The position numbers were made by a program, and so were the translations under genes. Below the pieces are notes generated by a model. The model did no database searches. It saw only the letters and a program-made list of their open reading frames with translations, and had not been told where the DNA came from. DNA of 64,000 nucleotides from an uncultured Clostridium sp. (lineage in GTDB: Bacteria > Bacillota > Clostridia > TANB77 > CAG-508), in the NCBI GenBank assembly GCA_948473335.1, contig CAOKXF010000001.1, positions 137,379 through 201,378 of the forward strand, in the 5' to 3' direction. Within the stretch, counting starts at the first letter, position 1, and every line of letters begins with the position of its first letter. Below are positions 1 to 64,000 of the stretch, one piece after another.

Positions 1-1164
1 CAATTAGCTAATATTGTAGCACAAAGAATGAACAAAAAATTTGACATATTATTCATAGATTTAGAAGCACAATATAGACATACAATAAAGCATATAGAAG
101 AGCTAAAGGAATTATCACAAATAAGAGAATTTTATCATATTGCTTTACCAATAGCATTAAGAAATGCAGTATCAGTATTACAGCCTAAATGGATATGTTG
201 GGAAGAAGAAAGTAAGCACTTATGGGTAAGAGATATGCCAAAAGACAGTATAAATATAAAGAACTGTCCATTTGAATGGTTTAAAAAAGGAGAAGAATTT
301 GAAGAATTTACTGTACAATTTGCAGATTGGTATCAAAAAAAATATAAAGGAAGAGTAGCATGTGGAGTAGGAATTAGAACAGATGAAAGTCTAAATAGAT
401 TTAGAACTATAGCATTTAAGGGAAGAAAAGAAACTTATCAAGGATATAACTGGACAACAAAAGTAAAATTAAATGAAAGACACATTAATGTATATAATTT
501 TTATCCAATATATGATTGGGCAGCAGAAGATATATGGGGAGCAGTAAGTAAATTTAGTTTCAAATATAATTATACATATGAGTTAATGTATAAAAATGGA
601 ATAAGCATATATGAACAAAGACTCTGCCAACCATATGGAGATGACCAAAGGAATGGACTAGATCAATTTAAAGCATTGGAATATGACACATGGAGTAAAA
701 TATTAAATAGAGTAAATGGAGTTAATTTTGGAAATATTTATTGTAAAACAACAGCATTAGGAAATATAAAATCATGCAAACCAGATTTTATGACTTGGCA
801 AGAATATACAGTATTTTTATTAGAAAGTATAGGTATTTATAATAGAGATTTAATGTTACATTATTATAGAAAAATAAAGAAATTTATGGTGTGGTATAGT
901 TGCAAATATGGAACAGAAATAAAAGATATTCCAGATATAGCAGAATGTAGATTAGAAACACAGAAAAAAGCAATATCATGGAGAAGAATAGCAAGAGCAA
1001 TCGAAAAGAACGATTTCTATCTAAGAAGATTATCATTTGCACAAACAAAAAATGATGATAAAGAATTAATGGAATTAATACATAAATGGGACAACTTATT
1101 AAATAAAACAACAAAGACAGATGATAAAGTTTTACAAAAAATAATTGAAGAAAAATGTGTATAG
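1..1164 (+). CDS. IbrA-like PAPS-reductase-fold protein (PP-loop ATP pyrophosphatase family with C-terminal DUF3440-like region). The 5' end is truncated by the window edge
   Basis: The frame is open from nt 1 (QLANIVAQR-MNKK...) with no stop, so the Met at 28 is internal. The motif ILFIDLEAQY resembles the 'vvFvDTG.eFPET' region that follows the SGGKDS PP-loop in PAPS reductase/DndC-like enzymes, and that PP-loop would lie upstream of the window. A ParB-like partner gene follows, as in ibrA/ibrB pairs. Confidence 0.5.
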   Translation, partial: QLANIVAQRMNKKFDILFIDLEAQYRHTIKHIEELKELSQIREFYHIALPIALRNAVSVLQPKWICWEEESKHLWVRDMPKDSINIKNCPFEWFKKGEEFEEFTVQFADWYQKKYKGRVACGVGIRTDESLNRFRTIAFKGRKETYQGYNWTTKVKLNERHINVYNFYPIYDWAAEDIWGAVSKFSFKYNYTYELMYKNGISIYEQRLCQPYGDDQRNGLDQFKALEYDTWSKILNRVNGVNFGNIYCKTTALGNIKSCKPDFMTWQEYTVFLLESIGIYNRDLMLHYYRKIKKFMVWYSCKYGTEIKDIPDIAECRLETQKKAISWRRIARAIEKNDFYLRRLSFAQTKNDDKELMELIHKWDNLLNKTTKTDDKVLQKIIEEKCV

Positions 1165-1175
1165 GAGGATAAAAA

Positions 1176-1568
1176 ATGATAGTAAAAATGATAAATAAAG
1201 ATGAAAAATTTTATCAATATATGGGGAAGTTTTTTGGATCAAGGTTAGTAGAAAAACAAACCAATGATAGAATATATGATGATAATGATAAGGAATGGTA
1301 TATAAATCTAGAAGAAGAGAGAGTGGTTGCATTTGTATCTGTTAGCCAACATAAAATAAAAAATATATATGCAACAAAGGAAAAATATTTAGAAGAAGTA
1401 TTAAATGAAGTAAAAGATGATAGCAATCTTACATATAGTGTTGTAACAAAAAACTATGAAGAAGTATATGAAAGATGTGGATTTAAAATACATAAAGATG
1501 ACATTTATAGAAATTTTGTTACTATATATATGGAAAAAGATAATGAAACAGAACTAGTAAAAAAATAA
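1176..1568 (+). CDS. Small hypothetical protein (130 aa) sitting between the IbrA-like and IbrB-like genes, possibly a GNAT-like fold
   Basis: Strong SD AGGAGGA lies 7 nt upstream of ATG. The gene is tightly packed with its flanking genes (11-nt and 19-nt gaps). The C-terminal YERCGFKI resembles motif B of acetyltransferases, but this is weak. No confident family assignment. Confidence 0.4.
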   Translation: MIVKMINKDEKFYQYMGKFFGSRLVEKQTNDRIYDDNDKEWYINLEEERVVAFVSVSQHKIKNIYATKEKYLEEVLNEVKDDSNLTYSVVTKNYEEVYERCGFKIHKDDIYRNFVTIYMEKDNETELVKK

Positions 1569-1587
1569 GGAAGGAATAAATGTAGAA

Positions 1588-2172
1588 ATGAACGAAATAG
1601 AATTTCCAGTATTAAATGTAAAAATGGTAGATATAGATAAAGTAATAGCAAATGATTATAATCCAAATAAAGTAGCACCACCAGAAATGCAATTATTAAG
1701 ACATTCAATAGAAGAAGATGGATATACACAACCAATTGTAACATATTATGATAAAAAAAGGGATATCTATATAGTAGTGGATGGTTTCCATCGTTATAGG
1801 TGTGCTAAAGAATATTTCCATCTAAAACAAATTCCTATAGTAACGATAGATAAGGATTTAGAAAACCGCATGGCAAGTACAATAAGACATAACAGAGCAA
1901 GAGGAACACATCAAATTATAGATATGTCGAATATAGTTATAACACTTACGCAAAATGGGTGGACAGAAGCAAATATATCAAAACATTTGGGAATGGAATT
2001 AGATGAAGTAATTAGATTAAAGCAGATAACAGGTTTGAAAGAAGTATTTTCAAACCATACATTTAGTAAATCTTGGGAAGAATTTGAAGATAATAATATT
2101 ATACAAAAGATTCATAAAGAATTATTAAATTCAAAAGAAGTAAAAGAAAACAAAAATGATGAGAAATCTTAA
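1588..2172 (+). CDS. ParB-like nuclease (ParB/Srx fold) domain protein, IbrB-like
   Basis: N-terminal DIDKVIANDYNPNKV...IVVDGFHRYRCAK and HNRARGTH motifs are typical of the ParB/sulfiredoxin fold. SD aaggaagga is present. The gene is co-oriented with and adjacent to the PAPS-reductase-like gene. Confidence 0.65.
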   Translation: MNEIEFPVLNVKMVDIDKVIANDYNPNKVAPPEMQLLRHSIEEDGYTQPIVTYYDKKRDIYIVVDGFHRYRCAKEYFHLKQIPIVTIDKDLENRMASTIRHNRARGTHQIIDMSNIVITLTQNGWTEANISKHLGMELDEVIRLKQITGLKEVFSNHTFSKSWEEFEDNNIIQKIHKELLNSKEVKENKNDEKS

Positions 2173-2825
2173 TTCTCATCATTTAAAATAGGTATATAAA
2201 ATGTAGGAATACCACTAGAATATGGAGCAATATCATATTGCTGAAAGAAAATAACAATATTATTAGAAGAAGTAATGTAATAATTTTTTAAATTAAAAGT
2301 ATCTAAAACCAATTCACAATAATTATCAAAATACTGACTAGGATTTAGCTGTAATTGAGAACTAATTTGACTGTTAATATTTTTTAGAATATCAATAATA
2401 TAATAAGGATTACCCTGAAAAAAGTAAGAAAGAGGAATACTTCTTCCCAAACATAAGTCCCAATTTTGGGCAGTTCGAACTGTATTACCATGTGCGCCAC
2501 CAGTAAATTCATAATTATCAGAATATAAACTTACAATAAAATCTTTATTATACGTAATAGTATAATCTTGTATTACCTCAAATACCATAACAGGAAAACC
2601 TTGGGATGTATTATATTCATATATTTCTATAGCATCTTTAAATAATTGATTAGTAATGTAGTTTTCTAATTGAATAGCTTGTGTTTTGTTATACTGATTA
2701 AAGATATTAGAACCAAATTTATAGTATGATGAAGTAATTTCAGGATATTCAATTTTATAAGTTAAAATTATAGTACCTTCATATGTAAGTTCATTTTTCA
2801 ATTCTTTTTTTATAATTTCATTCAT
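2169..2825 (-). CDS. DUF3298/DUF4163 domain protein (RsiV C-terminal-domain-like)
   Basis: The GGAHG motif and surrounding YSDNYEFTGGAHGNTVRTAQNWD are characteristic of DUF3298. The start was chosen at MNEIIKK because a GGAGGAA SD precedes it. The gene is convergent with the IbrB-like gene and overlaps it by 4 nt. Confidence 0.6.
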   Translation of the reverse strand: MNEIIKKELKNELTYEGTIILTYKIEYPEITSSYYKFGSNIFNQYNKTQAIQLENYITNQLFKDAIEIYEYNTSQGFPVMVFEVIQDYTITYNKDFIVSLYSDNYEFTGGAHGNTVRTAQNWDLCLGRSIPLSYFFQGNPYYIIDILKNINSQISSQLQLNPSQYFDNYCELVLDTFNLKNYYITSSNNIVIFFQQYDIAPYSSGIPTFYIPILNDEN

Positions 2826-2826
2826 A

Positions 2827-3366
2827 TTAATTCCTCCTAGTAATACCAAATTGACCAGTTATAGGATCACAGAAATAACCTAACTGAGGTGGGTAATAAG
2901 TAAAAATTAAAAAACATAGCAATAAAACTATTAAAATAATAAAAAAAGTAAGAAAATTGCAAGAAGAGTCTGAAATCATTTTATTATAGGCAACAAATTC
3001 TCCAAGTAGAACCGCAACAAAGAAACTACCTATATCTAAAATAGCGAAATTGGTTCCAATAATACCAGTATAAGTATAAAAGAAAATAGTGATGAAAGAC
3101 ATAGAAACAATTATGCCTAAAACTTTAGAACATAAAAAATTAGGAGATACTTTAAACATATAGAAATATCCAAACAAAATAGTCAGAAACATAGGAAAGA
3201 AAACTAATTTCATATGTTCCCAGGTACTTTCATTTATACTGCTAAAACTAGCAACAAATGAATTATAATTTGACCATTCATATGTAAAATGTAACAAAGT
3301 TCCTAGAATCATAGTAAATATGATAGAAAGTATTTGAAATATTAAAATTTGTTTATTATTTTGCAT
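2827..3366 (-). CDS. Integral membrane protein (5-6 TM helices), uncharacterised, co-transcribed upstream of the DUF3298 gene
   Basis: Strongly hydrophobic translation. The start was chosen at MQNNKQ because a GGAGGA SD precedes it. Confidence 0.5.
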   Translation of the reverse strand: MQNNKQILIFQILSIIFTMILGTLLHFTYEWSNYNSFVASFSSINESTWEHMKLVFFPMFLTILFGYFYMFKVSPNFLCSKVLGIIVSMSFITIFFYTYTGIIGTNFAILDIGSFFVAVLLGEFVAYNKMISDSSCNFLTFFIILIVLLLCFLIFTYYPPQLGYFCDPITGQFGITRRN

Positions 3367-3760
3367 ATAATCCTCCATAAAGTAGTATATGCATATAATT
3401 TCAAAGAGATACAAAATAAGGGAGGAGATATCTAGAAAACTTATCAGTGCAATTCATGATTTTTATGAAGATACTAAGGAAAACGAACCTTGTTGTATAG
3501 AAAAAAGAATAATAAAGGAAAAACTAAACTTTATTATTCTCTTTATTTTTAAAATATGCACAATCAGAAGTAGAAGAAAGAGTTGAATTAACAATAACCT
3601 CATAACAACACTTTCCATCTTGCTGAAAAATGCAATTAGAAGAACAATTAATATTAGTCAAATAAATCACCCAAAGATAGTATTTCTAACAAAAAGAAAA
3701 ATATACTAAAACTTAGTATTGAATATTGATATTGATTATATATATATATTATAAATTAAT

Positions 3761-4411
3761 TTAATTATTATTAATAGTAGAGAAATAAGTGCAAAATTTA
3801 TTAATAGGACAAGAAGAACAGTTAGGTTTTCTTGCAATACAAGTATTTCTACCATGCCAAACAAATAAATGATTAACATCTTTCAAATCATCTTTATCAA
3901 AAATATTCAACAAATCCTGTTCAATTTTTTCAGGAAGTTGTTCAGAAGAAAGACCAATTAAATTAGAAATTCTTTTAGCGTGAGTATCAACAGCGATACC
4001 TTGAGCCATACCAAAAGCCTCAAGCATAACAACATTTGCACTTTTTCTACCAACACCAGGAAGAGACATAAGTTCATCCATAGTATTAGGTACAACACCA
4101 TTAAATCTATGTAAAACCTCATTAGCACAAGCCTTTATATTAGCAGCTTTATTTTTATAAAAACCACAAGAATGAATTAAAGATTCAAGTTCTTTAATAT
4201 CAATATTAGCAAACTCCTCAATAGATTTACATCTTTGAAAAAGAGAAGGAGTAACCTTATTAACCCTCTCATCAGTGCACTGAGCAGAAAGCATAACAGC
4301 GACTACCATTTGAAAAGGAGTACCAAAATCTAAACTACATGTTACATCTGGATAAGTTTTTCTTAATATATCAATAAATTCTTTTGCTTGTTTTTTAGTC
4401 ATTTTTTTCAT
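3761..4411 (-). CDS. nth: Endonuclease III (DNA-(apurinic or apyrimidinic site) lyase)
   Basis: HhH-GPD motif LPGVGRKSANVV and the C-terminal 4Fe-4S cluster CxxxxxxCxxCxxxxxC (CIARKPNCSSCPINKFC) are present. A GGTGA SD precedes the start. Confidence 0.85.
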   Translation of the reverse strand: MKKMTKKQAKEFIDILRKTYPDVTCSLDFGTPFQMVVAVMLSAQCTDERVNKVTPSLFQRCKSIEEFANIDIKELESLIHSCGFYKNKAANIKACANEVLHRFNGVVPNTMDELMSLPGVGRKSANVVMLEAFGMAQGIAVDTHAKRISNLIGLSSEQLPEKIEQDLLNIFDKDDLKDVNHLFVWHGRNTCIARKPNCSSCPINKFCTYFSTINNN

Positions 4412-4450
4412 TTTTTATCACCATAATTATTATACAAAATAAATGTGAAA

Positions 4451-4572
4451 TGTGTCAATGGGGACGTTCTTTGTGACACACTTTTCTACTTAAACGTAGT
4501 CAAATCAAGGGAAAATAGGAAATAAGCTAAAAAATAAAAAAGTGTGTCACAAAGAACGTCCCCATTGACACA
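4451..4572. repeat. Perfect 31-bp inverted repeat (arms 4451-4481 and 4542-4572, 60-nt spacer) in the divergent nth/hrcA promoter region
   Basis: Arm 1 tgtgtcaatggggacgttctttgtgacacac is exactly the reverse complement of arm 2. Each arm carries a TTGACA -35-like hexamer oriented outward. Confidence 0.8.
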
Positions 4573-4591
4573 AATTTTTTAGCAAAAGGTA

Positions 4592-4654
4592 TTGACAAGT
4601 GCTAAAAAAGGGTATAATATATATGCGTTAGCAGTCAACAACAAAGAGTGCTAA
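4592..4654 (+). promoter_or_regulatory. sigma-A-type promoter (TTGACA 4592-4597, TATAAT 4613-4618) plus CIRCE operator (TTAGCAGTC-N9-GAGTGCTAA, 4628-4654) of the hrcA-grpE-dnaK-dnaJ operon
   Basis: Near-consensus CIRCE inverted repeat with a 9-nt spacer lies directly upstream of hrcA, the classical HrcA operator arrangement. Confidence 0.8.
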
Positions 4655-4683
4655 AGAAAAAATCCTAGAAAGGAGCTCTAAAA

Positions 4684-5688
4684 TTGCTAGAAGAAAGAAA
4701 AAAACAAATATTACAAGCAATTATAGAAGAATATATAAATACAGCAGAACCAGTTAGTTCAAATTTATTAGTTGAAGGATATGGATTAGAGTTTAGTAGT
4801 GCAACAATAAGAAATGAAATGGCAGAATTGGAGAAAATGGGATATTTAGAGAAAACACATACATCAAGTGGAAGAGTGCCTTCAGAAAAAGGTTATAGAT
4901 TTTATGTTGATGAATTACTTAAAGACGATAATATTAGTATAGAGGAAATAAAATATATAAGCGATAAGCTGGAAACTAAAGTAAATGAGATAGAAGATTT
5001 AACTCAAATTACAGCAAATACAATATCTGAAATAACCCATTATACAACAGTATCCATAGGACCTCAGGCGAAAGAGCAAAATATTGAAGAAATTAAATTT
5101 ATATTGTTAGGGACCAAAATGTTAATGGCTATTATATTGACTGATAATGGGCTGATTAAAGAAACAATAATAAAATTTGATGAAGATATTAATGATAAAC
5201 AAGTTGAAACACTTAATTATATGTTCAATAATAAACTAAAGGGAAAACCATTAAGTGAAATAAGTGGAAATTTGGAAGATTATTTATATGAGGAAATGTC
5301 ATATAGTGTAAAAGTTATAAAACCAATTATAGATCAAATTAAAAAAGTTATACAGAAAGAGACTATACATTTAGAAGGGCAGAACAAAGCATTTGAATTG
5401 CCAGAGTTTAATAGTTTGGAAATAGCAAAAAATTTTATGAATGTTTTAGATACTAAAGATTTGATGACAGATATGTTAAATACAGGTTTTGCTCAAGATA
5501 TAAATGTATACATAGGTGAAGAAAATGAAAAAGAAGAATTAAAAGATTTTAGTATTGTAACTTTTAAACATAAAGTAGGAAACAAAGATTTAGGTACTAT
5601 TGGTATAATAGGACCCAAGAGAATGAATTATTCTAAAGTTATTTCAGTTATGAAGTATATCAGCAAAAAACTAAATGAAAACAAATAA
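4684..5688 (+). CDS. hrcA: Heat-inducible transcription repressor HrcA
   Basis: N-terminal wHTH region QILQAIIEEYINTAEPVSS and overall HrcA architecture. TTG start with an AGGAG SD. CIRCE is upstream and grpE-dnaK-dnaJ are downstream. Confidence 0.9.
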   Translation: MLEERKKQILQAIIEEYINTAEPVSSNLLVEGYGLEFSSATIRNEMAELEKMGYLEKTHTSSGRVPSEKGYRFYVDELLKDDNISIEEIKYISDKLETKVNEIEDLTQITANTISEITHYTTVSIGPQAKEQNIEEIKFILLGTKMLMAIILTDNGLIKETIIKFDEDINDKQVETLNYMFNNKLKGKPLSEISGNLEDYLYEEMSYSVKVIKPIIDQIKKVIQKETIHLEGQNKAFELPEFNSLEIAKNFMNVLDTKDLMTDMLNTGFAQDINVYIGEENEKEELKDFSIVTFKHKVGNKDLGTIGIIGPKRMNYSKVISVMKYISKKLNENK

Positions 5689-5766
5689 TTTGTATATTAA
5701 TTTTTTGTAATTATAAAATAAAAATAAAATTATAATTATAAATAAAATAAAGAAAGAAGGTATAAA

Positions 5767-6252
5767 ATGTCAGACGAGAATCAAACAAATCAAGAAATTA
5801 AAAATGAAAAACAGGATGAACTATTAAAAATACAAGAGGAATTTGATGAATTAACAGATAGATATAAAAGAGTAATGGCTGAATTTGAAAACCATAAGAA
5901 AAGGTCACAAAAAGAGAGAGAAATGTTATACAATATGGTACTATCAGATATAGTAGGAAGCATATTACCAGTTGTTGATAATTTGGAAAATGCAGTTAAA
6001 GCTGAGACAGAAGATGCAAATTATAAACAAGGTGTTGAAATGGTTTTAAAGCAATTTAAGGAAGTCTTAAGTCTTAAAGGAGTAGAAGAAATAAAGACAG
6101 TAGGTGAGACATTTGACCCTAGTTTACATGAAGCAGTAAGTAGTGTACAAGATGATACGAAAAAATCACAAGAGATAGTACAAGAATATAGAAAAGGATA
6201 TAAAATTGGAAGTAAGGTAATACGTCATTCAATGGTTGTGGTAGCAAATTAA
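5767..6252 (+). CDS. grpE: Nucleotide exchange factor GrpE
   Basis: Coiled-coil N-terminus and C-terminal GrpE signature (DPSLHEAV...GYKIGSKVIRHSMV). Position in the operon. Confidence 0.9.
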   Translation: MSDENQTNQEIKNEKQDELLKIQEEFDELTDRYKRVMAEFENHKKRSQKEREMLYNMVLSDIVGSILPVVDNLENAVKAETEDANYKQGVEMVLKQFKEVLSLKGVEEIKTVGETFDPSLHEAVSSVQDDTKKSQEIVQEYRKGYKIGSKVIRHSMVVVAN

Positions 6253-6403
6253 GTTAGCTGTAGGAATCTATGATTTCGTACAGATAACTTATGGAAAAAT
6301 GAGAAGCATTTTTCCATACATTATTCAATGAAGCTAACTGTAGAAATCCATAATTTCACACAGAAAACTTATAGAAAAATGAGAAGCATTTTTCCATACA
6401 TTA
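6253..6403. repeat. Tandem duplication (2 copies, ~79-bp unit, ~85% identical) of a hairpin-containing unit in the grpE-dnaK intergenic region
   Basis: Unit A covers 6253-6323 and unit B covers 6332-6403. Both end with cttatRgaaaaatgagaagcatttttccatacatta, a 10-11 bp stem with an agaag loop. Confidence 0.75.
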
Positions 6404-6452
6404 AAAAGTTATTAATTTTAAATTAAATATAAATTTATAAGAAAGGAAGTAA

Positions 6453-8303
<1,851 letters not shown>

Positions 8304-8386
8304 TCTATAAAATAACTTAAAAGTATTGAATTGTGAAATTTTTAAAATTCAATAAACAGGATATTTATGTAAAAGAATATTGCAGT

Positions 8387-8409
8387 TGAGGAAAATGTTA
8401 TTTTCCTCA
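8387..8409 (+). other. Stem-loop (tgaggaaaat/attttcctca) in the dnaK-dnaJ spacer, a candidate attenuator or processing structure. It lacks the U-tract of a strong intrinsic terminator
   Basis: 10-bp perfect stem with a 3-nt loop, 40 nt upstream of the dnaJ start. Confidence 0.4.
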
Positions 8410-8449
8410 GTTATGACATATTTTATTGAATAGAAAGAGGAAAATTATA

Positions 8450-9610
8450 ATGGCAGATAAAAGAGACTATTATGAGGTTTTAGGTGTAGAAAAGACAGCA
8501 ACAGATGAGGAATTAAAAAAAGCATATAGAAGATTAGCAAAAAAATATCACCCAGATGCTAATCCAGACAATAAAAAAGAAGCAGAAATAAAGTTTAAGG
8601 AAGTAAATGAGGCATATGAAAATTTATCAGATCCGCAAAAAAGGAAGATGTATGACCAATTTGGATTTGATGGACCACAAGGATTTGGAGGAGGCCAAGG
8701 ACCATTTGGGCAAGGAGGATATTATTCATATAGTGGAGGATTTGATGGATTTTCAGATTTTGGGGATTTAGGAGATATATTTTCATCATTTTTTGGTGGA
8801 GGAACAAGAACATCTTCAAGAAGAAATAATGGACCTAGAAAAGGTGCAGATTTAAATTTAAATATGGAGATAACATTTGAAGAAGCATATTTAGGTGTAG
8901 AAAAAGAAGTAGTTATAACAAGAAATGAAACATGTAATACTTGTAATGGAAGTGGAGCAAAACCAGGAACAAGTGTAACAAAATGTTCTGTATGTAATGG
9001 AACAGGTCAAGTAAGGCAAGTACAAAATACTATACTTGGACAAATGCAAACAACAAGAACTTGTAGTAATTGTCATGGAACAGGAGAAGTCATCAAAGAA
9101 CCTTGTGATACTTGTAGAGGTAAAGGTACAGTTAGAAAGCAACCTAAAATTAAAATAAAAATACCAGCAGGAATAGATGATAATCAAACAGTAGTATTAA
9201 GAGGAGAAGGTGAACCAGGAGAAAAAGGTGGACCAAAAGGAGATTTATATATAACTGTTAGAATTAAAAAGCATAATATTTATACAAGAAAAGGTATAAA
9301 TATATTTTGTGAAGTTCCAATTACTATTACACAAGCAACACTAGGAGCAGAGCTTGAAATACCTATGGTAGATGGAACAAAGGAGACATATAAAATTCCT
9401 GATGCTACTCAAACAGGAACTAAATTTACTATAAAGAACAAAGGATTTAAATCTTTAAATTCTAGTGTAATAGGAGATTTTATATTTACTGTTATTGTGC
9501 AAACTCCAAAAAAATTAACATCAGAACAACGTGAATTATTAGAAAAGTTAGCTAAGACTATGAATGAACAGCCACCTATTAAGAAAAAAAGTTTTTGGGA
9601 TAAATTATAA
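8450..9610 (+). CDS. dnaJ: Molecular chaperone DnaJ (Hsp40)
   Basis: J-domain HPD motif (KKYHPDAN), G/F-rich region and four CxxCxGxG zinc-finger repeats. Start set at MADKRDYY because a GAGGAAA SD precedes it. Confidence 0.95.
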
Positions 9611-9635
9611 AACAATGATTTTACATATATAATTA

Positions 9636-9664
9636 AAACAGGTAACTCAATTTACCTGTTTTTA
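9636..9664 (+). terminator. Intrinsic terminator after dnaJ
   Basis: aacaggtaa/ttacctgtt stem followed by a T-run. Confidence 0.7.
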
Positions 9665-9685
9665 GATAAGAGATAGATATAAAAA

Positions 9686-9714
9686 CTTGACTTTTAGGCA
9701 GAAAGAGGTTAATA
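9686..9714 (+). promoter_or_regulatory. Candidate promoter (TTGACT-17-TAATAT) for the small GC-rich ORF
   Basis: Hexamers with 17-nt spacing lie about 50 nt upstream of the SD. Confidence 0.45.
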
Positions 9715-9760
9715 TAAAATTATAGACATAAACTGTAAACGTAAAGAAAGGAGTATTACA

Positions 9761-9976
9761 ATGATTGAACGTGCAAAAACAGTTGAGATTCGTACCGCAG
9801 GAGGGTACAGGCGCCGGATAACAGTGATGGATTCAGTGATGACGACCAAATCACTGAGAAAAATCCTCAAAAGATTTGGCGGAGAAGAGAAGGAACAATA
9901 CTACTGGTTTGAAGACAGAAAGAGGTATAATGATGTCATAAAGAAACTTTGTGACGAAGGAGCTTTTGTAAATTAG
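9761..9976 (+). CDS. Orphan small basic protein (71 aa) in a GC-rich islet, function unknown
   Basis: AAAGGAG SD 7 nt before ATG. It has its own promoter, and a GC-rich terminator hairpin sits at 9996-10026. Codon usage (cgt, cgc, cgg, ggg, ctg, acc) and roughly 45-50% GC contrast sharply with the very AT-rich surrounding sequence. No recognised family. Confidence 0.4.
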   Translation: MIERAKTVEIRTAGGYRRRITVMDSVMTTKSLRKILKRFGGEEKEQYYWFEDRKRYNDVIKKLCDEGAFVN

Positions 9977-9995
9977 TTAGTCAAAGTAATACCAA

Positions 9996-10026
9996 GAAGG
10001 GATGCCAAGTTATAGGGCATCCCTTC
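9996..10026 (+). terminator. GC-rich stem-loop terminator after the small ORF
   Basis: gaagggatgcc/ggcatcccttc 11-bp stem. Confidence 0.6.
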
Positions 10027-10206
10027 GTAATATATAGAAACACTTTATGAAGTTAAATAAAATTTTATTTTCGAAACAAGATTCAAAGATTTTTACATAT
10101 ACAATGAGATTAAGTTATCTTTTTCTAAAACAAAAAAATTAAGAACTAGTATAAAAAAACTTGCTTTATTGACATGAATATAGTAAAATATAAAAGGAAA
10201 GAAGGA

Positions 10207-10857
10207 ATGAAAATGGGCAAGAAATCCCTTACAAAAGAAATAATAGAATGGATATTATGCTTTATAATAGCAATAGTAATAGCATTATTAGTAAGATATT
10301 ATATAGGAACACCAACAGTAGTAAAAAATGTATCAATGAATCCAACATTAGTAGAAAACGAAAGATTATGGTTAAATAGATTCAGCAAAACAACAAAACA
10401 GAAATTAGAAAGAGGAGACATAGTAACATTTGAAGCACCATCAACAATAGAAGTAAGAAGTCATGATATTGATTTATCAAATCCTGTAGCAAAGTATGAA
10501 AGAAAAGTAGAAGGTGCATTTAACAAATTTACATATTATGTATTAGAAATAAATAAAACAAGCTATATAAAAAGAGTAATAGGATTACCAGGAGAACAAG
10601 TACAAATAGAAGAAGGAAATGTTTATATAGATGGTAAAAAGCTAGAAGAAAAATATCTACCAGAAGGGTTAGTAACAGATATGAGAAGTGGACTATTTAA
10701 TGATTTTAAGGTACCAGAGGGGACATATTTCTTACTAGGAGACAATAGACCAGAAAGTACAGACAGTAGATTCTTTGGATGTATACCATATGAGAAAATA
10801 GAAAGTGTAGTAGCATTTAGATTTTGGCCATTTAATTTATTTGGAAAAGTAAGATAA
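10207..10857 (+). CDS. lepB: Signal peptidase I
   Basis: N-terminal TM segment, catalytic Ser region (NPTLVENERL) and GDNRPESTDSR box D/E. The start is set at MKMGKK after a GGAAAGAAGGA SD, because the upstream ATG at 10174 lies inside the putative promoter (TTGCTT-17-TAAAAT). Confidence 0.8.
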   Translation: MKMGKKSLTKEIIEWILCFIIAIVIALLVRYYIGTPTVVKNVSMNPTLVENERLWLNRFSKTTKQKLERGDIVTFEAPSTIEVRSHDIDLSNPVAKYERKVEGAFNKFTYYVLEINKTSYIKRVIGLPGEQVQIEEGNVYIDGKKLEEKYLPEGLVTDMRSGLFNDFKVPEGTYFLLGDNRPESTDSRFFGCIPYEKIESVVAFRFWPFNLFGKVR

Positions 10858-10922
10858 TAGAAGAAATATCGATAAAACATTAAATACAGAAAATAGCAAA
10901 ACAACAGTAAAAGGAGAAAACA

Positions 10923-11831
10923 TTGTTTAAAAATATAATAGGAAATGACAAGATAAAAGAAATACTAAAAAAGTCAGTATCAATAAAAAGAACATCACAT
11001 AGTTATATGTTTATAGGAATAGAAGGAATAGGAAAGCAAATTTTTGCAAAAGAATTTGCAAAAACGATATTATGTTTAAGTGAAAAAAAAGATGAAGAGC
11101 AGACATATTGTGACAAGTGTAAGTCTTGCATAGAATTTGACACAGAAAACAATCCAGATTATAAGTTTATAGATATAGAACCAGAAGAAAAAGCTATTAA
11201 AATAAATCAAATAAGAGAAATGCAACTAAAGATATCAGAAAAGCCAATAATATCACAAAACAAAGTATATATAATAAACAATGCAGATACGATGACACAA
11301 GAAGCACAAAATTGCTTATTAAAGACGTTAGAAGAACCACCAGATTATGTAACAATAATATTAATAGGAGCAAATGAAAATAATTTTTTGACTACAATAA
11401 AATCACGATGTACAAAAATATATTTTGATAGAATACCAATAAATGAGATAAAGAAATATATAAAAAATGAAAAAGGAATAGAATTAGAAGAAAAAATACT
11501 AGATTTATGTGGTGGAAGTATAAAAAAAGCAATACAATTAAAAGATAAAGAAGAGATATACAACAATTTGAACAAAATAGCAGAAGAAATAGATAAGACA
11601 GACTTAATAAGCATATTAGATATTTCAGAAGTATTATATAAATCAAAAGATAGTATAAATGAAATATTGGACAACCTAAATATTATATTTTTAAAAAGAA
11701 CAAAACAAAACAACAAATTTGCAAATTGTATACAAATAATAGAAGAAACTAAAAAGAGGTTAAAAGCAAATTGCAATTTCGATATGAGTATTGACTATAT
11801 GGTATTTAACATATGGAGGGAGATAAATTGA
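10923..11831 (+). CDS. holB: DNA polymerase III delta' subunit
   Basis: AAA+ clamp-loader fold: HSYMFIGIEGIGK, a zinc module CDKCKSC, and the KTLEEPP and SRC motifs. TTG start with an AAGGAGA SD. Confidence 0.8.
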   Translation: MFKNIIGNDKIKEILKKSVSIKRTSHSYMFIGIEGIGKQIFAKEFAKTILCLSEKKDEEQTYCDKCKSCIEFDTENNPDYKFIDIEPEEKAIKINQIREMQLKISEKPIISQNKVYIINNADTMTQEAQNCLLKTLEEPPDYVTIILIGANENNFLTTIKSRCTKIYFDRIPINEIKKYIKNEKGIELEEKILDLCGGSIKKAIQLKDKEEIYNNLNKIAEEIDKTDLISILDISEVLYKSKDSINEILDNLNIIFLKRTKQNNKFANCIQIIEETKKRLKANCNFDMSIDYMVFNIWREIN

Positions 11832-12736
11832 AAAACATAATAGGAGTAAGATTTAGAAAGCTAGGAAAGATATATTTTTTTAATCCAAAATGGTTAGAAG
11901 TAAAAAAAGGTGACTTTGTAATAGTAGAAACAGTGCAAGGAGAAGAATATGGAGAGGTAATTGTACCAAATAGAAAAATCGAAGATGATAAAATTACAGA
12001 GCCACTAAAAAATGTATTAAGACTAGCAAATGAAAAAGATAAAAAGCATTATAATGAATGCAAGCAAAAAGAAAAAGAAGCATTTCAAGTATGTCTAAAA
12101 AAGATAAAAGAACATAATTTAGATATGACATTAACAGATGTAGAATATAAATTTGATAATAGCAAGATTTTATTTTATTTCACAGCAGATGGTAGAATAG
12201 ATTTTAGAGATTTAGTAAAAGATTTAGCTGCAGTATATAAAACAAGGATAGAATTAAGGCAAATAGGAGTAAGAGATGAAGTAAAAAGAATAGGTGGAAA
12301 TGGAATTTGTGGAAGAGAATTATGTTGTTGTTCATTTTTAAATGATTTTGAGACAGTTTCAATAAAAATGGCAAAAGAGCAAAATATATCACTAAATCCA
12401 TCAAAAATTTCAGGAAATTGTGGAAGACTAATGTGTTGCCTAAAATATGAAGAAGAAGTATATGCAGAAAAACTAGAGAGATTGCCTAACATAGGTGCAA
12501 TAATAGAATCAGAAGATGGAACTGGAGAAGTAGTAGGAGTTGAAACACTTAAAGAGAAAATCAAAGTAAAATTTAAAGATGGAGAAGGATACTATTATAA
12601 AAAATATAATGCTAAAGATGTAAAAGTTATAAAGAATGGTTCAAATGAAGTTTTAGATAGTGAAGAATTAGAGCATAAAAAAGAGCTAGAAGAATTAGAA
12701 AAACTAGAACAAGAAGATATAAATGAAAATGAATAA
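11813..12736 (+). CDS. ricT: PSP1-domain protein (stage 0 sporulation protein YaaT / RicT)
   Basis: Conserved PSP1 C-terminal region with cysteine clusters (GICGRELCCCSF, GNCGRLMCCLKYE). Conserved holB-yaaT synteny. Overlaps the holB 3' end. Confidence 0.8.
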   Translation: MEGDKLKNIIGVRFRKLGKIYFFNPKWLEVKKGDFVIVETVQGEEYGEVIVPNRKIEDDKITEPLKNVLRLANEKDKKHYNECKQKEKEAFQVCLKKIKEHNLDMTLTDVEYKFDNSKILFYFTADGRIDFRDLVKDLAAVYKTRIELRQIGVRDEVKRIGGNGICGRELCCCSFLNDFETVSIKMAKEQNISLNPSKISGNCGRLMCCLKYEEEVYAEKLERLPNIGAIIESEDGTGEVVGVETLKEKIKVKFKDGEGYYYKKYNAKDVKVIKNGSNEVLDSEELEHKKELEELEKLEQEDINENE

Positions 12737-12863
12737 AATATATAATTTTCATGCTTATAAGAATATAAAAATGAAACAATAAATATATTATTAATAATAA
12801 ATGAACATGCAAATAAAAGAAAATAAAACATAGAAATAGTCGAAGCGAAGGGTGGTGAAAAAA

Positions 12864-13034
12864 ATGGCATTTAAAATAACAGATAAATGTATAAGTTGTG
12901 GAGCTTGTGCAGCAGCTTGTCCAGTTGGATGTATATCAAAAGGTGAAGAAAGATTTGTAATAGATGAATCAGCTTGTATAGAATGCGGTAGCTGTGCAGG
13001 AACTTGCCCAGTAGGAGCACCAATTCAAGAATAA
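12864..13034 (+). CDS. 2[4Fe-4S] ferredoxin (56 aa)
   Basis: Two CxxCxxCxxxCP motifs (CISCGACAAACP and CIECGSCAGTCP). Start set at MAFKIT after a GGTGGTGA SD. Confidence 0.8.
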   Translation: MAFKITDKCISCGACAAACPVGCISKGEERFVIDESACIECGSCAGTCPVGAPIQE

Positions 13035-13182
13035 TACATATTTCTTAGGAAATCCACCTTCTTCATTTTACTATACATAAGTTATTAGTAACTTATTAAT
13101 GTTCAAATAGATAACTTAACTATTTTTCCATACTTTAAAAAAGATGAATTTCCTAAGAATATAAAAAAATTAAAAAAAGGTA

Positions 13183-13211
13183 TTGACAATTTTCAAAAAA
13201 TGATTTATACT
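13183..13211 (+). promoter_or_regulatory. sigma-A promoter for the tRNA gene (TTGACA-17-TATACT)
   Basis: Consensus -35 with 17-nt spacing. The -10 ends about 20 nt before the mature tRNA 5' end. Confidence 0.65.
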
Positions 13212-13231
13212 TATTTTTGTCATAAGGAAAT

Positions 13232-13308
13232 GCTCCCTTAGCTCAGTTGGTTAGAGCAACCGGCTCATAACCGGTAGGTCCAAGGTTCAAGTCCTTGAGG
13301 GAGCACCA
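13232..13308 (+). tRNA. tRNA with CAU anticodon. It is either elongator Met or lysidine-modified Ile2, and it is not the initiator type
   Basis: The cloverleaf can be drawn by hand: 7-bp acceptor stem gctccct/agggagc, D-arm agctcagttggttagagc, anticodon loop ctCATaa, T-arm caaggttcaagtccttg and an encoded CCA. There is no C1:A72 mismatch and no 3-GC anticodon stem, so it is not initiator. Confidence 0.85.
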
Positions 13309-13315
13309 AATGAAG

Positions 13316-13354
13316 ATATTTCTTAAATTTAAAAATTTAAGGAATATTTTTTTG
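13316..13354 (+). terminator. Intrinsic terminator after the tRNA
   Basis: tatttcttaaattt/aaatttaaggaata stem followed by T7. Confidence 0.6.
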
Positions 13355-13562
13355 TTATATAGGAAAATCGAAGATTTTAATGAAGACAAGAATATTAAAG
13401 AGATAGAAGATAGTTATAAGTATATAATATATATTAAATAAATAATAAAGAGACTTTATATATTTTATACTGCAAATTTTAGAGATATAGTTCCAAAATT
13501 AAAATAAATATGATATTATAATAATGAAGGTATAAAAATAAAAAAATAAGGAGAAAATTTTT

Positions 13563-14936
13563 ATGAAAAAATATTTAACATTAATAATATGTAGTTTAAT
13601 TTTAATATTAGGAGCATTACCAGTTAATGCAGCATCATTTAGTATGAGAGCATCTAGTACACAAGTAAGTCCAAATGGAACATTTACAATTTCAGTAGGA
13701 GGAGATTGTATAGGAAGGGTTAACCTAAGTGTAAGTAATGGAACTCTTTCAACAAGCAGTGTATGGGTAGAACAAAACTATCAAACAGTAACAGTAACTG
13801 CTGGAGGTAGTGGAACTGTAACTGTAACAGCTACACCAACAGTAGGTTTTTCAGACCCAGATGCAAACGAATATAATCCAGGAGCAAGAAGTGTTACAGT
13901 ATCAATAATAGATAATACTTCTGTACCAAATAACAATAACAATAATAATAATAACAATAACAATAACAATAACAGTAAACCATATTCAAAACCTCAAACA
14001 CCAACATATGTAGACAATAGATCAACAAATAACATGCTATCATCAATAACAGTAAGTTCAGGAATATTATCACCAGCATTTGATACGAATATTAGTGAAT
14101 ACACAGTGCAATTAGCTAGTAATACAACTTCAATTACAGTTAATGCTGAAAGTAGTGATAGCAAAGCAAGAATTAATGGAATAGGCGAGAAACAATTAGA
14201 AGTAGGAAATAATGAAATAATAATTTCAGTAGTAGCAGAAAATGGTGCTGAAAGAATATATAAAATCATTGCTTATGTAGACGAAACACCACAAGTATAT
14301 TTGAAATATAAAGATAAGGAAATAGGAGTAGTTAGAAACTTAAAAGGAATAACTATTCCAGAGGGATTTAATCAAGCACAACATCCTATAAATGATTATT
14401 CAATTAATATATTTAACAATGGGAATTTCTCAATACTTTATGGTATAAATAATCAAAATGAAAAAAGCTTTTATATCATAGACACAACAAAAAATGAATG
14501 TATTAGCAAAATAGTACCAATAAAAATAAATAATAATTCTTTATATTTAGTAGATTTAGATGACGAAAAAGAGGGATTTGAAAAAGGTGTAACAACAGTA
14601 AATAACATAGAAATCCAAGGATATAAATTTAAAGACGGATTTGATAATTATTTTCTATTATCAGTAATGAATAATAATGGAGAAATGGTTGAATATATAT
14701 ATGAAGCTAATGAAAGAACTTTACAGCTATATTCTAATTTTGCACCTATCACATATGAAAAATATAAAACATTAGCACAAGTAACAGACGAACAATATAA
14801 AGAACTAACACAGAAATTGAAAATTGAACAAATAATTATTTGTATTGTCAGTATACTTCTAATATTAAGTATAATTAGTTCAGTAGTATTATTTATAAAA
14901 TTAAAAAGGGGAAAAATAAATGAAAAAAAGAATTAG
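13563..14936 (+). CDS. Secreted, C-terminally membrane-anchored surface protein with an N-terminal Ig-like region, a poly-Asn linker and a cadherin-like beta-sandwich domain
   Basis: Signal peptide; N15 linker; the region LSSITVSSGILSPAFDTNISEYTVQL...ENGAERIYKI matches the cadherin-like beta-sandwich pattern; C-terminal TM segment with a KLKRGK stop-transfer. AAGGAGA SD. Confidence 0.6.
   Translation: MKKYLTLIICSLILILGALPVNAASFSMRASSTQVSPNGTFTISVGGDCIGRVNLSVSNGTLSTSSVWVEQNYQTVTVTAGGSGTVTVTATPTVGFSDPDANEYNPGARSVTVSIIDNTSVPNNNNNNNNNNNNNNNSKPYSKPQTPTYVDNRSTNNMLSSITVSSGILSPAFDTNISEYTVQLASNTTSITVNAESSDSKARINGIGEKQLEVGNNEIIISVVAENGAERIYKIIAYVDETPQVYLKYKDKEIGVVRNLKGITIPEGFNQAQHPINDYSINIFNNGNFSILYGINNQNEKSFYIIDTTKNECISKIVPIKINNNSLYLVDLDDEKEGFEKGVTTVNNIEIQGYKFKDGFDNYFLLSVMNNNGEMVEYIYEANERTLQLYSNFAPITYEKYKTLAQVTDEQYKELTQKLKIEQIIICIVSILLILSIISSVVLFIKLKRGKINEKKN
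13928..13972 (+). repeat. (AAT/AAC)15 trinucleotide tract encoding poly-Asn
   Basis: 45 nt made only of aat/aac codons, within the surface-protein gene. Confidence 0.9.
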
Positions 14937-17649
14937 TATGCTAATATTTAATATAATATGTTTAATGCTTATACTGGCAAGTAGTGTGTTTGGATATAGT
15001 ACAAACACAATAGAAATTCAAGCAGAACAACAGAATTTGACAAGTTTCAATGGAGTATATCAAACAATTGCACAGCCAAATCCTAAGACGCAAGTAAATA
15101 AAAATAGTAAGGCAATTAATAAAAAATTAACATATATAGCAGTATTTATTGAATTTAATGATAGTGATTCACTTACATCATATCACCTAGATGATCCAGA
15201 ATGCATTGCAAATGCTGAAAAGATTTTTAATAGTGATGAACATTTCGAAATGGTTACAAATAATGGAACTATACAAGTTCCATCATTTAAGAAATACTAT
15301 GAGATGCAAAGTTATGGAAAATTATCAATAAAAACAGAAATCTTTCCAAAACAAAATGGAACAGTAGTATCCTATAAAGATCCAAAACCTATGAGCTACT
15401 ACTTAAAATATAGTGATACTAATCCAAACGGATATAAAGATGCAAACGAATCTGCACAAAGAGAAGTAGAACTAGTAAATAATGCAATGTCATATATATC
15501 AAATCAAATTGAAACATCTGGAATCACTGCAAGTGATATTGATGTAGAAAATGATGGAATTATTGATGCGATTTCTTTCTTTATAGAAGGAACAAGAGGG
15601 ACAACAAGTAATATTTCATGGGGAGATTTACTATGGTCACACAAATCAGAAAATAAAGGGATTACTACTACATTATTAGGAAAAAAAATAGAACCATACA
15701 ATATAATATATACATATAATTATCGTGACCCAGCAGGAGTATTTTCATTAAATAGAGGATCATATGGTACAATATTACATGAATTCGGACACACATTAGG
15801 ATATGTAGACTTATATCGTTTTAATCAAGAACAAAATCAACCAGTTGGTTTTTATGATATTATGGGAAATGTTATAGGATCAAATCCACAAAATTTTTTA
15901 ACGTATTTTACAAGTGAATATATAGATGAAACAAATTGGCATAAACCATTACCTGAAATAAGTGCTACTACACAGAACATTACTTTGTACAAACCTGAAT
16001 TTATAGATGATAATGAAAAACGAGCAATTAAAATTCAATGTGGTCAAGGAAATCAGGAATATTTTATAGTAGAATATCATGAAAAGCAAAATACATATAG
16101 TTCACATTCAGCGGATGAAAGTGGGATAATTGTATATCGTGTAAATGAAAAAAATAAGTTTTCAGGAAATAAAGATGGAGGAGACCATGGAGAAAATGAT
16201 CATATTTTTGTTTTTAGACCTAATGAGACAAATTTAGGAGATGGAAAGGGAAATTTATCACAAGCTACATTAAATATGAATCGTTCTAAATTAGGTAAAA
16301 ATATGAAAGATAGTAATGAAGGATTTGATAATCAAACAATATATTTTTCAAATGGAAGTAATTCAGGAATTATAATAGAAGTAACAGGACAAACAGCAGA
16401 GTCAGTAACATTTAATGTAACTTTTCAAGAACTTCAAGGAGCAGGAACACAGGATAATCCATATTTAATTTATGATACAGACACATTTTTATATTTAATG
16501 CAACAAGAAACAAAGAATAAATATTATAGAATAGAAAATAATCTTGACTTTTCTGGTGTAACAAAATATCCTAAGATAGACTTTCAAGGACACTTAGAAG
16601 GGAACAATAAAACTTTATCTAATATAACAACAATAGGAACAGGGCTATTTGCTAATATTGGAGATTATGGTGGATATACAGTTATTCAAAACTTAAATAT
16701 TGAAAATATAAATATTAATCCAGGTAATGGAGATTATCTTGGAGGATTTGCATCTGTTATAACAGATACAACTATAAAGAATATTAATTTAAAATCTGGT
16801 TCAGTAACAAATATATCTAGTTCAATAAATCCTATGAGTTCAACAGGAGGATTTGCAGGTAACGTATCAAATAGTACAGTTATTGAAAATTGTCATTCAT
16901 CACTAAAAGTACATTCTGAAAAAAACGTAGGAGGATTTTTAGGACTTAATATGAATGCAACAATAAAAAATTGCCATTCATATGGAGAAGTAAGTGGAAA
17001 TGCTAATATTGGAGCATTTATAGGATTACAATGTATAATGGACAATACATATAAAGTACCACAAGATGCATATTACTATTATACTGAAAATAGCATACAA
17101 AATGCAGTTGGTGGATATTCATCATTACATAATTTAGTAGCATTACCAGAAGAGTCATTAGCAAATGGAATTGTTGGTATTTTAAACAAAGGACCAGAGA
17201 CACCAATTATAGTTTCAGAGGAAGAAGCATTGAAACATTTTGGAATAATAAAAAAAGGTGAATATGTAATAGGTTTTAATGTTGGAAGTAATGTATCTAA
17301 TATTAGACAACTTCTTTCTAGTTATCCAAATGTAAGATTAATTAGTTTTAGAAATGCAAACGATAATGAAATTTGGGGAGGAAATATTGCAACAAATATG
17401 AAATTTACATTAGAATTTAATCAAGCACAATATAATTATACAGTAGTTATTAAGGGCGATGTAAATGGAGATGGAGCAATTTATGCTACAGATTATGTAA
17501 AAATAAGAAATCATATAATGAAAGGAACAAACTTATATGGTGCTTATTTATTAGCTGCAGATGTAAATAATGATGGTAATGTTTATGCAACAGACTATGT
17601 AAAAATTAGAAATTATATTATGGGTAGAGGTAATATAGAACAAAAGTAA
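14920..17649 (+). CDS. Secreted M6-family (InhA-like) zinc metalloprotease with GLUG repeats and a C-terminal type-I dockerin
   Basis: Signal peptide. HEFGHTLGYVDLY matches the M6 HEFGHxLGLxDxY zinc motif. GLUG-like repeats (GGFAGNVSNSTVIENCHS, GGFLGLNMNATIKNCHS). Duplicated dockerin Ca-binding segments (GDVNGDGAIYATDYVKIRNHIM and ADVNNDGNVYATDYVKIRNYIM). Confidence 0.65.
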   Translation: MKKRISMLIFNIICLMLILASSVFGYSTNTIEIQAEQQNLTSFNGVYQTIAQPNPKTQVNKNSKAINKKLTYIAVFIEFNDSDSLTSYHLDDPECIANAEKIFNSDEHFEMVTNNGTIQVPSFKKYYEMQSYGKLSIKTEIFPKQNGTVVSYKDPKPMSYYLKYSDTNPNGYKDANESAQREVELVNNAMSYISNQIETSGITASDIDVENDGIIDAISFFIEGTRGTTSNISWGDLLWSHKSENKGITTTLLGKKIEPYNIIYTYNYRDPAGVFSLNRGSYGTILHEFGHTLGYVDLYRFNQEQNQPVGFYDIMGNVIGSNPQNFLTYFTSEYIDETNWHKPLPEISATTQNITLYKPEFIDDNEKRAIKIQCGQGNQEYFIVEYHEKQNTYSSHSADESGIIVYRVNEKNKFSGNKDGGDHGENDHIFVFRPNETNLGDGKGNLSQATLNMNRSKLGKNMKDSNEGFDNQTIYFSNGSNSGIIIEVTGQTAESVTFNVTFQELQGAGTQDNPYLIYDTDTFLYLMQQETKNKYYRIENNLDFSGVTKYPKIDFQGHLEGNNKTLSNITTIGTGLFANIGDYGGYTVIQNLNIENININPGNGDYLGGFASVITDTTIKNINLKSGSVTNISSSINPMSSTGGFAGNVSNSTVIENCHSSLKVHSEKNVGGFLGLNMNATIKNCHSYGEVSGNANIGAFIGLQCIMDNTYKVPQDAYYYYTENSIQNAVGGYSSLHNLVALPEESLANGIVGILNKGPETPIIVSEEEALKHFGIIKKGEYVIGFNVGSNVSNIRQLLSSYPNVRLISFRNANDNEIWGGNIATNMKFTLEFNQAQYNYTVVIKGDVNGDGAIYATDYVKIRNHIMKGTNLYGAYLLAADVNNDGNVYATDYVKIRNYIMGRGNIEQK

Positions 17650-17706
17650 CAATGTATTAGAATAGTATTAATTTATCGTATAAAAATATAGTTTGGAGAA
17701 TGAAAT

Positions 17707-19482
17707 ATGTATAGAGATAGTATAAAACAAAAAATAAATACATGGAAAAAAGAAATAATAATAGTAGGACTAATTATAATTATACAAACTATAATCTTTA
17801 TTGTTGCAGGAATAAACAAATTATATATTCATATGGACGAAGCATATTCATTAGGATTAGCGAGTTATGATAAAGTAGAAATACAGAGTAATGAGGACTT
17901 TTACAACATTTGGCATACTAAAGAATATTATGAAGATTATCTAACTATAAATGAGGATGAGCAATTTAAGTTTTCACAAGTATATGACAATCAAAAAAAT
18001 GATGTACATCCTCCTTTATATTATTTATTATTAAGAATTGCAATGGGATTTAACATTGGAACATATTCCAAATGGACAGGAATTATATTAAATGTAGTTA
18101 TATATGCTTTTATAACTATTTTTACATATTTGATATCAATAAAATTGCTAGAAGGCAAGAAGCAACATAAAGGAAAGTCAGCAATTATTACTTTGGTATC
18201 AAGTATAACTTTATCAGCAGTAACAAATGCAATTTATATAAGAATGTATGCATTATCTACACTAAATATAGTGATAATAACCTATTTACATTTAAAATTA
18301 CTAGAAGAAAGAGAAAAAAATAATAAGTTACTGATAATGATAGGAATATCAGCATTAGTAGGTTCATTAACACATTATTATTACTTATTCTATTTAGTAG
18401 CATTATTTATTATGTTTGTTATTAAATATATAAAAGAAAAAGAATATAAACAATTGGGTAAATATATAGGGACAATGATAATTGCTGGGATAACATCTTT
18501 AATAATATTTCCATACTCAATACAACATATGTTTTTTGGATATAGGGGACAAGGTGCAATAGATAATTTAACTAATATATCTAAATTTATTAGTAGCATT
18601 TTTCAATATATTATGATAATAAATATATATGGATTTAATAATATATTATTAATATTAATAATTGGTGTAGTATGTATCACCATATATAAAAAGATTAAAA
18701 AGAAACAAATTATTGAAAATAAAAATAGATATATAAAATATATTTTGATACCAACTTTGGTATATTTTATTTTAGTATCTATATCTTCACCATGGATAAC
18801 ATTAAGGTATGTTATGCCAATATGTGGTATATTATTTATTCTTGCAATTTATTATATAGATAAGTTATTAAGTAACATAATTAAAGAGAAAACAACAAAC
18901 ATAATATTTGTATCAATGTTTTTAATGATGTTGATAATGCCAATTATATCAAATGAAATTATAAATTTAATAGTTGGAAAAGAATTCATGAATGAACAAG
19001 AATATTTGTATTCTAATAAAACTGAAATAGTTGAAAATATGAAAAGAGAATTAAAGATTCCAATAGAAGCAATTTATAGATTTACTGACGCATCAGATGA
19101 TAATATATTATTTTTTATAAAGAATTTGAAGCTAGAGCCAGAAGTGTTATATTCTAATAAGAAATACATTGTAGAAAAAATAAAATATGATTTGAATGTA
19201 CCAGCACTATATTTGTTTAATTCTAATAATAATAGATTTTTAGATGATATACTACTATTTGCTTATATAGATAAATCATATATTGCTAAAGACATAGAAT
19301 ATAATGATGAAAAAATAAAAGAAATAATGAAAAATCAAGACATATCTAATGGAATATTGATATTTATAAATGAAGGTCAAGAAAATGAAAACCTATTAAA
19401 TATAATACAAAAATCTGTTGGATTATATAATACAACATATTTGCAGAGATTAAATGCATGTGATGTATATTATATAAAATAA
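17707..19482 (+). CDS. Polytopic membrane glycosyltransferase of the PMT/ArnT (GT39/GT83-like) superfamily, with a C-terminal soluble domain containing an internal 47-aa repeat
   Basis: About 10 TM helices. A D-E motif in the first loop (HMDEAY) and the HPPLYYLLL segment are typical of Dol-P/undecaprenyl-P sugar-dependent transferases. The tandem repeat is ...LYSNK..IVE.....L..P..Y.F..., twice. Confidence 0.55.
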   Translation: MYRDSIKQKINTWKKEIIIVGLIIIIQTIIFIVAGINKLYIHMDEAYSLGLASYDKVEIQSNEDFYNIWHTKEYYEDYLTINEDEQFKFSQVYDNQKNDVHPPLYYLLLRIAMGFNIGTYSKWTGIILNVVIYAFITIFTYLISIKLLEGKKQHKGKSAIITLVSSITLSAVTNAIYIRMYALSTLNIVIITYLHLKLLEEREKNNKLLIMIGISALVGSLTHYYYLFYLVALFIMFVIKYIKEKEYKQLGKYIGTMIIAGITSLIIFPYSIQHMFFGYRGQGAIDNLTNISKFISSIFQYIMIINIYGFNNILLILIIGVVCITIYKKIKKKQIIENKNRYIKYILIPTLVYFILVSISSPWITLRYVMPICGILFILAIYYIDKLLSNIIKEKTTNIIFVSMFLMMLIMPIISNEIINLIVGKEFMNEQEYLYSNKTEIVENMKRELKIPIEAIYRFTDASDDNILFFIKNLKLEPEVLYSNKKYIVEKIKYDLNVPALYLFNSNNNRFLDDILLFAYIDKSYIAKDIEYNDEKIKEIMKNQDISNGILIFINEGQENENLLNIIQKSVGLYNTTYLQRLNACDVYYIK

Positions 19483-19564
19483 TCAATATACAAAATGGAG
19501 AAATTAATATTTATAAAAGAGGCAAAAAAGGAAATAATATAAGAAAAAAGAAAAGGAAAAGAAA

Positions 19565-28582: not shown

Positions 28583-30121
28583 ATGTTATCACAAATAAAA
28601 TCAATAGCATTAAATGGACTAGATGGATATCTAGTCGAAGTTCAAACAGATATAGGGAAAGGTTTGCCATCTTTTGAGATAGTAGGACTTCCAGATGTTA
28701 CAGTTAAGGAAGCAAAGGAAAGAATAAAAACAGCTATAAAAAATGCCAGAATAGAATTTCCAAGTAAAAAAATATTAATAAATTTAGCGCCAGCTAATAT
28801 AAGAAAGGAGGGAAGCAACTTTGATTTACCAATGGCGATAGGATTATTAATTAGTATAGGTGCTATTCCAAGCGAAGTGCAAAAGTTATTAAATAATACA
28901 ATATTTATAGGAGAATTATCATTAAGTGGACAAGTTAATGGAGTAAGAGGAGTCTTACCAATGTGTATAGAAGCAAAAGAATTAGGCATAAGAAGAGCAA
29001 TAGTTCCAATAGCAAATGGATATGAAGCTGCGATAGTTCAAGGATTAGAAGTTATTCCTGTTAAGAATTTAGATGATGTAATATTGTATTTAACAGGTAA
29101 AAAGCAAATAGAAAAAATAGAATCAAATATACAAAAATTTTTTAATCTTAACAAAAAATATGATGTAGATTTTTCAGAAGTAAAGGGGCAAGAAAATGTA
29201 AAGAGAGCTTTAGAAATAGCAGCGGCAGGAGGACACAATTGCTTATTAATAGGAAGTCCAGGATCTGGGAAAACAATGCTTTCTAAAAGATTACCAACTA
29301 TTTTGCCAGATTTAACTTTTGAAGAAGCATTAGAAATTACAAAAATACATAGTATAGCAGGAAAAATGGTAAATGGATCTTCATTAATAACAGCAAGGCC
29401 ATTTAGAAGTCCACATCATACTTCATCTGGGGTAGCTTTGATTGGAGGAGGAAGAATACCGAAACCAGGAGAAATAAGTTTAGCACATTATGGAATACTA
29501 TTTTTAGATGAATTGCCTGAATTTAAAAGGAATGTACTGGAAGAGTTAAGAGGACCATTAGAAGATAGAAATGTTACAATTAGTAGAGTTGTAAATACAT
29601 TAACATATCCAAGTAATTTTATGCTGGTAGCAAGTATGAATCCATGCCCTTGTGGTTATTATGGAAGTAGTGAAAAGGAGTGCACTTGTAAACCTATAAC
29701 GATTAATAAGTATTTACATAAAATAAGTGGACCATTATTAGATAGAATAGATTTACATATAGAAGTTGAACCAGTTAAATATCAAAAACTAGATAGTAAC
29801 ATAAAATGTGAAACTTCAGAAGAGATAAAGCGTAGAGTTAATGATGCACGAGATATTCAGTTGAAAAGATATAAAGATTTCAAAATATATTCAAATGCTG
29901 AATTAGATGCAAATCTAATTGAAAAATATTGTAAATTAGATTCGAAAGCAAATATGATTTTAGAGAATGCATTTGAGAAGTTAGGATTAAGTGCAAGAGC
30001 ATATACAAAAATTTTGAAAGTCGCACGAACAATAGCAGACTTAGAGGGGAGTGAGGATATAGAATACGAACATATTGCAGAAGCAATACAATACAGAAGT
30101 TTGGATAAAAAATATTTTTAA
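28583..30121 (+). CDS. yifB: YifB/ComM-family Mg-chelatase-like AAA+ ATPase
   Basis: Lon-protease-like N-terminal domain, Walker A (GSPGSGKT), Walker B (ILFLDELPEF) and a Cys4 zinc motif (CPCGYYGSSEKECTC). Start set at MLSQIKS after a GAAAGGAGAAAA SD. Confidence 0.85.
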   Translation: MLSQIKSIALNGLDGYLVEVQTDIGKGLPSFEIVGLPDVTVKEAKERIKTAIKNARIEFPSKKILINLAPANIRKEGSNFDLPMAIGLLISIGAIPSEVQKLLNNTIFIGELSLSGQVNGVRGVLPMCIEAKELGIRRAIVPIANGYEAAIVQGLEVIPVKNLDDVILYLTGKKQIEKIESNIQKFFNLNKKYDVDFSEVKGQENVKRALEIAAAGGHNCLLIGSPGSGKTMLSKRLPTILPDLTFEEALEITKIHSIAGKMVNGSSLITARPFRSPHHTSSGVALIGGGRIPKPGEISLAHYGILFLDELPEFKRNVLEELRGPLEDRNVTISRVVNTLTYPSNFMLVASMNPCPCGYYGSSEKECTCKPITINKYLHKISGPLLDRIDLHIEVEPVKYQKLDSNIKCETSEEIKRRVNDARDIQLKRYKDFKIYSNAELDANLIEKYCKLDSKANMILENAFEKLGLSARAYTKILKVARTIADLEGSEDIEYEHIAEAIQYRSLDKKYF

Positions 30122-30159
30122 TATTTAAATTGTTTTTACAATAAAAAAGAAACACAAAG

Positions 30160-30500
30160 GAAGACAAGAGAGATGATGATATAAAAAAATAAAAAACAAA
30201 AAAAGCACCTTGTTTACTAATAGGCGCATATCCGCGCCCATTAGTAAAACAGTTGATATAAGCGGAAAATAAAGAAAAGTAAGAGAAGAAGGAGATGATG
30301 ATATAAAAAAATAAAAAATAAAAAAGCACCTTGTTTGCTAATAGGCGCATATCCGCGCCCATTAGTAAAACAGTTGGTATAAGCGGAAAAATAAAAAAAG
30401 AAAGAAAAAAAGATGATGATGTAAAAAATAAACAAGAGAGTATCTTGTTTACAAATAGGTGCATATCTGCGATAAGATAATTAGTAAAACATCTAAATAT
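30160..30500. repeat. Tandem array of three ~120-bp units (the third degenerate), each carrying one copy of the dispersed ~45-bp palindromic element
   Basis: The period is marked by gatgatgatataaaaaaat at 30172, 30292 and 30411. The embedded palindromes are at 30209-30252, 30330-30373 and 30444-30490. Confidence 0.85.
30209..30252. repeat. Dispersed palindromic element, copy 1 (cttgtttactaataGGCGCatatccGCGCCcattagtaaaacag)
   Basis: Imperfect ~16-bp outer arms around a GC-rich inner stem. The same element recurs at 30330, 30444, 42846 (opposite orientation) and 55671. Confidence 0.85.
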
Positions 30501-30930
30501 ATTAAAAAAGAGTAATAGAAATTAAAGAAAAGGAGGAATATATCTAATTCAATAAGCAATACATTGCTAAAGAAATAGAATCATAGTACTTATGAAATTA
30601 AAAATAATAGATAAACAAATATTAGACATTTATGAAAATGAAAACAAACAAAAGTTATTCAAAGCAAGTGATTTTCAAAAAATTATGGAATTAAGAACAA
30701 GATTTAGTGATTTTATAAGACGAAAGGGAATTAATTTAATAGAAGAAAAAGACTATTACAAGGTAAAAGCAGAAGAATCTTCTAATAAAAAGCAATTTAA
30801 AAACAAATTCGAATATTACATAACACAAGAAACAGTACAAAGAATATGTTTTGTAAGTAAGAACAAAATATGTCAAAAAATACAAGAAGAGGCATTAAAA
30901 AATAAAGAAAAAAACTTTTTGGAGATATTA

Positions 30931-32010
30931 ATGACGACGCTAAATAAAATAAAGCAAGAGGAAAGAATAGAAGAAATTATAGAAATAAATATGAATGATG
31001 AAGAATATCCAGAAAAATTAAAACAGATAAAAAATCCACCAAAAAAAATATACATAAAAGGAAATGTAGAACTTTTAAAACAAAATGGAATAGCAGTTGT
31101 AGGGTCAAGAACAACATCAAATTATGGAAGAAAAATGTGCAAAATATTTGTAAATAATTTAGTAGGCTATAATTTAAATATAATAAGTGGTCTAGCAACA
31201 GGGATGGATTCACTAGCGCATAGGACTTGTATAGAAGCACAGGGAAAAACAATAGCTGTTTTACCATGCGGATTAAAGCACATTTATCCAAAAAGTAATG
31301 AAATATTATATAATAGAATACTTGAAGAAGGAGGACTTATAGTAAGTGAATATGAACTTAATGAAAAAGAAAGTTCAGATCATTTTAGAGAAAGAAATAG
31401 AATAGTAGCAGGATTATCAATAGGAACATTAGTAGTAGAATCACATAGAAAAAGTGGAACAAGTATTACAGTGCGAAATACAGAAGAACAAAACAAAAAG
31501 TCATTTTGTATACCGAGTAGTTTAGAAAACACAAAAGGAGCTGGAAATAATGAAATGATAAGGGATAAGAGAGCAAAGTTGGTAATTACAGTAGAAGATA
31601 TAATAGAAGAGTATACAGAATTGAAATTAAAAAAGAGAGAAGATTTTGAGTTCTTAGATATAAGCAATTTAAAAAATAAAATGAAATTAACAATAGAAAA
31701 TGAAGGTATAAATATAAGTAAAAGTATGGATATAAGCAAAGACCTAAGTAAAAACAAAAGTAAAGATATACATAAAAACATAAACAAAGAGATAGGTGAA
31801 AAAATAGATGAAGATATAGGTAAAGGCATAAGTAAAGAAAATATAGAAATTTATAATGCAATAATAGAAGGAGCAGAAACAATAGATGAAATAGCAAGAA
31901 AGACTAATAAAGACAGTAAAGAAGTAGCATGCAAATTAACAATATTAGAATTAGAAAATGCAATAGAAGCATTACCAGGAAAAAGATTTAAAATTAAAAA
32001 GCAAAAATAA
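30931..32010 (+). CDS. dprA: DNA-processing protein A (DprA/Smf), without the N-terminal SAM domain. It carries a K/I/S-rich low-complexity insert before the C-terminal winged-helix domain
   Basis: Rossmann-fold core GIAVVGSRTTSNYGRK...GLATGMDSLAH...RNRIVAGLS. C-terminal WH domain (IYNAIIEGAETIDEIARKT...LTILELENAIEAL). The start is set at MTTLNK (ATG 30931) because GGAGA lies 5 nt upstream. The same frame stays open back to ATG 30592, which has no SD. Confidence 0.7.
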   Translation: MTTLNKIKQEERIEEIIEINMNDEEYPEKLKQIKNPPKKIYIKGNVELLKQNGIAVVGSRTTSNYGRKMCKIFVNNLVGYNLNIISGLATGMDSLAHRTCIEAQGKTIAVLPCGLKHIYPKSNEILYNRILEEGGLIVSEYELNEKESSDHFRERNRIVAGLSIGTLVVESHRKSGTSITVRNTEEQNKKSFCIPSSLENTKGAGNNEMIRDKRAKLVITVEDIIEEYTELKLKKREDFEFLDISNLKNKMKLTIENEGINISKSMDISKDLSKNKSKDIHKNINKEIGEKIDEDIGKGISKENIEIYNAIIEGAETIDEIARKTNKDSKEVACKLTILELENAIEALPGKRFKIKKQK

Positions 32011-32143
32011 AATCATATAAGAAGTAAAGGTAGACAATAAGAAAGTAAAATATAATTTATTTTCACTTCAAGTTGCGTAATTCAAAGTGCCATAGGGTTT
32101 CCTATACAATAAAAATAATAAAAATGAGAAGGGAATGAAAAAA

Positions 32144-32497
32144 ATGAATAGAAATCAAGAAATAGGAAAAATAGGAGAAGATTTAGCAGAAAAGTATCTA
32201 AAAAACAAAGAATATAAAATTATACAGAGAAATTATAGATGTAGACAAGGAGAAATGGACATAATAGCAAAAGACAAAGAAGAAATAGTATTTATTGAAG
32301 TAAAAACAAGAACGACAATAAATTTTGGTAGACCATCAGAAGCAGTAAACTACATAAAAAGAGAACATTTACAAAATATAGCAAGATATTATTTATACAC
32401 AAATAAGATAACTAAAACGCAAATACGATTCGATGTAGTAGAAATATATCTATGGCCAAAGGGACATTCAGTAAACCATATAAAACAAATAATATAA
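32144..32497 (+). CDS. yraN: YraN-family (UPF0102) endonuclease
   Basis: GEDLAEKYLKNKEYKIIQRNYR...GEMDIIA...VFIEVKTR is a PD-(D/E)XK-type YraN signature. Confidence 0.75.
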   Translation: MNRNQEIGKIGEDLAEKYLKNKEYKIIQRNYRCRQGEMDIIAKDKEEIVFIEVKTRTTINFGRPSEAVNYIKREHLQNIARYYLYTNKITKTQIRFDVVEIYLWPKGHSVNHIKQII

Positions 32498-32663
32498 AAA
32501 TGTAAGAAATAATAAAATTTTAATTAAGGAAAATATTTAGAAGATTAATTAAAAAAGTAAATACTGCATTGAGCAAAATTTTAGAATAAAGTAAAAACTT
32601 GATATTTACATATTAATTTGATAAAATGACAATATTAATAAAGAAAAATAGAAAGAGGAAAAA

Positions 32664-33521
32664 ATGTCAAGTATATTAGAAGAAACAAAATACATAATGA
32701 AAAAATACAATATAAAAGCAAATAAAAATTTAGGACAAAATTTTTTAATAAGTGAAGAAGTGGTAGAAAAAATAGTAGAAAGTGCAGATATAAAAAAAGA
32801 CGAATTAATAATAGAGATAGGACCAGGACTAGGAACACTCACAAAACATTTATTAGAAAAATCAGGAAAGGTAATATGCATAGAAATAGACCCAAAAATG
32901 ATAAAAATTCTAGAAGACAGATTTGCATTATACACAAATTTTGAAATAATCAATGAAGATGTATTAAAAGTAAATTTACAAGAAATTATTAAAAAAGAAA
33001 AAAGGACTTGTAAAATAGTAGCAAACTTGCCATACTATATAACAACCCCAATAATAATGAAATTGTTAGAAAACAAGCTAGAAATAGAAAGTATAACTGT
33101 AATGATACAAAAAGAAGTAGCAGATAGATTAATAGCAAAACCAGGAGAAAAAGAAACAGGAGCAATAACATATTCAGTATATTATTATTGCAATTCAGAG
33201 AAAATATTAGAAGTACCAAATTATTCATTTATACCTGAACCAGAAGTAACATCAGAAGTAATAAAATTAAAATTAAGAAAAGAAATTCCAATAAAAGTAA
33301 AAAATATAGAAAAGATGTTTAAAATAATAAAAAATGCATTTATGCAAAGGAGAAAGACGCTAATAAACGCACTTGTAAATACACAAATAATAAAAAACAA
33401 AGAAGAAGCAAATGAAATATTTGAAAAATTAAATATAAGTACAAAAGTAAGAGCAGAAGAATTAACATTACAGCAATTTGCAGATATATCAGATAATATT
33501 GAGATAGGAGGAAAAATATGA
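32664..33521 (+). CDS. rsmA: 16S rRNA (adenine1518-N6/adenine1519-N6)-dimethyltransferase
   Basis: GQNFL motif, SAM-binding EIGPGLGTLT and NLPYYITTPII. Confidence 0.9.
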   Translation: MSSILEETKYIMKKYNIKANKNLGQNFLISEEVVEKIVESADIKKDELIIEIGPGLGTLTKHLLEKSGKVICIEIDPKMIKILEDRFALYTNFEIINEDVLKVNLQEIIKKEKRTCKIVANLPYYITTPIIMKLLENKLEIESITVMIQKEVADRLIAKPGEKETGAITYSVYYYCNSEKILEVPNYSFIPEPEVTSEVIKLKLRKEIPIKVKNIEKMFKIIKNAFMQRRKTLINALVNTQIIKNKEEANEIFEKLNISTKVRAEELTLQQFADISDNIEIGGKI

Positions 33522-34498
33522 AAATAGTATTTATGGGAACACCAGATTTTGCAAAAGAATCTTTACAAGCAATATATGAAGCAGAACATGAAATATTAGC
33601 AGTAGTAACAAATGAAGACAAGCCAAGCGGAAGAGGAATGAAGCTAACAAAAAGTCCTGTAAAAGAATATGCCCAACAAAAAAATATAAAGATATATCAA
33701 CCAAAAAAAATAAGAAACAATGAAGAATTTATAAATGAAATCAAAAAAATGAAACCAGAAGTAATATGTGTAGTGGCATATGGTAAAATATTACCCAAAG
33801 AGATATTAGAAATACCAGAAAAAGGATGCATTAATGTACATGCATCATTACTACCAAAATATAGAGGAGCAGCTCCAATACAAAGAGCAATAATAAATGG
33901 AGAGAAATATACAGGAGTAACAACAATGTATATGGACGTAGGAATGGATACAGGAGACATGATATTAAAAAAAGAGGAAAATATAGGAGAAGAAGAAACA
34001 ACAGGAGAGTTATGGAATAGATTATCAAAGATAGGAGCAGAACTGTTAGTAGAAACATTAGAAAAAGTAAAAGAAGGAACAGCACCAAGGACACCACAAG
34101 GAGAGGACTATACGATGGCACCAATGTTAAATAAGGAAACAGATGGAATAATAGACTGGGAAACTAAAGTAGCTGAAGAAATAAGAAATCAAGTAAGAGG
34201 ATTAAATCCAATAATGGGAGCAATTACATACTTAGAAGGAAAGAAGATAAAATTCTGGAAGGTAAAAGTGGCAACAGAAGAAGAATTAGAAAAAATAATA
34301 GAAGAAGAAAAAATAGAAAATAAAGAAAATGGAACAATTATTATAGCAGATAGTAAAAAAGGATTATATATAAAAACAAAAAAAGGTGTAGTAAAAGTAT
34401 TAGAAATACAAGGAGAAAATTCAAGAAGAATGGCAATAGAAGACTATTTGAGAGGAAACAAAATAGAAGTTGGTAAAATATTTAAAAAACAGTTGTAA
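33518..34498 (+). CDS. fmt: Methionyl-tRNA formyltransferase
   Basis: MKIVFMGTPDFA N-terminus, the HASLLPKYRGAAPIQRAI formyltransferase motif and the C-terminal domain. Confidence 0.9.
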   Translation: MKIVFMGTPDFAKESLQAIYEAEHEILAVVTNEDKPSGRGMKLTKSPVKEYAQQKNIKIYQPKKIRNNEEFINEIKKMKPEVICVVAYGKILPKEILEIPEKGCINVHASLLPKYRGAAPIQRAIINGEKYTGVTTMYMDVGMDTGDMILKKEENIGEEETTGELWNRLSKIGAELLVETLEKVKEGTAPRTPQGEDYTMAPMLNKETDGIIDWETKVAEEIRNQVRGLNPIMGAITYLEGKKIKFWKVKVATEEELEKIIEEEKIENKENGTIIIADSKKGLYIKTKKGVVKVLEIQGENSRRMAIEDYLRGNKIEVGKIFKKQL

Positions 34499-34588
34499 AA
34501 ATAATAAAAAATTGATATACTAATGGCAAATCAAAAAAGATATAAAAAAATAGGACAAGATTTGTCCAAAAAGAAAGGATGATTTAAT

Positions 34589-35023
34589 ATGGAAGAAAAC
34601 AAAATTGAAGAAATAAAAGAGGAAATAGTAAAAGAAGAAACATTAGGAGAAAATACAGGAATAAAAATATCAGATGAAGTAATAGCAGTAATAGCAGGAG
34701 TAGCAGTATCAGAAGTAAATGGAGTAGCTGGAATGCAAGGAAAATTTGGAGGAGGAATAGGAGAAGTATTAAGTGGTAAAAAGAATTTAGCAAAAGGAAT
34801 AAAAGTAGAAACAATAAATGAACAAGCAAAAATAGATGTAAACATAATAGTAGAATATGGAGCAAGAATACCAGATGTAGCATTTGAAATACAAAACAGA
34901 GTAAAGAAAGCAGTAGAAGGAATGGCAGGATTAAAAGTATCAGAAGTAAATGTACATGTGCAAGGAGTAAATATAGAATCAGATAGTAAAGAGCAAACAG
35001 AACAAAAAGGAACAGCAGAATAA
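34589..35023 (+). CDS. asp23: Asp23/Gls24-family envelope stress protein
   Basis: The ISDEVIAVIAGVAVSEVNGVAG pattern is typical of Asp23. Confidence 0.8.
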   Translation: MEENKIEEIKEEIVKEETLGENTGIKISDEVIAVIAGVAVSEVNGVAGMQGKFGGGIGEVLSGKKNLAKGIKVETINEQAKIDVNIIVEYGARIPDVAFEIQNRVKKAVEGMAGLKVSEVNVHVQGVNIESDSKEQTEQKGTAE

Positions 35024-35066
35024 TAAAAACAAAAGACATAAAAATTTTATATAGGAAACATTCAAA

Positions 35067-35096
35067 CCTCAGCAAAATCCAAGTTTTTTGCTGAGG
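35067..35096 (+). terminator. Intrinsic terminator after asp23
   Basis: cctcagcaaaa/ttttgctgagg stem with an internal T-run. Confidence 0.6.
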
Positions 35097-35135
35097 AAAG
35101 ATTGTATGCATTAGGAAAAGGAAGGAAAAAGAAAG

Positions 35136-35693
35136 ATGAAAATAATAGAAAGAATAGTATTAGTAGTATATTCATATATAATTTTAGTATTAGCTACATT
35201 TTTTAGTTTAATAATATTAGGATTAATAGATGCAAGCCTAGTGCAAACCATAATAGAAAAGATACTACAAGAAGACATATTATCAAAGGTAATATTAGGA
35301 CTAAATGCAGTATTTATATTATTATCAATAAGATGTATATTTTTTGACACGAGAGATAAAAAATCAGAGAAAGAAAAGCAAGGAATATTACTAAAAAATG
35401 AAAATGGTAAATTACTAATATCAAAAGAAACAATAGAAAATTTAACAAATTCAGTAATAAAAGAATTTGAAAGTATAGAGCAAATAAGTACAAAAACAAC
35501 GATAGATAAAGAAAATAATTTAATAATAGTTGTAAATTTAACAGTAGGACCAAAAGTAATAATAAAAGAACTTTCAGTAAATCTACAAAATAAAATAATA
35601 GAAACAGTAAAAAACACATTAGATTTAGAGGTAAAAGAAGTAAATATAAGAGTTAAAAGCTATGTAGCAAAAACTGAGGAAAATAAAGGATAA
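35136..35693 (+). CDS. amaP: Alkaline-shock-response membrane anchor protein AmaP-like
   Basis: N-terminal double TM segment plus soluble domain. Conserved asp23-amaP-DUF2273 gene order. Confidence 0.6.
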   Translation: MKIIERIVLVVYSYIILVLATFFSLIILGLIDASLVQTIIEKILQEDILSKVILGLNAVFILLSIRCIFFDTRDKKSEKEKQGILLKNENGKLLISKETIENLTNSVIKEFESIEQISTKTTIDKENNLIIVVNLTVGPKVIIKELSVNLQNKIIETVKNTLDLEVKEVNIRVKSYVAKTEENKG

Positions 35694-35733
35694 TATTGAA
35701 AAGTTTCAAAGAACCAAAAGAAAGGATAAAAAG

Positions 35734-35928
35734 ATGGGAGATTTTTGGAGACAATATAAAGGAGCTATAATAGGAGTGCTTGTAGCAATATTAGTTTTAT
35801 GTACAAGATTATATAGTCTTATTTTAGGAGTAGTATTAATAATAATAGGAGCATTTTTAGGAAACTATGTACAACAAAACAAAGAAGAAGTAAAAGATAG
35901 AATAAAAAAATTTATTGATAAAATGTAG
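35734..35928 (+). CDS. DUF2273-family small membrane protein
   Basis: 64-aa, two-TM protein (GAIIGVLVAILVL...LGVVLIIIGAFLG) that follows amaP. Confidence 0.6.
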   Translation: MGDFWRQYKGAIIGVLVAILVLCTRLYSLILGVVLIIIGAFLGNYVQQNKEEVKDRIKKFIDKM

Positions 35929-35986
35929 AATAAGATATAAAACATATATAATAAAAAATAAAAAAAGGGACAAGAAAGGAAAGAAT

Positions 35987-36391
35987 ATGAATAGATCAGC
36001 AATTAGAGAATTAACATTCAGACTAATATATAGCCAAGAAATACAAAAAAGTGAAGACATAGATGAACAAATAGAACTATATTTAGAAGCAAATGAAATA
36101 ACAGATGAAAGTGCAATAGAATATATAAAAGATGTTGTAAAAGGAATAAAAAATAATCAAGAAGAAATTGAAAAAAAGATACAAAAAAATCTAAAAGCTG
36201 ATTGGAAAATAGAAAGAATATCAAAAGTAGATTTAAGTCTATTAAAATTAGCAATATATGAAATAAAATATAAAGAAATACCATATAAAATAATAATAAA
36301 TGAAGTTGTAGAATTATCAAAACAATATGGAGAAGAGCAATCAAAAAATTTTGTTAATGGAATATTAGCAAGTATAGTAAAAGAAGGATAA
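35987..36391 (+). CDS. nusB: Transcription antitermination factor NusB
   Basis: MNRSAIRELTFRLIYSQE... is the NusB fold signature. Start set at MNRS after an AAGGAAAGAA SD. The listed longer ORF begins inside an AT-rich spacer. Confidence 0.85.
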   Translation: MNRSAIRELTFRLIYSQEIQKSEDIDEQIELYLEANEITDESAIEYIKDVVKGIKNNQEEIEKKIQKNLKADWKIERISKVDLSLLKLAIYEIKYKEIPYKIIINEVVELSKQYGEEQSKNFVNGILASIVKEG

Positions 36392-36396
36392 AATAT

Positions 36397-37587
36397 ATGA
36401 AATATCAAGCAATATCTGTATCAGAGTTAAATGCATATATAAAGGGAAAAATATCAGAAGATGAAGCACTACAAAGTGTATTAGTAAAAGGCGAAATATC
36501 AAATTTCAAAAACCATTACGCAACAGGACATCTTTATTTTACATTAAAGGATGAAAAATCCTTAATAAAATGTATAATGTTTAAAGGCTATGCAGAAAAA
36601 CTAGACTTTATACCAAAAGATGGAATGAGTGTAATGGTTTTTGGTAGTGTTTCAGTATATGAGAGAGATGGAGTATACCAAATATATGTACAAGCGATGC
36701 AAGAAGATGGATTAGGAAGTCTATATAAAGCATATGAAGAATTAAAAAGTAAATTAGAAAAAGAGGGATTGTTTAGAGAAGAACATAAAAAGAAGATACC
36801 AACATATCCCAAAGAAATCGGAGTATTAACATCAGAAACAGGAGCAGTAATAAGAGATATTATTAATGTATCAACAAGAAGAAATCCAAATGTACACATA
36901 AAGTTATTGCCAGTACCAGTTCAAGGACTAGGAGCAAGTGAAAAAATAGCAGAAGCAATTGAAATAATGAACAGGAATAACCTAGTAGATGTAATAATTT
37001 TAGCAAGAGGAGGAGGCTCATTAGAAGATTTATGGCCATTTAATGAAGAAGAAGTGGCACGAGCAATATATAATTCAGGCATACCAATAATATCAGCAGT
37101 AGGACATGAAACAGACTTTAGTATATCAGATTTTGTAGCAGATTTAAGAGCACCAACACCTTCAGCAGCAGCTGAATTAGCAGTACCAGATATATCAGAA
37201 TTAAAAGCTATAATAAATACATATGAAACAAGATTTAAGAATTCTTTAATTAGAAAAATAGAATTAATGAAAATGAGATATAGTAAAAGCATGCAATCAA
37301 GAGCTTTTAAGGAGCCTATGAGAATCATAAATGATAATTATATAAAAATAGATAGTTTAATAAAAAATATGGAAAATTTTATAAATAAAAAACAATTTGA
37401 AGCTAAATCAAAATTTATAGAATTAACAACAAAGCTAGATAGTTTAAGTCCCCTAAAAACTTTAACAAGAGGGTATTCTTTAATAGAAATAAATGGAAAG
37501 ATTGTAAAAAGTCAAAAAGAAATAAAAACTGATGACGAAATAGAATTAAAGTTTTATGATGGAACTAAAAAAGCAAAAGTAATATAA
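36397..37587 (+). CDS. xseA: Exodeoxyribonuclease VII large subunit
   Basis: OB-fold N-terminus (VSELNAYIKGKI...VLVKGEISNFK...HLYFTLKD) and the catalytic/C-terminal regions. Confidence 0.9.
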   Translation: MKYQAISVSELNAYIKGKISEDEALQSVLVKGEISNFKNHYATGHLYFTLKDEKSLIKCIMFKGYAEKLDFIPKDGMSVMVFGSVSVYERDGVYQIYVQAMQEDGLGSLYKAYEELKSKLEKEGLFREEHKKKIPTYPKEIGVLTSETGAVIRDIINVSTRRNPNVHIKLLPVPVQGLGASEKIAEAIEIMNRNNLVDVIILARGGGSLEDLWPFNEEEVARAIYNSGIPIISAVGHETDFSISDFVADLRAPTPSAAAELAVPDISELKAIINTYETRFKNSLIRKIELMKMRYSKSMQSRAFKEPMRIINDNYIKIDSLIKNMENFINKKQFEAKSKFIELTTKLDSLSPLKTLTRGYSLIEINGKIVKSQKEIKTDDEIELKFYDGTKKAKVI

Positions 37588-37614
37588 CAACAATAATACA
37601 AAGGAGTGATGCAT

Positions 37615-38127
37615 ATGAAAAAAAATAAAAAAGCAATTATGTTAATAGTAGTAATTGCGGTTATACTAATAGTAATAGTATGTATAGCATATTACAAAAA
37701 TAAACAAGCTATAGAAACAAATACACCAAAGGACAATAATACAACACATCCAGAAGAAATAGATAAAGACAATGATAATGAAAATAATCAAAATAATGTA
37801 AATGATTTAGAAACAGATAAAAATGAAACAGACAATAATACAGATGTAGAAAATAGTAATCAGTCAAATAAAAATGATAGTACAACAAATAAAGAAGAGA
37901 ATACATCAAAAAATGAAATAAAAGAAAATGAAAATAAAAATAACACAGAAGATAAAGCAATAAATGCAGTAAAGAATAAAATTGGAGGAAGTAATAGTGC
38001 AAAATATTCAATAGATTATAATGCAAATCTACCAGCAAATCAGTTAATGGTCAAGGTAACTGAAGATGCAGTGACATTAGGATGGTATATTGTAAATACA
38101 GAAACATGGGAAGTAACAGAGTTTTAA
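37615..38127 (+). CDS. Membrane-anchored protein with an N/D/E/T/K-rich low-complexity region, inserted between xseA and xseB. Function unknown
   Basis: AAGGAG SD 8 nt before ATG (MKKNKK). Single N-terminal TM segment, about 100 aa of low-complexity sequence, then a short conserved-looking C-terminal domain. Confidence 0.45.
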   Translation: MKKNKKAIMLIVVIAVILIVIVCIAYYKNKQAIETNTPKDNNTTHPEEIDKDNDNENNQNNVNDLETDKNETDNNTDVENSNQSNKNDSTTNKEENTSKNEIKENENKNNTEDKAINAVKNKIGGSNSAKYSIDYNANLPANQLMVKVTEDAVTLGWYIVNTETWEVTEF

Positions 38128-38200
38128 AGAGAAATAATACTAATATGATATGCATAATTTAAAATAGTGAGTTATAAATATATATGAAGGGAATATAGTT

Positions 38201-38425
38201 ATGAGCGAAAAAAAAGTAGATTTTGAAAAATCAATGAAAGAATTAGAAGAAATAGTAGCAAAATTAGAAAAGGGAGATTTAAATTTAGATGAATCAGTAG
38301 AAGAATTCGAAAAAGGAATGAAAATTTCAAAAGAATGTAATAAAATATTAGAAAATGCAGAAAAGAGAATAACTGTATTACTTCAAAAAGAAGGAAATAT
38401 AGAGGAAGAAAAATTCTCAGTATAG
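38201..38425 (+). CDS. xseB: Exodeoxyribonuclease VII small subunit
   Basis: FEKSMKELEEIVAKLEKGDLNLDESVEEFEKGMKISKEC is the XseB signature. Confidence 0.85.
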   Translation: MSEKKVDFEKSMKELEEIVAKLEKGDLNLDESVEEFEKGMKISKECNKILENAEKRITVLLQKEGNIEEEKFSV

Positions 38426-38528
38426 TAAATCTAAAATATATGATCTATTTAATAAGAATAATATTATCAAAATAGTATAATATTATTAAAAATAACATAA
38501 TTTTATATAATAAATATGAGGGGCAAAA

Positions 38529-38969
38529 ATGAACACATTTTTATTAATGATAACAAGTAAGTATATATATATTCCTATAATATTATGGGTTTGTATACAA
38601 ACATTTAAAGTAATATGGGAATTAATAAAAACAAAAAAATTTAATTTCAAGAGAATAATGGGAGCTGGAGGAATGCCAAGCTCTCATTCAGCAGTAGTTG
38701 TTGCATTAGCAACAATGATAGGAAGATATGAGGGAGTTCAGACTTCCATGTTTGCACTATCATTAATTTTCGCATTTGTAGTCATGTACGATGCGGCAGG
38801 TGTAAGAAGAGCAGCAGGAAAACAAGCAACGATATTAAATAAAATAGTTCAGACACCAGGATTATCCACATTAGAAGTTCAAGAAAAGTTAGTAGAAGTA
38901 TTAGGACATACACCAATACAAGTATTTGCAGGAGCTTTAATAGGACTTATAGTTGGAATGTTTGCATAA
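38529..38969 (+). CDS. Divergent PAP2-family membrane protein (DUF212/YuiD-like)
   Basis: GGMPSSHSAVVVALATMIG...MYDAAGVRRAAGKQA is the YuiD-type signature. Confidence 0.7.
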   Translation: MNTFLLMITSKYIYIPIILWVCIQTFKVIWELIKTKKFNFKRIMGAGGMPSSHSAVVVALATMIGRYEGVQTSMFALSLIFAFVVMYDAAGVRRAAGKQATILNKIVQTPGLSTLEVQEKLVEVLGHTPIQVFAGALIGLIVGMFA

Positions 38970-39106
38970 TTTATATAATATTGGAATAATAATTCGTCTA
39001 TTTGAAATATAAAACTATCACTAAAATATGAGATGAGTTAAAAGGTAATTTGGTGCTTTTCTCAGACTAGGGTTAGAAGAGGCGAAGAAAGGAATGATAA
39101 GTATTT

Positions 39107-40768
39107 ATGGAAGATATAGAAATAGCAAGAAGTGTAAAATTAAATAGAATAGAAGAAATAGCAAAAAGAGCTGGAATTGATGAAGAAAATTTAGAATTAT
39201 ATGGAAAATATAAAGCAAAAATAACTGAAGAAGAAATAAAAAGGGTAGAAAAAAATAAAGATGGTAAGTTAATATTAGTAACTGCAATGAGTCCAACTCC
39301 ATTAGGAGAAGGAAAAACGACTATATCTATTGCAATAGCAGATGGATTATCAAGATTAGGAAAAAAAACAATACTTGCATTAAGGGAACCATCATTAGGA
39401 CCAGTTTTTGGGATAAAAGGAGGAGCAACAGGAGGAGGAAGAGCACAAGTTGCACCAATGGAGGACATTAATTTGCACTTTACAGGAGACATACATGCTA
39501 TAACATCAGCAAATAACTTATTATCAGCAGTAATAGATAACCATATTTATTATGGTAATGAATTACAAATAGAAAAGGTAACATGGAAAAGATGTGTAGA
39601 CTTAAATGATAGGCAATTAAGAACAGTAGAGACAGGACTATCAGGAGAAAAAAATATAGTTCCTAGAACAGATGGTTTTGATATAACTGTAGCATCAGAA
39701 ATTATGGCAATATTATGTTTGTCAAAAAATATAGAAGATTTAAAAGAAAAACTAGGAAATATTATAATAGGATTTAATAAAGAGGGAGTACCAGTTTATG
39801 CCAAAGATTTAAAAGTAGAAGGAAGTATGGCAGTGCTACTAAAAGATGCATTAAATCCAAATTTAGTACAAACATTAGAACATACACCTTGTATAATACA
39901 TGGAGGACCATTTGCTAATATAGCACATGGATGTAATAGTATAAGAGCGACAAAATTAGGAATGAAATTAGCTGACTATGCAATAACTGAAGCTGGATTT
40001 GGAGCGGACTTGGGAGCAGAAAAATTCATTGATATAAAATGCAGAAAAGCAAAAATAAAACCAGATGCAGTGGTGTGTGTAGCAACAATAAAAGCATTAA
40101 AATATCATGGAGGAATAGAAAAAGATAAAATTTTAGAACCAAATGTAGATGCAATAAAGATAGGAATGGAAAATTTATTGAGACATATAGATAATTTAAA
40201 AAATAAATTTGGATTAAATGTGATAGTAGCATTAAATAAATTCTATACAGATACAGAAGACGAAATACAATTGATTAGAGAAACCTTGGCAAAAAAAGAA
40301 GTACAATTAAGTCTAGTTGAAAGTTGGGAAAAAGGTTCAGAGGGAGCAATAGATATAGGAAATAAATTAATAAAATTAGTAGAAGAGCCACAAGACTTTA
40401 GATATGCATATGAATTAGATGACGATATAAAAACAAAAATTAAAAAAATATCATTTAATATATATGGTGCAAACGAAATAGAAATATCTGAACAAGCACA
40501 AAAAGATATAGAAAATATAGAAAATTTAGGATATGGAAAATTACCTATTTGTTTTGCTAAAACACCATTATCATTTTCAGATGATGCAAAAAAAATAAAA
40601 ATAGATGAACCATTTAAGATATATGTAAGGGAAATAAGCTTAAAAGCAGGAGCAGGATTTATAGTAATTATTGCAGGAAAAATAATGACAATGCCAGGAT
40701 TGCCAAAAGTGCCATCAGCTGAAAAGATAGATATTAATGAAAATGGTGATATTGTTGGATTATTCTAA
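39107..40768 (+). CDS. fhs: Formate--tetrahydrofolate ligase
   Basis: TPLGEGKTT P-loop, GGGRAQVAPMEDINLHFTGD and full-length FTHFS similarity. Confidence 0.95.
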   Translation: MEDIEIARSVKLNRIEEIAKRAGIDEENLELYGKYKAKITEEEIKRVEKNKDGKLILVTAMSPTPLGEGKTTISIAIADGLSRLGKKTILALREPSLGPVFGIKGGATGGGRAQVAPMEDINLHFTGDIHAITSANNLLSAVIDNHIYYGNELQIEKVTWKRCVDLNDRQLRTVETGLSGEKNIVPRTDGFDITVASEIMAILCLSKNIEDLKEKLGNIIIGFNKEGVPVYAKDLKVEGSMAVLLKDALNPNLVQTLEHTPCIIHGGPFANIAHGCNSIRATKLGMKLADYAITEAGFGADLGAEKFIDIKCRKAKIKPDAVVCVATIKALKYHGGIEKDKILEPNVDAIKIGMENLLRHIDNLKNKFGLNVIVALNKFYTDTEDEIQLIRETLAKKEVQLSLVESWEKGSEGAIDIGNKLIKLVEEPQDFRYAYELDDDIKTKIKKISFNIYGANEIEISEQAQKDIENIENLGYGKLPICFAKTPLSFSDDAKKIKIDEPFKIYVREISLKAGAGFIVIIAGKIMTMPGLPKVPSAEKIDINENGDIVGLF

Positions 40769-40813
40769 GGAAGTAACACAATTTAGAAGATAGCTAAAAA
40801 AAGGAGGAGACAT

Positions 40814-41635
40814 ATGGAAAAAATAATAGAGATATCAAAACTAGAAGAAATTGCAAAATCAGTAAGAAAAGGAATTGTAGAAGCAGTATATCGTGGAAAA
40901 TCAGGACATCCAGGAGGTTCACTATCAATAGCAGATATAATGACAGTATTATACTTTAATGAAATGAATATAGATGAAAAAAGTCCTAAATGGGAAGAAA
41001 GAGATAGATTAGTATTATCAAAAGGACATTGTTCGCCAGCGTTATATAGTTGTTTGGCACAGAGAGGATATTTTGAAACAAAAGAGTTACAAACATTTAG
41101 AAATATAGAAAGTAAATTACAAGGACATCCAGATATGAATAAAGTAGATGGAGTAGATATGACATCAGGTTCATTAGGACAAGGATTATCAGTAGCAAAT
41201 GGAATGGCAATTGCTGGAAAACTTGATAAAAAGCAATATAGAGTATATGCTATATTAGGAGATGGAGAAATAGAAGAAGGTCAGATATGGGAAGCTGCCA
41301 TGGCATCTAGTAAATATAAATTAGATAATTTATGTGTTATAGTAGATAATAATAACTTACAGATAGATGGGACAATAGAAGAAGTAATGAACTCAAAACC
41401 AATAGATGAAAAATTCCAAAAGTTTGGTTTTGAAACAATCACAATAGATGGACACAATATTTCAGAAATAATGGAAGCTTTTAATAAAGCTAAGGAGATA
41501 AAAGGAAAACCTGCATGTATAATTGCAAAAACAATAAAAGGAAAAGGTGTGTCATTTATGGAAAATCAAGTAGGATGGCATGGAAAAGCACCAAATGATG
41601 AACAATTTAAGCAAGCAATACAAGAGCTAGAATAG
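40814..41635 (+). CDS. Transketolase, N-terminal (TPP-binding) subunit
   Basis: GHPGGSLS, the GDGEIEEGQIWEA TPP-binding motif. Confidence 0.9.
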   Translation: MEKIIEISKLEEIAKSVRKGIVEAVYRGKSGHPGGSLSIADIMTVLYFNEMNIDEKSPKWEERDRLVLSKGHCSPALYSCLAQRGYFETKELQTFRNIESKLQGHPDMNKVDGVDMTSGSLGQGLSVANGMAIAGKLDKKQYRVYAILGDGEIEEGQIWEAAMASSKYKLDNLCVIVDNNNLQIDGTIEEVMNSKPIDEKFQKFGFETITIDGHNISEIMEAFNKAKEIKGKPACIIAKTIKGKGVSFMENQVGWHGKAPNDEQFKQAIQELE

Positions 41636-41803
41636 TAATGATATAGAATGTAATAAAAATTATAATGAATATATAATAAAAGTAATAAATAAATTAAAGC
41701 AAGTATGAGATTAAAATGCAATAAATAAATTAACATAAATGCATGATGAAAAAAGTAATAAAGAAAGGAGGCAGTTAGTTTATTAAACTAACGACTACTA
41801 AGA

Positions 41804-42733
41804 ATGATAGAAAATAAAAAAATAGCAACAAGACAAAGCTATGGAGAAGCATTAAAAGAAATAGGAAAAGAAAATAAAAAAATAGTGGTATTAGATGCAG
41901 ACTTATCAGTAGCAACAAAAACGAGTATATTTGCAAAAGAATTTCCAGAGAGATTCTTTAATATGGGAATTGCAGAGCAAAATATGATAGGAACAGCAGC
42001 AGGACTAGCAACTTGTAATAAGATACCATATGCAAGCACTTTTGCAGTATTTGCAGCAGGAAGAGCATATGATCAAATACGAAATAGCATATGTTATCCT
42101 AAATTAAATGTAAAAATATGTGCAACACATGCAGGGATTACAGTTGGCGAAGATGGAGCAACACATCAAATGATAGAAGATATAAGTATGATGAGAACAT
42201 TGCCTAATATGACAGTAATGTGTACATCAGATGATATCCAAACAAAGTGGGCAGTAAAAGAAATATCAAAATTAGATGGACCAGTTTATTTGAGATTATG
42301 TAGGTTAGGAACACCTATTATATATGATGAAAATCAGAAATTTGAAATAGGAAAAGCTATTCAAATAGGTAATGGAACAGATGCTACAATTTTTACGACA
42401 GGAGTAACTGTATCAGAAGCATTAAAAGCCAAAAAAGAACTTGAGGATAAAAATATAAATGTTAGAATTATTGATTTTCATACAATAAAACCAATAGATA
42501 AAAATATTATTTTAAAGTGTGCACGAGAAACAAAAAAATTAATATCAGTTGAAGACCATAGTATTATAGGAGGATTAGGAACAGCAATTTCAGAGGTGCT
42601 TACAGATGAATATCCTTGTAAACTTACAAGATTAGGAATTCAAGATACTTTTGGTAAATCTGGTTCAGCTGAACAATTAATGCATTATTTTAAAATTGAT
42701 AGTGAAGCAATTATAAGAAATGTTTGTGAGTAA
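41804..42733 (+). CDS. Transketolase, C-terminal (pyrimidine-binding) subunit
   Basis: Pyr-binding and C-terminal domains (FNMGIAEQNMIG..., ATHAGITVGEDGATHQ). The SD AAGGAGG at 41765-41771 is 32 nt from the ATG, with a 19-nt loopless hairpin (41774-41792) in between. Confidence 0.9.
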   Translation: MIENKKIATRQSYGEALKEIGKENKKIVVLDADLSVATKTSIFAKEFPERFFNMGIAEQNMIGTAAGLATCNKIPYASTFAVFAAGRAYDQIRNSICYPKLNVKICATHAGITVGEDGATHQMIEDISMMRTLPNMTVMCTSDDIQTKWAVKEISKLDGPVYLRLCRLGTPIIYDENQKFEIGKAIQIGNGTDATIFTTGVTVSEALKAKKELEDKNINVRIIDFHTIKPIDKNIILKCARETKKLISVEDHSIIGGLGTAISEVLTDEYPCKLTRLGIQDTFGKSGSAEQLMHYFKIDSEAIIRNVCE

Positions 42734-42845
42734 GAATTTAATCATATTACACTTATATTAGCTATTTACTCGTATTATATATTATTAGTAGAGTAGACCA
42801 ATTAAAGATATATATATTATTTTTTAGAGAAGTACTTATTAACAT

Positions 42846-42878
42846 ATGGGCGCAGATATGCGCCTATTAGTAAACAAG
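42846..42878. repeat. Dispersed palindromic element, copy 4 (opposite orientation, right arm diverged)
   Basis: tatgGGCGCagatatGCGCCtattagtaaacaag is the reverse complement of cttgtttactaataggcgcatatctgcgccc. Confidence 0.75.
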
Positions 42879-43012
42879 TATTTTTTTGCATAATGCACTC
42901 AATAATAGTTAAATTACATGTTTTCTAATATGCAAAAAATAACAATAAAAAATAATAAAAAAGTATTGCAAATAACAAGTTTTATTGTTATCATAGAATA
43001 AGAGAATACTAT

Positions 43013-43741
43013 ATGATAAGAAAGGAGACGTATGAGAATTCATACGAAACTAATATGATAGAATTTAGAGATGTAAATAAAATATATAGTACAGGAACAG
43101 AAGCAGTAAAAAATGCAAATTTCACAATAGACAAAGGAGAATTCGCATTTTTAGTAGGAAGTTCAGGAAGTGGAAAATCAACACTAATAAAATTAATATT
43201 AAAAGAAGAAGAGCCAACATCAGGAAATATAATAATAAATGGAAAAGATACAACATTTTTAAAACCCAACAAAGTACCATACTTAAGAAGAAGTATGGGA
43301 GTAGTATTTCAAGACTTCAGATTATTACCTGACAAAACAGTATATGATAATGTAGCATTTGCAATGTATGTAGTAGGAGCAACACCAAGACATATAAGAA
43401 GACAAGTACCAATGGTATTATCATTAGTAGGACTAAGTGCAAAAGCAAAAATGTATCCAAACGAATTATCAGGAGGAGAACAGCAGAGAGTAGCACTAGC
43501 AAGAGCATTAGTAAATAATCCATCAATGCTAATAGCGGACGAGCCCACAGGAAACTTAGATCCAGACACAGCATGGGAAATAATGACACTATTAAATGAT
43601 ATAAATTTAAGAGGGACAACAATAGTAGTAGCAACACATGCTAAAGAAATAGTAGACCAAATGAAGAAAAGGGTTATACAAATTCAAAAAGGCGAAATAA
43701 TCAGAGATGATAAAAAAGGTGGTTATAATTGTGAAGTATAA
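43013..43741 (+). CDS. ftsE: Cell-division ABC transporter ATP-binding protein FtsE
   Basis: Walker A GSSGSGKST, ABC signature LSGGEQQRVALARAL and Walker B LIADEPTGNLD. ftsX follows. Confidence 0.85.
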   Translation: MIRKETYENSYETNMIEFRDVNKIYSTGTEAVKNANFTIDKGEFAFLVGSSGSGKSTLIKLILKEEEPTSGNIIINGKDTTFLKPNKVPYLRRSMGVVFQDFRLLPDKTVYDNVAFAMYVVGATPRHIRRQVPMVLSLVGLSAKAKMYPNELSGGEQQRVALARALVNNPSMLIADEPTGNLDPDTAWEIMTLLNDINLRGTTIVVATHAKEIVDQMKKRVIQIQKGEIIRDDKKGGYNCEV

Positions 43742-44630
43742 TGTATTAAACTATTTAATAGGAGAAGGAATAAGAAGTGTATTCAAAAACAAAAAATCAA
43801 GCATAGTAGCTTTAATGACAATGTGTGCGACTATGTTTATATTTGGTATATTTTTTGCAGCAACACAAAATATAAATGGATTTGTAAATTCAATAAAAGA
43901 AGACCAAATAATACAAGCAAATATAAAAAGAACAGCAACAGATGAAGAAGTAGCACAATTAAAAGAAAATATAGAGAAAATTGAAGGGGTAGCAACTGTA
44001 ACATTAAGAACAAAAGAAGAATATTTAGCATCATTAAAAGAAAGTATGAAAGAAAAAGCATATTTATTTGAAGATTACGAAAAAAACAATATATTTTCAG
44101 ATGCGTACATAATAACATTCAAGAATCTAGAACAAATCGAAGAAATACAAGCACAAGTAGCAAAACTAGATAATGTAAATAGTATAGCAGATGCAAATAA
44201 AGAGGTAAGCATACTACTTAATGTAGCAAAAGGAATAAAAATAGTAACATTTGGATTATTAATATTATTAATAGTAATTTCAGTAGTAATAATATCAAAC
44301 ACAATAAAACTAACAGTATATGCAAGAAGAAGAGAAATATCAATAATGAAATATGTAGGAGCAACAAACAATTTTATAAGATTTCCATTTATAATAGAAG
44401 GAATAATAATAGGAATTATATCAGGAGCATTAACGATTTTACTAGTAGGAGGAGCATATAATGTATTAATGTCCCAAATGATGAATTCAGTAACATTACA
44501 AAGAATGGGATTAGAGTTAGTAAGATTTTCAGATATGTTCAATTTATTAGTAACAGTATACTTAATATTAGGAATAGGAATAGGAATATTAGGAAGTACA
44601 AGATCTATGAAAAAGTATCTAGAAGTATAA
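43731..44630 (+). CDS. ftsX: Cell-division ABC transporter permease FtsX
   Basis: FtsX topology with four TM segments and a large extracellular loop. GTG start after an AAAGGTGG SD, overlapping the ftsE stop. Confidence 0.8.
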   Translation: MKYNVLNYLIGEGIRSVFKNKKSSIVALMTMCATMFIFGIFFAATQNINGFVNSIKEDQIIQANIKRTATDEEVAQLKENIEKIEGVATVTLRTKEEYLASLKESMKEKAYLFEDYEKNNIFSDAYIITFKNLEQIEEIQAQVAKLDNVNSIADANKEVSILLNVAKGIKIVTFGLLILLIVISVVIISNTIKLTVYARRREISIMKYVGATNNFIRFPFIIEGIIIGIISGALTILLVGGAYNVLMSQMMNSVTLQRMGLELVRFSDMFNLLVTVYLILGIGIGILGSTRSMKKYLEV

Positions 44631-44733
44631 ATTAAAGTATAGGACAATACAATATAAAAAACTAAACATAGAATGACATATAAATGGGAAACAAAAAACA
44701 TTACAAACAATATAGTAGAAAGGTAGAGGGGAA

Positions 44734-45909
44734 ATGCGTAAAGTTTTATGTAGTATATTAATAATAGCATTATTAGGCTATTGTATAAATATATATGCAC
44801 AAGCTGAAAACACGATACCAAAGGAAACAGAAGAAAAAAAGCAATTAGAGGAATTACAAGTAGAAAATCAAGAATTACAAAAACAAATCGAAGAAAATAT
44901 AAATCATTTAGAAATAGTTCAAGAAGAATTAACACAAAATTTGGTACAAATACAAGGAATAGACGAAGAAATAGCAAAATCAGAAGAAAGCTTAAGTGCA
45001 TTAAATAAAGAAGTAGAGGAATTTAATACAAAAATAAAAAACGTAGAAAATGAATTAAAAGAAAAACAAAGAGAATATGATGCACAAAAGAAGCTAACAG
45101 ATGAAAGAATGATTGCAATATGCGAGCAAGGTGAATTACAGTATTTAGATATATTATTAGGTTCAACAAATATAATAGACTTCGTATCAAAATATTATCT
45201 AGTATCACAAATATATGAAAATGATTTACAGCTTTTAGAAAAAGCAAATAGTCAAAAAAAAGAAATTGAAGCAAAAACAGAAGAATTGCAAAAGCAAAAA
45301 GACATATTAAGTGAAAAAAAGAAGGAACAACAGAAAGATGAGCAATTACTAGAAAATACAAAAACAGCAAGGCAAATACAAATGGCAAAATTATCACAAG
45401 AAGAGCAAAATATTCAATTAAAGATAGATGAATACAAGACACAAGTAACATCAATAGAAAATGAAATAAGAGCATTAGCGATAGTGGAGGCATTTGGAGA
45501 AGACTATGTGGGAGAAGAAATGATATGGCCAACACCAGGATATACAAGAATAACATCACAATTTGGAATGAGGACACATCCAATAACAGGATTATATAGA
45601 TTACATACAGGAACAGATGTAGGTGCACCAGTAGGAACAGATTTTCTAGCAATGGCAAGTGGAGTAGTAGTAAAAGCAGAATATAATCTAGCTTATGGTA
45701 ATATGATAATAATAGACCATGGAGGAGGAGTACAAACATTATATGCACATGGTTCTGAGATTATTGCAAAAATAGGGCAAACAATTAAACAAGGAGACCC
45801 TGTACTAAAGGTAGGTTCAACAGGATATTCAACAGGTCCACATGCACATTTTGAAATAAGAATAAATGGAAATCCAGTGGATCCATTAAATTATGTAAAA
45901 CCAAATTAA
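44734..45909 (+). CDS. Coiled-coil M23-family peptidoglycan DD-metalloendopeptidase (EnvC-like, FtsEX-associated)
   Basis: Signal peptide, long coiled coil, and a C-terminal M23 domain with HTGTDVGAP...GNMIIIDHGGGVQTLYAH...GPHAHFE zinc ligands. Confidence 0.75.
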   Translation: MRKVLCSILIIALLGYCINIYAQAENTIPKETEEKKQLEELQVENQELQKQIEENINHLEIVQEELTQNLVQIQGIDEEIAKSEESLSALNKEVEEFNTKIKNVENELKEKQREYDAQKKLTDERMIAICEQGELQYLDILLGSTNIIDFVSKYYLVSQIYENDLQLLEKANSQKKEIEAKTEELQKQKDILSEKKKEQQKDEQLLENTKTARQIQMAKLSQEEQNIQLKIDEYKTQVTSIENEIRALAIVEAFGEDYVGEEMIWPTPGYTRITSQFGMRTHPITGLYRLHTGTDVGAPVGTDFLAMASGVVVKAEYNLAYGNMIIIDHGGGVQTLYAHGSEIIAKIGQTIKQGDPVLKVGSTGYSTGPHAHFEIRINGNPVDPLNYVKPN

Positions 45910-45922
45910 TATAAGAAAAATG

Positions 45923-45966
45923 TTAACAGTTTCAAAAAGGTTAATCCGTAAGAAACTGTTAATTTT
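45923..45966 (+). terminator. Intrinsic terminator after the first M23 peptidase gene
   Basis: ttaacagtttc/gaaactgttaa stem followed by a T-run. Confidence 0.6.
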
Positions 45967-46096
45967 AATAGTATACGAAAATAAAAACAAGAATATGAAA
46001 AAAAAATCCAAAAACTATTGATTAAAATCAATTAATATAGTAAAATATATAATGTAAATGATAACAAATTTTACCAAAAAAGGAAGGAATTAATAA

Positions 46097-47353
46097 ATGA
46101 AAAAAGTAATTGGAATTTTAATAATACTAATTTTAATGGTACAAACAAATTTATCAATTGCAGCAACAAACAAAGAATTAGAAGATCAAAAAAATAATAT
46201 AAAAAAGCAACAAGAACAAGAAGCAAACAAATCAGAACAATTACAAGATGATATAGAAGAAGTACAAGCAAAAAAATCAGAAACACTAAAAGGAATAGAA
46301 AACTTAATGAATCAAATATCATCATATGAGACAGAGATAAATGATTTACAAGATAAAATAGATGAATTACAAAACCAAATAAATGATGCAGAGGTAGAAA
46401 TAAAATTAAAGGAAGCACAATATACTAAGGAAAAGCAACTTTTAGATGATAGGTTATTAGCAATATGTGAGCAAGGAGAAACAAGATATTTAGATATTTT
46501 ATTAACATCAGAAAGTCTAATAGACTTTATATCAAAATATAATATAATATCTGAATTTGTACAGAGTGATACAGAATTATTAGAATCAATAGAAGTACAG
46601 AGAAAAGAAATAGAACAGGGAAAAGCAAAATTAGAAAATGATAAAACAGAGTTAGATACAGCACAATCATCATTAGAGTCAAAGAATTCAGAACTAAAAA
46701 AGGCAAAATCACAAAAAGATTCACAAGTTAAGAAATTAAATGCAGAAGAAAAAGAATTACAAAAAGAATTAGAAGAAAGTGAAAAAAAGCAAAAGGAAGC
46801 AAACAAAGCAATTGAGAAAATAAATGAACAAATAAGAAAAAATAATGAGAATAGCAATGTAACAAATATAGCAGGAAAACCAAGTAGTAGTGGATATATA
46901 TTTCCAGTAGCAGGTTTAAGCAAAAGCAACATAAACAATAAAAATTATCCATCATATGCAGGACACACAGGAGTTGATATCAATTTAAATGTTGTAGGGA
47001 AAAGTGTAGTTGCAGTAAAAGATGGAACAGTAGTAATATCAGAAGCAATAAAAGGTTCTATCAAAAATTATGATTCGAAAGGAAATTATATAGGATCATA
47101 TAGTAGTTATGGAGAATATATAGTAATAGACCACCATGATGGAACAATGACATTATATGGACATATGAAACCAGGTTCAAGAAAAGTATCAGTAGGGCAA
47201 AAAGTAAAACAAGGTCAAGTAATAGGAACTGTTGGAAACACAGGAAATTGTCAGCCAAGACCAACACCATCACATCCTTTAAATGGAACACACTTACATT
47301 TTGAAGTAAGAATAAATGCTAAACCAGTAAATCCATTACCATATTTACCATAA
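46097..47353 (+). CDS. Second coiled-coil M23-family peptidase, a paralogue of the preceding gene
   Basis: Same architecture. It shares the conserved DDRLLAICEQGETRYLDILL block (compare DERMIAICEQGELQYLDILL in the first copy). M23 motifs HTGVDIN...HFE are present. Confidence 0.75.
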   Translation: MKKVIGILIILILMVQTNLSIAATNKELEDQKNNIKKQQEQEANKSEQLQDDIEEVQAKKSETLKGIENLMNQISSYETEINDLQDKIDELQNQINDAEVEIKLKEAQYTKEKQLLDDRLLAICEQGETRYLDILLTSESLIDFISKYNIISEFVQSDTELLESIEVQRKEIEQGKAKLENDKTELDTAQSSLESKNSELKKAKSQKDSQVKKLNAEEKELQKELEESEKKQKEANKAIEKINEQIRKNNENSNVTNIAGKPSSSGYIFPVAGLSKSNINNKNYPSYAGHTGVDINLNVVGKSVVAVKDGTVVISEAIKGSIKNYDSKGNYIGSYSSYGEYIVIDHHDGTMTLYGHMKPGSRKVSVGQKVKQGQVIGTVGNTGNCQPRPTPSHPLNGTHLHFEVRINAKPVNPLPYLP

Positions 47354-47416
47354 TATTACATAATTATAAACATATAGATAAAAAAATTAAAGAACATATA
47401 GAATAAAATAACATAT

Positions 47417-47442
47417 GAAAATTGCACTTATGTGCAATTTTC
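47417..47442 (+). terminator. Intrinsic terminator after the second M23 gene
   Basis: gaaaattgcac/gtgcaattttc stem. Confidence 0.6.
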
Positions 47443-47490
47443 TAAAAGTTAAAAGAACATTTAACTTAATGAAAGGAAGATTAAGAAAAA

Positions 47491-48720
47491 ATGGACGAAG
47501 AAAATAACAAAGGTCATAAAATTTATAAAGTATTAATGTTAATAGTAGTTACAGCATTTGTAACATTTGTACTAACAAGTATAGGATTTTATCAATATTA
47601 TTCACATAACAATGGAAGCATTCTAGGGATAGAACCATCACAAAATAATTCAAAAGTAGTAAAAGAATTAGAAAAAATTATGACAGTAATAGATAAGAGC
47701 TTTTTAGGAGAAATAAAAGAAGAACAACTAATAGAAGGAACTATAAAAGGATATGTAAATGGACTAGGAGATAAGTATACAGAATATATTTCAAAAGAAG
47801 ATATGGAAGACTATACAAATCAAATTATGGGTAATTATGTTGGAGTAGGAATATACATGATAACAAACGAAGAAAAGAATCTAATCCAAGTATTATCACC
47901 TATAAGAGAAAGTCCAGCAGAAAAAGCAGGAATATTGCCAGGAGATTTAATAACAAAAGTAGATGGAGTAGAATATACAGGAGACCAAATGACAGCAGCT
48001 TCTAATAAGATAAAAGGAGAAGCTGGAACAAAAGTAAAAATAGAAATCTCTAGAGGAGATAATAAATTAGAATTTGAATTAACAAGGTCAGAAATTCATA
48101 TGAATCCAATAACAACAAAAGTAGTAGGAGAAAACAAAAAAATAGGATATATGGAAGTTCTAAGTTTTGATGATGGAACAGCAGAAGATTTCAAAAATAA
48201 ATTTGAACAAATAAAGTCAGAAAATATAGAAAGTCTAATAATAGATTTACGAAATAATGGTGGGGGATTAGTAACAGAGGCATTAGATATAGCAGACTAT
48301 ATTGTAGAAAAAGGAAATACTCTATTAATAACAGTTAATAAAAATGATAAAGAAGAAATAGAAAAGTCAAAAAATAAACCTATAGTAAATATGCCAATAA
48401 TAATATTAGTAAATGAGAATACAGCAAGTGCATCTGAGATATTAGCAGGAGCATTAAGAGATAATAATAAAGCAAAAATTGTAGGAACAAAAACATATGG
48501 AAAAGGTGTAATTCAACAATTAATGAAGTTAAGTAATGGAAGTGGATTAAAAGTAACAATTGAAGAATATTTTACACCAAACAAAAATAAGATTAATGGA
48601 GTGGGAATAGAACCAGATGAAATAGTTGAATTACCAGATACAGTTGAAAATATTCTTTTAGTGAAAGAAGAGGAAGATACTCAGTTACAAAAAGCAGTAG
48701 ATATCTTAGAAAATAAATAA
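47491..48720 (+). CDS. ctpA: Carboxyl-terminal processing protease (S41 family)
   Basis: N-terminal TM segment, PDZ domain (GILPGDLITKVDG), S41 catalytic region (NENTASASEILAGAL, GTKTYGKG). Confidence 0.85.
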   Translation: MDEENNKGHKIYKVLMLIVVTAFVTFVLTSIGFYQYYSHNNGSILGIEPSQNNSKVVKELEKIMTVIDKSFLGEIKEEQLIEGTIKGYVNGLGDKYTEYISKEDMEDYTNQIMGNYVGVGIYMITNEEKNLIQVLSPIRESPAEKAGILPGDLITKVDGVEYTGDQMTAASNKIKGEAGTKVKIEISRGDNKLEFELTRSEIHMNPITTKVVGENKKIGYMEVLSFDDGTAEDFKNKFEQIKSENIESLIIDLRNNGGGLVTEALDIADYIVEKGNTLLITVNKNDKEEIEKSKNKPIVNMPIIILVNENTASASEILAGALRDNNKAKIVGTKTYGKGVIQQLMKLSNGSGLKVTIEEYFTPNKNKINGVGIEPDEIVELPDTVENILLVKEEEDTQLQKAVDILENK

Positions 48721-48886
48721 GTTAACAAATACATTTTAAGAATATATTGTATTAAAAGATATGATTTTCAATAGTGTGTATAATCATTTCTTAAAAATTG
48801 ACTATAATTAAAAAATATAGCAAAAAAGCGGACTTTAAATTATCAAATGTCCGTTTTTGAGGTTTATAAATGGAGGAATTGAAAAA

Positions 48887-49483
48887 ATGAATCTACCAAA
48901 TAAATTAACAATGTTTAGAATAATATTAGTACCAATAATGGTTATAATACCATTTTTAAACACACAAGGAACGCTTTTTAATATACCATATGAATATATA
49001 ATAATAAATATAATTTTTATAATAGCATCAATAACAGATCAATTAGATGGTCATATAGCACGTTCAAAAAATCAGATAACAACATTTGGGAAATTTGCAG
49101 ATCCCTTAGCTGATAAAATATTGGTATTAGCAGCTATGATGATACTAGTAGAATATAATAAATTGCCAGCTTGGATTCCTATATTAATATTAGCTAGAGA
49201 ATTTATTGTATCAGGATATAGACTAGTGGCAGTAGAGCAAGGTGGAAAAGTAATTGCCGCTTCTATCTGGGGTAAATTAAAAACAGTTACTCAAATGATA
49301 GCTATAATAATAGCATTTATCGATATTAATGCTTTTGGAGCTTGCTTTTCTGGAGAATTAACAGGATTACAACTTATTATTAATATTGCGCAAACATTAA
49401 TGATGATTATATGTGTAATTGCTACTGTTTTTTCTGGTTATGATTATTTAAAGAGTGGAAAGGAATTATTTAAATTAAAGTAA
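48887..49483 (+). CDS. pgsA: CDP-diacylglycerol--glycerol-3-phosphate 3-phosphatidyltransferase
   Basis: CDP-alcohol phosphatidyltransferase motif DQLDGHIAR...GKFADPLADKIL. Start set at MNLPNK after a GGAGGA SD. Confidence 0.85.
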   Translation: MNLPNKLTMFRIILVPIMVIIPFLNTQGTLFNIPYEYIIINIIFIIASITDQLDGHIARSKNQITTFGKFADPLADKILVLAAMMILVEYNKLPAWIPILILAREFIVSGYRLVAVEQGGKVIAASIWGKLKTVTQMIAIIIAFIDINAFGACFSGELTGLQLIINIAQTLMMIICVIATVFSGYDYLKSGKELFKLK

Positions 49484-49510
49484 AGAAGTATAATATTATA
49501 TGCATATAGC

Positions 49511-49569
49511 AAAATTCAACTTTTATCAAAAAATGTATTTACTACATTTTTTGATAAAAGTTGAATTTT
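49511..49569. terminator. Perfect 27-bp-arm palindrome (5-nt loop), a bidirectional terminator between the convergent pgsA and sigK genes
   Basis: aaaattcaacttttatcaaaaaatgta (49511-49537) is exactly the reverse complement of 49543-49569. A/T runs flank it on both strands. Confidence 0.75.
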
Positions 49570-49585
49570 TGTTATGATTATATAA

Positions 49586-50287
49586 TTATTCTTTTATTTC
49601 TTTTGCTAATTTTCCAATAGCTTTAGTCTCAATTCTAGAAACATAGGAACGAGAAATACCAATCATATCCGCAATTTCATTTTGAGTCTTTGGTTTATGA
49701 CCATAGAGTCCAAAACGTAATTCTATAATAGTTCTTTCTCTATCTTTAAGAACAGTCTTAATTTTTTCATATAATTTCTTAGTTTTCATCTTCAAATCAA
49801 TAACATCCTCAACACTACGATCATCATTCTCAAGAACTTCTTGCAATGTAACAACATTATCATCTTTATCTTTTCCTATAGGTTCATTCAAAAAAACTTC
49901 TGCACCTAATTTTTTAGTTGCTCTAAGGTACATTAAAATTTCATTATCGATACATCTAGAAATATATGTAGAAAGTCTAGAACCTTTATCTATGTTAAAA
50001 CTATTTATTCCTTTAATTAATCCTATTGTTCCGATAGAAATCAAATCATCTTGATCTACATTTGAATTAGAATATTTCTTTGCAACATGAGCAACAAGTC
50101 TCAAATTTCTCTCAATTAATATATTCCTTGCTTCATCATCTCCAGCCTTTAGTTTTTCTAGATAAATTTTTTCATCTTCTGCATTTAAAGGTTCTAAAAA
50201 CAAGCTATTTCCTGAAATATATCCAACTGCAAATATAGCTGTTTTTATAAAGCCAAAAAAACCTGCTATGCTTAATGACGCTAACAT
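49586..50287 (-). CDS. sigK: Sporulation sigma factor pro-sigma-K. Pro-sigma-E is a less likely alternative
   Basis: Hydrophobic N-terminal pro-sequence. Region 2 RNLRLVAHVAKKY and region 4.2 GISRSYVSRIE match SigK better than SigE. The gene is stand-alone and not in a spoIIGA-sigE-sigG cluster. Start set at MLASLS after a GGAGGTG SD. Confidence 0.6.
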   Translation of the reverse strand: MLASLSIAGFFGFIKTAIFAVGYISGNSLFLEPLNAEDEKIYLEKLKAGDDEARNILIERNLRLVAHVAKKYSNSNVDQDDLISIGTIGLIKGINSFNIDKGSRLSTYISRCIDNEILMYLRATKKLGAEVFLNEPIGKDKDDNVVTLQEVLENDDRSVEDVIDLKMKTKKLYEKIKTVLKDRERTIIELRFGLYGHKPKTQNEIADMIGISRSYVSRIETKAIGKLAKEIKE

Positions 50288-50518
50288 AAATGCACCTCCA
50301 AATTCACACTCATACATTAATTATATGAATTGTAATTTTAAAAGTGCCTGACCCCAAAAATATTTTAGAATATTTATATTTTAGTAAAAATGAAATAGGT
50401 GAGAAACAGTAAAACGAGTAAAGATATAATATAAGAAAAAACTACCAAATATAAATATTGCAATTTAAAGTGAAATATAGTAAAATAGAAATGAAGAAAA
50501 AGAAAAGGGGAAATAACA

Positions 50519-51673
50519 ATGGAAGAAGAAAAAAAAGTAACTACAGATAAAAAAATAAGAACAAATAAAAATAGAAGAACAAAAATGAATAACCAAATGA
50601 AAAAGAAAGCAATAATATTAACAACAGCAACGACAATGCTAATATTAATAATTGCGATAATAATAGGAGTAGTATCAAGGATAACAAACCAAACATCTAC
50701 AAATGTAGGAAAACAAAATAATGATATTTCTCAAAATGATGAAAACAATACACAAATAGGAAATCCAGAAGAAAAGGACAAGCCAGAAGAACAAGAAAAC
50801 AATAATCCAGAAGAAGGAAAGAATCCTACAGAAGAGCAACCACAACAACCAAATCAAAGTGCGGAGACAACAGAACCACAAGAAAAGAAAACTGGTAAAG
50901 AGAAATATTACATAAAAGTAAATAACCAAGCAAATGTAGTAACAATATATAAAAAAGATGCTGATGGATATTATACAATACCATGTAAAGCAATGGTATG
51001 CTCAATAGGAACTGCAACACCAGAAAGTGGAGTATATAAAACATCAGATAAATATACATGGAGAAAACTATTCGGGCATACAGAAGGAACATATGTATAT
51101 GGACAATACGCAACAAGAATAGTAAAAAGTATATTATTCCATTCAGTACCATACCAAAATCCAAATGACCCATCATCATTAGAATATTGGGAATATGATA
51201 AGCTAGGGACAAAGGCATCAGCAGGTTGCATAAGATTAACGGTACAAGATGCAAAATGGATATATGATAACTGTGCAAAAGGAACACAAGTCGAATTTTA
51301 TTCAAGTGCAGATCCAGGACCATTAGGAAAACCAACAGCACAGAAAATATCAAATGAAGCAAGTTATGTAAGAGGTTGGGACCCAACAGACCCAAGCGGA
51401 AGTAACCCATGGAAAACATATACAGGAAATCAACAAAATGAGCAACAACCAACAATCATAGACAATGGTAATACAAATCAAAGTAATAATAATTTAAATG
51501 GAAATAATAATACAACAGAAAGTGAAAATCCCACGAATCCAAGTGGAGGAGGAAGTGAAATAGTACAGCAACCAGACCAAACAACAATACCATCAGGAGG
51601 AAATGGAGAAAATGAACTGCCAGAAAATAAGGAAGATGATGTTATAACAACTCCAACAACAACTTCAGAATAA
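50519..51673 (+). CDS. L,D-transpeptidase (YkuD family) with an N-terminal TM anchor and low-complexity Q/P/E/N-rich linkers
   Basis: Catalytic core HTEGTYVYGQYATR...SAGCIRL carries the His/Cys motif of LDTs. Confidence 0.75.
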   Translation: MEEEKKVTTDKKIRTNKNRRTKMNNQMKKKAIILTTATTMLILIIAIIIGVVSRITNQTSTNVGKQNNDISQNDENNTQIGNPEEKDKPEEQENNNPEEGKNPTEEQPQQPNQSAETTEPQEKKTGKEKYYIKVNNQANVVTIYKKDADGYYTIPCKAMVCSIGTATPESGVYKTSDKYTWRKLFGHTEGTYVYGQYATRIVKSILFHSVPYQNPNDPSSLEYWEYDKLGTKASAGCIRLTVQDAKWIYDNCAKGTQVEFYSSADPGPLGKPTAQKISNEASYVRGWDPTDPSGSNPWKTYTGNQQNEQQPTIIDNGNTNQSNNNLNGNNNTTESENPTNPSGGGSEIVQQPDQTTIPSGGNGENELPENKEDDVITTPTTTSE

Positions 51674-51700
51674 AACAAACAAGGAGAAATCTGTAATAAA

Positions 51701-52960
51701 ATGGAAGAAAAAGAGATTGCAAATAAAATAAAAGCAGCAGGAGGAGAATTATATTTAGTAGGAGGAGCTGTAAGAGACAGTATAATAGATAAGCCCAATT
51801 ATGATAAAGATTATTGCGTTGTAGGAATAACAGCTGAAAAATTCAAGAAACTTTTTCCAAACAGTTATACAAGAGGAAAAAGTTTTGAAGTATTTGATAT
51901 AGATGGAAAAGAATTTGCAATGGCACGAACGGAAACAAAAATAGGTAGTGGTCATAAAGAATTTAAAATAAAAACAGGAAAAGATATAACAATAATAGAT
52001 GATTTAGCACGAAGAGATATAACAATAAATTCAATAGCACAAAATGTATTGACACAAGAAATGATAGATCCATTTAATGGAATTCAAGATATAAAAAATA
52101 AAATAATAAAAGCAACAACGCAAGCATTTAAAGAAGATCCATTAAGAGTATATAGAGTAGCTAGATTTGCAGCAATATTAAATTTTAGAGTAGAAGAAAA
52201 TACAATAGAATTGATGAGACAATTAAAACCAGAATTAATGTTTTTATCAAAAGAAAGAGTTTTTGTAGAATTTGCTAAGGCATTGAAATCAGAAAAACCA
52301 TCAATATTTTTTGATGTATTAAAAGAAGCTAATGTACTTGAAGTACATTTTAAAGAAGTAAAAAATTTAATCGGAGCATTACAACCAGAAAAATTTCATC
52401 CAGAAGGGGATGCGTATATTCACACAATGATGGTATTAGATTATGTAGCAAAACAAACAAATAAATTAGAAATAAGATATTCAGCATTAGTACATGATTT
52501 GGGAAAGGGGATAACACCAAAAGAAGAATATCCTCATCATTATAATCACGAAATAAATGGAGTGGAAGTAGTAAAACAATTTTCTAATAGAATAGGAGTA
52601 CCTACAATATGGGAGAAATGTGGTAAGACAGCTTGTAGAGAACATATGAGAGGAGGAATATTCCATAAAATGAAACCTTCTAAGAAGGTAGACTTTATAG
52701 AACGAGTATCAAAATCACAATTAGGATTAGAAGGATTACAAAGAGTAGTGAATTCTGATAGATTAAGCTCAAAAAATATAGATGAAGGAAGAATAGACTT
52801 TAAAGATATTGGAGAGAAATGTTTATATGAAATTAATGGAAAATATATACAGGATAAATTTAATATAAAACAGGGAATTGAATTTGGAAATAAGTTGCGA
52901 GAAGAAAGAATAAAATGGATGAAAGACAATAGTGAGAATAAAATAGATAAAAGAAAATAG
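51701..52960 (+). CDS. cca: CCA-adding tRNA nucleotidyltransferase (PolyA_pol head plus HD domain)
   Basis: GGAVRD nucleotidyltransferase motif and the RRDITIN and HD-domain (HDLGK) motifs. Confidence 0.8.
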   Translation: MEEKEIANKIKAAGGELYLVGGAVRDSIIDKPNYDKDYCVVGITAEKFKKLFPNSYTRGKSFEVFDIDGKEFAMARTETKIGSGHKEFKIKTGKDITIIDDLARRDITINSIAQNVLTQEMIDPFNGIQDIKNKIIKATTQAFKEDPLRVYRVARFAAILNFRVEENTIELMRQLKPELMFLSKERVFVEFAKALKSEKPSIFFDVLKEANVLEVHFKEVKNLIGALQPEKFHPEGDAYIHTMMVLDYVAKQTNKLEIRYSALVHDLGKGITPKEEYPHHYNHEINGVEVVKQFSNRIGVPTIWEKCGKTACREHMRGGIFHKMKPSKKVDFIERVSKSQLGLEGLQRVVNSDRLSSKNIDEGRIDFKDIGEKCLYEINGKYIQDKFNIKQGIEFGNKLREERIKWMKDNSENKIDKRK

Positions 52961-52964
52961 TGAT

Positions 52965-53017
52965 AATAAAAGTGGACATTTGCGAAAATAGATATTTTGT
53001 AAGTGCCCACTTTTATT
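52965..53017. terminator. Bidirectional terminator between cca and the convergent U32 peptidase gene
   Basis: aaaagtgg...ccacttttatt stem with an internal bulge. Confidence 0.55.
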
Positions 53018-53021
53018 AAAT

Positions 53022-55440
53022 TTATATAGTTCTATTTATATTTCCATTAGTATAATGTTTACCCTCAAATCTATTACCAGATAAAACAATTTTAATAATA
53101 TCATTTATTTCAGAAATGGATTCATCTAAAATATCTATTCTTGCAAAGTCACAAGTGATAGTATTAGTTGAAATAGAAGTAGTTTTACTATTATAAATTG
53201 TAGTAACAGTATCAATATTATCAGGAATAAATCTAAAAGAAATACCAAATCTATCTTTCAAAAAGTATTTATTTCCTAAAAGACATTTTTTACTACAAGA
53301 TTTGTAGCATTTATTACTATTTCCAAGAAGGCAATAATTGCAAGTCATAATTGGAATATTACCATAAAATATGAATTCTGATAATTTATTAGGAACTCTG
53401 ATATTTAATAATTCATTCTGAGCAAGTTCAGGAGAAAGAGTAACAGTTGAGACTTCCAAATTTTTAGCAGTTTCATTATTGTACAAATTCATAGTATAGT
53501 TACTAATTAAATCATAAGATTTATAGTCATCTAGCAGTTCAAATTGACCAATATTAGAAATAACAAAGCCTTTAATTTTAAAGTTACTTATTATATTATC
53601 AATATGTTTTTTAAATAAATTCAAATAGTTGTTTCTCATAACACAAGGCATGTAAATATATAAGTTTGCCTTTTTGGAAATAGTTTCTAGTGAAGTATGA
53701 TATTTATTATTTAGAAAATATTTTAAAGGCACATAAATTCTATCTATATCATTAGTAAGTAAAGAGTAATCAAATGAAGAGTGTATTACATTTAATAGTA
53801 AAGATATCTTCTTTGAAGACATGGTAGTTGATGAGATTTCGTCATATTTTGGAAATTTAAAGTCAAATTTTTTATCAAAGTGATTTTTAAATTTTGATAA
53901 AATAGTATTTTCATATTTATATAATATTTGCCTTCGAAGTTCATTTAATGCGCCAATACTAGGTAAATATAAGTTTTTTCCTAAATTTATATCTACTATA
54001 TCAAAAGAAAATGGAGTATTATTTGTTTTAGATAATTGCATTTCTATGCGTTCTTTAGTTATAGGAGCAGATATTGCTTTAATTGGGATAATATCAGAAA
54101 CAATAGAAACAGTATTTTCTAAATTATCTGATACTTTAATAGTAATAGGAGTATTTTCCTGTATGGAAATAGAACATTTTAGATACTTTTTACGTAATTC
54201 TTGTCCAGAGTATGTAGGTTTACATATGTCAGATAGTTGTTTACTAAAAATTTTATAAATCCTATCTCCAACTTTGATATTTCCTTTCATTCGACCAATC
54301 TTAACGGAAGAACCAGATTCAGCAATAGACAAATTCTGATTTTTTAACATTAATTCGGACACAGTATAAATTGCATCTTCTTCAGATGTAGATATTGAAA
54401 TTTTATCTCCAATTGCTAGGGAATCTTTTAAGTTCAGAGTAATATGTCCTTTATTACTATTGAAAGTAGTAACAGTTCCTATAAATATTCCGAATGTTGT
54501 TAGGTTTATCTTTGAAAATAAGGTTTCGATTTTCTTTACTAGAAAGATGACCATTAGTAAAATTTCCACGATTATATGCTTGCATTAAATCATGAATATC
54601 TCGTTTATCAATTTTAATTGAATCTTGTTGTATAGAAAAGTTATTATTAGCATTTAAAATGATATCAATATATTTTCGATAGGTTTTTGTAACAGTTGCA
54701 ACATAATCAGGTGTTTTCATCCTTCCTTCAATTTTTAAACAAGATACACCAGCTTCTATTAAATCTGGTAAATATTCTAATCCACATAAATCACGAGGAC
54801 TAAGTAAATATCCTTTATTTAATTCTTTGTTATTTTCTAGTAATGTATATGGGAGTCTACAAGGTTGTGCACAACGTCCTCGATTTCCAGAACGACCACC
54901 AACTATACTAGAAAATAGGCACTGACCAGAATATGAAATACATAATGCACCATGTATGAAACATTCAATTTCAATATTTGTATTTTTACAGATATTTTCT
55001 ATTTCTTCTATTGATAATTCACGTGAAAGTACAACTCTTTTAAAGCCTAGTTTTTCTAATTTTTTTACTCCTTCTAGATTATGTACTGACATTTGTGTAC
55101 TTGCATGAATTGCTAAATTTGGAAAGTTTTTAATAAGCAATGTTGCAAGACCTAAATCTTGTACTATTATTGCATCTATTCCAAATTCATATGCTTTTTT
55201 TGCCAATTCAAAGGCATCATTTAATTCATTATTTTTTATTAAAATGTTCAAAGTTAAATTGGTCTTTACTCCACGTAGTTTTGCATAGTTTATAGCCAAT
55301 TCTAAATTTTCTAAATCAAAATTTTTAGCAGATGCTCTTGCACTAAACATATTTGCTCCAAAATATACACTATCTGCTCCATTTTGAACTGCAGCCTTTA
55401 GACATTCAAAATCACCGACTGGTGCTAATAATTCTATCAT
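53022..55440 (-). pseudogene. U32-family peptidase (collagenase-like/PrtC-like, with C-terminal DUF3656 domain) interrupted by a frameshift near 54490-54501
   Basis: Two overlapping minus-strand ORFs in different frames: 54457-55440 is the U32 catalytic N-terminal part and 53022-54569 is the C-terminal part. Together they match a single ~800-aa U32 protein. The frame switch falls within aaacctaacaacattcggaatattt, reading KPNN|FGIFIG. Confidence 0.5.
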
Positions 55441-55670
55441 ATTTTAAAAACTCCTTAGTCTGTGTAGCAAAAGCGAAACTTTTCTACACATTTGTGCATC
55501 GAAATTTTGATTTTGCAGATGCACACTTTTCTTATATGATTGAATTATACAATAAAATTATGTAAATAGCAATAAATAGATTTTATTTTTACAATTGCAT
55601 AAAGTAGTATTATGAGATTTTTATAGTTTTAAAGATATCATTAAGTATATGTGTTCTTTTTAAAGTGTGT

Positions 55671-55714
55671 CTAGTTTAATAATAGGTGCATATCTGCGCT
55701 TATTAGTAAACTAG
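55671..55714. repeat. Dispersed palindromic element, copy 5 (ctagtttaataataGGTGCatatctGCGCttattagtaaactag)
   Basis: Same architecture and core as the copies at 30209, 30330 and 42846. It lies in the spacer between the divergent U32 and rsgA genes. Confidence 0.8.
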
Positions 55715-55936
55715 TTGAAATAAAAGGAAAAATATAAAAAAGAAAGGAAAGAAGAGAGAAGCAATATAGATATAACAAAAAACAAATTCATAATATATCC
55801 AATTAGATAAAATAATAAAATGAACCTAAAAAACTTGAAAATAAAAAAAATAAATGATAAGATACACAAAGAAAAGAGAAATATACATTTACAAAACTAA
55901 TTTACTAACAAAAAAACCTTGAAAGGAAACAAAATA

Positions 55937-56815
55937 GTGCAAGGAGTAATAATAGGAAATATAGCAAATTTATATAAAATAAAATCAGAAAATAAAATAT
56001 ATGAAGCAGTCGCAAGAGGAAAGCTAAAAAAACAAGAAATTATACCAGTGGTTGGAGACAAAGTTGAAATAAAAATAATAGACAAAGACAATTCAAAAGT
56101 TACTATAGAAGAGATAAAACCAAGAATGACATATATAAAAAGACCTAAGATAGCAAATGTAACACAAATAATATTAATGATATCAACAAAAGAACCAAAA
56201 CCAGATTTGCTCATGTTAGACAAACAGATAGTGTATGCAGAATTATTAAAAATAGAGCCAATAATAATTATTAACAAAATAGATTTAGATGAAGAGATAT
56301 CAAAAAAAATAGAAAATATCTATAAAAAGATAGGATATAAGGTATATACAACAATAGCAAAAGAAAACGAAACAGTAGAAAATATAAAAAAAGAACTTAA
56401 AAATAAAATAAGTGTATTTGCTGGAAATTCAGGAGTAGGAAAGTCGACAACAATAAATACACTATTCAAAAATAATATAACTGAAGAAGGGGAAATAAGC
56501 AATAAAAACAAAAGAGGAAAAAACACAACAACAGATGTGAAATTATATGAATTAGAAGAAAATACATATATAGCTGACACTCCAGGATTTTCAACATTTG
56601 AAATAACAGAAATAGAAAGCAATGAATTAGACAAATATTTCAAAGAATTTAGACCAGAAATACCAAAATGTGAATATGTAGGTTGTACACACATTAAAGA
56701 AAAAAATTGTGCGATAAAAAAGGCAGTAGAGCAAGGAAAAATTGAAAAAGAAAGATATGACAGATTTTGTAAAATATATCAAGAATTAAAAGATAAGGAG
56801 GCACGAAAATGGTAG
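55937..56815 (+). CDS. rsgA: Ribosome small-subunit-dependent GTPase A (YjeQ/CpgA)
   Basis: OB-fold N-terminus, circularly permuted GTPase motifs (NKIDL...; GNSGVGKSTTIN) and a C-terminal zinc finger CEYVGCTHIKEKNC. GTG start after a GAAAGGAAA SD. Confidence 0.85.
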   Translation: MQGVIIGNIANLYKIKSENKIYEAVARGKLKKQEIIPVVGDKVEIKIIDKDNSKVTIEEIKPRMTYIKRPKIANVTQIILMISTKEPKPDLLMLDKQIVYAELLKIEPIIIINKIDLDEEISKKIENIYKKIGYKVYTTIAKENETVENIKKELKNKISVFAGNSGVGKSTTINTLFKNNITEEGEISNKNKRGKNTTTDVKLYELEENTYIADTPGFSTFEITEIESNELDKYFKEFRPEIPKCEYVGCTHIKEKNCAIKKAVEQGKIEKERYDRFCKIYQELKDKEARKW

Positions 56816-57471
56816 AAATATCAACATCAATATTATCATTAAAACAAGGAGAAGAAGCAGAAACCTTTTTAAATTTAGAAATAGCAAAAACAGATTATAT
56901 TCATATAGATGTAATGGATGGCAAATTTGTACAAAGAGATACGTATAATAAAATGAGAGAAAATGCAGAATATATAAGAAGATTAACTAATTTGCCATTA
57001 GATATACATTTAATGGTAGAAGATATAGAAACAGCGATAAATGTATTTGAAGTAGTAGAGCCCAATGTAATTACATTTCACATAGAAGCATGTAAAAATG
57101 AAGAAGAAGTAATGAAAAATATAAATTTAATAAAAGAAGCACATGCAAGAGTGGGAATATCTGTAAAACCAAATACACCAGTAGAAGAAATATACAAATA
57201 TTTACCATATATACATATGGTATTAATAATGACAGTAGAGCCAGGTAAAGGAGGTCAAACTCTAATAACTGATATGATTCAAAAAATAGAAAAATTGAAA
57301 AAATATATAGAAAAAGAAAAATTAGAGATAGACATAGAAGTAGATGGAGGAATAAATTTAGTAACTGCACCAAAAGTAAAAGAAGCAGGAGCAAATATAT
57401 TAGTAGCAGGTGTTGCAATACTAGAAGCAATAGACTACAAAGTAATAATAGATGATTTAAGACGAGATTAA
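56809..57471 (+). CDS. rpe: Ribulose-phosphate 3-epimerase
   Basis: SILS...HIDVMDGKFV...DIHLMV...VDGGIN are the Rpe signatures. Confidence 0.9.
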   Translation: MVEISTSILSLKQGEEAETFLNLEIAKTDYIHIDVMDGKFVQRDTYNKMRENAEYIRRLTNLPLDIHLMVEDIETAINVFEVVEPNVITFHIEACKNEEEVMKNINLIKEAHARVGISVKPNTPVEEIYKYLPYIHMVLIMTVEPGKGGQTLITDMIQKIEKLKKYIEKEKLEIDIEVDGGINLVTAPKVKEAGANILVAGVAILEAIDYKVIIDDLRRD

Positions 57472-57504
57472 GAGAAAAAATAATAAAGATATAGGAGGAA
57501 CAAA

Positions 57505-58812
57505 ATGTTAGAAGTAAAATTAAACTTAGAAAATACGAAAATAAAAACAAAAGATATATTAGAATATAAAAATCAGATAGAAAAATATCATAATGAATTA
57601 AAAGCAAGAGCTTTAGATTATAACGATTATGTAGGATGGTTAGAACTACCAACAAATTATAGTAAAATAGAATTTAAAAAAATAAAACAAGCAGCAAAAA
57701 GAATAAGCGAAGATTCAGATATATTATTAGTAATAGGAATAGGTGGATCATATTTAGGAGCTAGAGCAGTAATAGAAGCACTAACAAGTTCATTCGATAA
57801 TATGTTACAAGAAAGAAAACACCCATACATACTATATGTGGGTAACAACTTAAGTCCAAATTATATAAATGAATTAGTAGAAGCTATTGGAAACAAAGAT
57901 TTTTCAATAAATGTAATATCAAAATCAGGAACAACAACAGAACCAGCAATAGCTTTTAGAATTTTTAGAGAAATATTGGAAAGTAAATATGGAATAGAAG
58001 AAGCAAGAAGTAGGATATATGTAACAACAGATGAAAAAAAGGGAGCATTAAAAAAACTAGCAAGTCAAGAAGGATATGAACAATTTATAATACCAGATAA
58101 TATAGGAGGGAGATTTTCAGTATTAACAGCAGTAGGATTATTACCAATAGCTACGGCAGGAATAGACATAGATAAATTAATGGAAGGGGCACGTTTAGCA
58201 CAAGTAAGATATAATGATAATAATGTAAAATATAATGAATGTTATCAATATGCAGTAGCAAGAAATATATTATACAAATCAAACAAGACAACAGAAATAT
58301 TAGTAAACTATGAACCAAAGATGCATTATTTCACAGAATGGTGGAAACAATTATATGGAGAAAGTGAAGGAAAAGATAAAAAAGGAATTTTTCCTGCAGG
58401 AGTTGACTTCACAACAGATTTACATTCTATGGGACAATACATTCAAGATGGAAGAAGAGATTTATTTGAAACAGTAATAAGGATAGAAAATCCAAAAACA
58501 AACATAAAAATAAATACAGATGATGATAACTTAGATGGATTAAACTATTTATCAGGAAAAGACTTAGATTTTGTAAATAAAAAAGCAATGGAGGGAACAA
58601 TACAAGCACATGTTACAGGTGATGTTCCAAATATCTTAATCAGTATAGAAAAATTGGATGAAGAAACAATAGGACATTTAATATACTTTTTTGAAAAGGC
58701 ATGTGCAATATCAGGAATGATATTAGAAGTAAATCCATTTAATCAACCAGGAGTAGAAGAATATAAGAAAAATATGTTTAAACTATTAGGAAAACCAGGA
58801 TATGAAAAATAG
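57505..58812 (+). CDS. pgi: Glucose-6-phosphate isomerase
   Basis: [12 protein letters not shown], the SKSGTTTE motif, [12 protein letters not shown], and Firmicutes-type length of ~435 aa. Confidence 0.9.
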
Positions 58813-58856
58813 TATATAAATCTAAAAATTAAAGGAACAACATATAGAGGTGAAAT

Positions 58857-59582
58857 ATGATATTTGAAAGTAATTACAAAATTGATATAGGTGATATTAC
58901 AATAGATAATAAAGTAACAAATAAAGCAATACTAAAATATATGGAAAATACAGCTTGTAGGCATTCAGATGAAGTAGGATATGGAATATTAGGAATACCA
59001 AGTACAAAAAGGGTATGGTTATTATTAGACTGGAAATTTAAAATATTACAAAGACTAAAATATGGGGAAGAGATAAATATAAAAACATGGTCAAAAGGCA
59101 TGGAAAAATGTTATGCATATCGTGATTTTGAAGTGTATAATAAGCAAGGTAAAATAGTAGCAATAGCATCTTCAAAATGGGTATTAATGGATGCAGAAAA
59201 TTTAAAAATAATTAAAGCAGATGAAACAATAAGAAGTGGTTATAAAGAAGAAATAGAAAAAAAAGTATTTGAAAAAGAAGATATAGACAGAATAAAAGAA
59301 CCAGAACAATATAAAAAAGAAATTACCTATAGAATAAGAAAAACAGATATAGATGTAAATGGACATGTACACAACTTAAATTATTTAGATATAGCATATG
59401 AAATATTACCATATAGTCTTCAGAAATGTCAGCAGTTTGAAAATGTTAGAATAACATATAAAAAGGAAATAAAGCCAAATTCTGAAATTAGAATTAAGTA
59501 TACTAAAGAGGATAATAAGGAAATAATAGTAATAAAAGACATTGAAGATATTCATGTTCATGCAATTATAGAATTGTGGTAA
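58857..59582 (+). CDS. Acyl-[acyl-carrier-protein] thioesterase (FatA/B-like hot-dog fold)
   Basis: Double hot-dog architecture. The C-terminal DIDVNGHVHNLNYL motif is typical of acyl-ACP thioesterases. Confidence 0.75.
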   Translation: MIFESNYKIDIGDITIDNKVTNKAILKYMENTACRHSDEVGYGILGIPSTKRVWLLLDWKFKILQRLKYGEEINIKTWSKGMEKCYAYRDFEVYNKQGKIVAIASSKWVLMDAENLKIIKADETIRSGYKEEIEKKVFEKEDIDRIKEPEQYKKEITYRIRKTDIDVNGHVHNLNYLDIAYEILPYSLQKCQQFENVRITYKKEIKPNSEIRIKYTKEDNKEIIVIKDIEDIHVHAIIELW

Positions 59583-59649
59583 ATAATAGATTTATTATAA
59601 AATAAAAGTAACATTAAATAGAATTATATAGCGAAAGGAGGCGAAGAAT

Positions 59650-64000: not shown

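Follow-up and report, generated by a model that had tools for sequence, protein, structure and literature searches.

A conserved IbrA–GNAT–IbrB gene triad in uncultured gut Clostridia: a possible ATP-dependent, DNA-targeted complex of the IbrAB family

The presence of an IbrA-type PP-loop enzyme and a ParB-like IbrB protein, with a compact 130-aa open reading frame (ORF) wedged between them, raises the question of what such a triad does in the chromosome of an uncultured gut Clostridium. Does it belong to a mobile defence island, as an earlier note on this DNA had suggested, or does it serve the cell itself? The window (the whole stretch of DNA that was analysed, 64 kb in length) opens inside the first gene of the triad and carries the following features.

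1..1164, + strand: IbrA-type gene, residues 43-429 of 429 (PAPS_reduct + DUF3440; 5' end upstream of the window)
715..720, + strand: Asn-Gly codons AAT GGA of IbrA, the site of an extra C in 34 related species
1165..1175, + strand: spacer of 11 nt with the Shine-Dalgarno sequence GAGGA before the small ORF (direct sequence reading)
1176..1568, + strand: GNAT-fold gene, 130 aa, of the IbrA/IbrB-associated GNAT family
1569..1587, + strand: spacer of 19 nt with the Shine-Dalgarno-like sequence GGAAGGA before IbrB (direct sequence reading)
1588..2172, + strand: IbrB-type gene, 194 aa, ParB/Srx fold followed by a helix-turn-helix
2154..2184, no strand assigned: perfect 12-bp inverted repeat AAATGATGAGAA / TTCTCATCATTT with a 7-nt loop
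2169-2849, opposite strand: PdaC+DUF3298 protein gene, convergent to the triad
2827-3414, opposite strand: DUF6512 membrane protein gene, convergent to the triad

The IbrA, GNAT and IbrB genes form a co-transcribed, translationally close-packed operon and a conserved functional unit of three proteins. The short gaps and the small ORF's own Shine-Dalgarno sequence, both described in the earlier note, are borne out by the DNA, as are the DUF3298 protein and the membrane protein on the opposite strand. IbrB and the convergent PdaC/DUF3298 gene have overlapping stop codons; the inverted repeat covers both of these and may be a terminator hairpin that the two genes share. Outside the window, at locus L004, one close match to a -35/extended -10 promoter sits 24 nt before the IbrA ATG; such sites do not exceed the count expected by chance. 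Rfam searches gave no match in the triad region and one tRNA within the window.

No stop interrupts the IbrA reading frame (+1) between base 1 and the TAG at 1162-1164. The full-length protein of 429 aa was recovered from conspecific contigs, and its PP-loop (SLSGGKDS, an SGGxDS motif, at residues 31-38) lies 5 residues before the start of the window, which bears out the earlier prediction of a PAPS-reductase-fold, IbrA-type enzyme with its PP-loop upstream. In Pfam, the window fragment matches PF11922 (DUF3440) at 88 bits (cutoff 25), and PF01507 (PAPS_reduct) scores 25.7 bits for the fragment and 47.2 bits at full length (cutoff 22.5); the domain architecture of the IbrA family, in which PF11922 comes after PF01507, is present with each domain passing its gathering score. 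The protein further matches PHROG 2302 (E 5.5e-59). Its alignment with the annotated IbrA of Escherichia phage PhiR5_2 covers 90% of the length at 37.2% identity (E 7e-66), and its identity to the IbrA of S. thermophilus phages is 33-38%. Among related Clostridia its dN/dS is about 0.11. Across the clostridial, phage, E. coli and actinobacterial versions the PP-loop is invariant, as are other motifs, whereas no cysteine is; IbrA is therefore neither CysH nor DndC. Curated models agree, with CysH at 21 bits against a cutoff of 165 (TIGR00434) and 27.5 against 154 (PRK02090), CysD at 29 against 195, and DndC at 19.9 against 290.4 (TIGR03183), the PADLOC DndC model reaching 24.7 bits over 70 residues only. 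TtcA was likewise excluded by curated scores and the absent conserved cysteine. The possibility raised in the earlier note, that the first gene encodes an ordinary CysH, does not survive these scores. No solved structure was found for IbrA.

IbrB matches PF02195 (ParB_N) at 35.5 bits (cutoff 26.3) in Pfam, carries the motifs NDYNPN, DGFHR and TIRHNRARGTH in a ParB/Srx nucleotide-binding fold, and is 48-56% identical to phage IbrB proteins, 52-56% in the comparison with annotated ones; its position beside IbrA completes the profile of an IbrB-family protein, as had been proposed. The identity of about 54% retained across phyla indicates that its pocket is tightly constrained, and its dN/dS is about 0.08. 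The structure model is of moderate confidence (pLDDT 67.6), and the search of solved structures returned only a weak ParB match. IbrB resembles both the ParB-CTPase clamps (Spo0J, KorB, VirB) and the ParB/Srx enzymes (sulfiredoxin, SbnI, SerK) in its N-terminal fold and helix-turn-helix, and it scores equally well against the three enzymes. It differs from the clamps in having DGFHR and HNRARG in place of the GERRxRA CTP-binding motif, and in lacking a C-terminal dimerisation domain, parS and ParA. A partition ParB (Spo0J) was rejected, as TIGR00180 gives 31.6 bits against 58.45, no ParA gene stands beside the triad in the window or the conspecific flanks, and the parS consensus has 0 matches at <=3 mismatches within the 64 kb; the earlier proviso of a partition ParB with parS nearby is thereby set aside.

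The 130-aa ORF has 805 homologues at E<=1e-3, 35 invariant residues in an alignment of 31 sequences, and signs of purifying selection (pN/pS 0.40; dN/dS about 0.28), from which it follows that it is a genuine gene and not a chance reading frame. Its product has a GNAT fold, one of the folds that the earlier note had guessed. Distant relatives retain motif A (R-x-x-G-x-G/A) and match Acetyltransf_1/7/10. In the window lineage the acetyl-CoA pyrophosphate loop formed by this motif is deleted; in the window protein itself a deletion of 4 residues leaves no Gly there, neither the R/Q-x-x-G-x-G/A pattern nor any Pfam GNAT match is found, and the family-specific N-terminal signature FY..G.F..R...DDD.K.W is kept together with a Y..CGF motif. 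It thus differs from PanZ, other small GNAT-fold regulators and canonical GNAT acetyltransferases in the deleted motif A and the absent Pfam match, and its family differs from them in its own N-terminal signature and its obligate linkage to IbrA/IbrB. The family is always accompanied by IbrA, and by IbrB where the contig permits, in three gene orders: A-G-B (loci L011, L099 and L105), B-G-A (L103) and A-B-G (L108, on a Streptomyces plasmid). Since this co-occurrence is independent of gene order, the GNAT appears to be part of the machine, as a third, family-specific subunit, and the possible chemistry is narrowed. Most IbrAB pairs, including those in 223 phage records and on 728 plasmids, are without it, which argues for an accessory rather than a core chemical role. 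A phage origin of the small ORF was considered and rejected, as tblastn against 50,697 phage records gave 0 matches for the window protein and 1 weak match for a canonical relative.

The triad occurs in at least 80 species of related uncultured gut Clostridia (115 matched), and order and strand are unchanged in 80/80 of them; the genomes behind this core-like standing had been chosen for their possession of the gene. It is also found in distant lineages, so that the conservation as a unit, put forward in the earlier note as a check, holds. Its divergence is about as slow as that of gatB in the same contigs. The flanks vary among related species and are mostly housekeeping genes (HU, murJ-like, aspS and uvrC, or cotJ/nth/hrcA). 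Searches of PADLOC-DB 2.0 matched no defence model to the triad proteins; the weak, partial matches (DndC, E 2e-4; PDC-S05, E 0.075; the ParB domain of MTase_II, E 9e-6) correspond to no known defence system. The triad behaves like a vertically inherited, stable chromosomal gene set in this lineage and not like a mobile defence island, and the earlier framing is not upheld. The sole defence-like neighbour is a Mokosh-like SF1 helicase with DUF2726 (MkoA/MkoC-like), upstream and outside the window. As a fourth component, comparable to the SNF2 helicase-IbrA-IbrB arrangement of Firmicute phages, this gene was rejected: the phage helicase is of the SNF2 type, and the SF1/DUF2726 gene is absent from 80/80 related species and fragmented in 4/7 conspecific contigs.

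Comparison with known systems places the locus within a broad family. The E. coli and phage IbrA-IbrB pairs comprise the same two protein families in the same A-then-B order; however, their genes overlap directly, whereas a GNAT gene intervenes here, and they reside in a prophage or island, whereas the window triad has a chromosomal housekeeping neighbourhood. Phage and plasmid IbrB proteins also carry an N-terminal extension of ~45 residues, which the window IbrB lacks. Mobile versions keep company with genes for DNA transactions: at loci L103 and L106, Mom, an SNF2/DEAD helicase, VRR_NUC and a SAM methyltransferase are encoded near IbrAB. ParB/Srx-fold proteins are known to pair with DNA-modifying enzymes, as in DndB/DndC and DpdB/DpdA, and in DndB-DndC and SspD/BrxP such a protein is likewise the partner of a DNA-acting PP-loop enzyme of the PAPS-reductase fold (PMC12839542). 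DndC has weak local similarity to the window IbrA; in contrast to DndC, IbrA has no conserved cysteines or Fe-S ligands, and no DndA-, DndD- or DndE-like partners are found among the neighbours of the locus. Sulfur chemistry is therefore unlikely for the triad, given also the DndC score of 19.9 against 290. Another likeness is offered by CasCysH, an accessory of type IV-B CRISPR-Cas and a PP-loop protein of the PAPS-reductase family that, like IbrA, is cysteine-less, and whose role is unexplained (PMC8175902). The relative of the triad at L099 sits between Csf2-like and Csf3-like genes, for which the Csf scores are below curated cutoffs; no cas or csf genes (csf1, csf2, csf3, cas11) occur in the window or conspecific flanks. 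A literature search covering IbrAB, DUF3440, CasCysH and the combination of PAPS reductase with ParB found no biochemical characterisation. The IbrA/IbrB family itself is known and widespread (>8000 protein clusters in each search, 223-226 phage records and 728 plasmids); to it the locus adds a chromosomal form with a GNAT.

The reading that we prefer, and to which we give somewhat short of an even chance, is that the three proteins form an IbrAB-type complex that depends on ATP, is targeted to DNA and acts in modification or regulation, with the GNAT as its family-specific subunit; we infer its chemistry as follows. The helix-turn-helix of IbrB would bind DNA, and its ParB/Srx pocket would bind or hydrolyse a nucleotide (compare DndB, DpdB, KorB and VirB), thereby positioning the complex on DNA. 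IbrA would spend ATP to adenylate a substrate oxygen by non-redox chemistry of the TilS/CysD/FAD-synthetase type, and adenylation could let a group pass onto nucleic acid, most likely DNA, or onto a DNA-bound ligand; the substrate could instead be RNA, a small molecule or protein, namely IbrB itself. The GNAT subunit would provide or position the acceptor or donor, and in the window lineage it is more probably a non-catalytic adaptor like PanZ than an acetyl-CoA transferase. The predicted outcome is an epigenetic or chromatin mark that changes gene expression. Work attributed to Sandt et al. (2002) reportedly found that E. coli IbrAB activates the expression of silent prophage eib genes, and such a mark would also account for this activation.

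A rival reading is a pure transcription regulator, in which IbrB acts, in the manner of VirB/KorB, as a DNA clamp or anti-silencer that is switched by NTP, with IbrA and the GNAT tuning the state of the nucleotide or ligand and no nucleic acid being modified. We regard this as rather unlikely, as IbrA, a PP-loop enzyme of 429 aa whose catalytic-looking motifs are invariant, would be a costly accessory for a clamp; furthermore, IbrB has the DGFHR and HNRARG motifs without GERRxRA and equals its ParB scores against sulfiredoxin, SbnI and SerK, and the phage versions accompany SNF2 helicases, Mom and methyltransferases. Even if the triad proved to be only a regulator, it would be an unusual ParB-fold regulator paired with an enzyme. 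An anti-phage defence or other conflict system is suggested by relatives that are carried by phages and by 728 plasmids or that neighbour type IV-like or type I-E Cas genes, by the Mokosh-like helicase upstream in this species, and by a 2026 preprint that lists operons of a NAP and a PAPS-reductase (+ParBc) among candidate defences. We nevertheless consider it improbable, since the triad stands in 80/80 related species among housekeeping neighbours and diverges at a housekeeping-like rate, the helicase is missing from all 80 and decaying within the species, and PADLOC offers weak DndC and MTase domain similarity only. The PANGU-like NAP defence of the preprint (cluster 8/9) was itself rejected, as its NAP is YejK/NdpA and no NdpA-family gene is present here; the nucleoid protein that neighbours the triad in related species is HU (PF00216), from a distinct family.

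A toxin-antitoxin-like pair, in which the ParB-like protein is the antitoxin and the DUF3440 protein the toxin, finds a precedent in TASmania, where Listeria lmo1309 (ParB) and lmo1310 (DUF3440) are listed as a core-genome pair (PMC7020466). That assignment was made by neighbourhood (guilt-by-association) only, and such modules do not typically contain a 429-aa enzyme or a third gene, nor do they typically evolve slowly by vertical descent, which makes this reading very improbable. Scarcely credible is a non-functional, decaying prophage remnant, to which the closest named relative (in Clostridium phage phiCs5676-1, 51.5% identity) might point; in 80 species none of the three genes is broken and each shows purifying selection, and no phage genes flank them. 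The combination of a sulfate-assimilation CysH with a chromosome-partition ParB shares the domains PF01507 and PF02195 with the triad and has next to no probability, as the curated models fall far below their cutoffs and neither a conserved cysteine nor parS nor ParA is found.

Returning to the preferred reading of a DNA-targeted complex, a slowly evolving, fixed chromosomal triad amid housekeeping genes points to a role in the cell, epigenetic or in chromatin, and not only to one in conflict. An additional feature of the lineage is an extra C between the Asn and Gly codons of IbrA (AAY C GGN) in 34 related species, on account of which their IbrA requires a +1 frameshift; the site is conserved and lies at a rare CGG codon. 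A bolder, unlikely extension may be built on these observations: an unrecognised ATP-dependent, non-sulfur DNA/RNA modification machine, with IbrA adenylating an oxygen of a base or of the backbone, IbrB guiding the complex to the nucleic acid and the GNAT bringing or keeping in place the group to be transferred. Such a machine would serve as a housekeeping epigenetic system in the gut Clostridia lineage, as a means of self-protection or host takeover in phages and plasmids, and as the missing effector chemistry beside array-less Cascade-like (type IV-B / minimal I-E) complexes, its synthesis being gated by a programmed +1 frameshift on the almost unused CGG in ~40% of Clostridia species. The canonical and motif-A-deleted GNATs, together with the in-frame and +1-frameshift IbrA alleles, form a natural series of ready controls, within which the window's own IbrA reads AAT GGA in frame.

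The IbrAB pair is already known; what is new is a GNAT-family protein as its third component, and this three-component version is fixed in the chromosome of a lineage of gut Clostridia (80 loci from gene-carrying species). The three-gene layout described in the earlier note, with its short gaps and the SD of the small ORF, was confirmed by sequence:

1–1164, + strand: partial IbrA gene, frame +1 open from base 1, TAG at 1162–1164
11 nt, + strand: spacer between IbrA and the small ORF, containing GAGGA
1176–1568, + strand: small ORF, 130 codons
19 nt, + strand: spacer between the small ORF and IbrB, containing GGAAGGA
1588–2172, + strand: IbrB ORF, 194 codons
2154–2184: hairpin, inverted repeat with perfect 12-bp arms around a 7-nt loop, spanning the IbrB and PdaC-like stop codons

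The window starts at IbrA residue 43, and the PP-loop (SLSGGKDS, residues 31–38) lies upstream, as had been proposed; the full-length protein (429 aa) was recovered from contigs with an identical 130-aa protein, copies of which occur on more than 22 metagenomic contigs. Convergent with the triad lie genes for a PdaC+DUF3298 protein and for a membrane protein with DUF6512, and beyond them nth, hrcA, grpE and dnaK. The IbrB and PdaC/DUF3298 genes overlap by 4 nt where they end, and the overlapping stop codons fall within the inverted repeat, which is possibly a bidirectional terminator. The whole window is very AT-rich (27.1% G+C), and Rfam finds in it a single tRNA (13232–13305) and nothing else.

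Profile and phage matches bear out the assignment to the IbrA/IbrB family. For the IbrA product, the domain matches are DUF3440 (88 bits) and PAPS_reduct. It matches 223 phage records; a Clostridium phage phiCs5676-1 gene shares 51.5% identity with it, and annotated IbrA genes from phages of S. thermophilus and E. coli share 33–38%. The IbrB product matches ParB_N (35.5 bits) and shares 52–56% identity with IbrB or 'ParB-like' genes in 226 phage records, whose hosts differ widely. An E. coli phage IbrA/IbrB pair carries the same domains as the window pair. An ordinary CysH lying beside a ParB is unlikely, as full-length IbrA scores 21 bits against a curated CysH cutoff of 165, and a partition ParB is ruled out by the lack of any parS-like site in the 64-kb window. 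DndC (19.9 bits against a cutoff of 290) was likewise rejected, as were CysD and TtcA, with scores far under the curated models. When seven IbrA proteins (Clostridia, phage, E. coli and actinobacterial-type) were aligned, 60 positions were invariant, the PP-loop included, but none of them is a cysteine; chemistry like that of CysH or DndC, whether redox or sulfur, is therefore unlikely. The same missing-cysteine argument has been published for the type IV-B 'CasCysH', which IbrA resembles in having no conserved cysteine (PMC8175902).

The product of the small ORF has no match in Pfam, NCBIfam, PADLOC or PHROGs. With 805 homologues, 35 residues invariant across 31 orthologues and a pN/pS of 0.40, it is a real gene. 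Searching 1.84 billion representatives with a profile recovered 151 relatives. Of the 50 that were aligned, 21 match Pfam Acetyltransf_1/7/10 and contain the acetyl-CoA loop R-x-x-G-x-G/A, which upholds the guess that the wedged ORF might be a GNAT. Whereas this canonical loop is intact in those 21 relatives, it is degenerate in the window subfamily, where four residues are deleted and the glycine is missing. The subfamily retains the Y-x-x-C-G-F motif and the N-terminal signature F12, Y13, G17, D35 and W41, nearly invariant family-wide.

With one genome scanned per species, relatives turned up in 115 species, every one of them represented by an uncultured gut Clostridia MAG, and 80 loci were fetched from among them. 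At all 80, the GNAT-like gene lies directly between IbrA and IbrB, with order and strand constant (IbrA 77–86%, GNAT 55–74% and IbrB 80–95% identical), so that the triplet is conserved as a unit, as anticipated. Its divergence is like that of housekeeping genes on the same contigs (e.g., gatB 84–94% vs IbrA 81–86% and IbrB 84–93%), and dN/dS is about 0.11 for IbrA, 0.28 for GNAT and 0.08 for IbrB. These comparisons point firmly to vertical, constrained inheritance; a dead remnant is unlikely, and so is a TA module. The flanks vary by species, the commonest arrangement being murJ-like, HU, triad, aspS (convergent), phosphoribosyltransferase and uvrC, and window-type flanks (PdaC, DUF6512, nth, hrcA) were found again only in the two closest species. 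In 26 of the 80 related species, a co-oriented HU gene (PF00216, 92 aa) lies directly upstream of IbrA at a gap of about 176 nt (e.g., L100:7240–7518, from a related species), an adjacency not seen in the window's own species.

One upstream gene bears on a defence role, and is read from conspecific contigs (coordinates from L004; also on L001, L002, L003, L005, L007 and L008):

L004:3077–5878, upstream of window base 1: SF1 helicase, 933 aa, AAA_11/AAA_12 with a C-terminal DUF2726

This helicase, 361 nt from IbrA and followed further upstream by cotJA/JB/JC and gatCAB, is similar to Mokosh MkoA/MkoC (PADLOC E 1e-56). It is whole in three conspecific contigs, broken into 2–3 ORF pieces in four, and found in none of the 80 related-species loci. 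Given this absence and the housekeeping-like divergence, the 'mobile or defence island' reading of the earlier note is unsupported at the window locus, and a defence system is considered unlikely.

Beyond the close relatives, all GNAT-family members with readable context lie beside IbrA, and all distant contigs of sufficient length carry an IbrB (49–56% identical to the window IbrB), in the following orders (A, IbrA; G, GNAT-family gene; B, IbrB):

L011: A-G-B
L096: A-(85 aa, opposite strand)-G-B
L099: A-G-B
L095: A-G, then contig end
L105: A-G-B
L106: A-x-G-...-SAM methyltransferase-...-B
L103: B-G-A
L108 (Streptomyces plasmid NZ_CP117710.1): A-B-G

On L108, the GNAT profile picks up a 143-aa 'hypothetical protein' (E 1.4e-28). 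Since the three genes co-occur independently of gene order, the comparison provides strong evidence that they are functionally linked. The majority of IbrAB pairs are without GNAT: the GNAT is absent from the phage collection and from the inspected phage and plasmid pairs, where the IbrA and IbrB genes overlap.

The company kept by the family is varied. In Firmicute phages, an SNF2 helicase precedes the IbrA/IbrB pair right after the lysis module. IbrA homologues occur on 728 plasmids in PLSDB (Klebsiella 323, Escherichia 195, Ralstonia 129), with an adjacent ParB_N gene in 30 of 30 among the matches listed; on E. coli pRHB23-C24_2 (33121–34976), the pair lies beside F4 fimbrial genes and IS elements. 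The triad sits between Csf2-like and Csf3-like genes on L099 (3–4520), both scoring under curated cutoffs, and beside type I-E Cascade genes (casA/B/7/5) on L096 (297–7351) and L108 (1–8607), which suggests that IbrB and this GNAT may also be present in the array-less Cascade-like systems that have a 'CysH-like' accessory. In Listeria, lmo1309/lmo1310 (ParB and DUF3440) are reported to form a core-genome pair (PMC7020466). The family therefore inhabits phages, plasmids and chromosomes, and associates with DNA-transaction proteins. L103 (281–9641) is a phage-like replication region with AAA_24, DUF669, Mom, SNF2/DEAD helicase and VRR_NUC, and a faint Nmad5 match; its neighbourhood thus comprises DNA modification and replication genes, and its GNAT (251 aa) has an additional N-terminal domain.

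Demonstrated features are the folds of all three proteins, their conserved motifs, the lack of a conserved cysteine in IbrA, the degenerate acetyl-CoA loop, the obligate linkage and the vertical, constrained inheritance, and a modification-type family of models is tentatively proposed for them, at a little under even confidence. IbrB would take the complex to DNA and bind nucleotide, IbrA would adenylate a substrate oxygen and thereby drive a non-redox group transfer, and the GNAT subunit would position donor or acceptor, being probably non-catalytic in the window lineage. TilS, CysD and FAD synthetase, which are PP-loop adenylating enzymes, serve as analogy for the IbrA step. DndB/DndC and DpdB/DpdA are the other analogues behind the proposed mechanism (PMC12839542). 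The main rival, a purely regulatory triad acting as an NTP-switched DNA binder, is rather doubtful.

Apart from the triad itself, IbrA is split at one site in 34 of the 79 scorable related species, leaving pieces of roughly 283 and 148 codons:

712–729, + strand: window equivalent of the split site, GTA AAT GGA GTT AAT TTT
L017, about 1135–1150, and L019, about 7535–7550: split-site examples, with 32 further loci among L017–L089 (related gut Clostridia)

Split species read GTN AAY C GGN GTN AAY TTY and the remaining species GTN AAY GGN GTN, with synonymously varying flanks; the window IbrA is in frame here. The extra C falls at window-equivalent 715–720. The resulting 0-frame codon is in every case CGG, which is the least used of the Arg codons (1 in 18,677 codons of window ORFs of at least 200 aa; about 0.4–0.5 per 1000 codons elsewhere), and a 0-frame stop follows within 2–9 codons in most split species. 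Deleting the C reopens a C-terminal part of at least 147 codons (median 148) in all of them; at pN/pS 0.138 in frameshift vs 0.174 in in-frame species, this part is as constrained in the former as in the latter. In 24 of the 34 frameshift species, translation could restart no earlier than 24 codons downstream; these 24 codons, too, are under purifying selection, and the peptide that they encode (GVNFGNIYCKTTALGNIKSCKPEF) hardly varies among the frameshift species. Because of the CGG rarity, the near stop, the open and constrained downstream part and the conserved pre-restart peptide, the split IbrA fits a candidate hungry-codon +1 programmed ribosomal frameshift. The frameshift and in-frame states are intermixed on the IbrA tree.

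What the first reader, a model, noticed from the sequence alone, without database searches (positions are those of the whole stretch)
4451..4572. Perfect 31-bp inverted repeat bracketing the divergent nth/hrcA promoters
Arms 4451-4481 and 4542-4572 are exact reverse complements and are separated by 60 nt. A 2 x 31-bp perfect repeat is far longer than a typical operator. Each arm carries an outward-facing TTGACA. On the minus strand one arm could supply the -35 for nth, with a gTATAAT 19 nt downstream; the other arm's TTGACA lies 22 nt upstream of the -35 of the CIRCE-controlled hrcA promoter. Its perfection suggests either recent origin (a MITE-like or foldback insertion) or selection, for example as a dimeric regulator site or a long RNA hairpin acting on both divergent transcripts. 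Its GC content is also higher than that of the surrounding sequence
Basis: seen in the sequence. Interest (0 to 1): 0.5.

Follow-up and report, generated by a model that had tools for sequence, protein, structure and literature searches.

The report
Hairpin-repeat doublet between nth and hrcA
The perfect 31-bp inverted repeat is real, but it is two head-to-head copies of a small hairpin repeat that is scattered between genes in this group of uncultured gut Clostridia; it is most likely a REP/MITE-like repeat element that now supplies part of the nth promoter, not a special regulator site for the heat-shock operon.

Summary
Arms 4451-4481 and 4542-4572 are exact reverse complements, far beyond chance, and present in at least 8 independent assemblies.

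Each arm is itself a ~33-nt hairpin: stem TGTGTCA/TGACACA around a loop with the core TGGGGACGT. This unit belongs to a dispersed family of intergenic hairpins in the clade (uncultured gut Clostridia, relatives of Clostridium sp. CAG:440). A covariance model built only from units of other species hits both arms (E about 1e-5) and nothing else in the 64 kb. Half of the family members are inverted doublets with non-conserved spacers, as here.

So the element is a REPIN/BIME-like, or MITE-like, foldback doublet. It is not recent: sister species (HrcA 95-97% identical) carry it at the same spot. One has a decayed right arm. The other has 8 arm differences, all mirrored in both arms, and an unrelated spacer.

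Its left end provides the -35 TTGACA of a 12/12 consensus nth promoter in all three lineages. The hrcA promoter and its two CIRCE operators lie wholly outside the repeat.

The mobilising enzyme and the copy number in the source genome are unknown. The family is not in Rfam. Interest is modest.

The parts
4451..4481 (+). Left arm, one hairpin repeat unit: stem TGTGTCA/TGACACA, loop ATGGGGACGTTCTTTG. The GGGGACG core is on the plus strand.
   Evidence: Exact inverted repeat. Model R1, built from other species' units, hits 4449-4482 plus strand at 29.5 bits, E 2.3e-5. The unit folds at -10.1 kcal/mol.
4482..4541 (.). 60-nt A/T-rich spacer between the two units. Its ends are the T-rich tails that follow each inward-facing hairpin.
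   Evidence: The spacer is not conserved: 33/64 identity to the L019 spacer, while the hrcA-side flank is 105/134. There are 3 strain polymorphisms in the spacer and 0 in the arms.
4542..4572 (-). Right arm, the same hairpin unit in inverted orientation. The GGGGACG core is on the minus strand.
   Evidence: Exact reverse complement of the left arm. R1 hits 4541-4574 minus strand at 27.8 bits, E 7e-5.
4429..4458 (-). Predicted nth promoter: -35 TTGACA (4458-4453, inside the outer end of the left arm), 18-nt spacer, -10 TATAAT (4434-4429).
   Evidence: 12/12 consensus match. The same 12/12 arrangement occurs in L019 and L031, with the -35 again in the element's outer end. L033, which lacks the element, has TTGATT-17-TATAAT at the same place.
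3761..4411 (-). nth (endonuclease III-like, HhH-GPD + HHH), transcribed away from the repeat.
   Evidence: ORF. Pfam families of the identical gene.
4579..4654 (+). hrcA promoter region, entirely outside the repeat: CIRCE-like operator 1 (4579-4605, spans the -35 at 4592-4597), -10 region (4613-4620), and CIRCE-like operator 2 (4628-4654).
   Evidence: This block is invariant in all strains and near-identical in sister species, whatever the state of the right arm.
4684..5688 (+). hrcA, first gene of hrcA-grpE-dnaK-dnaJ.

Best explanation
The repeat is a foldback doublet of a clade-specific extragenic hairpin repeat. Each arm is one ~33-nt unit: a 6-9-bp stem whose sequence varies between copies, closing a loop with the conserved core (W)TGGGGACG(T/G). 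In related genomes such units lie almost only between genes, often a few to a few tens of nt after a stop codon. Half of them occur as two inverted copies separated by a variable, non-conserved spacer. That is the architecture of REP doublets (REPINs/BIMEs) and of foldback MITEs.

Shown: the window carries one such doublet lodged between the divergent nth and hrcA promoters.

Inferred: it arrived or was re-seeded as a unit and is kept symmetric by copying or repair as a hairpin, not by a protein that needs two identical sites. The left outer end has been co-opted as the -35 hexamer of the nth promoter. The right arm has no role in hrcA control, which rests on the two CIRCE operators downstream. 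The doublet lies upstream of both transcription starts, so it acts, if at all, as DNA.

Not shown: the enzyme or process that spreads the family. A single-strand (HUH/Y1-type) mechanism is only an analogy.
For: (1) Each arm is a hairpin: RNAfold gives -10.1 kcal/mol for one unit.

(2) The word GGGGACG occurs 68 times in the window, L019 and the 80 loci of related species (L031-L110), against about 8 expected from base composition (my estimate). A stem of at least 7 bp flanks it at 53% of sites, against 2.7% of 20,500 random positions; at least 9 bp at 35% against 0.55%. Stem sequences differ between copies while pairing is kept: 95% of cells paired, and 8/8 pairs show changes on both sides.

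(3) Model R1, built from 12 units of other species only, hits both window arms (E 2.3e-5 and 7e-5) and nothing else in 64 kb. It finds 39 further units (E <= 0.01) in about 22 species.

(4) Of these 40 units, 37 are intergenic and 20 form 10 inverted doublets with start-to-start spacings of 33-140 nt. 58 of 66 GGGGACG words are intergenic, although only 15% of the sequence is.

(5) Units are present or absent at orthologous sites. Identical doublets occur at two loci of one genome (L094 4183/4225 and 13130/13172).

(6) Window and L019 arms differ at 8 positions, all mirrored in the other arm. The spacers are unrelated (33/64) while the flanks are conserved. The L019 loop variant GGGGACGTAGAT recurs at unrelated loci in L085. 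This points to replacement by another subfamily member.

(7) The nth promoter uses the element's end in three lineages.

(8) The REPIN definition (two inverted REPs, non-conserved spacer, hairpin, occasional co-option as terminator) comes from PMC3337134. Inverted-repeat elements that create promoters at their ends are described in PMC2649163.
Against: Only one doublet is seen in the 64 kb plus about 5 kb available from the source species. Multi-copy status is therefore shown for the clade, not for this genome.

No transposase of any kind was found next to units in 1.4 Mb of loci (a weak test). No target-site duplication flanks the window element.

The window doublet is the only one of ten that lies between divergent genes.

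The left arm is better conserved in L031 (2 of 31 differences) than the adjacent promoter spacer (5 of 39). This hints at a unit-level function not explained by a neutral repeat.

The units used for the covariation count were selected for having stems, so that count is partly circular. The enrichment over random positions is the unbiased test.
Confidence: 0.6

Rival explanations
1. It is a classical MITE: a deletion derivative of a DDE-type insertion sequence. The 31-bp arms are terminal inverted repeats bound by a transposase supplied in trans.
For: The architecture fits: terminal inverted repeats, a 122-bp size and no ORF. Presence or absence varies at orthologous sites. A single unit in L084 may be flanked by a TTTTAT duplication where L048 has one copy. 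Tandem duplications occur at the outer ends (L001, L019, L021).
Against: Half of the family members are single units, each self-folding. That is not how MITE ends behave. No direct repeat flanks 4451/4572. No element with these ends around an ORF was found in 1.4 Mb. The TTTTAT case lies in low-complexity A/T sequence.
Confidence: 0.15
2. It is a structured nucleic-acid element kept by selection. Two inward-facing terminator-like hairpins could act as an insulator between the divergent promoters, or a transcribed long hairpin could be an RNase III substrate or a small RNA.
For: Each unit folds into a 13-bp interrupted stem with a triloop, followed by a T-rich tail (CTTTTCTACTT; CTTTTTTATTTTTT). 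The inner helix uses G.U pairs and so exists on the GGGGACG strand only. Family units commonly sit 5-37 nt after stop codons. Orthologous grpE-dnaK spacers hold long-range doublets with compensatory arm changes inside an mRNA. The left unit is well conserved in L031.
Against: No gene reads into the spacer from either side, and both predicted promoters fire outward. The terminator scan finds nothing here. There is no Rfam family. The spacer is not conserved. One arm is lost or diverged in natural variants.
Confidence: 0.12
3. It is a pair of identical operator sites for a dimeric or looping transcription factor that co-regulates nth and hrcA.
For: The two identical 31-bp sites lie 91 bp apart and bracket the region between two promoters. 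In 38 of 80 related species a conserved direct repeat, TTCACAAA-N3-TTCACAAA, occupies the position just upstream of CIRCE-1, where the right arm ends in the window. So this spot can hold a protein site.
Against: Stems differ between family members within one genome while pairing is kept, so the constraint is on structure, not on a fixed operator sequence. Units are scattered after unrelated genes. The right arm is decayed in L031/L032 and the left arm in L005 without any change to either promoter. The CtsR consensus is at chance level and the arms do not match CIRCE.
Confidence: 0.08
4. It is an invertible DNA switch: the arms are recombinase sites and the 60-nt spacer flips.
For: Perfect inverted repeats flank a short segment between two promoters.
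Against: All eight assemblies that span the element show the same spacer orientation. No recombinase gene lies within +-10 kb. The spacer holds no promoter-like site. 60 nt is very short for synapsis (my own knowledge).
Confidence: 0.02

Closest known systems
REP doublets: REPINs of Pseudomonas and BIMEs of E. coli (PMC3337134, PMC3116915)
   Same: The unit is a short imperfect palindrome. Units are extragenic. Two units of the same type lie in inverted orientation around a variable, non-conserved spacer, and the whole folds into a long hairpin. Singlets occur as decayed doublets. Elements persist at orthologous positions. Some are co-opted, for example as terminators.
   Different: The conserved part here is the loop (GGGGACG), and the stem varies. 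In REPs the palindromic stem and a 5' tetranucleotide are conserved. No RAYT gene has been found. Copy number in the source genome is unknown and locally low. The host is a low-GC Firmicute lineage; according to PMC5581495, only Group 1 RAYTs, which are weakly REP-associated, are reported in Clostridia.
Correia repeat enclosed elements of Neisseria (PMC2649163)
   Same: Both are inverted-repeat elements of about 100-150 bp that sit between genes. Both can create a promoter at one or both ends. When transcribed, both form an RNase III-type hairpin.
   Different: There is no sequence relation. Correia ends are not themselves hairpins and carry a TA duplication and an IHF site (my own knowledge). 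Here only the nth-side end meets a -10 at the right distance.
CIRCE / HrcA operator
   Same: Both are inverted repeats in the hrcA upstream region.
   Different: The arms do not match TTAGCACTC-N9-GAGTGCTAA. The two CIRCE-like operators are separate, at 4579-4605 and 4628-4654.
Intrinsic (rho-independent) terminators
   Same: Family units are hairpins followed by T-rich tails. They are often placed just after stop codons.
   Different: The units have a conserved loop core, weak A/T-rich stems and large nominal loops. The window copy follows no gene. The ordinary terminator in this window (49511-49569) is a plain 27-bp A/T palindrome without the core.

Membership tests
REP / REPIN (RAYT-associated) | The unit is a short imperfect palindrome able to form a hairpin. 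| tested here: met
   A window unit folds at -10.1 kcal/mol. Stems of at least 7 bp flank 53% of GGGGACG sites against 2.7% of random positions. Pairing is kept through changes on both sides.
REP / REPIN (RAYT-associated) | Two units lie in inverted orientation with a variable, non-conserved spacer, forming one long hairpin. | tested here: met
   There are 10 doublets among 40 units. The window spacer is unrelated to that of L019.
REP / REPIN (RAYT-associated) | Units are extragenic and over-represented, with many copies per genome. | tested here: inconclusive
   At clade level this is met: 37/40 units are intergenic, with up to 8 GGGGACG units per 21-kb locus in L055. In the source species only one doublet is seen in about 69 kb. 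The metagenome scan returned nothing, but it also missed a JGI contig known to carry the repeat.
REP / REPIN (RAYT-associated) | A single-copy RAYT (Y1 HUH transposase) gene is flanked by the units. | tested here: inconclusive
   tblastn with an IS200 TnpA sequence recalled from memory found nothing in 1.4 Mb of loci. This is a weak test, and whole genomes were not searchable.
MITE (DDE transposon derivative) | Terminal inverted repeats, a small size and no ORF. | tested here: met
MITE (DDE transposon derivative) | A target-site duplication flanks the element. | tested here: not met
   No direct repeat flanks 4451/4572. The only candidate elsewhere, TTTTAT around a single unit in L084, lies in low-complexity sequence.
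MITE (DDE transposon derivative) | A parent IS with the same ends exists. | tested here: inconclusive
   No inverted unit pair encloses an ORF in the sampled loci. There are no matches in plasmid or phage records.
CIRCE (HrcA operator) | Match to TTAGCACTC-N9-GAGTGCTAA. | tested here: not met
   The pattern search finds only 4579-4605 and 4628-4654 in this spacer, not the arms.
CtsR operator | Direct heptad repeat RGTCAAA-NAN-RGTCAAA. | tested here: not met
   The best matches in the spacer have 3 mismatches. The window holds 22 such matches against 21.6 expected.
Invertible promoter switch | Both orientations of the enclosed segment are observed, and a recombinase gene lies nearby. | tested here: not met
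   Eight assemblies show one orientation. There is no recombinase within +-10 kb.
Intrinsic terminator | A G+C-rich stem, a 3-8-nt loop and a U tract, placed downstream of a gene on the same strand. | tested here: not met
   The terminator scan finds none in 4300-4750. Both neighbouring genes point away. RNAfold's alternative fold with G.U pairs is terminator-like, so the resemblance is kept as a description only.
Rfam RNA families | A match at or above the gathering score. | tested here: not met
   Only sub-threshold eukaryotic miRNA-hairpin matches were found. Nothing matched the units in 140 kb of unit-rich loci.

The most novel reading that the evidence does not exclude
The GGGGACG-loop hairpins are an undescribed, self-propagating REPIN-like replicator family of a small-genome, uncultured gut Clostridia clade. 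The loop, not the stem, would be the recognition element of a still unidentified single-strand-specific enzyme. The doublets would be kept symmetric by selection. The host would have recruited them repeatedly: as the nth -35 here, and as long-range mRNA hairpins in the grpE-dnaK and dnaK-dnaJ spacers of the heat-shock operon.
Probability: 0.25. Interest if true: 0.55.

Novelty: new member of a known kind. Interest (0 to 1): 0.3.

Why it matters
For annotation, this long perfect palindrome upstream of hrcA should not be read as an operator or a riboswitch-like element. It is a repeat element, and heat-shock control rests on the two CIRCE sites.

For biology, it is a clean natural example of a repeat element supplying a consensus -35 to a housekeeping DNA-repair gene. 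The family it belongs to is undescribed: it has no Rfam entry and I found no paper on it. It would extend REP/REPIN-type intragenomic replicators to an uncultured Firmicute lineage, with loop-based rather than stem-based conservation.

The orthologous series also offers a ready-made data set on how such doublets stay symmetric. It runs from the perfect doublet, through a doublet of another subfamily, to a single unit with a decayed partner.

Tried and rejected
(1) Rfam search of the spacer at E <= 10 and of the whole window at gathering score found only chance eukaryotic miRNA-precursor hits and one tRNA. Unit-rich loci gave nothing either.

(2) A genome-contig scan for GTCAATGGGNACNTTCTTNGTNACACAC found 0 hits. 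The source species is not among the GTDB representatives, and the nearest representative (L031) differs inside the pattern.

(3) A metagenome-contig scan for CAATGGGGACGTTCTTTNTGACAC found 0 hits. This is uninformative, because JGI contig L111, which carries the exact pattern, was not found either.

(4) The CtsR-box idea, based on AGTCAAATCAAGGGAAA in the spacer, is at chance level and not conserved.

(5) The invertible-switch idea was rejected: only one orientation is seen and there is no recombinase nearby.

(6) An assembly artefact was rejected. The Logan contigs L007, L008 and L010 break exactly at the right arm. That is what a 31-mer de Bruijn graph does at a 31-nt inverted repeat, and longer-k assemblies span it.

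(7) tblastn for an IS200/RAYT-like gene with a sequence recalled from memory found nothing.

(8) Target-site duplications could not be established. Orthologous filled and empty sites are mosaics of nested units.

(9) blastn against plasmid and phage records gave no meaningful match.

(10) A full-text search for the core word GGGGACG found nothing relevant.

(11) I considered that the window's left flank (TGACACA|TTTCACA on the minus strand) is a remnant of the TTCACAAA repeat seen in L046. I dropped this because L031, L019 and L005 lack it.

Full report
OBSERVATION. The window region 4451-4572 holds two exact 31-nt inverted arms (TGTGTCAATGGGGACGTTCTTTGTGACACAC and its reverse complement) separated by 60 nt. 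With two mismatches the complementarity runs to 41 nt. No other copy with up to 3 mismatches exists in the 64 kb, and no shuffle produces one. The region folds far better than shuffles: RNA -64.5 kcal/mol, z -12.8; DNA -40.6 kcal/mol, z -11.2.

The repeat lies between nth (3761-4411, minus strand) and hrcA (4684-5688, plus strand). hrcA is followed by grpE, dnaK and dnaJ. The same perfect repeat is present in independent ENA, JGI and Logan assemblies that encode an identical HrcA, so it is not an assembly artefact. Three Logan contigs stop exactly at the right arm, which is the expected behaviour of a k=31 graph at a 31-nt inverted repeat.

WHAT THE ARMS ARE. Each arm is itself a hairpin: stem TGTGTCA/TGACACA around the loop ATGGGGACGTTCTTTG. 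As RNA it folds at -10.1 kcal/mol, with an inner helix that uses G.U pairs and a T-rich tail.

To place the arms in context I fetched 80 hrcA loci (+-10 kb) from species representatives of the clade. These are uncultured gut 'Clostridia bacterium' MAGs and Clostridium sp. CAG:440, with HrcA 75-97% identical. Across the window, L019 and these 80 loci the word GGGGACG occurs 68 times. I estimate about 8 from base composition. It lies almost always in the loop of a hairpin whose stem differs from copy to copy; examples are GATGATTTT/AAAATCATC, GTTGCCAAA/TTTGGCAAC, ATGTCTCA/TGAGACAT and TGTCCCA/TGGGACA.

A flanking stem of at least 7 bp is found at 53% of these sites, against 2.7% of 20,500 random positions. 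A stem of at least 9 bp is found at 35% against 0.55%. On a constructed alignment of 24 distinct units, 95% of cells pair and all 8 pairs show changes on both sides. That count is partly circular, because the units were chosen for having stems. The enrichment over random positions is the unbiased test.

INDEPENDENT MEMBERSHIP TEST. I built covariance model R1 from 12 units of other species only (A7). It hits both window arms (29.5 and 27.8 bits; E 2.3e-5 and 7e-5). Nothing else in the window is significant; the next hit has E 0.43. In 1.27 Mb of related loci it finds 39 units at E <= 0.01, in about 22 species.

Of the 40 units including the window's, 37 are intergenic and 20 form ten inverted doublets with start-to-start spacings of 33-140 nt. 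The window doublet is the only one between divergent genes. 58 of 66 GGGGACG words are intergenic, although only 15% of the sequence is. A typical unit starts 5-37 nt after the stop codon of a same-strand gene. Gene calls in these scripts are crude longest-ORF calls.

Units are present or absent at orthologous sites. Identical doublets occur at two places in one genome, L094. Rfam has no family for them. There are no matches in plasmid or phage records.

HISTORY AT THIS LOCUS. In the species with 97% identical HrcA (L011-L018, L031, L032) the left unit is kept, with 2 differences in 31 nt and an improved 8-bp stem. The right arm has decayed.

In the species with 95% identical HrcA (L019-L021) a full doublet is present at the same place, but its arms differ from the window's at 8 positions. 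All 8 are mirrored in the other arm. The spacer is unrelated (33/64 identical) while the hrcA-side flank is conserved (105/134). The L019 loop variant GGGGACGTAGAT also occurs at unrelated loci in L085. The mirrored differences are therefore best read as replacement by, or an independent insertion of, another subfamily member. They are less likely to be stepwise compensatory change in place.

Species with 81-83% identity either keep nth upstream without the element (L033, L035) or have another neighbour. Within the source species, one strain (L005) has a diverged left arm, and one (L001) a 10-nt tandem duplication at the arm's outer end. L019 and L021 have one and two extra 11-nt outer copies. 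The element is thus old, turns over, and does not need both arms.

PROMOTERS. The minus-strand TTGACA at 4458-4453 lies 18 nt from TATAAT at 4434-4429, a 12/12 match. The same 12/12 promoter is found in L019 (17-nt spacer, using the extra outer copy) and in L031. L033, without the element, has TTGATT-17-TATAAT at the same position. I infer that the element's end now provides the nth -35.

On the other side, the right-arm TTGACA has no -10 at the proper distance in the window. The hrcA -35 (4592-4597), its -10 and two CIRCE-like operators (4579-4605 and 4628-4654) lie outside the repeat. They are invariant whether the right arm is intact or decayed. Both predicted promoters fire away from the repeat, so it lies in neither mRNA. 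This is inferred from sequence; no transcript data were available.

MECHANISM AND RIVALS. The best-supported reading (confidence 0.6) is a REPIN/BIME-like foldback doublet of a clade-specific hairpin repeat, with its left end co-opted as a promoter element. It shares four features with REPINs as defined in PMC3337134:
- a palindromic unit;
- an inverted doublet of same-type units;
- a non-conserved spacer;
- an extragenic location.

It resembles Correia elements in creating a promoter at an end (PMC2649163).

Membership in the REPIN family proper is not established. No RAYT gene was found, though the test was weak. The copy number in the source genome is unknown. The conserved part is the loop rather than the stem.

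The rivals are:
- a DDE-type MITE (0.15; no target duplication at the window, and singles are common);
- a selected structured element, such as an insulator or terminator pair or a transcribed hairpin (0.12; nothing reads into it, but the left unit is unusually well conserved in L031);
- a paired operator for a regulator (0.08; one arm is dispensable, stems covary, CtsR is at chance);
- an invertible switch (0.02; one orientation in eight assemblies and no recombinase nearby).

VERDICT. The family itself, and the conserved TTCACAAA direct repeat that occupies the same spot in other species, may merit separate follow-up.

Noticed in passing
window 4579-4605 and 4628-4654: The hrcA promoter carries two CIRCE-like inverted repeats, not one. 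TTAGCAAAAGGTATTGACAAGTGCTAA spans the -35, and TTAGCAGTCAACAACAAAGAGTGCTAA follows the -10. Both are conserved in nearly all 80 related species.
   Followed up: partly
L037 9878-9896, L046 3605-3623, L100 4643-4661 and 35 other loci; corresponds to about window 4555-4578: A direct repeat, TTCACAAA-N3-TTCACAAA (11-bp period, like sites of OmpR/PhoB-type response regulators), occurs exactly once per locus in 38 of 80 species. In the loci inspected it lies 4-5 nt upstream of CIRCE-1 of hrcA, and the other matches sit at the same distance from the hrcA start. It is missing in the window lineage, where the right arm's end (GACACAAA) lies one nt off that position. It may be an unrecognised activator site of the heat-shock operon.
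   Followed up: partly
window 6247-6403 (grpE-dnaK spacer): There is an 80-nt tandem duplication (2.0 copies, 87% identical). Each copy holds the hairpin ATGGAAAAATG-AGAAG-CATTTTTCCAT. Sister species L019 and L031 have one copy.
   Followed up: partly
grpE-dnaK spacers of L092 11534-11689, L053, L058, L066, L046, L050, L056, L085, L105: Orthologous long-range inverted doublets of GGGGACG-type units lie inside the hrcA-grpE-dnaK mRNA and end just before the dnaK ribosome-binding site. Arm changes between species are compensatory: GGGGACGGAGGAA/TTCCTCCGTCCCC; GGGGTCGGAGACAA/TTGTCTCCGACCCC; GGGACGGGGTCAAAAAACACC/GGTGTTTTTTGACCCCGTCCC. This may be an mRNA processing, stability or thermosensing structure.
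   Followed up: no
L004 1-95 (ENA ERZ14650997 contig end): In one assembly the sequence upstream of hrcA is unrelated up to a breakpoint inside the right unit's loop (...CAGGCAGACAACCAC|AACGTCCCCATTGACACA). The foreign part matches nothing else fetched. It could be a chimeric contig end or a rearrangement at the unit.
   Followed up: partly
window 49511-49569: This is a perfect 27-bp A/T-rich palindrome with a 5-nt loop, lying between convergent ORFs 48857-49483 (plus strand) and 49586-50317 (minus strand). It looks like an ordinary bidirectional terminator and lacks the GGGGACG core.
   Followed up: yes
L111 3103-7495 (upstream of the window's PdaC/DUF6512/nth genes; partly window 1-2172): The gene set here is an AAA_11/AAA_12 helicase with DUF2726, a PAPS_reduct + DUF3440 protein, a small ORF and a ParB_N protein. 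It looks like a defence or DNA-modification island rather than chromosome partitioning.
   Followed up: no
L094 4171-4310 and 13114-13222; L095 1431-1620: Units can form short tandem arrays (periods of 24-nt and 34-nt) arranged as inverted blocks. This suggests slippage at the repeats. The same tendency shows as 10-11-nt outer-end duplications in L001, L019 and L021.
   Followed up: no

Follow-up and report, generated by a model that had tools for sequence, protein, structure and literature searches.

The genome of an uncultured Clostridium sp. raises the question of why a single very small gene uses G/C-ending codons in DNA that is otherwise strongly AT-biased. The window (the whole 64,000-nt stretch of contig CAOKXF010000001.1 that was analysed) has a GC content of 0.271, whereas that of an open reading frame encoding 71 amino acids is 0.407; its GC3 is about 0.41, while 46 window genes average 0.139 (sd 0.034). 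Among 13,774 in-frame 72-codon windows, there is none with a GC3 of at least 0.40, and only 0.02% have a GC content of at least 0.407. The ORF contains 25 G/C-ending codons, versus 7.6 ± 2.6 expected when conditioned on amino-acid composition, and GC3s is 0.05–0.12 in eight other small window genes with a plausible RBS. The segment described in the initial annotation as a GC-rich islet is, thus, a compositional island atypical of its host, with GC and GC3 values far beyond chance for this window (GC3 0.41 versus 0.14, with no 72-codon window equalling the ORF). The codon usage had been read as foreign, and the segment as a horizontally acquired mini-cassette. The odd codons look instead like a family-wide adaptation for tight mRNA folding, rather than the mark of a foreign donor.

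The cassette, of about 400 bp, sits between dnaJ and lepB and consists, in this order, of a putatively insulating hairpin, a promoter, a 5′UTR, the CDS, a 3′UTR and a terminal hairpin. Its features, with the segments that are paired in the predicted fold of its transcript, are as follows:

9635–9662, forward strand: hairpin AAAACAGGTAA...TTACCTGTTTT, 5′ of the cassette promoter, terminator-like according to the terminator scan
9687–9715, forward strand: sigma-70-type promoter-like site, −35 TTGACT (9687–9692), 17-nt spacer, −10 TAATAT (9710–9715), 9/12 consensus matches
9747–9753, forward strand: SD AAAGGAG, 7 nt 5′ of the ATG at 9761
9753–9784, forward strand: 5′ strand of the predicted closing helix (last SD base, spacer GUAUUAC, UGAUUGA of codons 1–3, UGCAAA and AGUU), from the pair list
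9761–9976, forward strand: CDS of 71 aa (MIERAKTV...GAFVN), identified from third-position-dominated changes, about 15 homologous clusters and an AF2 model
9812–9817, forward strand: adjacent rare Arg codons CGC-CGG (R18, R19), paired in the predicted fold with UUUGGCG of codons F39–G41
9833–9857, forward strand: internal 8-bp hairpin, TCAGTGAT (9833–9840) with ATCACTGA (9850–9857), within the MFE and centroid fold
9961–9993, forward strand: 3′ strand of the predicted closing helix (last codons, stop codon, UUAGUCA and the 3′UTR motif GUAAUACC at 9986–9993), from the pair list
9996–10026, forward strand: terminal 11-bp GC-rich hairpin with arms GAAGGGATGCC (9996–10006) and GGCATCCCTTC (10016–10026) and loop AAGTTATAG

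The promoter, SD, ORF and 3′ hairpin of the self-contained transcription unit initially proposed were all found at the positions given for them, and the internal hairpin then noted (tcagtgat/atcactga) is part of the predicted fold. The hairpin at 9635–9662 is the dnaJ terminator and is probably also an insulator forming the left edge of the cassette; the same AACAGG...CCTGTT hairpin also precedes the cassette promoter in a copy carried by a mobile element (L039, 4875–4899), where there is no co-directional upstream gene. The promoter is a consensus match only, yet it is conserved in homologous cassettes from three contexts, the form TTGACTTT-17-TAA(T/C)AT being kept in six of six dnaJ–lepB loci and in L037 and L039. 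SD spacing is conserved among homologues, and the block AAGAAAGGAG around the SD is invariant among four close homologues. The 3′UTR is about 55 nt long, with the motif GUAAUACC located 10 nt past the stop codon. Of the terminator initially described here, the GC-rich 3′ hairpin is present, and persists in L006 and L009 through G-U and compensatory changes, but it is followed in the window by CCCTTCGTAATAT, with no U-tract, and was not called by the terminator scan. A T-run follows the 3′ hairpin in some homologues. This hairpin is presumed to be both a terminator and a 3′ stabiliser, and read-through into lepB is possible because the U-tract is absent in the window.

On the evidence of sequence comparison, 9761–9976 is a real protein gene. 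The dN/dS ratio is 0.10–0.25 among close homologues, third positions hold 29–34 of the 45–59 differences in pairs spanning the deepest splits of four close homologues, with no indels, and there are no frameshifts in 13 homologues, the ORFs of 70–75 aa being unbroken even where identity falls to 27%. The 5.8 billion clusters searched include about 15 homologous ones of this length. The AF2 model of the protein (pLDDT 85) has a predicted beta-beta-alpha-beta-alpha fold, and the product would be a fast-evolving small accessory protein, predicted to be soluble and alpha/beta. It is basic (pI 9.7); basicity was rejected as a clue to nucleic-acid binding, family pI values spanning 5.8 to 10.1. The view that the protein matches no recognised family was borne out by profile and structure searches: Pfam, NCBIfam, PHROGs and PADLOC, queried with this protein alone and with every member of the family, yielded nothing significant or consistent (in PADLOC only isolated single-member matches, best E = 0.0012), the best PDB match in a sequence/profile search had E = 0.085, and Foldseek gave no match at E ≤ 0.001 in PDB or BFVD. 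The Infernal scoring suggested earlier as a check for a known ncRNA found no Rfam family matching the region (Rfam 15 covariance models, no match at E ≤ 1 within 9400–10400); a tRNA at 13232 is the window's sole match at gathering level. The alternative initially offered, a structured non-coding RNA with a fortuitous ORF, stands as far as structure is concerned, given a predicted transcript z of −7.6, GC enrichment in an AT-rich genome and conserved 5′-3′ pairing, but is extremely improbable as an account of the locus in view of the dN/dS values, the third-position bias, the 70–75-codon length kept without frameshifts down to 27% identity, the conserved SD spacing, the confident protein model, the lack of an Rfam match at E ≤ 1 and the absence of register-conserved internal structure across the family.

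The cassette is accessory and, in low-GC gut Clostridia, moves from one intergenic site or mobile element to another. The family spans at least six genomic contexts. The check for presence or absence in relatives revealed an empty site in L029, a close relative in which dnaJ and lepB are separated by 199 nt with no cassette, the DnaJ and LepB proteins being 94% and 85% identical, respectively. Elsewhere, the CDS is only 27% identical where DnaJ is 95%, LepB 83% and HolB 79% identical, and L006 and L013, which have equal DnaJ nucleotide identity to the window (0.90), have CDS identities of 0.78 versus 0.52. Synonymous divergence (dS) is two to three times that of the flanks, and GC3 by lineage is 0.42, 0.29, 0.22 and 0.24. 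The whole cassette in L039 adjoins RepA_N and sits between large serine recombinases, one copy adjoins lexA, and in L026 and L027 there is an upstream RHH (DUF6290) ORF that is truncated (profile positions 1–39 of 72) and whose 3′ end is the cassette promoter. No match was found by tblastn against phages and plasmids, none in viral contigs searched with two alignments, and no locus in a GTDB scan with the close-homologue alignment. A flanking direct repeat (AAAAACTTGACTTT versus AAAAAACTTGCTTT) was considered as a target-site duplication and rejected as mere −35/UP-element similarity, weak in L013. An integron gene cassette was likewise set aside: the unit has its own promoter, stands alone and has no integrase nearby, and its loop GTTATAG, read by eye, misfits the GTTRRRY core. 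The idea of an RNA thermometer, suggested by the position after dnaJ, was dropped, as heat-shock genes do not lie close to the other members. The horizontally acquired mini-cassette initially proposed, thus, holds for its accessory and mobile character (the empty L029 site, the L039 context), but not for a foreign-donor composition.

The composition is a property of the whole family. Synonymous GC3 is 0.18–0.37 in ten members versus 0.08–0.13 in their flanking genes, an excess that survives amino-acid conditioning, and is 0.32, 0.25 and 0.23 in three further members; it is 1.5 to 3.7 times the neighbours' value in all 13 members with DNA. The host loci of these 13 members have a GC content of 25–36% (25–30% in all but two), the hosts themselves being at about 27% GC and the mobile-element locus L039 at 26.6%. 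Among rare codons, CGG accounts for 12 of 56 Arg codons in ten members, versus 1 of 538 in window genes, in which CGC accounts for 3 of 538. Enrichment in the family is 77-fold for CGG, 34-fold for CTC, 15-fold for CTG and 14-fold for CGC. CGG is found in 12 of 13 members, and its position at R19 is kept in L001, L006, L009 and L016.

Recent acquisition from a GC-richer donor, with the codon usage as an un-ameliorated donor signature, could draw on the accessory nature of the cassette and its empty site in L029, on the copy in a mobile-element context and on a genealogy discordant with flanking genes; the raised dS (two to three times that of the flanks) and the lineage differences in GC3 could also resemble ongoing amelioration. 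Against it, GC3 is raised in 13 of 13 members, several of them below 30–40% identity to one another and all in loci of 25–36% GC; over so deep a divergence, a donor composition should have ameliorated fully. The 5.8 billion clusters and 1.84 billion representatives searched contained no homologue of GC-rich origin. The codon usage is, therefore, not a donor signature, since all 13 relatives, with protein identity down to 27%, keep raised GC3 in DNA of about 27% GC.

The arrangement of the codons points in the same direction. All RNA structures considered here are thermodynamic predictions. When the MFE of each CDS is compared with those of synonymous-codon permutations, which keep GC content (z_syn), z_syn ranges from −0.6 to −3.9 across members, with a mean of −2.4, versus a mean of −0.21 for 45 control segments, none of which reaches −3 or below (Mann-Whitney P = 1e-5). 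This excess is unchanged after collapse to eight lineages, although in four members z_syn is only about −0.6 to −0.9. In all 13 members, the native CDS is 12–31 kcal/mol more stable than host-codon recodings of the same protein. For the transcript at 9722–10030, the MFE is −86 kcal/mol, with z = −7.58 and an MFE structure identical to the centroid, versus −64.9 kcal/mol for the minus strand and −36 ± 12 kcal/mol for 308-nt control gene starts; the L013 transcript, encoding a protein only 27% identical, has a z of −7.56. A single conserved ncRNA fold was considered and dropped after RNAalifold gave no consensus structure for a ten-member codon alignment. The internal CDS fold seems to be lineage-specific because RNAalifold shows no common structure inside the CDS on this alignment, and the consensus fold of four close homologues contains almost no CDS covariation (covariation term −1). 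Horizontal transfer would not yield excess folding by synonymous-codon arrangement: GC-preserving synonymous permutations fold much worse than the native sequences, which a donor signature does not predict. The donor explanation is, thus, largely refuted, and we consider it very unlikely; with it falls the initial claim of foreign codon usage, given the raised GC3 of all 13 members in AT-rich hosts, the lack of a GC-rich relative and the folding added by codon arrangement.

The feature common to most of the predicted folds is a long-range helix that closes the message. In the window, 9753–9784 pairs with 9961–9993 in both the MFE and centroid structures of the transcript. Of 13 members, 11 have a predicted fold containing a helix from the RBS to the 3′ end (nine of the ten first tested, plus L037 and L039), and one further member, outside these 11, has complementary motifs. 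The expected number of pairs between the RBS and the stop region is 7.7–16.9 in nine members, versus shuffle means of 1.2–8.6; in L026, the MFE structure of which has no closing helix, it is 0.5 versus 0.2. The fraction of 5′-window shuffles reaching the observed pairing is 0–0.15 in ten of ten members. Cognate duplexes are more stable than non-cognate ones (−8.5 versus −6.9 kcal/mol, permutation P = 0.003), individual duplex tests being weak (shuffle fractions of 0.003–0.5). Variants of the helix are compensatory: GUAUUAC/GUAAUAC, GUAUCAU/GUGAUAC and ACUAC/GUAGU, together with AGGUACUGA/UUAGUACCU and GGUGUUAA/UUAAUACC. In other contexts (L012, L016, L028, L038 and L039), the motif (A/U)GUAAUACCAA is again seen shortly past the stop codon. 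As in mRNAs with 5′UTR–3′UTR pairing, the complementary segments in the predicted fold include the translation-initiation region; only the last SD base lies within the helix, which otherwise spans the spacer, start codon and first codons, and predicted occlusion from SD to AUG is modestly above that of other genes (0.55 versus 0.44, P = 0.016). Predicted RNA folds tend to pair their ends in general.

G/C-ending codons could also be selected or tolerated for causes other than folding, CGG codons acting as brakes or as sensors of tRNA availability, or GC-biased gene conversion operating at a recombination hotspot. The 77-fold enrichment of CGG, its presence in 12 of 13 members and the R19 position kept across contexts are compatible with the former, and the discordant genealogy and raised dS, which indicate frequent recombination or replacement, with the latter. 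Such an explanation is nevertheless quite unlikely: neither process predicts the excess folding obtained from the arrangement of the same codons (z_syn), neither predicts complementary 5′ and 3′ UTR motifs outside the CDS, and a preference for CGG in particular is not what GC-biased gene conversion would produce. GC3 could be raised irrespective of structure by rare codons and by GC-biased gene conversion alike, and brakes and gene conversion could both operate in parallel with selection for structure.

The locus is, thus, probably a real translated gene on a mobile cassette of about 400 bp, the codons of which are kept by selection for a closed mRNA fold. Family-wide selection would keep GC-rich codons such that the mRNA folds into a compact domain, in which a multi-segment helix would join the SD end, spacer and start (9753–9784) to the last codons, the stop codon and GUAAUACC (9961–9993), just 5′ of the terminal hairpin. 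The closed fold may restrain ribosome access, shield the message from RNases, or both, and a fast-evolving effector protein would be made only once the helix is opened, whether by temperature, by a trans factor or by processing. A second translational brake may come from the very rare codons, particularly CGG.

Several known mRNAs are closed in a comparable manner. In the icaR mRNA of Staphylococcus aureus, the 5′UTR and 3′UTR are base-paired (PMC3868564); like the cassette mRNA as predicted here, this is a monocistronic Firmicute transcript in which a 3′UTR motif is paired to the ribosome-binding region of the same message, and it is under post-transcriptional control. The icaR mRNA has a long 3′UTR, a UCCCCUG anti-SD lying over the SD itself, and recruits RNase III, whereas the cassette mRNA has a 3′UTR of about 55 nt, a predicted helix on the last SD base, spacer, AUG and first codons, and a CDS that is GC-enriched and over-folded throughout according to the models. 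In the hbs mRNA of Bacillus subtilis, a 14-bp interaction of the 5′UTR with the 3′UTR modulates RNase Y cleavage (PMC5737220), the helix affecting RNase access and tying stability to translation initiation. Both hbs and the cassette are Firmicute small-protein genes whose transcripts are short and stable and contain a long-range 5′/3′UTR helix, stability and helix being predicted for the cassette; hbs, however, belongs to the conserved core, has normal codon usage and has its helix in a long structured leader rather than over the start codon, whereas the 71-aa ORF is accessory and fast-evolving. Dual-function RNAs, such as SR1/SR1P and RNAIII/hld, are also both translated and selected for RNA structure, but in them the ORF occupies a small portion of a base-pairing sRNA whose targets are known. 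In the cassette, by contrast, 216 of about 310 nt are taken up by the ORF. Nothing specific emerged from a literature search on similar cases of synonymous sites and structure in AT-rich genomes.

The third resemblance, to the mRNAs of type I toxins (hok, aapA1 and fst, for example; T1TAdb, PMC8594479; PMC6733600), leads to another explanation, in which the gene would supply the toxin of a type I-like toxin-antitoxin or addiction module. The closed mRNA would silence a harmful protein until processing, and the RNA antitoxin would have gone unrecognised. Type I toxin mRNAs are self-contained units of 150–400 nt with a compact fold, an RBS-hiding 5′-3′ interaction and a terminal stem-loop, and the cassette transcript fits this pattern (PMC8594479), with about 310 nt, z = −7.6, predicted SD sequestration, a predicted closing helix over RBS and start codon forming a long-distance 5′-3′ interaction, and a terminal stem-loop. 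Type I loci are accessory and variable, and often lie in or close to mobile elements; the cassette is likewise an accessory, hypervariable locus, with copies beside RepA_N on a mobile element, beside lexA and behind the truncated RHH antitoxin-like ORF; rare codons would also limit expression. The product is, however, a charged protein of 71 aa, pI 9.7, predicted to be soluble and alpha/beta, rather than a hydrophobic membrane peptide of 20–60 aa. No antisense RNA was found: in ten loci, there is no conserved minus-strand promoter-like site overlapping the CDS or 3′UTR from which an antitoxin of 60–200 nt could be transcribed, in a search based on sequence only that a non-canonical promoter or a trans RNA could escape. 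A recurrent minus-strand promoter-like site near the forward promoter was discarded: it reflects the palindrome at the −10 (ATGTTAACAT) and is directed away from the gene. A type II partner is no better represented, the truncated RHH ORF occurring only in L026 and L027, and no partner gene is conserved over six or more contexts. There is no consistent PADLOC match, no match to phages, plasmids or viral contigs, and selection on the gene is ordinary purifying selection. A toxin of this kind is, thus, unlikely.

A selectively closed, codon-encoded mRNA fold remains our preferred explanation, and the best reading of the comparative analysis is that the cassette would encode a small accessory protein under tight post-transcriptional control, resembling icaR, hbs and type I toxin mRNAs. 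A bolder version, which we regard as speculative and rather unlikely, is that of a previously undescribed mobile self-locking module, possibly with a toxic or conflict effector, gated in cis by the helix and by near-unassigned CGG codons with no antisense RNA, in which selection for the fold overrides extreme AT bias at synonymous sites throughout the family.

Unusual codon usage in an AT-rich genome is routinely taken as a sign of horizontal transfer, whereas the anomaly here is family-wide, in equally AT-rich hosts, and tracks RNA folding. The cassette would, thus, provide a clean natural example of synonymous-site selection for mRNA structure and calls for caution in composition-based island calling. 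Its transcript is a candidate to join the very few known cases of bacterial mRNA closure by 5′-3′ pairing (icaR, hbs and type I toxin mRNAs), and the natural compensatory variants of the predicted closing helix are directly testable. For the gut Clostridia, a tiny orphan protein family is defined, carried on a 400-bp cassette at chromosomal intergenic sites and on a RepA_N/recombinase element, whose members may act as effectors, regulators or toxins.

The cassette between dnaJ and lepB contains every feature that the initial annotation placed at 9686-10030, and all of the following can be read from the sequence:

9687-9692 and 9710-9715, plus strand: promoter-like site, TTGACT, 17 nt, TAATAT
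9747-9753, plus strand: Shine-Dalgarno (SD) sequence AAAGGAG
9761-9976, plus strand: open reading frame (ORF) of 71 codons
9833-9840 / 9850-9857, plus strand: internal 8-bp hairpin
9996-10006 / 10016-10026, plus strand: GC-rich 11-bp 3' hairpin

The last of these was described as a terminator; the GC-rich hairpin is there, but the window copy (9996-10026) has no U-tract and a terminator scan made no call on it. The ORF has a GC content of 40.7%, versus 27.1% for the window, and a third-position GC content (GC3) of 0.41, versus 0.139 ± 0.034 for 46 window genes; among 13,774 in-frame windows of 72 codons, not one has a GC3 as high as 0.40. It has 25 G/C-ending codons, where 7.6 ± 2.6 would be expected from its amino-acid sequence and the codon usage of the window. 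This excess is not a small-gene effect, because eight other small window genes with a plausible ribosome-binding site (RBS) have GC3s values of 0.05–0.12. A 175-codon ORF at 34584-35111 (minus strand), with a GC2 of 0.10, a GC3 of 0.29 and a pattern unlike that of the real genes of the window, is probably not a gene and was left out of later codon statistics.

The ORF at 9761-9976 is a gene. Its four close homologues (70–100% identity) all lie in the order dnaJ-ORF-lepB-holB and show no indels, and third positions account for 29–34 of the 45–59 differences in pairs spanning their deepest splits. Its dN/dS of 0.10–0.25 is similar to that of lepB and holB. A purely non-coding RNA with a fortuitous ORF is scarcely credible given this dN/dS and the conservation of the ORF, and a search of the cassette against Rfam, suggested as a check for known non-coding RNAs, found no match; of that early alternative, the structure has stood and the fortuitous ORF has not. 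A profile search (1.84 billion representatives) and an index search (5.8 billion clusters) gave about 15 clusters in all, each of 70–75 aa once one over-called start is trimmed, and none carrying a name or Pfam domain. AlphaFold2, run on a four-sequence alignment, predicts a beta-beta-alpha-beta-alpha(-beta) fold (pLDDT 85). The 71-aa protein has no convincing relative in any sequence or structure library searched, in agreement with the first impression that it matches no family. The invariant residues are chiefly hydrophobic core positions and glycines, and the pI of the family ranges from 5.8 to 10.1, so the family gives no indication of catalysis or of nucleic-acid binding.

The DNA of 13 family members was obtained, and these occupy six or more genomic contexts: dnaJ-lepB; U32 peptidase/VCA0040 - SpoU - thrS; lexA - Smr; upstream of plsX; between an unknown gene and a CDP-alcohol phosphatidyltransferase gene; after a GNAT gene; and in a mobile element. 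The loci have GC contents of 25–36% (25–30% in all but two), and synonymous GC3, computed without Met and Trp codons, is 0.18–0.37 in every member versus 0.08–0.13 in flanking genes; the excess, conditioned on amino-acid composition, is individually significant in eight of the first ten members. The anomaly is older than any plausible amelioration, since all members keep it although their protein identity falls as low as 27%, and no GC-rich relative was found in the databases searched. These sequence comparisons argue against the codon usage being the signature of a foreign donor, as the initial annotation proposed. Enrichment is strongest in the rarest codons: CGG makes up 12 of 56 Arg codons in ten members versus 1 of 538 in window genes (77-fold), followed by CTC (34-fold), CTG (15-fold) and CGC (14-fold). 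At least one CGG is present in 12 of the 13 members, and the CGG for Arg19 is kept from the window clade to L016, a locus in another context (57% identity). The adjacent Arg18 and Arg19 codons, CGC-CGG, lie at 9812-9817 in the window, which carries one tRNA only, a tRNA-Met (CAT) gene (13232-13308) that is also the sole Rfam gathering-level match in its 64 kb. Downstream of the cassette after the GNAT gene (L037), a 91-aa ORF (1084-1359) without a Pfam match has a synonymous GC3 of 0.29, versus 0.11 for the GNAT gene.

The G/C-ending codons are predicted to build RNA structure. When synonymous codons were shuffled within each CDS, with the protein, codon set and GC content kept, the native CDS folded better than the permutations in all 13 members (z_syn -3.9, -0.6, -0.9, -3.9, -3.4, -3.4 and -0.6 for the first seven; -2.2, -3.4, -3.9, -0.7, -2.8 and -1.5 for the others), versus a mean of -0.21 (sd 1.13) and no value at or below -3 for 45 control segments of window genes (Mann-Whitney P = 1e-5; the same after collapsing clades to eight lineages). 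Recent transfer from a GC-rich donor as the explanation of the codons fails on this permutation test and on the family-wide persistence of the anomaly, and is very improbable. Native CDSs are also 12–31 kcal/mol more stable than host-codon recodings of the same proteins (z -2.4 to -9.0). The transcript 9722-10030 has a minimum free energy (MFE) fold of -86 kcal/mol, identical to the centroid, whereas typical 308-nt gene starts of the window have -36 ± 12 kcal/mol; its z of -7.58 against dinucleotide shuffles favours the structural part of the early non-coding alternative. The transcript of L013, a dnaJ-lepB locus whose protein is 27% identical, has a z of -7.56. The minus strand of the window transcript folds less well (-64.9 kcal/mol, z = -4.5), a difference that speaks for selection acting on the RNA strand, in which G-U pairs contribute, rather than on the DNA. 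Within the CDS, RNAalifold detected no structure that keeps its register throughout the family.

The predicted fold is closed by pairing of the RBS/start region with the stop codon/3'UTR, which appears in the MFE of nine of the first ten members and of L037 and the metagenomic L039, and is absent from that of L026.

Closing-helix pairs in the window MFE
9753-9759 GUAUUAC (last SD base and spacer) with 9986-9992 GUAAUAC (3'UTR)
9762-9768 UGAUUGA (codons 1-3) with 9977-9983
9772-9777 with 9965-9970
9781-9784 with 9961-9964

The nine have 7.7–16.9 expected inter-region pairs, versus shuffle means of 1.2–8.6 when the 5' window alone is shuffled (L026: 0.5 versus 0.2); in all ten, a fraction of 0–0.15 of the shuffles (N = 40 each) equals or exceeds the observed count. 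The closing helix is a predicted shared feature of the family, and its segments vary in sequence yet remain complementary.

Closing-helix segments in other members
L009: 5' GUAUCAU, 3' GUGAUAC
L026: 5' ACUAC, 3' GUAGU
L013: 5' GGUAUUAC, 3' GUAAUACC
L016: 5' AGGUACUGA, 3' UUAGUACCU
L012: 5' GGUGUUAA, 3' UUAAUACC
L028: 5' GGGGUUAUA, 3' UGUAAUGCC
L039: 5' GGUGUUAC, 3' GUAAUACU

Cognate duplexes are more stable than non-cognate ones (-8.5 versus -6.9 kcal/mol, permutation P = 0.003). Duplex tests on single sequences give weak results, and predicted SD-to-AUG occlusion is modestly higher than in other genes (0.55 versus 0.44, P = 0.016). Braking by rare codons and GC-biased gene conversion would both fit these data as contributing factors, but the dependence of folding on codon arrangement and the complementarity of the UTRs are explained by neither of them, and either is unlikely to be the main cause of the GC3.

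The cassette is accessory and mobile. In L029, an uncultured Clostridium sp. recovered by a GTDB scan with LepB (LepB 85%, DnaJ 94% identical), dnaJ and lepB are 199 nt apart (2810-3000), and the spacer lacks the cassette and contains just a hairpin and the lepB promoter: the dnaJ-lepB spacer is polymorphic for the presence of the cassette. The same architecture recurs in full in a human-gut metagenome contig (L039/L040), with an upstream hairpin GAACAGGTAA...CCTGTTC, a promoter TTGACTTTT-17-TAACAT, a 5'UTR AAGAAAGAGGTGTTACAATG, a CDS 54% identical, a 3'UTR GGTAATACT and a terminator. The metagenomic copy adjoins a divergent RepA_N replication-initiator gene and is flanked by two large serine recombinase genes (these three genes occupy 44-1189, 4322-4825 (minus strand) and 6486-7172), and its protein cluster, P0005, has the most member sequences recorded in the family (19 on about 100 contigs). 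The "foreign mini-cassette" of the initial annotation is upheld as a cassette between dnaJ and lepB, absent from a close relative, but not as the cause of the codon usage. No family match was found in phage, plasmid and viral-contig collections. Among six dnaJ-lepB loci, nucleotide identity is 86–96% for flanking genes, 64–88% for the cassette UTRs and 52–88% for the CDS; between the window and L013, DnaJ is 95%, LepB 83%, HolB 79% and the small protein 27% identical. The genealogy of the cassette departs from the species tree, since dnaJ identity to the window is 0.90 for both L006 and L013 and CDS identity is 0.78 and 0.52, respectively, and this points to replacement or exchange rather than fast evolution alone. 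In L026 (1677-1817) and L027 (861-1001), dnaJ is separated from the cassette by a 46-aa RHH ORF (DUF6290, profile 1-39/72), apparently a truncated antitoxin-like gene, whose final codons and stop form the -35 and -10 boxes of the cassette. This suggests that the cassette inserted into an older small module and that the spacer is a hotspot for such modules.

A hairpin AACAGG...CCTGTT (window 9635-9662, L039 4875-4899, L013 5892-5913) looks like the dnaJ terminator in the window; it may be a cassette insulator, because it also directly precedes the promoter in L039, with no co-directional gene before it. The empty site in L029 keeps both arms, around a 55-nt loop. A minus-strand promoter-like site at 9711-9739 (TTTACA-17-TATATT or TAACAT) faces dnaJ, away from the ORF, and may be incidental or a divergent promoter; its recurrence in L006, L009 and L013 reflects the palindromic -10 region (ATGTTAACAT in relatives). 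Downstream of the 3' hairpin, about 100 nt of AT-rich sequence (10030-10140) with a 31-codon ORF (10047-10142) is missing in L001, L013 and L026; it is an insertion specific to the window lineage, its content not conserved. The promoter block of lepB itself (10161-10221; AAAAAACTTGCTTT...TAAAAT) is strongly conserved, and homologue gene calls (214 aa) indicate that lepB starts at ATG 10213, not at ATG 10174 of the mechanical ORF list.

The cassette mRNA is, on these folding predictions, a message closed by 5'-3' pairing and encoding an orphan small protein. Its compact fold would limit ribosome loading and/or access of RNase Y and RNase J, giving a stable, poorly translated message whose product would be made only when the helix opens; rare codons, CGG in particular, might be a second brake. 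The closest precedents are the 5'/3'UTR interaction of icaR (PMC3868564), the 14-bp 5'/3'UTR interaction of hbs that modulates RNase Y (PMC5737220) and the long-distance 5'-3' interactions of type I toxin mRNAs (PMC8594479; PMC6733600). Membership of a type I toxin–antitoxin system is unsupported: no conserved antisense promoter was found at the cassette, and its product is a soluble alpha/beta protein of 71 aa, unlike the hydrophobic type I products of 20–60 aa. By analogy in its mRNA logic, and in view of the accessory, hypervariable, mobile-element-associated behaviour of the locus, a toxin-like or conflict-related role is conceivable, if rather doubtful. At the RNA level, the signal of the cassette is strong and testable, and the cassette provides an unusually clear family-wide sign that synonymous sites are selected for folding, against a background of 27% GC.

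What the first reader, a model, noticed from the sequence alone, without database searches (positions are those of the whole stretch)
30160..30500. 3 x 120-bp tandem array, carrying a dispersed palindromic element, between yifB/comM and dprA
Three head-to-tail ~120-bp units fill the yifB-dprA spacer. Each is marked by gatgatgatataaaaaaat and by one copy of the 45-bp palindrome. The third unit is visibly decayed. The array sits immediately upstream of dprA, whose start region is atypical. It could act as a strong multi-hairpin terminator or insulator, or as a regulatory array for dprA. Alternatively it may be a hotspot where the palindromic element amplified
Basis: seen in the sequence. Interest (0 to 1): 0.5.

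Follow-up and report, generated by a model that had tools for sequence, protein, structure and literature searches.

The report
Amplified palindromic intergenic repeat before dprA
The three ~121-bp repeats between comM and dprA are real, but they are a local pile-up of a hairpin-forming "junk-like" intergenic repeat that also sits next to unrelated genes and changes copy number between strains, so this is an ordinary REP/MITE-type element, not a dedicated dprA switch.

Summary
Tandem Repeats Finder reports a 121-bp period at 30156-30471 (2.7 copies, score 442, the top array in the window). Each unit carries a 19+6+19-nt palindrome, and the third unit is decayed.

The host is an uncultured, 27%-GC Clostridia MAG. 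The same palindrome occurs singly between tktB and ftsE (opposite orientation), between a U32 peptidase gene and rsgA, and upstream of a sortase gene on another contig.

Related strains carry 4 or 5 copies in the same comM-dprA spacer. One strain's array equals another's minus one unit, with the junction inside the palindrome core. The arm variants assort freely, and one solo copy has its 6-nt loop flipped between strains. These are DNA-level recombination signatures.

Read in reverse, the element is a canonical intrinsic terminator (20-bp stem plus T-run). In the array that orientation is antisense to comM and dprA, and the sense strand has no U-tract.

I found no promoter, Rfam match, coding potential or transposase.

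Verdict: a lineage-restricted REP/BIME- or MITE-like, terminator-derived repeat, tandemly amplified. It is a new member of a known kind and of low interest. Any effect on the comM/dprA mRNA is inferred.

The parts
28565..30121 (+). comM/yifB (Mg-chelatase-like AAA+ competence protein), the upstream flank
   Evidence: Pfam Mg_chelatase, ChlI and Mg_chelatase_C
30156..30495 (+). Direct tandem array of three ~121-bp units. Each unit has an A-rich leader, a palindrome and a purine-rich tail ending in AGGAG-ATGATGATATAA
   Evidence: TRF period 121, 2.7 copies, score 442; the repeat finder family D2; unit identities 91% and 65%
30209..30252 (+). Unit 1 palindrome: arms 30209-30227 and 30234-30252, loop ATATCC, with a conserved A.C mismatch (G.U on the reverse strand)
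30330..30373 (+). Unit 2 palindrome, one substitution relative to unit 1
30444..30491 (+). Unit 3 palindrome, decayed: C-to-T changes in the core and the right arm interrupted by ATAAGATA
30530..30568 (+). Conserved dprA-proximal sequence outside the array: an orphan SD-like AAGGAGG (30530-30536, probably the tail of unit 3) and the 14-bp palindrome AGCAATACATTGCT (30555-30568)
   Evidence: Conserved in window, L086 and L118. In-frame stops at 30553 and 30568 were read
30592..32010 (+). dprA (472 aa, with a weak AntA-like N-terminal extension), the downstream flank
   Evidence: Pfam; the identical protein is found on 7 contigs
42828..42890 (-). Solo copy, hairpin only, in the opposite orientation. 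On the window + strand it reads as a hairpin followed by U7, about 100 nt after tktB and before ftsE. The loop is flipped (AGATAT vs ATATCT) between strains
55661..55722 (+). Solo copy, hairpin plus purine-rich tail, in the divergent spacer between a U32 peptidase gene and rsgA. The arms are a third, self-complementary variant

Best explanation
The array is a local tandem amplification of a lineage-restricted, non-coding, dispersed palindromic repeat of the REP/BIME or MITE kind. Its sequence is that of an intrinsic terminator: a roughly 20-bp stem with a GC-rich core, a 6-nt loop and a T-run on one side. Shown: the element occurs at four or more unrelated intergenic sites in both orientations. 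In the comM-dprA spacer it is present in 3, 4 or 5 direct copies depending on strain. Copy number changes by crossover inside the conserved core, which also shuffles left and right arm variants. The core undergoes palindrome-type DNA events such as a loop flip. Inferred: the array is tolerated here because it lies with its T-runs on the antisense strand, so it does not cut off dprA. On the sense comM-dprA transcript it contributes two or three stable stem-loops of about -20 kcal/mol without U-tracts. As with REP/BIME elements inside operons, these would at most act as 3'-exonuclease barriers or weak attenuators that uncouple comM and dprA mRNA levels. They would also stop any antisense transcription. 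The mode of dispersal (transposase-mediated or gene conversion) is unknown.
For: A 121-bp array is present. Dispersed copies lie at 42.85 kb and 55.68 kb in the window, and in L097/L125 upstream of a sortase gene, where the 52-nt hairpin is identical to unit 1. All four sites are intergenic. Arrays have 4 copies in L086 and 5 copies in L118=L119=L121. L086 equals L118 minus 119 nt, with the junction inside the core. Arm variants occur as A/A, B/B, A/B and B/A, and covariation is not above shuffle (111/500), while 84.6% of cells pair against 28-44% when the partner is slid. The loop is AGATAT in some strains and ATATCT in others at the orthologous tktB-ftsE copy. Antisense terminator calls in L118 number 5 against 0.2 expected, with none on the sense strand. 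RNA folding is more stable on the reverse strand, -25 vs -20 kcal/mol, with a G.U replacing the A.C mismatch. Short-read assemblies break exactly at the palindromes. There is no Rfam hit, no promoter in the array and no match in phage or plasmid collections.
Against: No transposase, RAYT or recombinase was found in about 110 kb of this organism (and the Pfam lists). No clean empty site or target-site duplication was seen, so mobility as such is not shown. The solo copies are fixed in every strain sampled. Density is low, at three sites per roughly 72 kb, which is unlike classical high-copy REPs. No expression data exist, so all RNA-level effects are inference. Copy numbers come from short-read metagenome assemblies, which can collapse repeats.
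Confidence: 0.7

Rival explanations
1. A selected multi-hairpin terminator or insulator that separates comM from dprA transcription.
For: Each intact unit forms a stable hairpin (z = -3.7 on the sense strand). comM has no other terminator-like site, and no sigma-70-like promoter precedes dprA. An array is kept at this site in all strains.
Against: On the sense strand the hairpins are followed by CAGUUGAUAUAAG, not a U-tract, and the scanner calls no sense-strand terminator in the window or in L118. The T-runs are on the antisense strand. Copy number and unit type vary freely, and some copies are decayed.
Confidence: 0.12
2. A dprA-specific regulatory array: repeated operators for a competence regulator, or a structured 5' leader.
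For: It lies immediately upstream of dprA, between two transformation genes. The palindrome has the two-arm, 6-bp-spacer layout of a dimeric binding site.
Against: The same element sits by tktB/ftsE, rsgA and a sortase gene. The copy closest to dprA is the decayed one. The hairpin at rsgA has 3 substitutions in about 45 nt against 7 in about 440 nt of flank. There is no Rfam match. The conserved dprA-proximal block (30530-30568) lies outside the array.
Confidence: 0.05
3. Tandem antisense small-RNA genes or type I toxin-like modules. Each unit read in reverse gives a CU-rich stretch (anti-SD-like CUCCUUC), then a terminator. An ATG inside the hairpin opens a small hydrophobic ORF (MGADMRLLVNK followed by a Phe/Leu-rich run).
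For: Canonical terminators are called on the antisense strand. Recurrent small ORFs are seen there. Tandem sRNA genes are known elsewhere, such as LhrC in Listeria (from my own knowledge).
Against: No promoter-like site lies on the antisense strand in any unit. No SD precedes the ATG. The ORFs differ in length (38, 39, 42 and 119 aa, and about 15 aa at the 42.85 kb copy, read by hand) and in sequence after residue 11. Unit lengths of 121, 113, 118 and 119 are not multiples of three. The 55.68 kb copy lacks the ATG.
Confidence: 0.05
4. The palindrome core (about 10-11 bp arms around a 6-bp centre) is a site for a tyrosine recombinase (Xer/dif-like or attC-like), and the array is built by site-specific recombination.
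For: The crossover junction lies inside the core. The arm-6-arm architecture fits such a site.
Against: No recombinase gene is nearby (Pfam lists). The core is also the longest identical stretch between units, so homologous recombination or replication slippage is enough. A flip of the loop alone is not a product of site-specific recombination. There is no similarity to phage or plasmid sequences.
Confidence: 0.05

Closest known systems
REP / BIME elements of Enterobacteria (BIME-2 tandem clusters)
   Same: Extragenic imperfect palindromes with a conserved stem mismatch, dispersed in both orientations and locally amplified into tandem clusters of variable copy number. They can sit inside operons as mRNA stem-loops. 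L118 even shows an alternating two-unit (232-nt) period.
   Different: In BIMEs, successive REPs alternate in orientation; here all palindromes are direct. This palindrome is longer (44-46 nt). Density is low, at about 1 site per 20-25 kb. No GTAG/CTAC foot motif and no RAYT gene were seen. The host is a 27%-GC Clostridia MAG, not a proteobacterium.
Pneumococcal BOX elements (boxA-boxB(n)-boxC), with RUP and SPRITE
   Same: A small non-coding intergenic repeat in a low-GC Firmicute with a tandemly repeated internal module of variable number and strong predicted hairpins. BOX next to competence genes has been reported to modulate their expression (from my own knowledge).
   Different: There is no sequence similarity and no A/B/C modular ends. 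Here the repeated module is itself a terminator-like palindrome plus linker.
MITEs such as Neisseria Correia elements
   Same: About 100-150-bp non-autonomous units bounded by or containing inverted repeats. They are intergenic and can carry terminator or promoter activity and be co-transcribed.
   Different: No target-site duplication, parental IS or presence/absence polymorphism was found. The inverted repeat here is central rather than terminal.
Rho-independent (intrinsic) terminators
   Same: In reverse orientation the element has a 20-bp stem with a GC-rich core followed by a T-run, and a standard scanner calls it. The tktB-ftsE copy is placed and oriented like a real terminator.
   Different: Ordinary terminators are locus-specific sequences. 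This one is a copied family, and in the array it faces the wrong way for both flanking genes.

Membership tests
REP/BIME (RAYT-associated extragenic palindromes) | Short imperfect palindrome confined to extragenic DNA, in both orientations | tested here: met
   All sites are intergenic and both orientations occur. 84.6% of stem cells pair, and a conserved A.C mismatch is present in 11 of 13 copies.
REP/BIME (RAYT-associated extragenic palindromes) | High copy number (hundreds per genome) | tested here: inconclusive
   Three sites in about 72 kb of this genome, plus one on another contig. There were 0 hits in species-representative genomes and 1 in JGI contigs.
REP/BIME (RAYT-associated extragenic palindromes) | Clusters made of REPs in alternating orientation (BIME) or inverted doublets (REPIN) | tested here: not met
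   All 3, 4 or 5 palindromes of the arrays are in the same orientation.
REP/BIME (RAYT-associated extragenic palindromes) | Cognate RAYT (Y1 transposase) gene in the genome, and a GTAG-type foot motif | tested here: inconclusive
   No Y1_Tnp or any transposase was found in about 110 kb (and the Pfam lists). No GTAG/CTAC is seen at the hairpin foot in the sequences. The rest of the genome was not seen.
MITE | Target-site duplication and presence/absence polymorphism between strains | tested here: not met
   Solo copies are present at orthologous sites in every strain, and no strain-specific insertion was found. The sortase locus of a relative with 72% protein identity lacks the element, but it is too diverged to define an empty site.
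MITE | Terminal inverted repeats matching a parental IS | not testable with these tools
   There was no match in the plasmid or phage collections. The host genome is not available for an IS search.
Intrinsic terminator | GC-rich stem-loop followed directly by a U-tract on the transcribed strand, downstream of a gene | tested here: not met
   For the array there are no sense-strand calls, and the U-tract lies on the antisense strand only (5 overlapping calls against 0.2 expected in L118). The feature is met for the solo copy after tktB by folding (hairpin plus U7), although the simple scanner did not flag it.
Tandem sRNA genes / type I toxin-antitoxin repeats | Own promoter per unit and, for toxins, a conserved small ORF with an SD | tested here: not met
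   No promoter-like sites lie within the arrays. The ORFs are variable and lack an SD. No Rfam family matches.
CRISPR array | Identical repeats separated by unique spacers | tested here: not met
   The linkers between palindromes are themselves repeated: whole-unit identity is 91% between units 1 and 2, and 91% at the 232-nt doublet period in L118.

The most novel reading that the evidence does not exclude
The element is a self-propagating intrinsic-terminator cassette whose orientation at each site has been filtered by selection. On this reading the comM-dprA array is a recombinational rheostat: gain and loss of units by crossover in the cores changes how much transcription reads from comM into dprA, or how well antisense transcription is blocked, and so tunes the expression of transformation genes between strains.
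Probability: 0.1. Interest if true: 0.5.

Novelty: new member of a known kind. Interest (0 to 1): 0.22.

Why it matters
It matters mainly as a practical annotation point. This uncultured Clostridia lineage has its own small family of terminator-like palindromic repeats. The family breaks short-read assemblies at fixed places, which explains why most metagenomic contigs end between comM and dprA. It also varies in copy number between strains, so it is usable as a strain marker. It is a clear natural example of unit gain and loss and arm shuffling by crossover inside a palindrome core, and of a loop flip between strains. It does not point to a new regulatory mechanism for dprA or competence.

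Tried and rejected
1. An exact-pattern scan of the palindrome core found 0 hits in species-representative genomes, 0 in viral contigs and 1 in JGI contigs. This left no census and no named host.

The best hit was 62% identical, so it was useless for synteny.

3. Rfam at gathering and permissive thresholds gave only noise, with E above 5.

4. blastn of the hairpin against the plasmid and phage collections found no match.

5. I expected the arm variants to show covariation. Compensated variants exist (A, B and C arms), but chimeras are as common as matched pairs, and the formal score is not above shuffle. I therefore dropped the claim that the outer stem is under structural selection.

6. The presence/absence test for mobility found the solo copies fixed in all strains. 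The sortase locus in the nearest other species was too diverged to use.

7. The antisense sRNA and type I toxin reading was rejected for lack of a promoter, an SD and ORF conservation.

8. A repeat protein is excluded because the unit lengths are not multiples of three.

9. The 106-nt tktA-tktB indel between strains turned out to be unrelated AT-rich sequence.

10. Two literature searches found no description of this element.

Full report
**Observation.** The window is about 27% GC, with a purine-rich + strand throughout. TRF reports a single strong array at 30156-30471: period 121, 2.7 copies, 85% matches, score 442, the best in the window.

GATGATGAT recurs at 30412, where the marker carries a substitution and an indel. 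The palindrome TTTACTAATAGGCGC-ATATCC-GCGCCCATTAGTAAA is at 30213-30248 and 30334-30369, with none expected by chance. With its outer stem it spans 30209-30252 and 30330-30373.

The third copy (about 30444-30491) has C-to-T changes and an 8-nt interruption of the right arm. Unit 1 vs unit 2 is 91% identical, and unit 1 vs unit 3 is 65%.

The flanking genes are ComM/YifB (28565-30121) and DprA (30592-32010). The array covers about 340 of the 470-nt spacer.

**Organism and reality of the array.** The exact proteins map to MAGs labelled only 'Clostridia bacterium', and one source names the neighbouring PBP SpoVD. An independent assembly (L001) reproduces the sequence from the first palindrome through unit 3 to dprA base for base.

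Most short-read contigs carrying dprA or comM stop inside a palindrome. The sortase contig L125 does the same. This is the usual behaviour of assemblers at repeats.

**The element is dispersed and not dprA-specific.** Pattern, repeat and profile searches find the same palindrome at two other places in the window:
- 42828-42890, in the opposite orientation, about 100 nt after tktB and before ftsE.
- 55661-55722, in the same orientation as the array and with part of the purine-rich tail, in the divergent spacer between a U32 peptidase gene and rsgA (gene identities).

One JGI contig (L097) has a full unit whose tail runs into the ATG of a sortase gene. Its 52-nt hairpin is identical to unit 1, and the whole unit is 75-80% identical. 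A second assembly of that locus (L125) has it too.

The locus in a relative with 72% protein identity shares the upstream gene's terminator but has unrelated sequence where the element would be. No copy was found in species-representative genomes, viral contigs, plasmids or phages. This is a lineage-restricted, low-density family: three sites in about 72 kb surveyed.

**Variation between strains.**
- *Copy number.* Contigs from related strains that span the spacer carry 4 palindromes (L086, TRF period 113) or 5 (L118 = L119 = L121, three independent assemblies). In L118 the 232-nt doublet period matches better than the 113-nt period (91% vs 80%), so two unit types alternate.
- *Crossover in the core.* L086 equals L118 with 119 nt removed between the cores of copies 1 and 2. 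This yields a hairpin with an A-type left arm and a B-type right arm.
- *Arm variants.* The outer arms come in self-complementary variants: A (CTTGTTTAC/GTAAACAAG), B (CTTATTAAC/GTTAATAAG) and C in the rsgA copy (CTAGTTTAA/GTAAACTAG). A/B and B/A chimeras are as frequent as matched pairs.
- *Formal pair count.* 84.6% of stem cells pair, against 28-44% when the partner is slid. Covariation is not above the shuffle control: 111 of 500 shuffles reach it. The palindrome is real, but I cannot claim selection on the outer stem. The pattern is what crossover in the cores would produce.
- *Loop flip.* At the orthologous tktB-ftsE copy the loop is AGATAT in some strains and ATATCT, its exact reverse complement, in others, with the arms unchanged. 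This is a DNA-level palindrome event: a template switch, or short-patch conversion through the symmetric GGCGC stems.
- *Substitution rate.* The rsgA copy has 3 substitutions in about 45 nt against 7 in about 440 nt of flank, so it shows no sign of stronger constraint than the surrounding spacer.
- *No insertion polymorphism.* Solo copies are present in all strains and no strain-specific insertion was seen.

**What the sequence would do.**
- *Reverse orientation.* The element is a textbook intrinsic terminator. In L118 the scanner-bp stems followed by T-runs at three of the five hairpins (5 overlapping calls against 0.2 expected), all on the strand antisense to comM and dprA. RNA folding is also better on that strand (-25 vs -20 kcal/mol), because the conserved A.C mismatch becomes G.U.
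- *Sense strand.* The hairpin is followed by CAGUUGAUAUAAG, and no terminator is called.
- *tktB-ftsE copy.* This copy is oriented so that the hairpin plus U7 follows tktB, with promoter-like sites for ftsE downstream. It is plausibly the working tkt terminator.
- *Promoters.* No sigma-70-like promoter lies in the array on either strand.
- *Other families.* No Rfam family matches even permissively.
- *Antisense ORFs.* Small ORFs (MGADMRLLVNK followed by a Phe/Leu-rich run) arise mechanically from an ATG in the palindrome and the T-run. They lack an SD, vary in length and sequence, and the unit lengths are not multiples of three.
- *Mobilising genes.* No transposase or recombinase is encoded in the window or the related loci (Pfam lists).

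**Interpretation.**
- *Shown:* a dispersed, terminator-like palindromic repeat has been amplified in tandem between comM and dprA, and the array is remodelled by recombination within the cores.
- *Inferred:* the orientation seen upstream of dprA, rsgA and the sortase gene is the harmless one, with the terminator pointing away from the downstream gene. On the presumably co-transcribed comM-dprA RNA, the hairpins would act as REP/BIME stem-loops do in enterobacterial operons (my own knowledge of that literature). That means 3'-exonuclease barriers or weak attenuators, and also terminators of antisense transcription.
- *Unknown:* how copies reach new sites.

**Comparison with known families.** It works like REP/BIME elements, pneumococcal BOX elements or Correia-type MITEs. 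It fails or cannot be tested on several defining features of each:
- It has direct, not alternating, orientation.
- No RAYT gene was seen.
- It has no target-site duplication or empty sites.
- Its density is low.

I therefore file it as a new member of the general kind 'small non-coding intergenic palindromic repeats', not as a member of a named family.

**The dprA start.** The SD-like AAGGAGG at 30530-30536 looks like the tail of decayed unit 3, and in-frame stops at 30553 and 30568 separate it from the ATG at 30592 (read). A 14-bp palindrome AGCAATA(C/T)ATTGCT between them is conserved across strains. It is a better candidate for dprA-specific control than the array.

Noticed in passing
window 30555-30568 (and 30530-30536): A 14-bp palindrome AGCAATACATTGCT (a perfect AGCAATATATTGCT in L086 and L118) and an orphan SD-like AAGGAGG lie between the array and the dprA ATG. 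Both are conserved across strains although the arrays differ. This is a possible operator for dprA.
   Followed up: partly
window 30592-32010: DprA carries an N-terminal extension of about 100 aa with a sub-threshold AntA/AntB antirepressor-like match (24.6 bits against a cutoff of 27). Gene callers start the orthologue 34 codons later in other strains.
   Followed up: no
window about 41646-41751: A 106-nt AT-rich segment in the tktA-tktB spacer is present in the window and L098 but absent in the JGI strain (L099) and L104. It is unrelated to the palindromic element.
   Followed up: partly
window 4451-4491 / 4532-4572: A 41-nt inverted repeat, 95% complementary with arms 40 nt apart, lies in the divergent spacer between an HhH-GPD glycosylase gene and hrcA. 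It is not the canonical CIRCE sequence on a quick reading.
   Followed up: no
window 6247-6403: A second intergenic tandem duplication (80 nt x 2, 87% identical, TRF score 244) lies between the 161-aa ORF (5767-6252, presumably grpE, not checked) and dnaK.
   Followed up: no
window 49511-49569: A perfect 27-nt inverted repeat with a 5-nt loop lies between convergent genes (CDP-alcohol phosphatidyltransferase and a sigma-70 factor). It is a typical AT-rich bidirectional terminator of this genome, unlike the GC-cored element.
   Followed up: no
L098 17940-20930 and L100 14921-17473 (orthologous to window about 49.5-50.3 kb): Some strains carry a small island (HTH, nucleotidyltransferase, DUF4160, large serine recombinase) where the window has the sigma-70 factor gene.
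   Followed up: no
window 28-2172: A DUF3440 gene is followed by a ParB_N-domain gene, an IbrA/IbrB-like pair, at the left edge of the window. The exact DUF3440 protein is not on record elsewhere.
   Followed up: no
L118 about 7820-7870: The linker before the last palindrome of the 5-copy array has a short (AAAAAAT)n and (AATAAGAT)n expansion that is absent in L086. This adds slippage-type length variation on top of whole-unit changes.
   Followed up: no

What the first reader, a model, noticed from the sequence alone, without database searches (positions are those of the whole stretch)
30209..55714. Family of ~45-bp palindromic intergenic elements with a GC-rich core (five or more copies in 64 kb)
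The consensus is cTTGTTTACTAATAGGCGCATATCyGCGCCCATTAGTAAAACAG. Imperfect 14-16-bp A/T-rich outer arms flank a GGCGC-N6-GCGCC inner stem. Copies are at 30209-30252, 30330-30373, 30444-30490 (degenerate), 42846-42878 (inverted, one arm eroded) and 55671-55714, where the outer arms have co-varied to ctagtttaataa/ttattagtaaactag and preserve the pairing. All copies are intergenic. Compensatory changes in the arms indicate selection for structure. The GC-rich core is striking in an extremely AT-rich genome. This looks like a REP/BOX/RUP-like repeat family, and it may be mobilised in trans by a RAYT or IS200/IS605-type transposase, or used as a protein-binding or terminator module. I do not recognise it as a described element
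Basis: seen in the sequence. Interest (0 to 1): 0.6.

Follow-up and report, generated by a model that had tools for sequence, protein, structure and literature searches.

The report
Genome-specific palindromic intergenic repeat family
A real family of about 45-bp hairpin-forming repeats sits between housekeeping genes of an uncultured, very AT-rich Clostridia bacterium; it behaves like the REP/MITE-type "junk" palindromes known from other bacteria, and only one or two copies look usable as transcription terminators.

Summary
A covariance model finds exactly five copies in the window (E ≤ 1.5e-11) and nothing else comparable. All are intergenic. None matches Rfam, the plasmid or the phage collections.

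- The palindrome is the core of a longer oriented unit of 113-121 nt.
- Copies 1-3 are a head-to-tail array between comM and dprA.
- Further copies lie outside the window: upstream of a sortase gene in a JGI contig, and a decayed copy about 350 nt before the window start.
- Sister species carry hairpins at the same three intergenic positions (comM-dprA, tkt-ftsE, U32-rsgA), but with a different sequence in each genome.
- Copies within one genome resemble each other more than copies at the same position in other species, so the family evolves in concert.
- Pairing is kept through many two-sided changes.
- G·T and A·C mismatches are equally frequent, so no RNA strand is favoured.
- The rsgA copy lies between two conserved divergent promoters.
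- The tkt copy's loop is inverted between strains.

These points favour a DNA-level REP/MITE-like repeat. Copy 4 alone in the window is a plausible terminator. No transposase was found, and genome-wide copy number could not be measured.

The parts
30184..30304 (+). Array unit 1: A-rich left flank, GCACC, hairpin 30209-30252 (GGCGC-ATATCC-GCGCC core, AT-rich 9-12-bp outer arms), then the purine-rich tail ending GGAGATGATGATATAA
   Evidence: family D2; period 121, 2.7 copies, 85% matches; 93.9 bits; folding z -5 to -6
30305..30425 (+). Array unit 2, with hairpin 30330-30373. It is 86% identical to unit 1 over 121 nt
   Evidence: 91.8 bits. Short-read contigs from four samples end inside this hairpin
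30426..30540 (+). Array unit 3, degenerate. Hairpin remnant 30444-30490 with a 5-nt insertion and a broken core. The tail ends in an orphan SD-like AAAGGAGG at about 30530, roughly 55 nt before the dprA ATG at 30592
   Evidence: 63.8 bits; z -0.39, no longer a stable hairpin
42830..42887 (-). Copy 4, the hairpin alone in the opposite orientation. On the + strand it reads as an interrupted stem of about 21 bp followed directly by TTTTTTT (42881-42887). It starts about 97 nt after the tkt C-subunit stop (42733) and lies upstream of the ftsE promoter region. Probable intrinsic terminator of tkt
   Evidence: -22.9 kcal/mol, z -4.35; 71.8 bits on the - strand. Present in all strains, with the loop AGATAT or ATATCT inverted between strains
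55671..55766 (+). Copy 5: hairpin 55671-55714 (19 bp with 1 mismatch and 2 G·U pairs on the + strand) plus a homologous purine-rich tail. It lies between the conserved divergent promoter regions of the U32 peptidase operon (-) and rsgA (+)
   Evidence: D2, 61% over 121 nt; 82.6 bits; promoter-like sites at 55572-55544 on - and 55835-55863 on +. One search shows both flanks conserved and the centre replaced in the sister species. Identical in four other samples

Best explanation
This is a genome-specific family of REP/MITE-like non-coding palindromic repeats that exists and turns over at the DNA level.

Shown:
- Each unit is a hairpin-forming palindrome of about 45 bp (GC-rich core, AT-rich arms). 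In full copies it carries an oriented flank of about 60-70 nt.
- Units sit only in intergenic 'safe' sites.
- They form head-to-tail arrays whose unit number differs between strains.
- The sequence differs between genomes while the positions are shared.
- The pairing covaries.
- There is no RNA-strand bias in the mismatches.
- The loop of copy 4 is inverted between strains.

Inferred:
- The palindrome forms hairpins or cruciforms in vivo. This explains the loop inversion and keeps the arms complementary.
- All copies in one genome are kept alike by re-seeding from a master copy, by a trans-acting enzyme, or by gene conversion. Which of these operates is unknown.
- Array size changes by unequal recombination or slippage.
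- Orientation is filtered by selection. The orientation that places a T-run after the hairpin is tolerated only at the 3' end of a transcription unit, where it can serve as an intrinsic terminator (copy 4 after tkt, and the decayed copy after the helicase gene just upstream of the window). The opposite orientation, with no T-run, is tolerated between co-directional genes and upstream of gene starts.
For: - Real and dispersed. There are five copies at three loci in the window. A hairpin 100% identical to copy 1, with 87% identity over about 130 nt, lies upstream of a sortase gene on an unrelated JGI contig. A decayed copy in the reverse orientation lies about 350 nt upstream of the window start.
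- Both orientations occur, and all copies are intergenic.
- Positions are shared between species while the sequence is genome-specific. comM-dprA arrays occur in L131 (4 units), L136 (2 units, GCAGTGAGCGGGAATTCCCGCTCACTG) and L138/L139 (3 to at least 4 units of about 86 nt). A tkt-ftsE hairpin occurs in L152. A U32-rsgA tandem pair occurs in L155. Copies within one genome are 0.72-0.82 identical, against 0.2-0.6 for copies at the same position in other species.
- At U32-rsgA the promoter flanks align between species, but the central segment holding the hairpins is replaced.
- Covariation: 77.6% of cells are paired, 13 of 20 pairs show two-sided changes, and 0 of 500 shuffles reach the observed score. 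Slid controls give 32-47% paired.
- G·T versus A·C mismatches number 22 versus 25, so neither strand is preferred as RNA.
- Copy 5 lies between two conserved divergent promoters and is probably not transcribed.
- The loop of copy 4 is inverted between otherwise near-identical strains.
- Array unit number varies: 3 versus 4, and 2 versus at least 3. Assemblies break at the arrays.
- Copy 4 is a strong hairpin followed by T7 downstream of tkt on the same strand.
Against: - No transposase of any kind was found in the 64-kb window or in any fetched flank, so a mobilising enzyme is pure inference.
- No terminal inverted repeats beyond the palindrome, no target-site duplication and no empty site were found.
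- Copies 4, 5 and the copy upstream of the window are present in every strain sampled, so there is no evidence of recent movement.
- Arrays are direct repeats, unlike BIMEs and REPINs.
- Positions conserved across species, and a conserved orientation relative to dprA and rsgA, could also mean a host function.
- Genome-wide copy number is unknown. The 17-mer core was absent from 185,579 species-representative genomes and occurred in only one JGI metagenome contig.
Confidence: 0.5

Rival explanations
1. The primary function is at the RNA level on the gene strand. The hairpin plus its purine-rich, SD-like tail would act as a 5'-UTR or intercistronic mRNA stabiliser or processing signal for dprA, rsgA, sortase and ftsE. 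This would resemble REP hairpins protecting upstream mRNA in E. coli, or 5' stem-loop and STAB-SD stabilisers in Bacillus. Copies in the reverse orientation would act as terminators.
For: - The same orientation relative to the downstream gene is found at comM-dprA in four or five lineages, at U32-rsgA in two species, and upstream of sortase.
- Tails end in SD-like GGAG or AAAGGAGG. In L120 the tail supplies the SD and ATG of the sortase gene.
- The hairpins are stable as RNA.
- Copy 4 and the L125 copy have T-runs and sit at the 3' ends of genes.
Against: - Mismatch types show no strand preference: 22 G·T versus 25 A·C.
- Copy 5 lies between the two conserved divergent promoters, outside either predicted transcript.
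- The distance from the hairpin to the conserved GTATAAG/TATAGG motif and to the start codons varies widely, from 4 to 30 nt and from 50 to 220 nt.
- The served genes are functionally unrelated.
- Tandem multiplicity is unexplained.
- Decayed copies persist (copy 3, L131 u2 and u4).
Confidence: 0.2
2. The copies are binding sites on double-stranded DNA for a lineage-specific dimeric protein that co-evolves with its site. Candidates are a regulator, a nucleoid or segregation factor, or a recombination or uptake factor.
For: - The palindrome is symmetric, with symmetric mismatch types.
- Copies lie in promoter-upstream or non-transcribed spacers.
- All copies in a genome share one 'dialect', while the same positions in sister species carry another.
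- The array sits between the two transformation genes comM and dprA and bounds a swapped dprA allele.
Against: - An interrupted palindrome of 44 bp with a 4-6-nt centre is much longer than known operators.
- The central loop can invert without loss of the copy.
- Copies decay at several loci.
- Density is low, and there are no copies in coding sequence.
- No candidate cognate protein has been identified.
Confidence: 0.15
3. The units are small RNA genes on the strand opposite to the flanking genes. Each would be a CU-rich anti-SD body (…CUCCUUCUUCUC…) ending in the hairpin plus a U-run, arranged in tandem like the Listeria LhrC1-4 sRNAs.
For: - On that strand the hairpins of copies 1, 2 and L120 are more stable (-25.1 vs -19.5 to -19.6 for copy 1 and L120; -21.4 to -24.5 vs -19.5 to -21.7 for copy 2). 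They are followed by GGTGCTTTTTTT.
- The CU-rich segment is conserved between dispersed copies.
Against: - No promoter-like site occurs on that strand in the array, in L120 or in L125.
- In L120 the 'body' overlaps the start of the sortase gene.
- The T-richness of that strand matches the genome-wide strand composition (AT skew +0.3).
- The extra stability comes from one inherited A·C/G·U position.
- Copy 5 has no U-run and folds worse on that strand.
- There is no Rfam match.
Confidence: 0.05
4. The pattern is a local duplication or a chance resemblance between ordinary terminator hairpins, with no family at all.
For: - Three of the five copies are one tandem duplication.
- This genome's ordinary terminators are also long AT-rich hairpins.
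Against: - Copies 4, 5, L120 and L125 are at unrelated loci and share a core of 18-35 nt expected 0.01 times by chance.
- The model separates them from all other hairpins by more than 40 bits.
Confidence: 0.03

Closest known systems
REP/BIME elements and REPIN-RAYT systems (E. coli, Pseudomonas; PMC2817692, PMC3116915, PMC5581495)
   Same: Both are short imperfect extragenic palindromes. Both occur singly and in clusters. Both have a species-specific consensus that persists at intergenic sites across related species. Both have occasional terminator or mRNA roles. Group 1 RAYTs are reported in Clostridia (PMC5581495).
   Different: Clusters here are direct head-to-tail units of 113-121 nt, not alternating or inverted doublets. 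The unit carries a long oriented flank. No RAYT was seen. No GTAG-type 5' motif is present. Copy number is unknown and looks modest, at roughly one locus per 20 kb in the DNA seen.
Firmicute and Neisseria MITE-like repeats: RUP, BOX and SPRITE (S. pneumoniae), Correia/NEMIS (Neisseria), ERIC (own knowledge)
   Same: All are intergenic elements of about 100-150 nt that fold into a long hairpin. They are found in both orientations. They can carry terminator or promoter-like functions, and they can be co-transcribed with neighbouring genes.
   Different: Those elements have defined terminal inverted repeats and target duplications (TA for Correia and RUP) and show insertion polymorphism between strains. 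None of these features could be shown here.
Intrinsic (Rho-independent) terminators
   Same: Copy 4 and the L125 copy are stable stems followed by a T-run, downstream of a gene on the same strand.
   Different: Copies 1-3, 5 and L120 lack a T-run on the gene strand. They lie between co-directional genes, or between divergent promoters where nothing needs terminating.
Uptake sequence 'dialects' (DUS of Neisseriaceae, USS of Pasteurellaceae; own knowledge)
   Same: The sequence is genome-specific and shared by all copies, with different dialects in sister species. The motif is often arranged as an inverted pair forming a hairpin. There is proximity to the transformation genes comM and dprA.
   Different: DUS and USS are 10-12-mers at about 1 per kb and are also common inside genes. 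Here there are 5 copies in 64 kb, all intergenic. No uptake specificity is known in Firmicutes.
Chromosomal integron attC arrays such as VCRs (own knowledge)
   Same: Both are imperfect palindromes of about 120 nt, species-specific and repeated.
   Different: There is no GTTRRRY/RYYYAAC boundary motif. The flanking genes are core housekeeping genes rather than cassettes. No integrase is present.

Membership tests
REP / BIME / REPIN-RAYT | Short imperfect palindromes confined to extragenic space | tested here: met
   The palindrome is 44-46 nt. All 5 window copies and all copies in related loci are intergenic.
REP / BIME / REPIN-RAYT | High copy number (typically >100 per genome; PMC2817692) | not testable with these tools
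   Only about 76 kb of this species could be read, giving 4 loci and 6 hairpins. The 17/18-mer core was found in none of the 185,579 species-representative genomes and in one JGI contig.
REP / BIME / REPIN-RAYT | Clusters with REPs in alternating or inverted orientation (BIME or REPIN doublet) | tested here: not met
   Arrays are direct head-to-tail repeats with periods of 121, 113, about 115, about 86 and about 85 nt.
REP / BIME / REPIN-RAYT | A cognate single-copy RAYT (Y1 HUH transposase) flanked by the repeats | not testable with these tools
   No Y1_Tnp or other transposase was found in the window or in the Pfam lists of any fetched flank.
REP / BIME / REPIN-RAYT | Conserved GTAG-type tetranucleotide 5' of the stem (own knowledge; PMC3479197 for the REP-RAYT complex) | tested here: not met
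   The bases 5' of the stem are GCACC, GTATC, GTGTC, AATAC or ATAGC (alignments A3 and A6).
MITE (RUP / Correia type) | Terminal inverted repeats at the ends of the unit, and a target-site duplication | tested here: inconclusive
   The only inverted repeat is the central palindrome. Unit ends are A-rich and of low complexity. No empty site was available to define ends or duplications.
MITE (RUP / Correia type) | Presence/absence polymorphism between strains | tested here: not met
   Copy 4 is present in all 9 strains compared, copy 5 in 4 of 4 further samples, and the L125 copy in 6 of 6. Only the number of units in the arrays varies.
Intrinsic terminator | Stable stem-loop followed immediately by a U/T-run, downstream of a gene on the same strand | tested here: inconclusive
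   Met for copy 4 and the L125 copy. Not met for copies 1-3 and 5. The simple scanner called none of them, because the stems are interrupted.
Any Rfam RNA family | Match to a curated covariance model | tested here: not met
   There was no hit at gathering thresholds. Only chance hits appeared at E 4-5.
CRISPR array | Identical repeats separated by unique spacers | tested here: not met
   The segments between hairpins are themselves repeated, with 85-86% identity between units.
DNA uptake sequences (DUS/USS) | Very high density (about 1 per kb), including within coding regions | tested here: not met
   There are 5 sites in 64 kb, and none is in coding sequence.
Integron attC | R''/R' boundary motifs (RYYYAAC ... 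GTTRRRY) at cassette ends, with an integrase nearby | tested here: not met
   The sequence after the stem is GTTGATA or GTTGGTA, which does not fit GTTRRRY. The neighbours are core genes and there is no integrase.

The most novel reading that the evidence does not exclude
The palindrome may be a recognition sequence that co-evolves with a trans-acting protein, giving a genome-specific 'dialect' at fixed intergenic positions. Its most conserved site is the array between the transformation genes comM and dprA. That array bounds a dprA allele 77% identical in protein inside an otherwise 98% identical genome. If so, the element would mark DNA for uptake or recombination (DUS/USS-like), or for a domesticated HUH enzyme. 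That would be the first such system in Firmicutes.
Probability: 0.05. Interest if true: 0.8.

Novelty: new member of a known kind. Interest (0 to 1): 0.35.

Why it matters
Repeated extragenic palindromes are well studied in Proteobacteria and a few pathogens. They are hardly described in uncultured gut or rumen-type Clostridia.

This case shows cleanly that the intergenic positions are shared among sister species while the sequence is homogenised within each genome. It also shows arrays that vary in unit number and a loop that flips between strains. That makes it a compact system for asking how dispersed palindromes are kept alike: by a transposase, by gene conversion, or by hairpin-templated repair.

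There is a practical point as well. These repeats break short-read assemblies at comM-dprA and U32-rsgA in several public metagenomes. If the element turned out to be tied to transformation or recombination, the interest would be much higher.

Tried and rejected
- **Genome scan.** An exact-pattern scan of 185,579 species-representative genomes gave 84 hits. All were single chance matches in unrelated, mostly GC-rich organisms with no flank similarity. This used the only genome-contig scan.
- **Metagenome scan.** Thirty of the 31 loci were chance matches. They include a high-GC repeat on the MWW* contigs that shares the 18-mer by accident. Only L120 is genuine.
- **Other collections.** The viral contig scan gave nothing. 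The 121-nt unit had no match in the plasmid or phage collections.
- **Rfam.** There was no hit at gathering or permissive thresholds.
- **Promoter idea.** I considered the palindrome as an operator next to an extended -10 (TGATATAAG, 4 nt after the stem in copy 1). I rejected it because the hairpin-to-motif distance is not conserved (about 4 nt in the window against about 19-30 nt in L131 and L136) and the scanner finds no promoters there.
- **Antisense sRNA idea.** Rejected for lack of promoters. The T-richness of that strand is also simply the genome's strand composition.
- **Leader-peptide attenuator idea.** The mini-ORFs MMI* and MKKQKIAY* are not conserved between units or lineages.
- **attC, CRISPR, parS/dif and iteron readings.** The defining motifs are absent.
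- **Weaker model hits in the window** (21114, 49520, 62798, 45913). These are ordinary, unrelated terminator hairpins.
- **Walking out to the rest of the genome.** This failed because look-ups are limited to window proteins or their homologues, and the 333-kb source contig was never returned.

Full report
**1. Is it there?**

Yes. The sequences at 30209-30252, 30330-30373, 30444-30490, 42846-42878 and 55671-55714 are as described. The core GGYGCNNATNYGCGC with at most one mismatch occurs only at these five sites, against 0.01 expected from shuffles. I built a covariance model from the copies. With filters off it scores the five at 64-94 bits (E 2e-18 to 1.5e-11). The next hit scores 24 bits. 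That hit and the other weak intergenic hits are ordinary long AT-rich terminator hairpins with no sequence relation.

Copies 1, 2, 4 and 5 fold far better than shuffled controls as RNA or as DNA, on either strand. Copy 3 no longer forms the hairpin (z -0.39). All copies lie between genes:
- comM/yifB-like and dprA for copies 1-3;
- the transketolase C subunit and ftsE for copy 4;
- the U32 peptidase and rsgA for copy 5.

The window has 27% G+C and a strong purine excess on the + strand. It comes from an uncultured spore-forming Clostridia MAG.

**2. Anatomy beyond the first description**

Copies 1-3 are a head-to-tail array with a 121-nt period, 2.7 units and 85% matches. The repeated unit is oriented. 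It has an A-rich stretch, GCACC, the hairpin, GTTGAWATAAGYGGAAAAATAAA, and a purine-rich tail ending in an SD-like GGAG. Copy 5 shares the tail. Copy 4 is the hairpin alone in the opposite orientation.

On the + strand, copy 4 is an interrupted stem of about 21 bp (-22.9 kcal/mol, z -4.35) followed directly by seven T. It lies about 100 nt downstream of tkt, so it looks like a working intrinsic terminator.

**3. Beyond the window**

The metagenome scan returned one genuine copy, L120. Its hairpin is 100% identical to copy 1, and identity is 87% over about 130 nt. It ends 51 nt upstream of a sortase gene, in the same orientation as that gene.

Contigs carrying exactly the window's proteins extend the region. 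They reveal a decayed copy about 350 nt upstream of the window start (L125 8018-8062). It is in the reverse orientation, has a pyrimidine-rich tail before it and TTTTTTATT after it, and lies downstream of a helicase/DUF2726 gene.

Several short-read assemblies end inside the hairpins. There is no match in Rfam, the plasmid or phage collections, or viral contigs.

**4. Comparative evidence**

The comM-dprA spacer carries a tandem hairpin array in every relative examined:
- four units of 113 nt in a second strain, L131, whose outer arms have co-varied to CTTATTAACTAAT/ATTAGTTAATAAG;
- two units with a different palindrome, GCAGTGAGCGGGAATTCCCGCTCACTG, in a sister species about 82% identical in DNA, L136;
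- three to at least four units of about 86 nt in a more distant relative, L138/L139;
- a contig break inside ...AATCCGCGCACTCTTG in L140.

A third species (L152, L155) has an L136-type hairpin, AAGTGAGCAAAAATTCTTGCTCACTT, in the tkt-ftsE spacer. It also has two or more tandem units, TTCTCCAGTAGACGCAAAGTTGCGTTCACTAGGAGAA, in the U32-rsgA spacer.

So the three intergenic positions are shared, but the sequence is specific to each genome. Copies within one genome are 0.72-0.82 identical, against 0.2-0.6 for copies at the same position in other species. In the U32-rsgA spacer both promoter-bearing flanks align between species. The central segment holding the hairpins does not align.

**5. Structure and strand**

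I aligned 17 hairpins from five lineages and scored a 20-pair stem. It is paired in 77.6% of cells. Thirteen pairs show two-sided changes, covering 35 cells. None of 500 shuffles reaches the observed score, and slid registers give 32-47% paired. Complementarity is therefore actively maintained.

The non-Watson-Crick cells are symmetric, with 22 G·T against 25 A·C. Neither strand behaves as the functional RNA. The greater stability of the reverse strand in copies 1, 2, 4 and L120 comes mostly from one inherited A·C/G·U position.

Copy 5 lies between the conserved U32 promoter region (TTGCTA-17-TATAAT on the minus strand) and the conserved rsgA promoter region (TTGAAA-17-TAAGAT). It is probably in untranscribed DNA.

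Across nine strains the copy-4 spacer is nearly identical. The exception is the six-base loop, which reads AGATAT in some strains and its reverse complement ATATCT in others. This is the signature of an inversion templated by the inverted repeat, and so of hairpin or cruciform behaviour at the DNA level. Two strains also carry changes at both members of one pair.

**6. Mechanism**

The best-supported reading is a REP/MITE-like selfish or neutral DNA palindrome family.
- It sits in permissive intergenic sites.
- It is homogenised within a genome by an unknown route: re-seeding by a trans-acting enzyme, gene conversion, or hairpin-templated repair.
- It expands and contracts in arrays. Unit numbers differ between strains: 3 versus 4, and 2 versus at least 3.
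- Its orientation is filtered by selection. The orientation with a T-run occurs only at the 3' ends of genes (copy 4 and the L125 copy), where it can terminate transcription. The orientation without a T-run occurs between co-directional genes and upstream of starts.

The steps shown are the family itself, its dispersal, concerted evolution, covariation, lack of strand bias, the loop flip and array variation. The steps inferred are the homogenising mechanism, the selective filter and actual termination.

I put this at about 0.5. Rivals:
- an RNA-level 5'-UTR or intercistronic stabiliser, 0.2;
- a site for a co-evolving DNA-binding protein, 0.15;
- antisense sRNA genes, 0.05;
- no family at all, 0.03.

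**7. Comparison with known systems**

It works like REP/BIME and the Firmicute or Neisseria MITE-like hairpin repeats, but membership is not established.
- Extragenic palindromes: met.
- Alternating or doublet arrangement: not met, because the arrays are direct.
- GTAG-type 5' motif: not met.
- RAYT and copy number: not testable here.
- MITE terminal repeats and target duplication: inconclusive.
- Strain insertion polymorphism: not seen.

No transposase or HUH protein occurs in the window or any fetched flank (and the Pfam lists). Group 1 RAYTs are reported in Clostridia (PMC5581495). REPs are defined by more than 100 copies and by alternating BIMEs (PMC2817692).

**8. Verdict**

This is a real, previously uncatalogued repeat family of a known kind. 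Interest is moderate, from the clean case of concerted evolution at conserved positions, the loop flip, and the association with a swapped dprA allele. The most novel reading not excluded is a co-evolving recognition 'dialect' linked to transformation or recombination. I rate that as unlikely, at about 0.05.

Noticed in passing
window 30490-32100 (dprA) versus L131 9800-11340: Two strains are 97.6-98.3% identical in DNA on both sides but only about 82% identical across the array plus dprA. DprA protein identity is 77%, and one allele has a 32-aa insert made of 24-nt repeats at 31732-31838. This looks like an allele replacement bounded on the left by the hairpin array. L131 unit 1 is a chimera of the two arm types.
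   Followed up: partly
window 42854-42859, and L142-L150: The six-base loop of copy 4 is inverted between strains (AGATAT versus ATATCT) in an otherwise near-identical spacer. Two strains (L142, L145) carry G>C and C>A changes at the two members of one stem pair.
   Followed up: partly
window 6247-6403: A second, unrelated tandem repeat (80 nt x 2, 87% identical) fills the grpE-dnaK spacer. Each unit holds two hairpins: AAGTTAGCTGTA...TACAGATAACTT and GGAAAAATG...CATTTTTCC. Tandem intercistronic hairpins may be a general habit of this genome.
   Followed up: no
window 49586-50317 (-), versus L152 12069-14872 and L154 6072-8883: A sigma-70-family gene is inverted in the window relative to two sister species. 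There it lies next to a ParE/Phd toxin-antitoxin pair and a large serine recombinase that the window lacks. This may be a recombinase-associated rearrangement near a sporulation-type sigma gene.
   Followed up: no
window 30530-30537; L131 about 9944-9951: A strong SD-like AAAGGAGG with no start codon after it lies about 55 nt upstream of the dprA ATG and is conserved between strains. It resembles a STAB-SD-type 5' stabiliser. The dprA ATG itself has no obvious SD.
   Followed up: no
window 26019-26097: A 13-nt AT-only tandem repeat (TTAAATAATATAT, about 6 copies) lies between a 186-aa ORF of unknown function and a TSCPD-domain gene.
   Followed up: no
window 28-2172 and L125 5661-10585: A PAPS-reductase/DUF3440 gene, a 130-aa ORF and a ParB_N-domain gene (an IbrA/IbrB-like pair) lie just downstream of a helicase/DUF2726 gene. 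That helicase gene is variably split between strains. The arrangement looks like a defence or mobile-element-related island.
   Followed up: no
window 49511-49569: A perfect 27-nt inverted repeat with an A-run before it and a T-run after it lies between convergent genes. It is a textbook bidirectional terminator and shows what ordinary terminators look like in this genome.
   Followed up: partly
L090, L093, L095, L096, L098, L107, L108, L110-L112 (MWW* metagenome contigs): An unrelated high-GC repeat (about 60% G+C), spaced about 1.4-1.8 kb apart on its contigs, happens to contain the same 18-mer AATAGGYGCATATCTGCG within CCTGGGCTTGTCAATAGG... It is a chance match to the query, but it is itself a repeated element.
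   Followed up: no
window 30592-32010: DprA here carries an N-terminal AntA/AntB antirepressor-like domain (residues 30-91, E 4e-5, below the Pfam cut-off) ahead of the DNA_processg_A domain. The feature is shared by most relatives in this clade.
   Followed up: no
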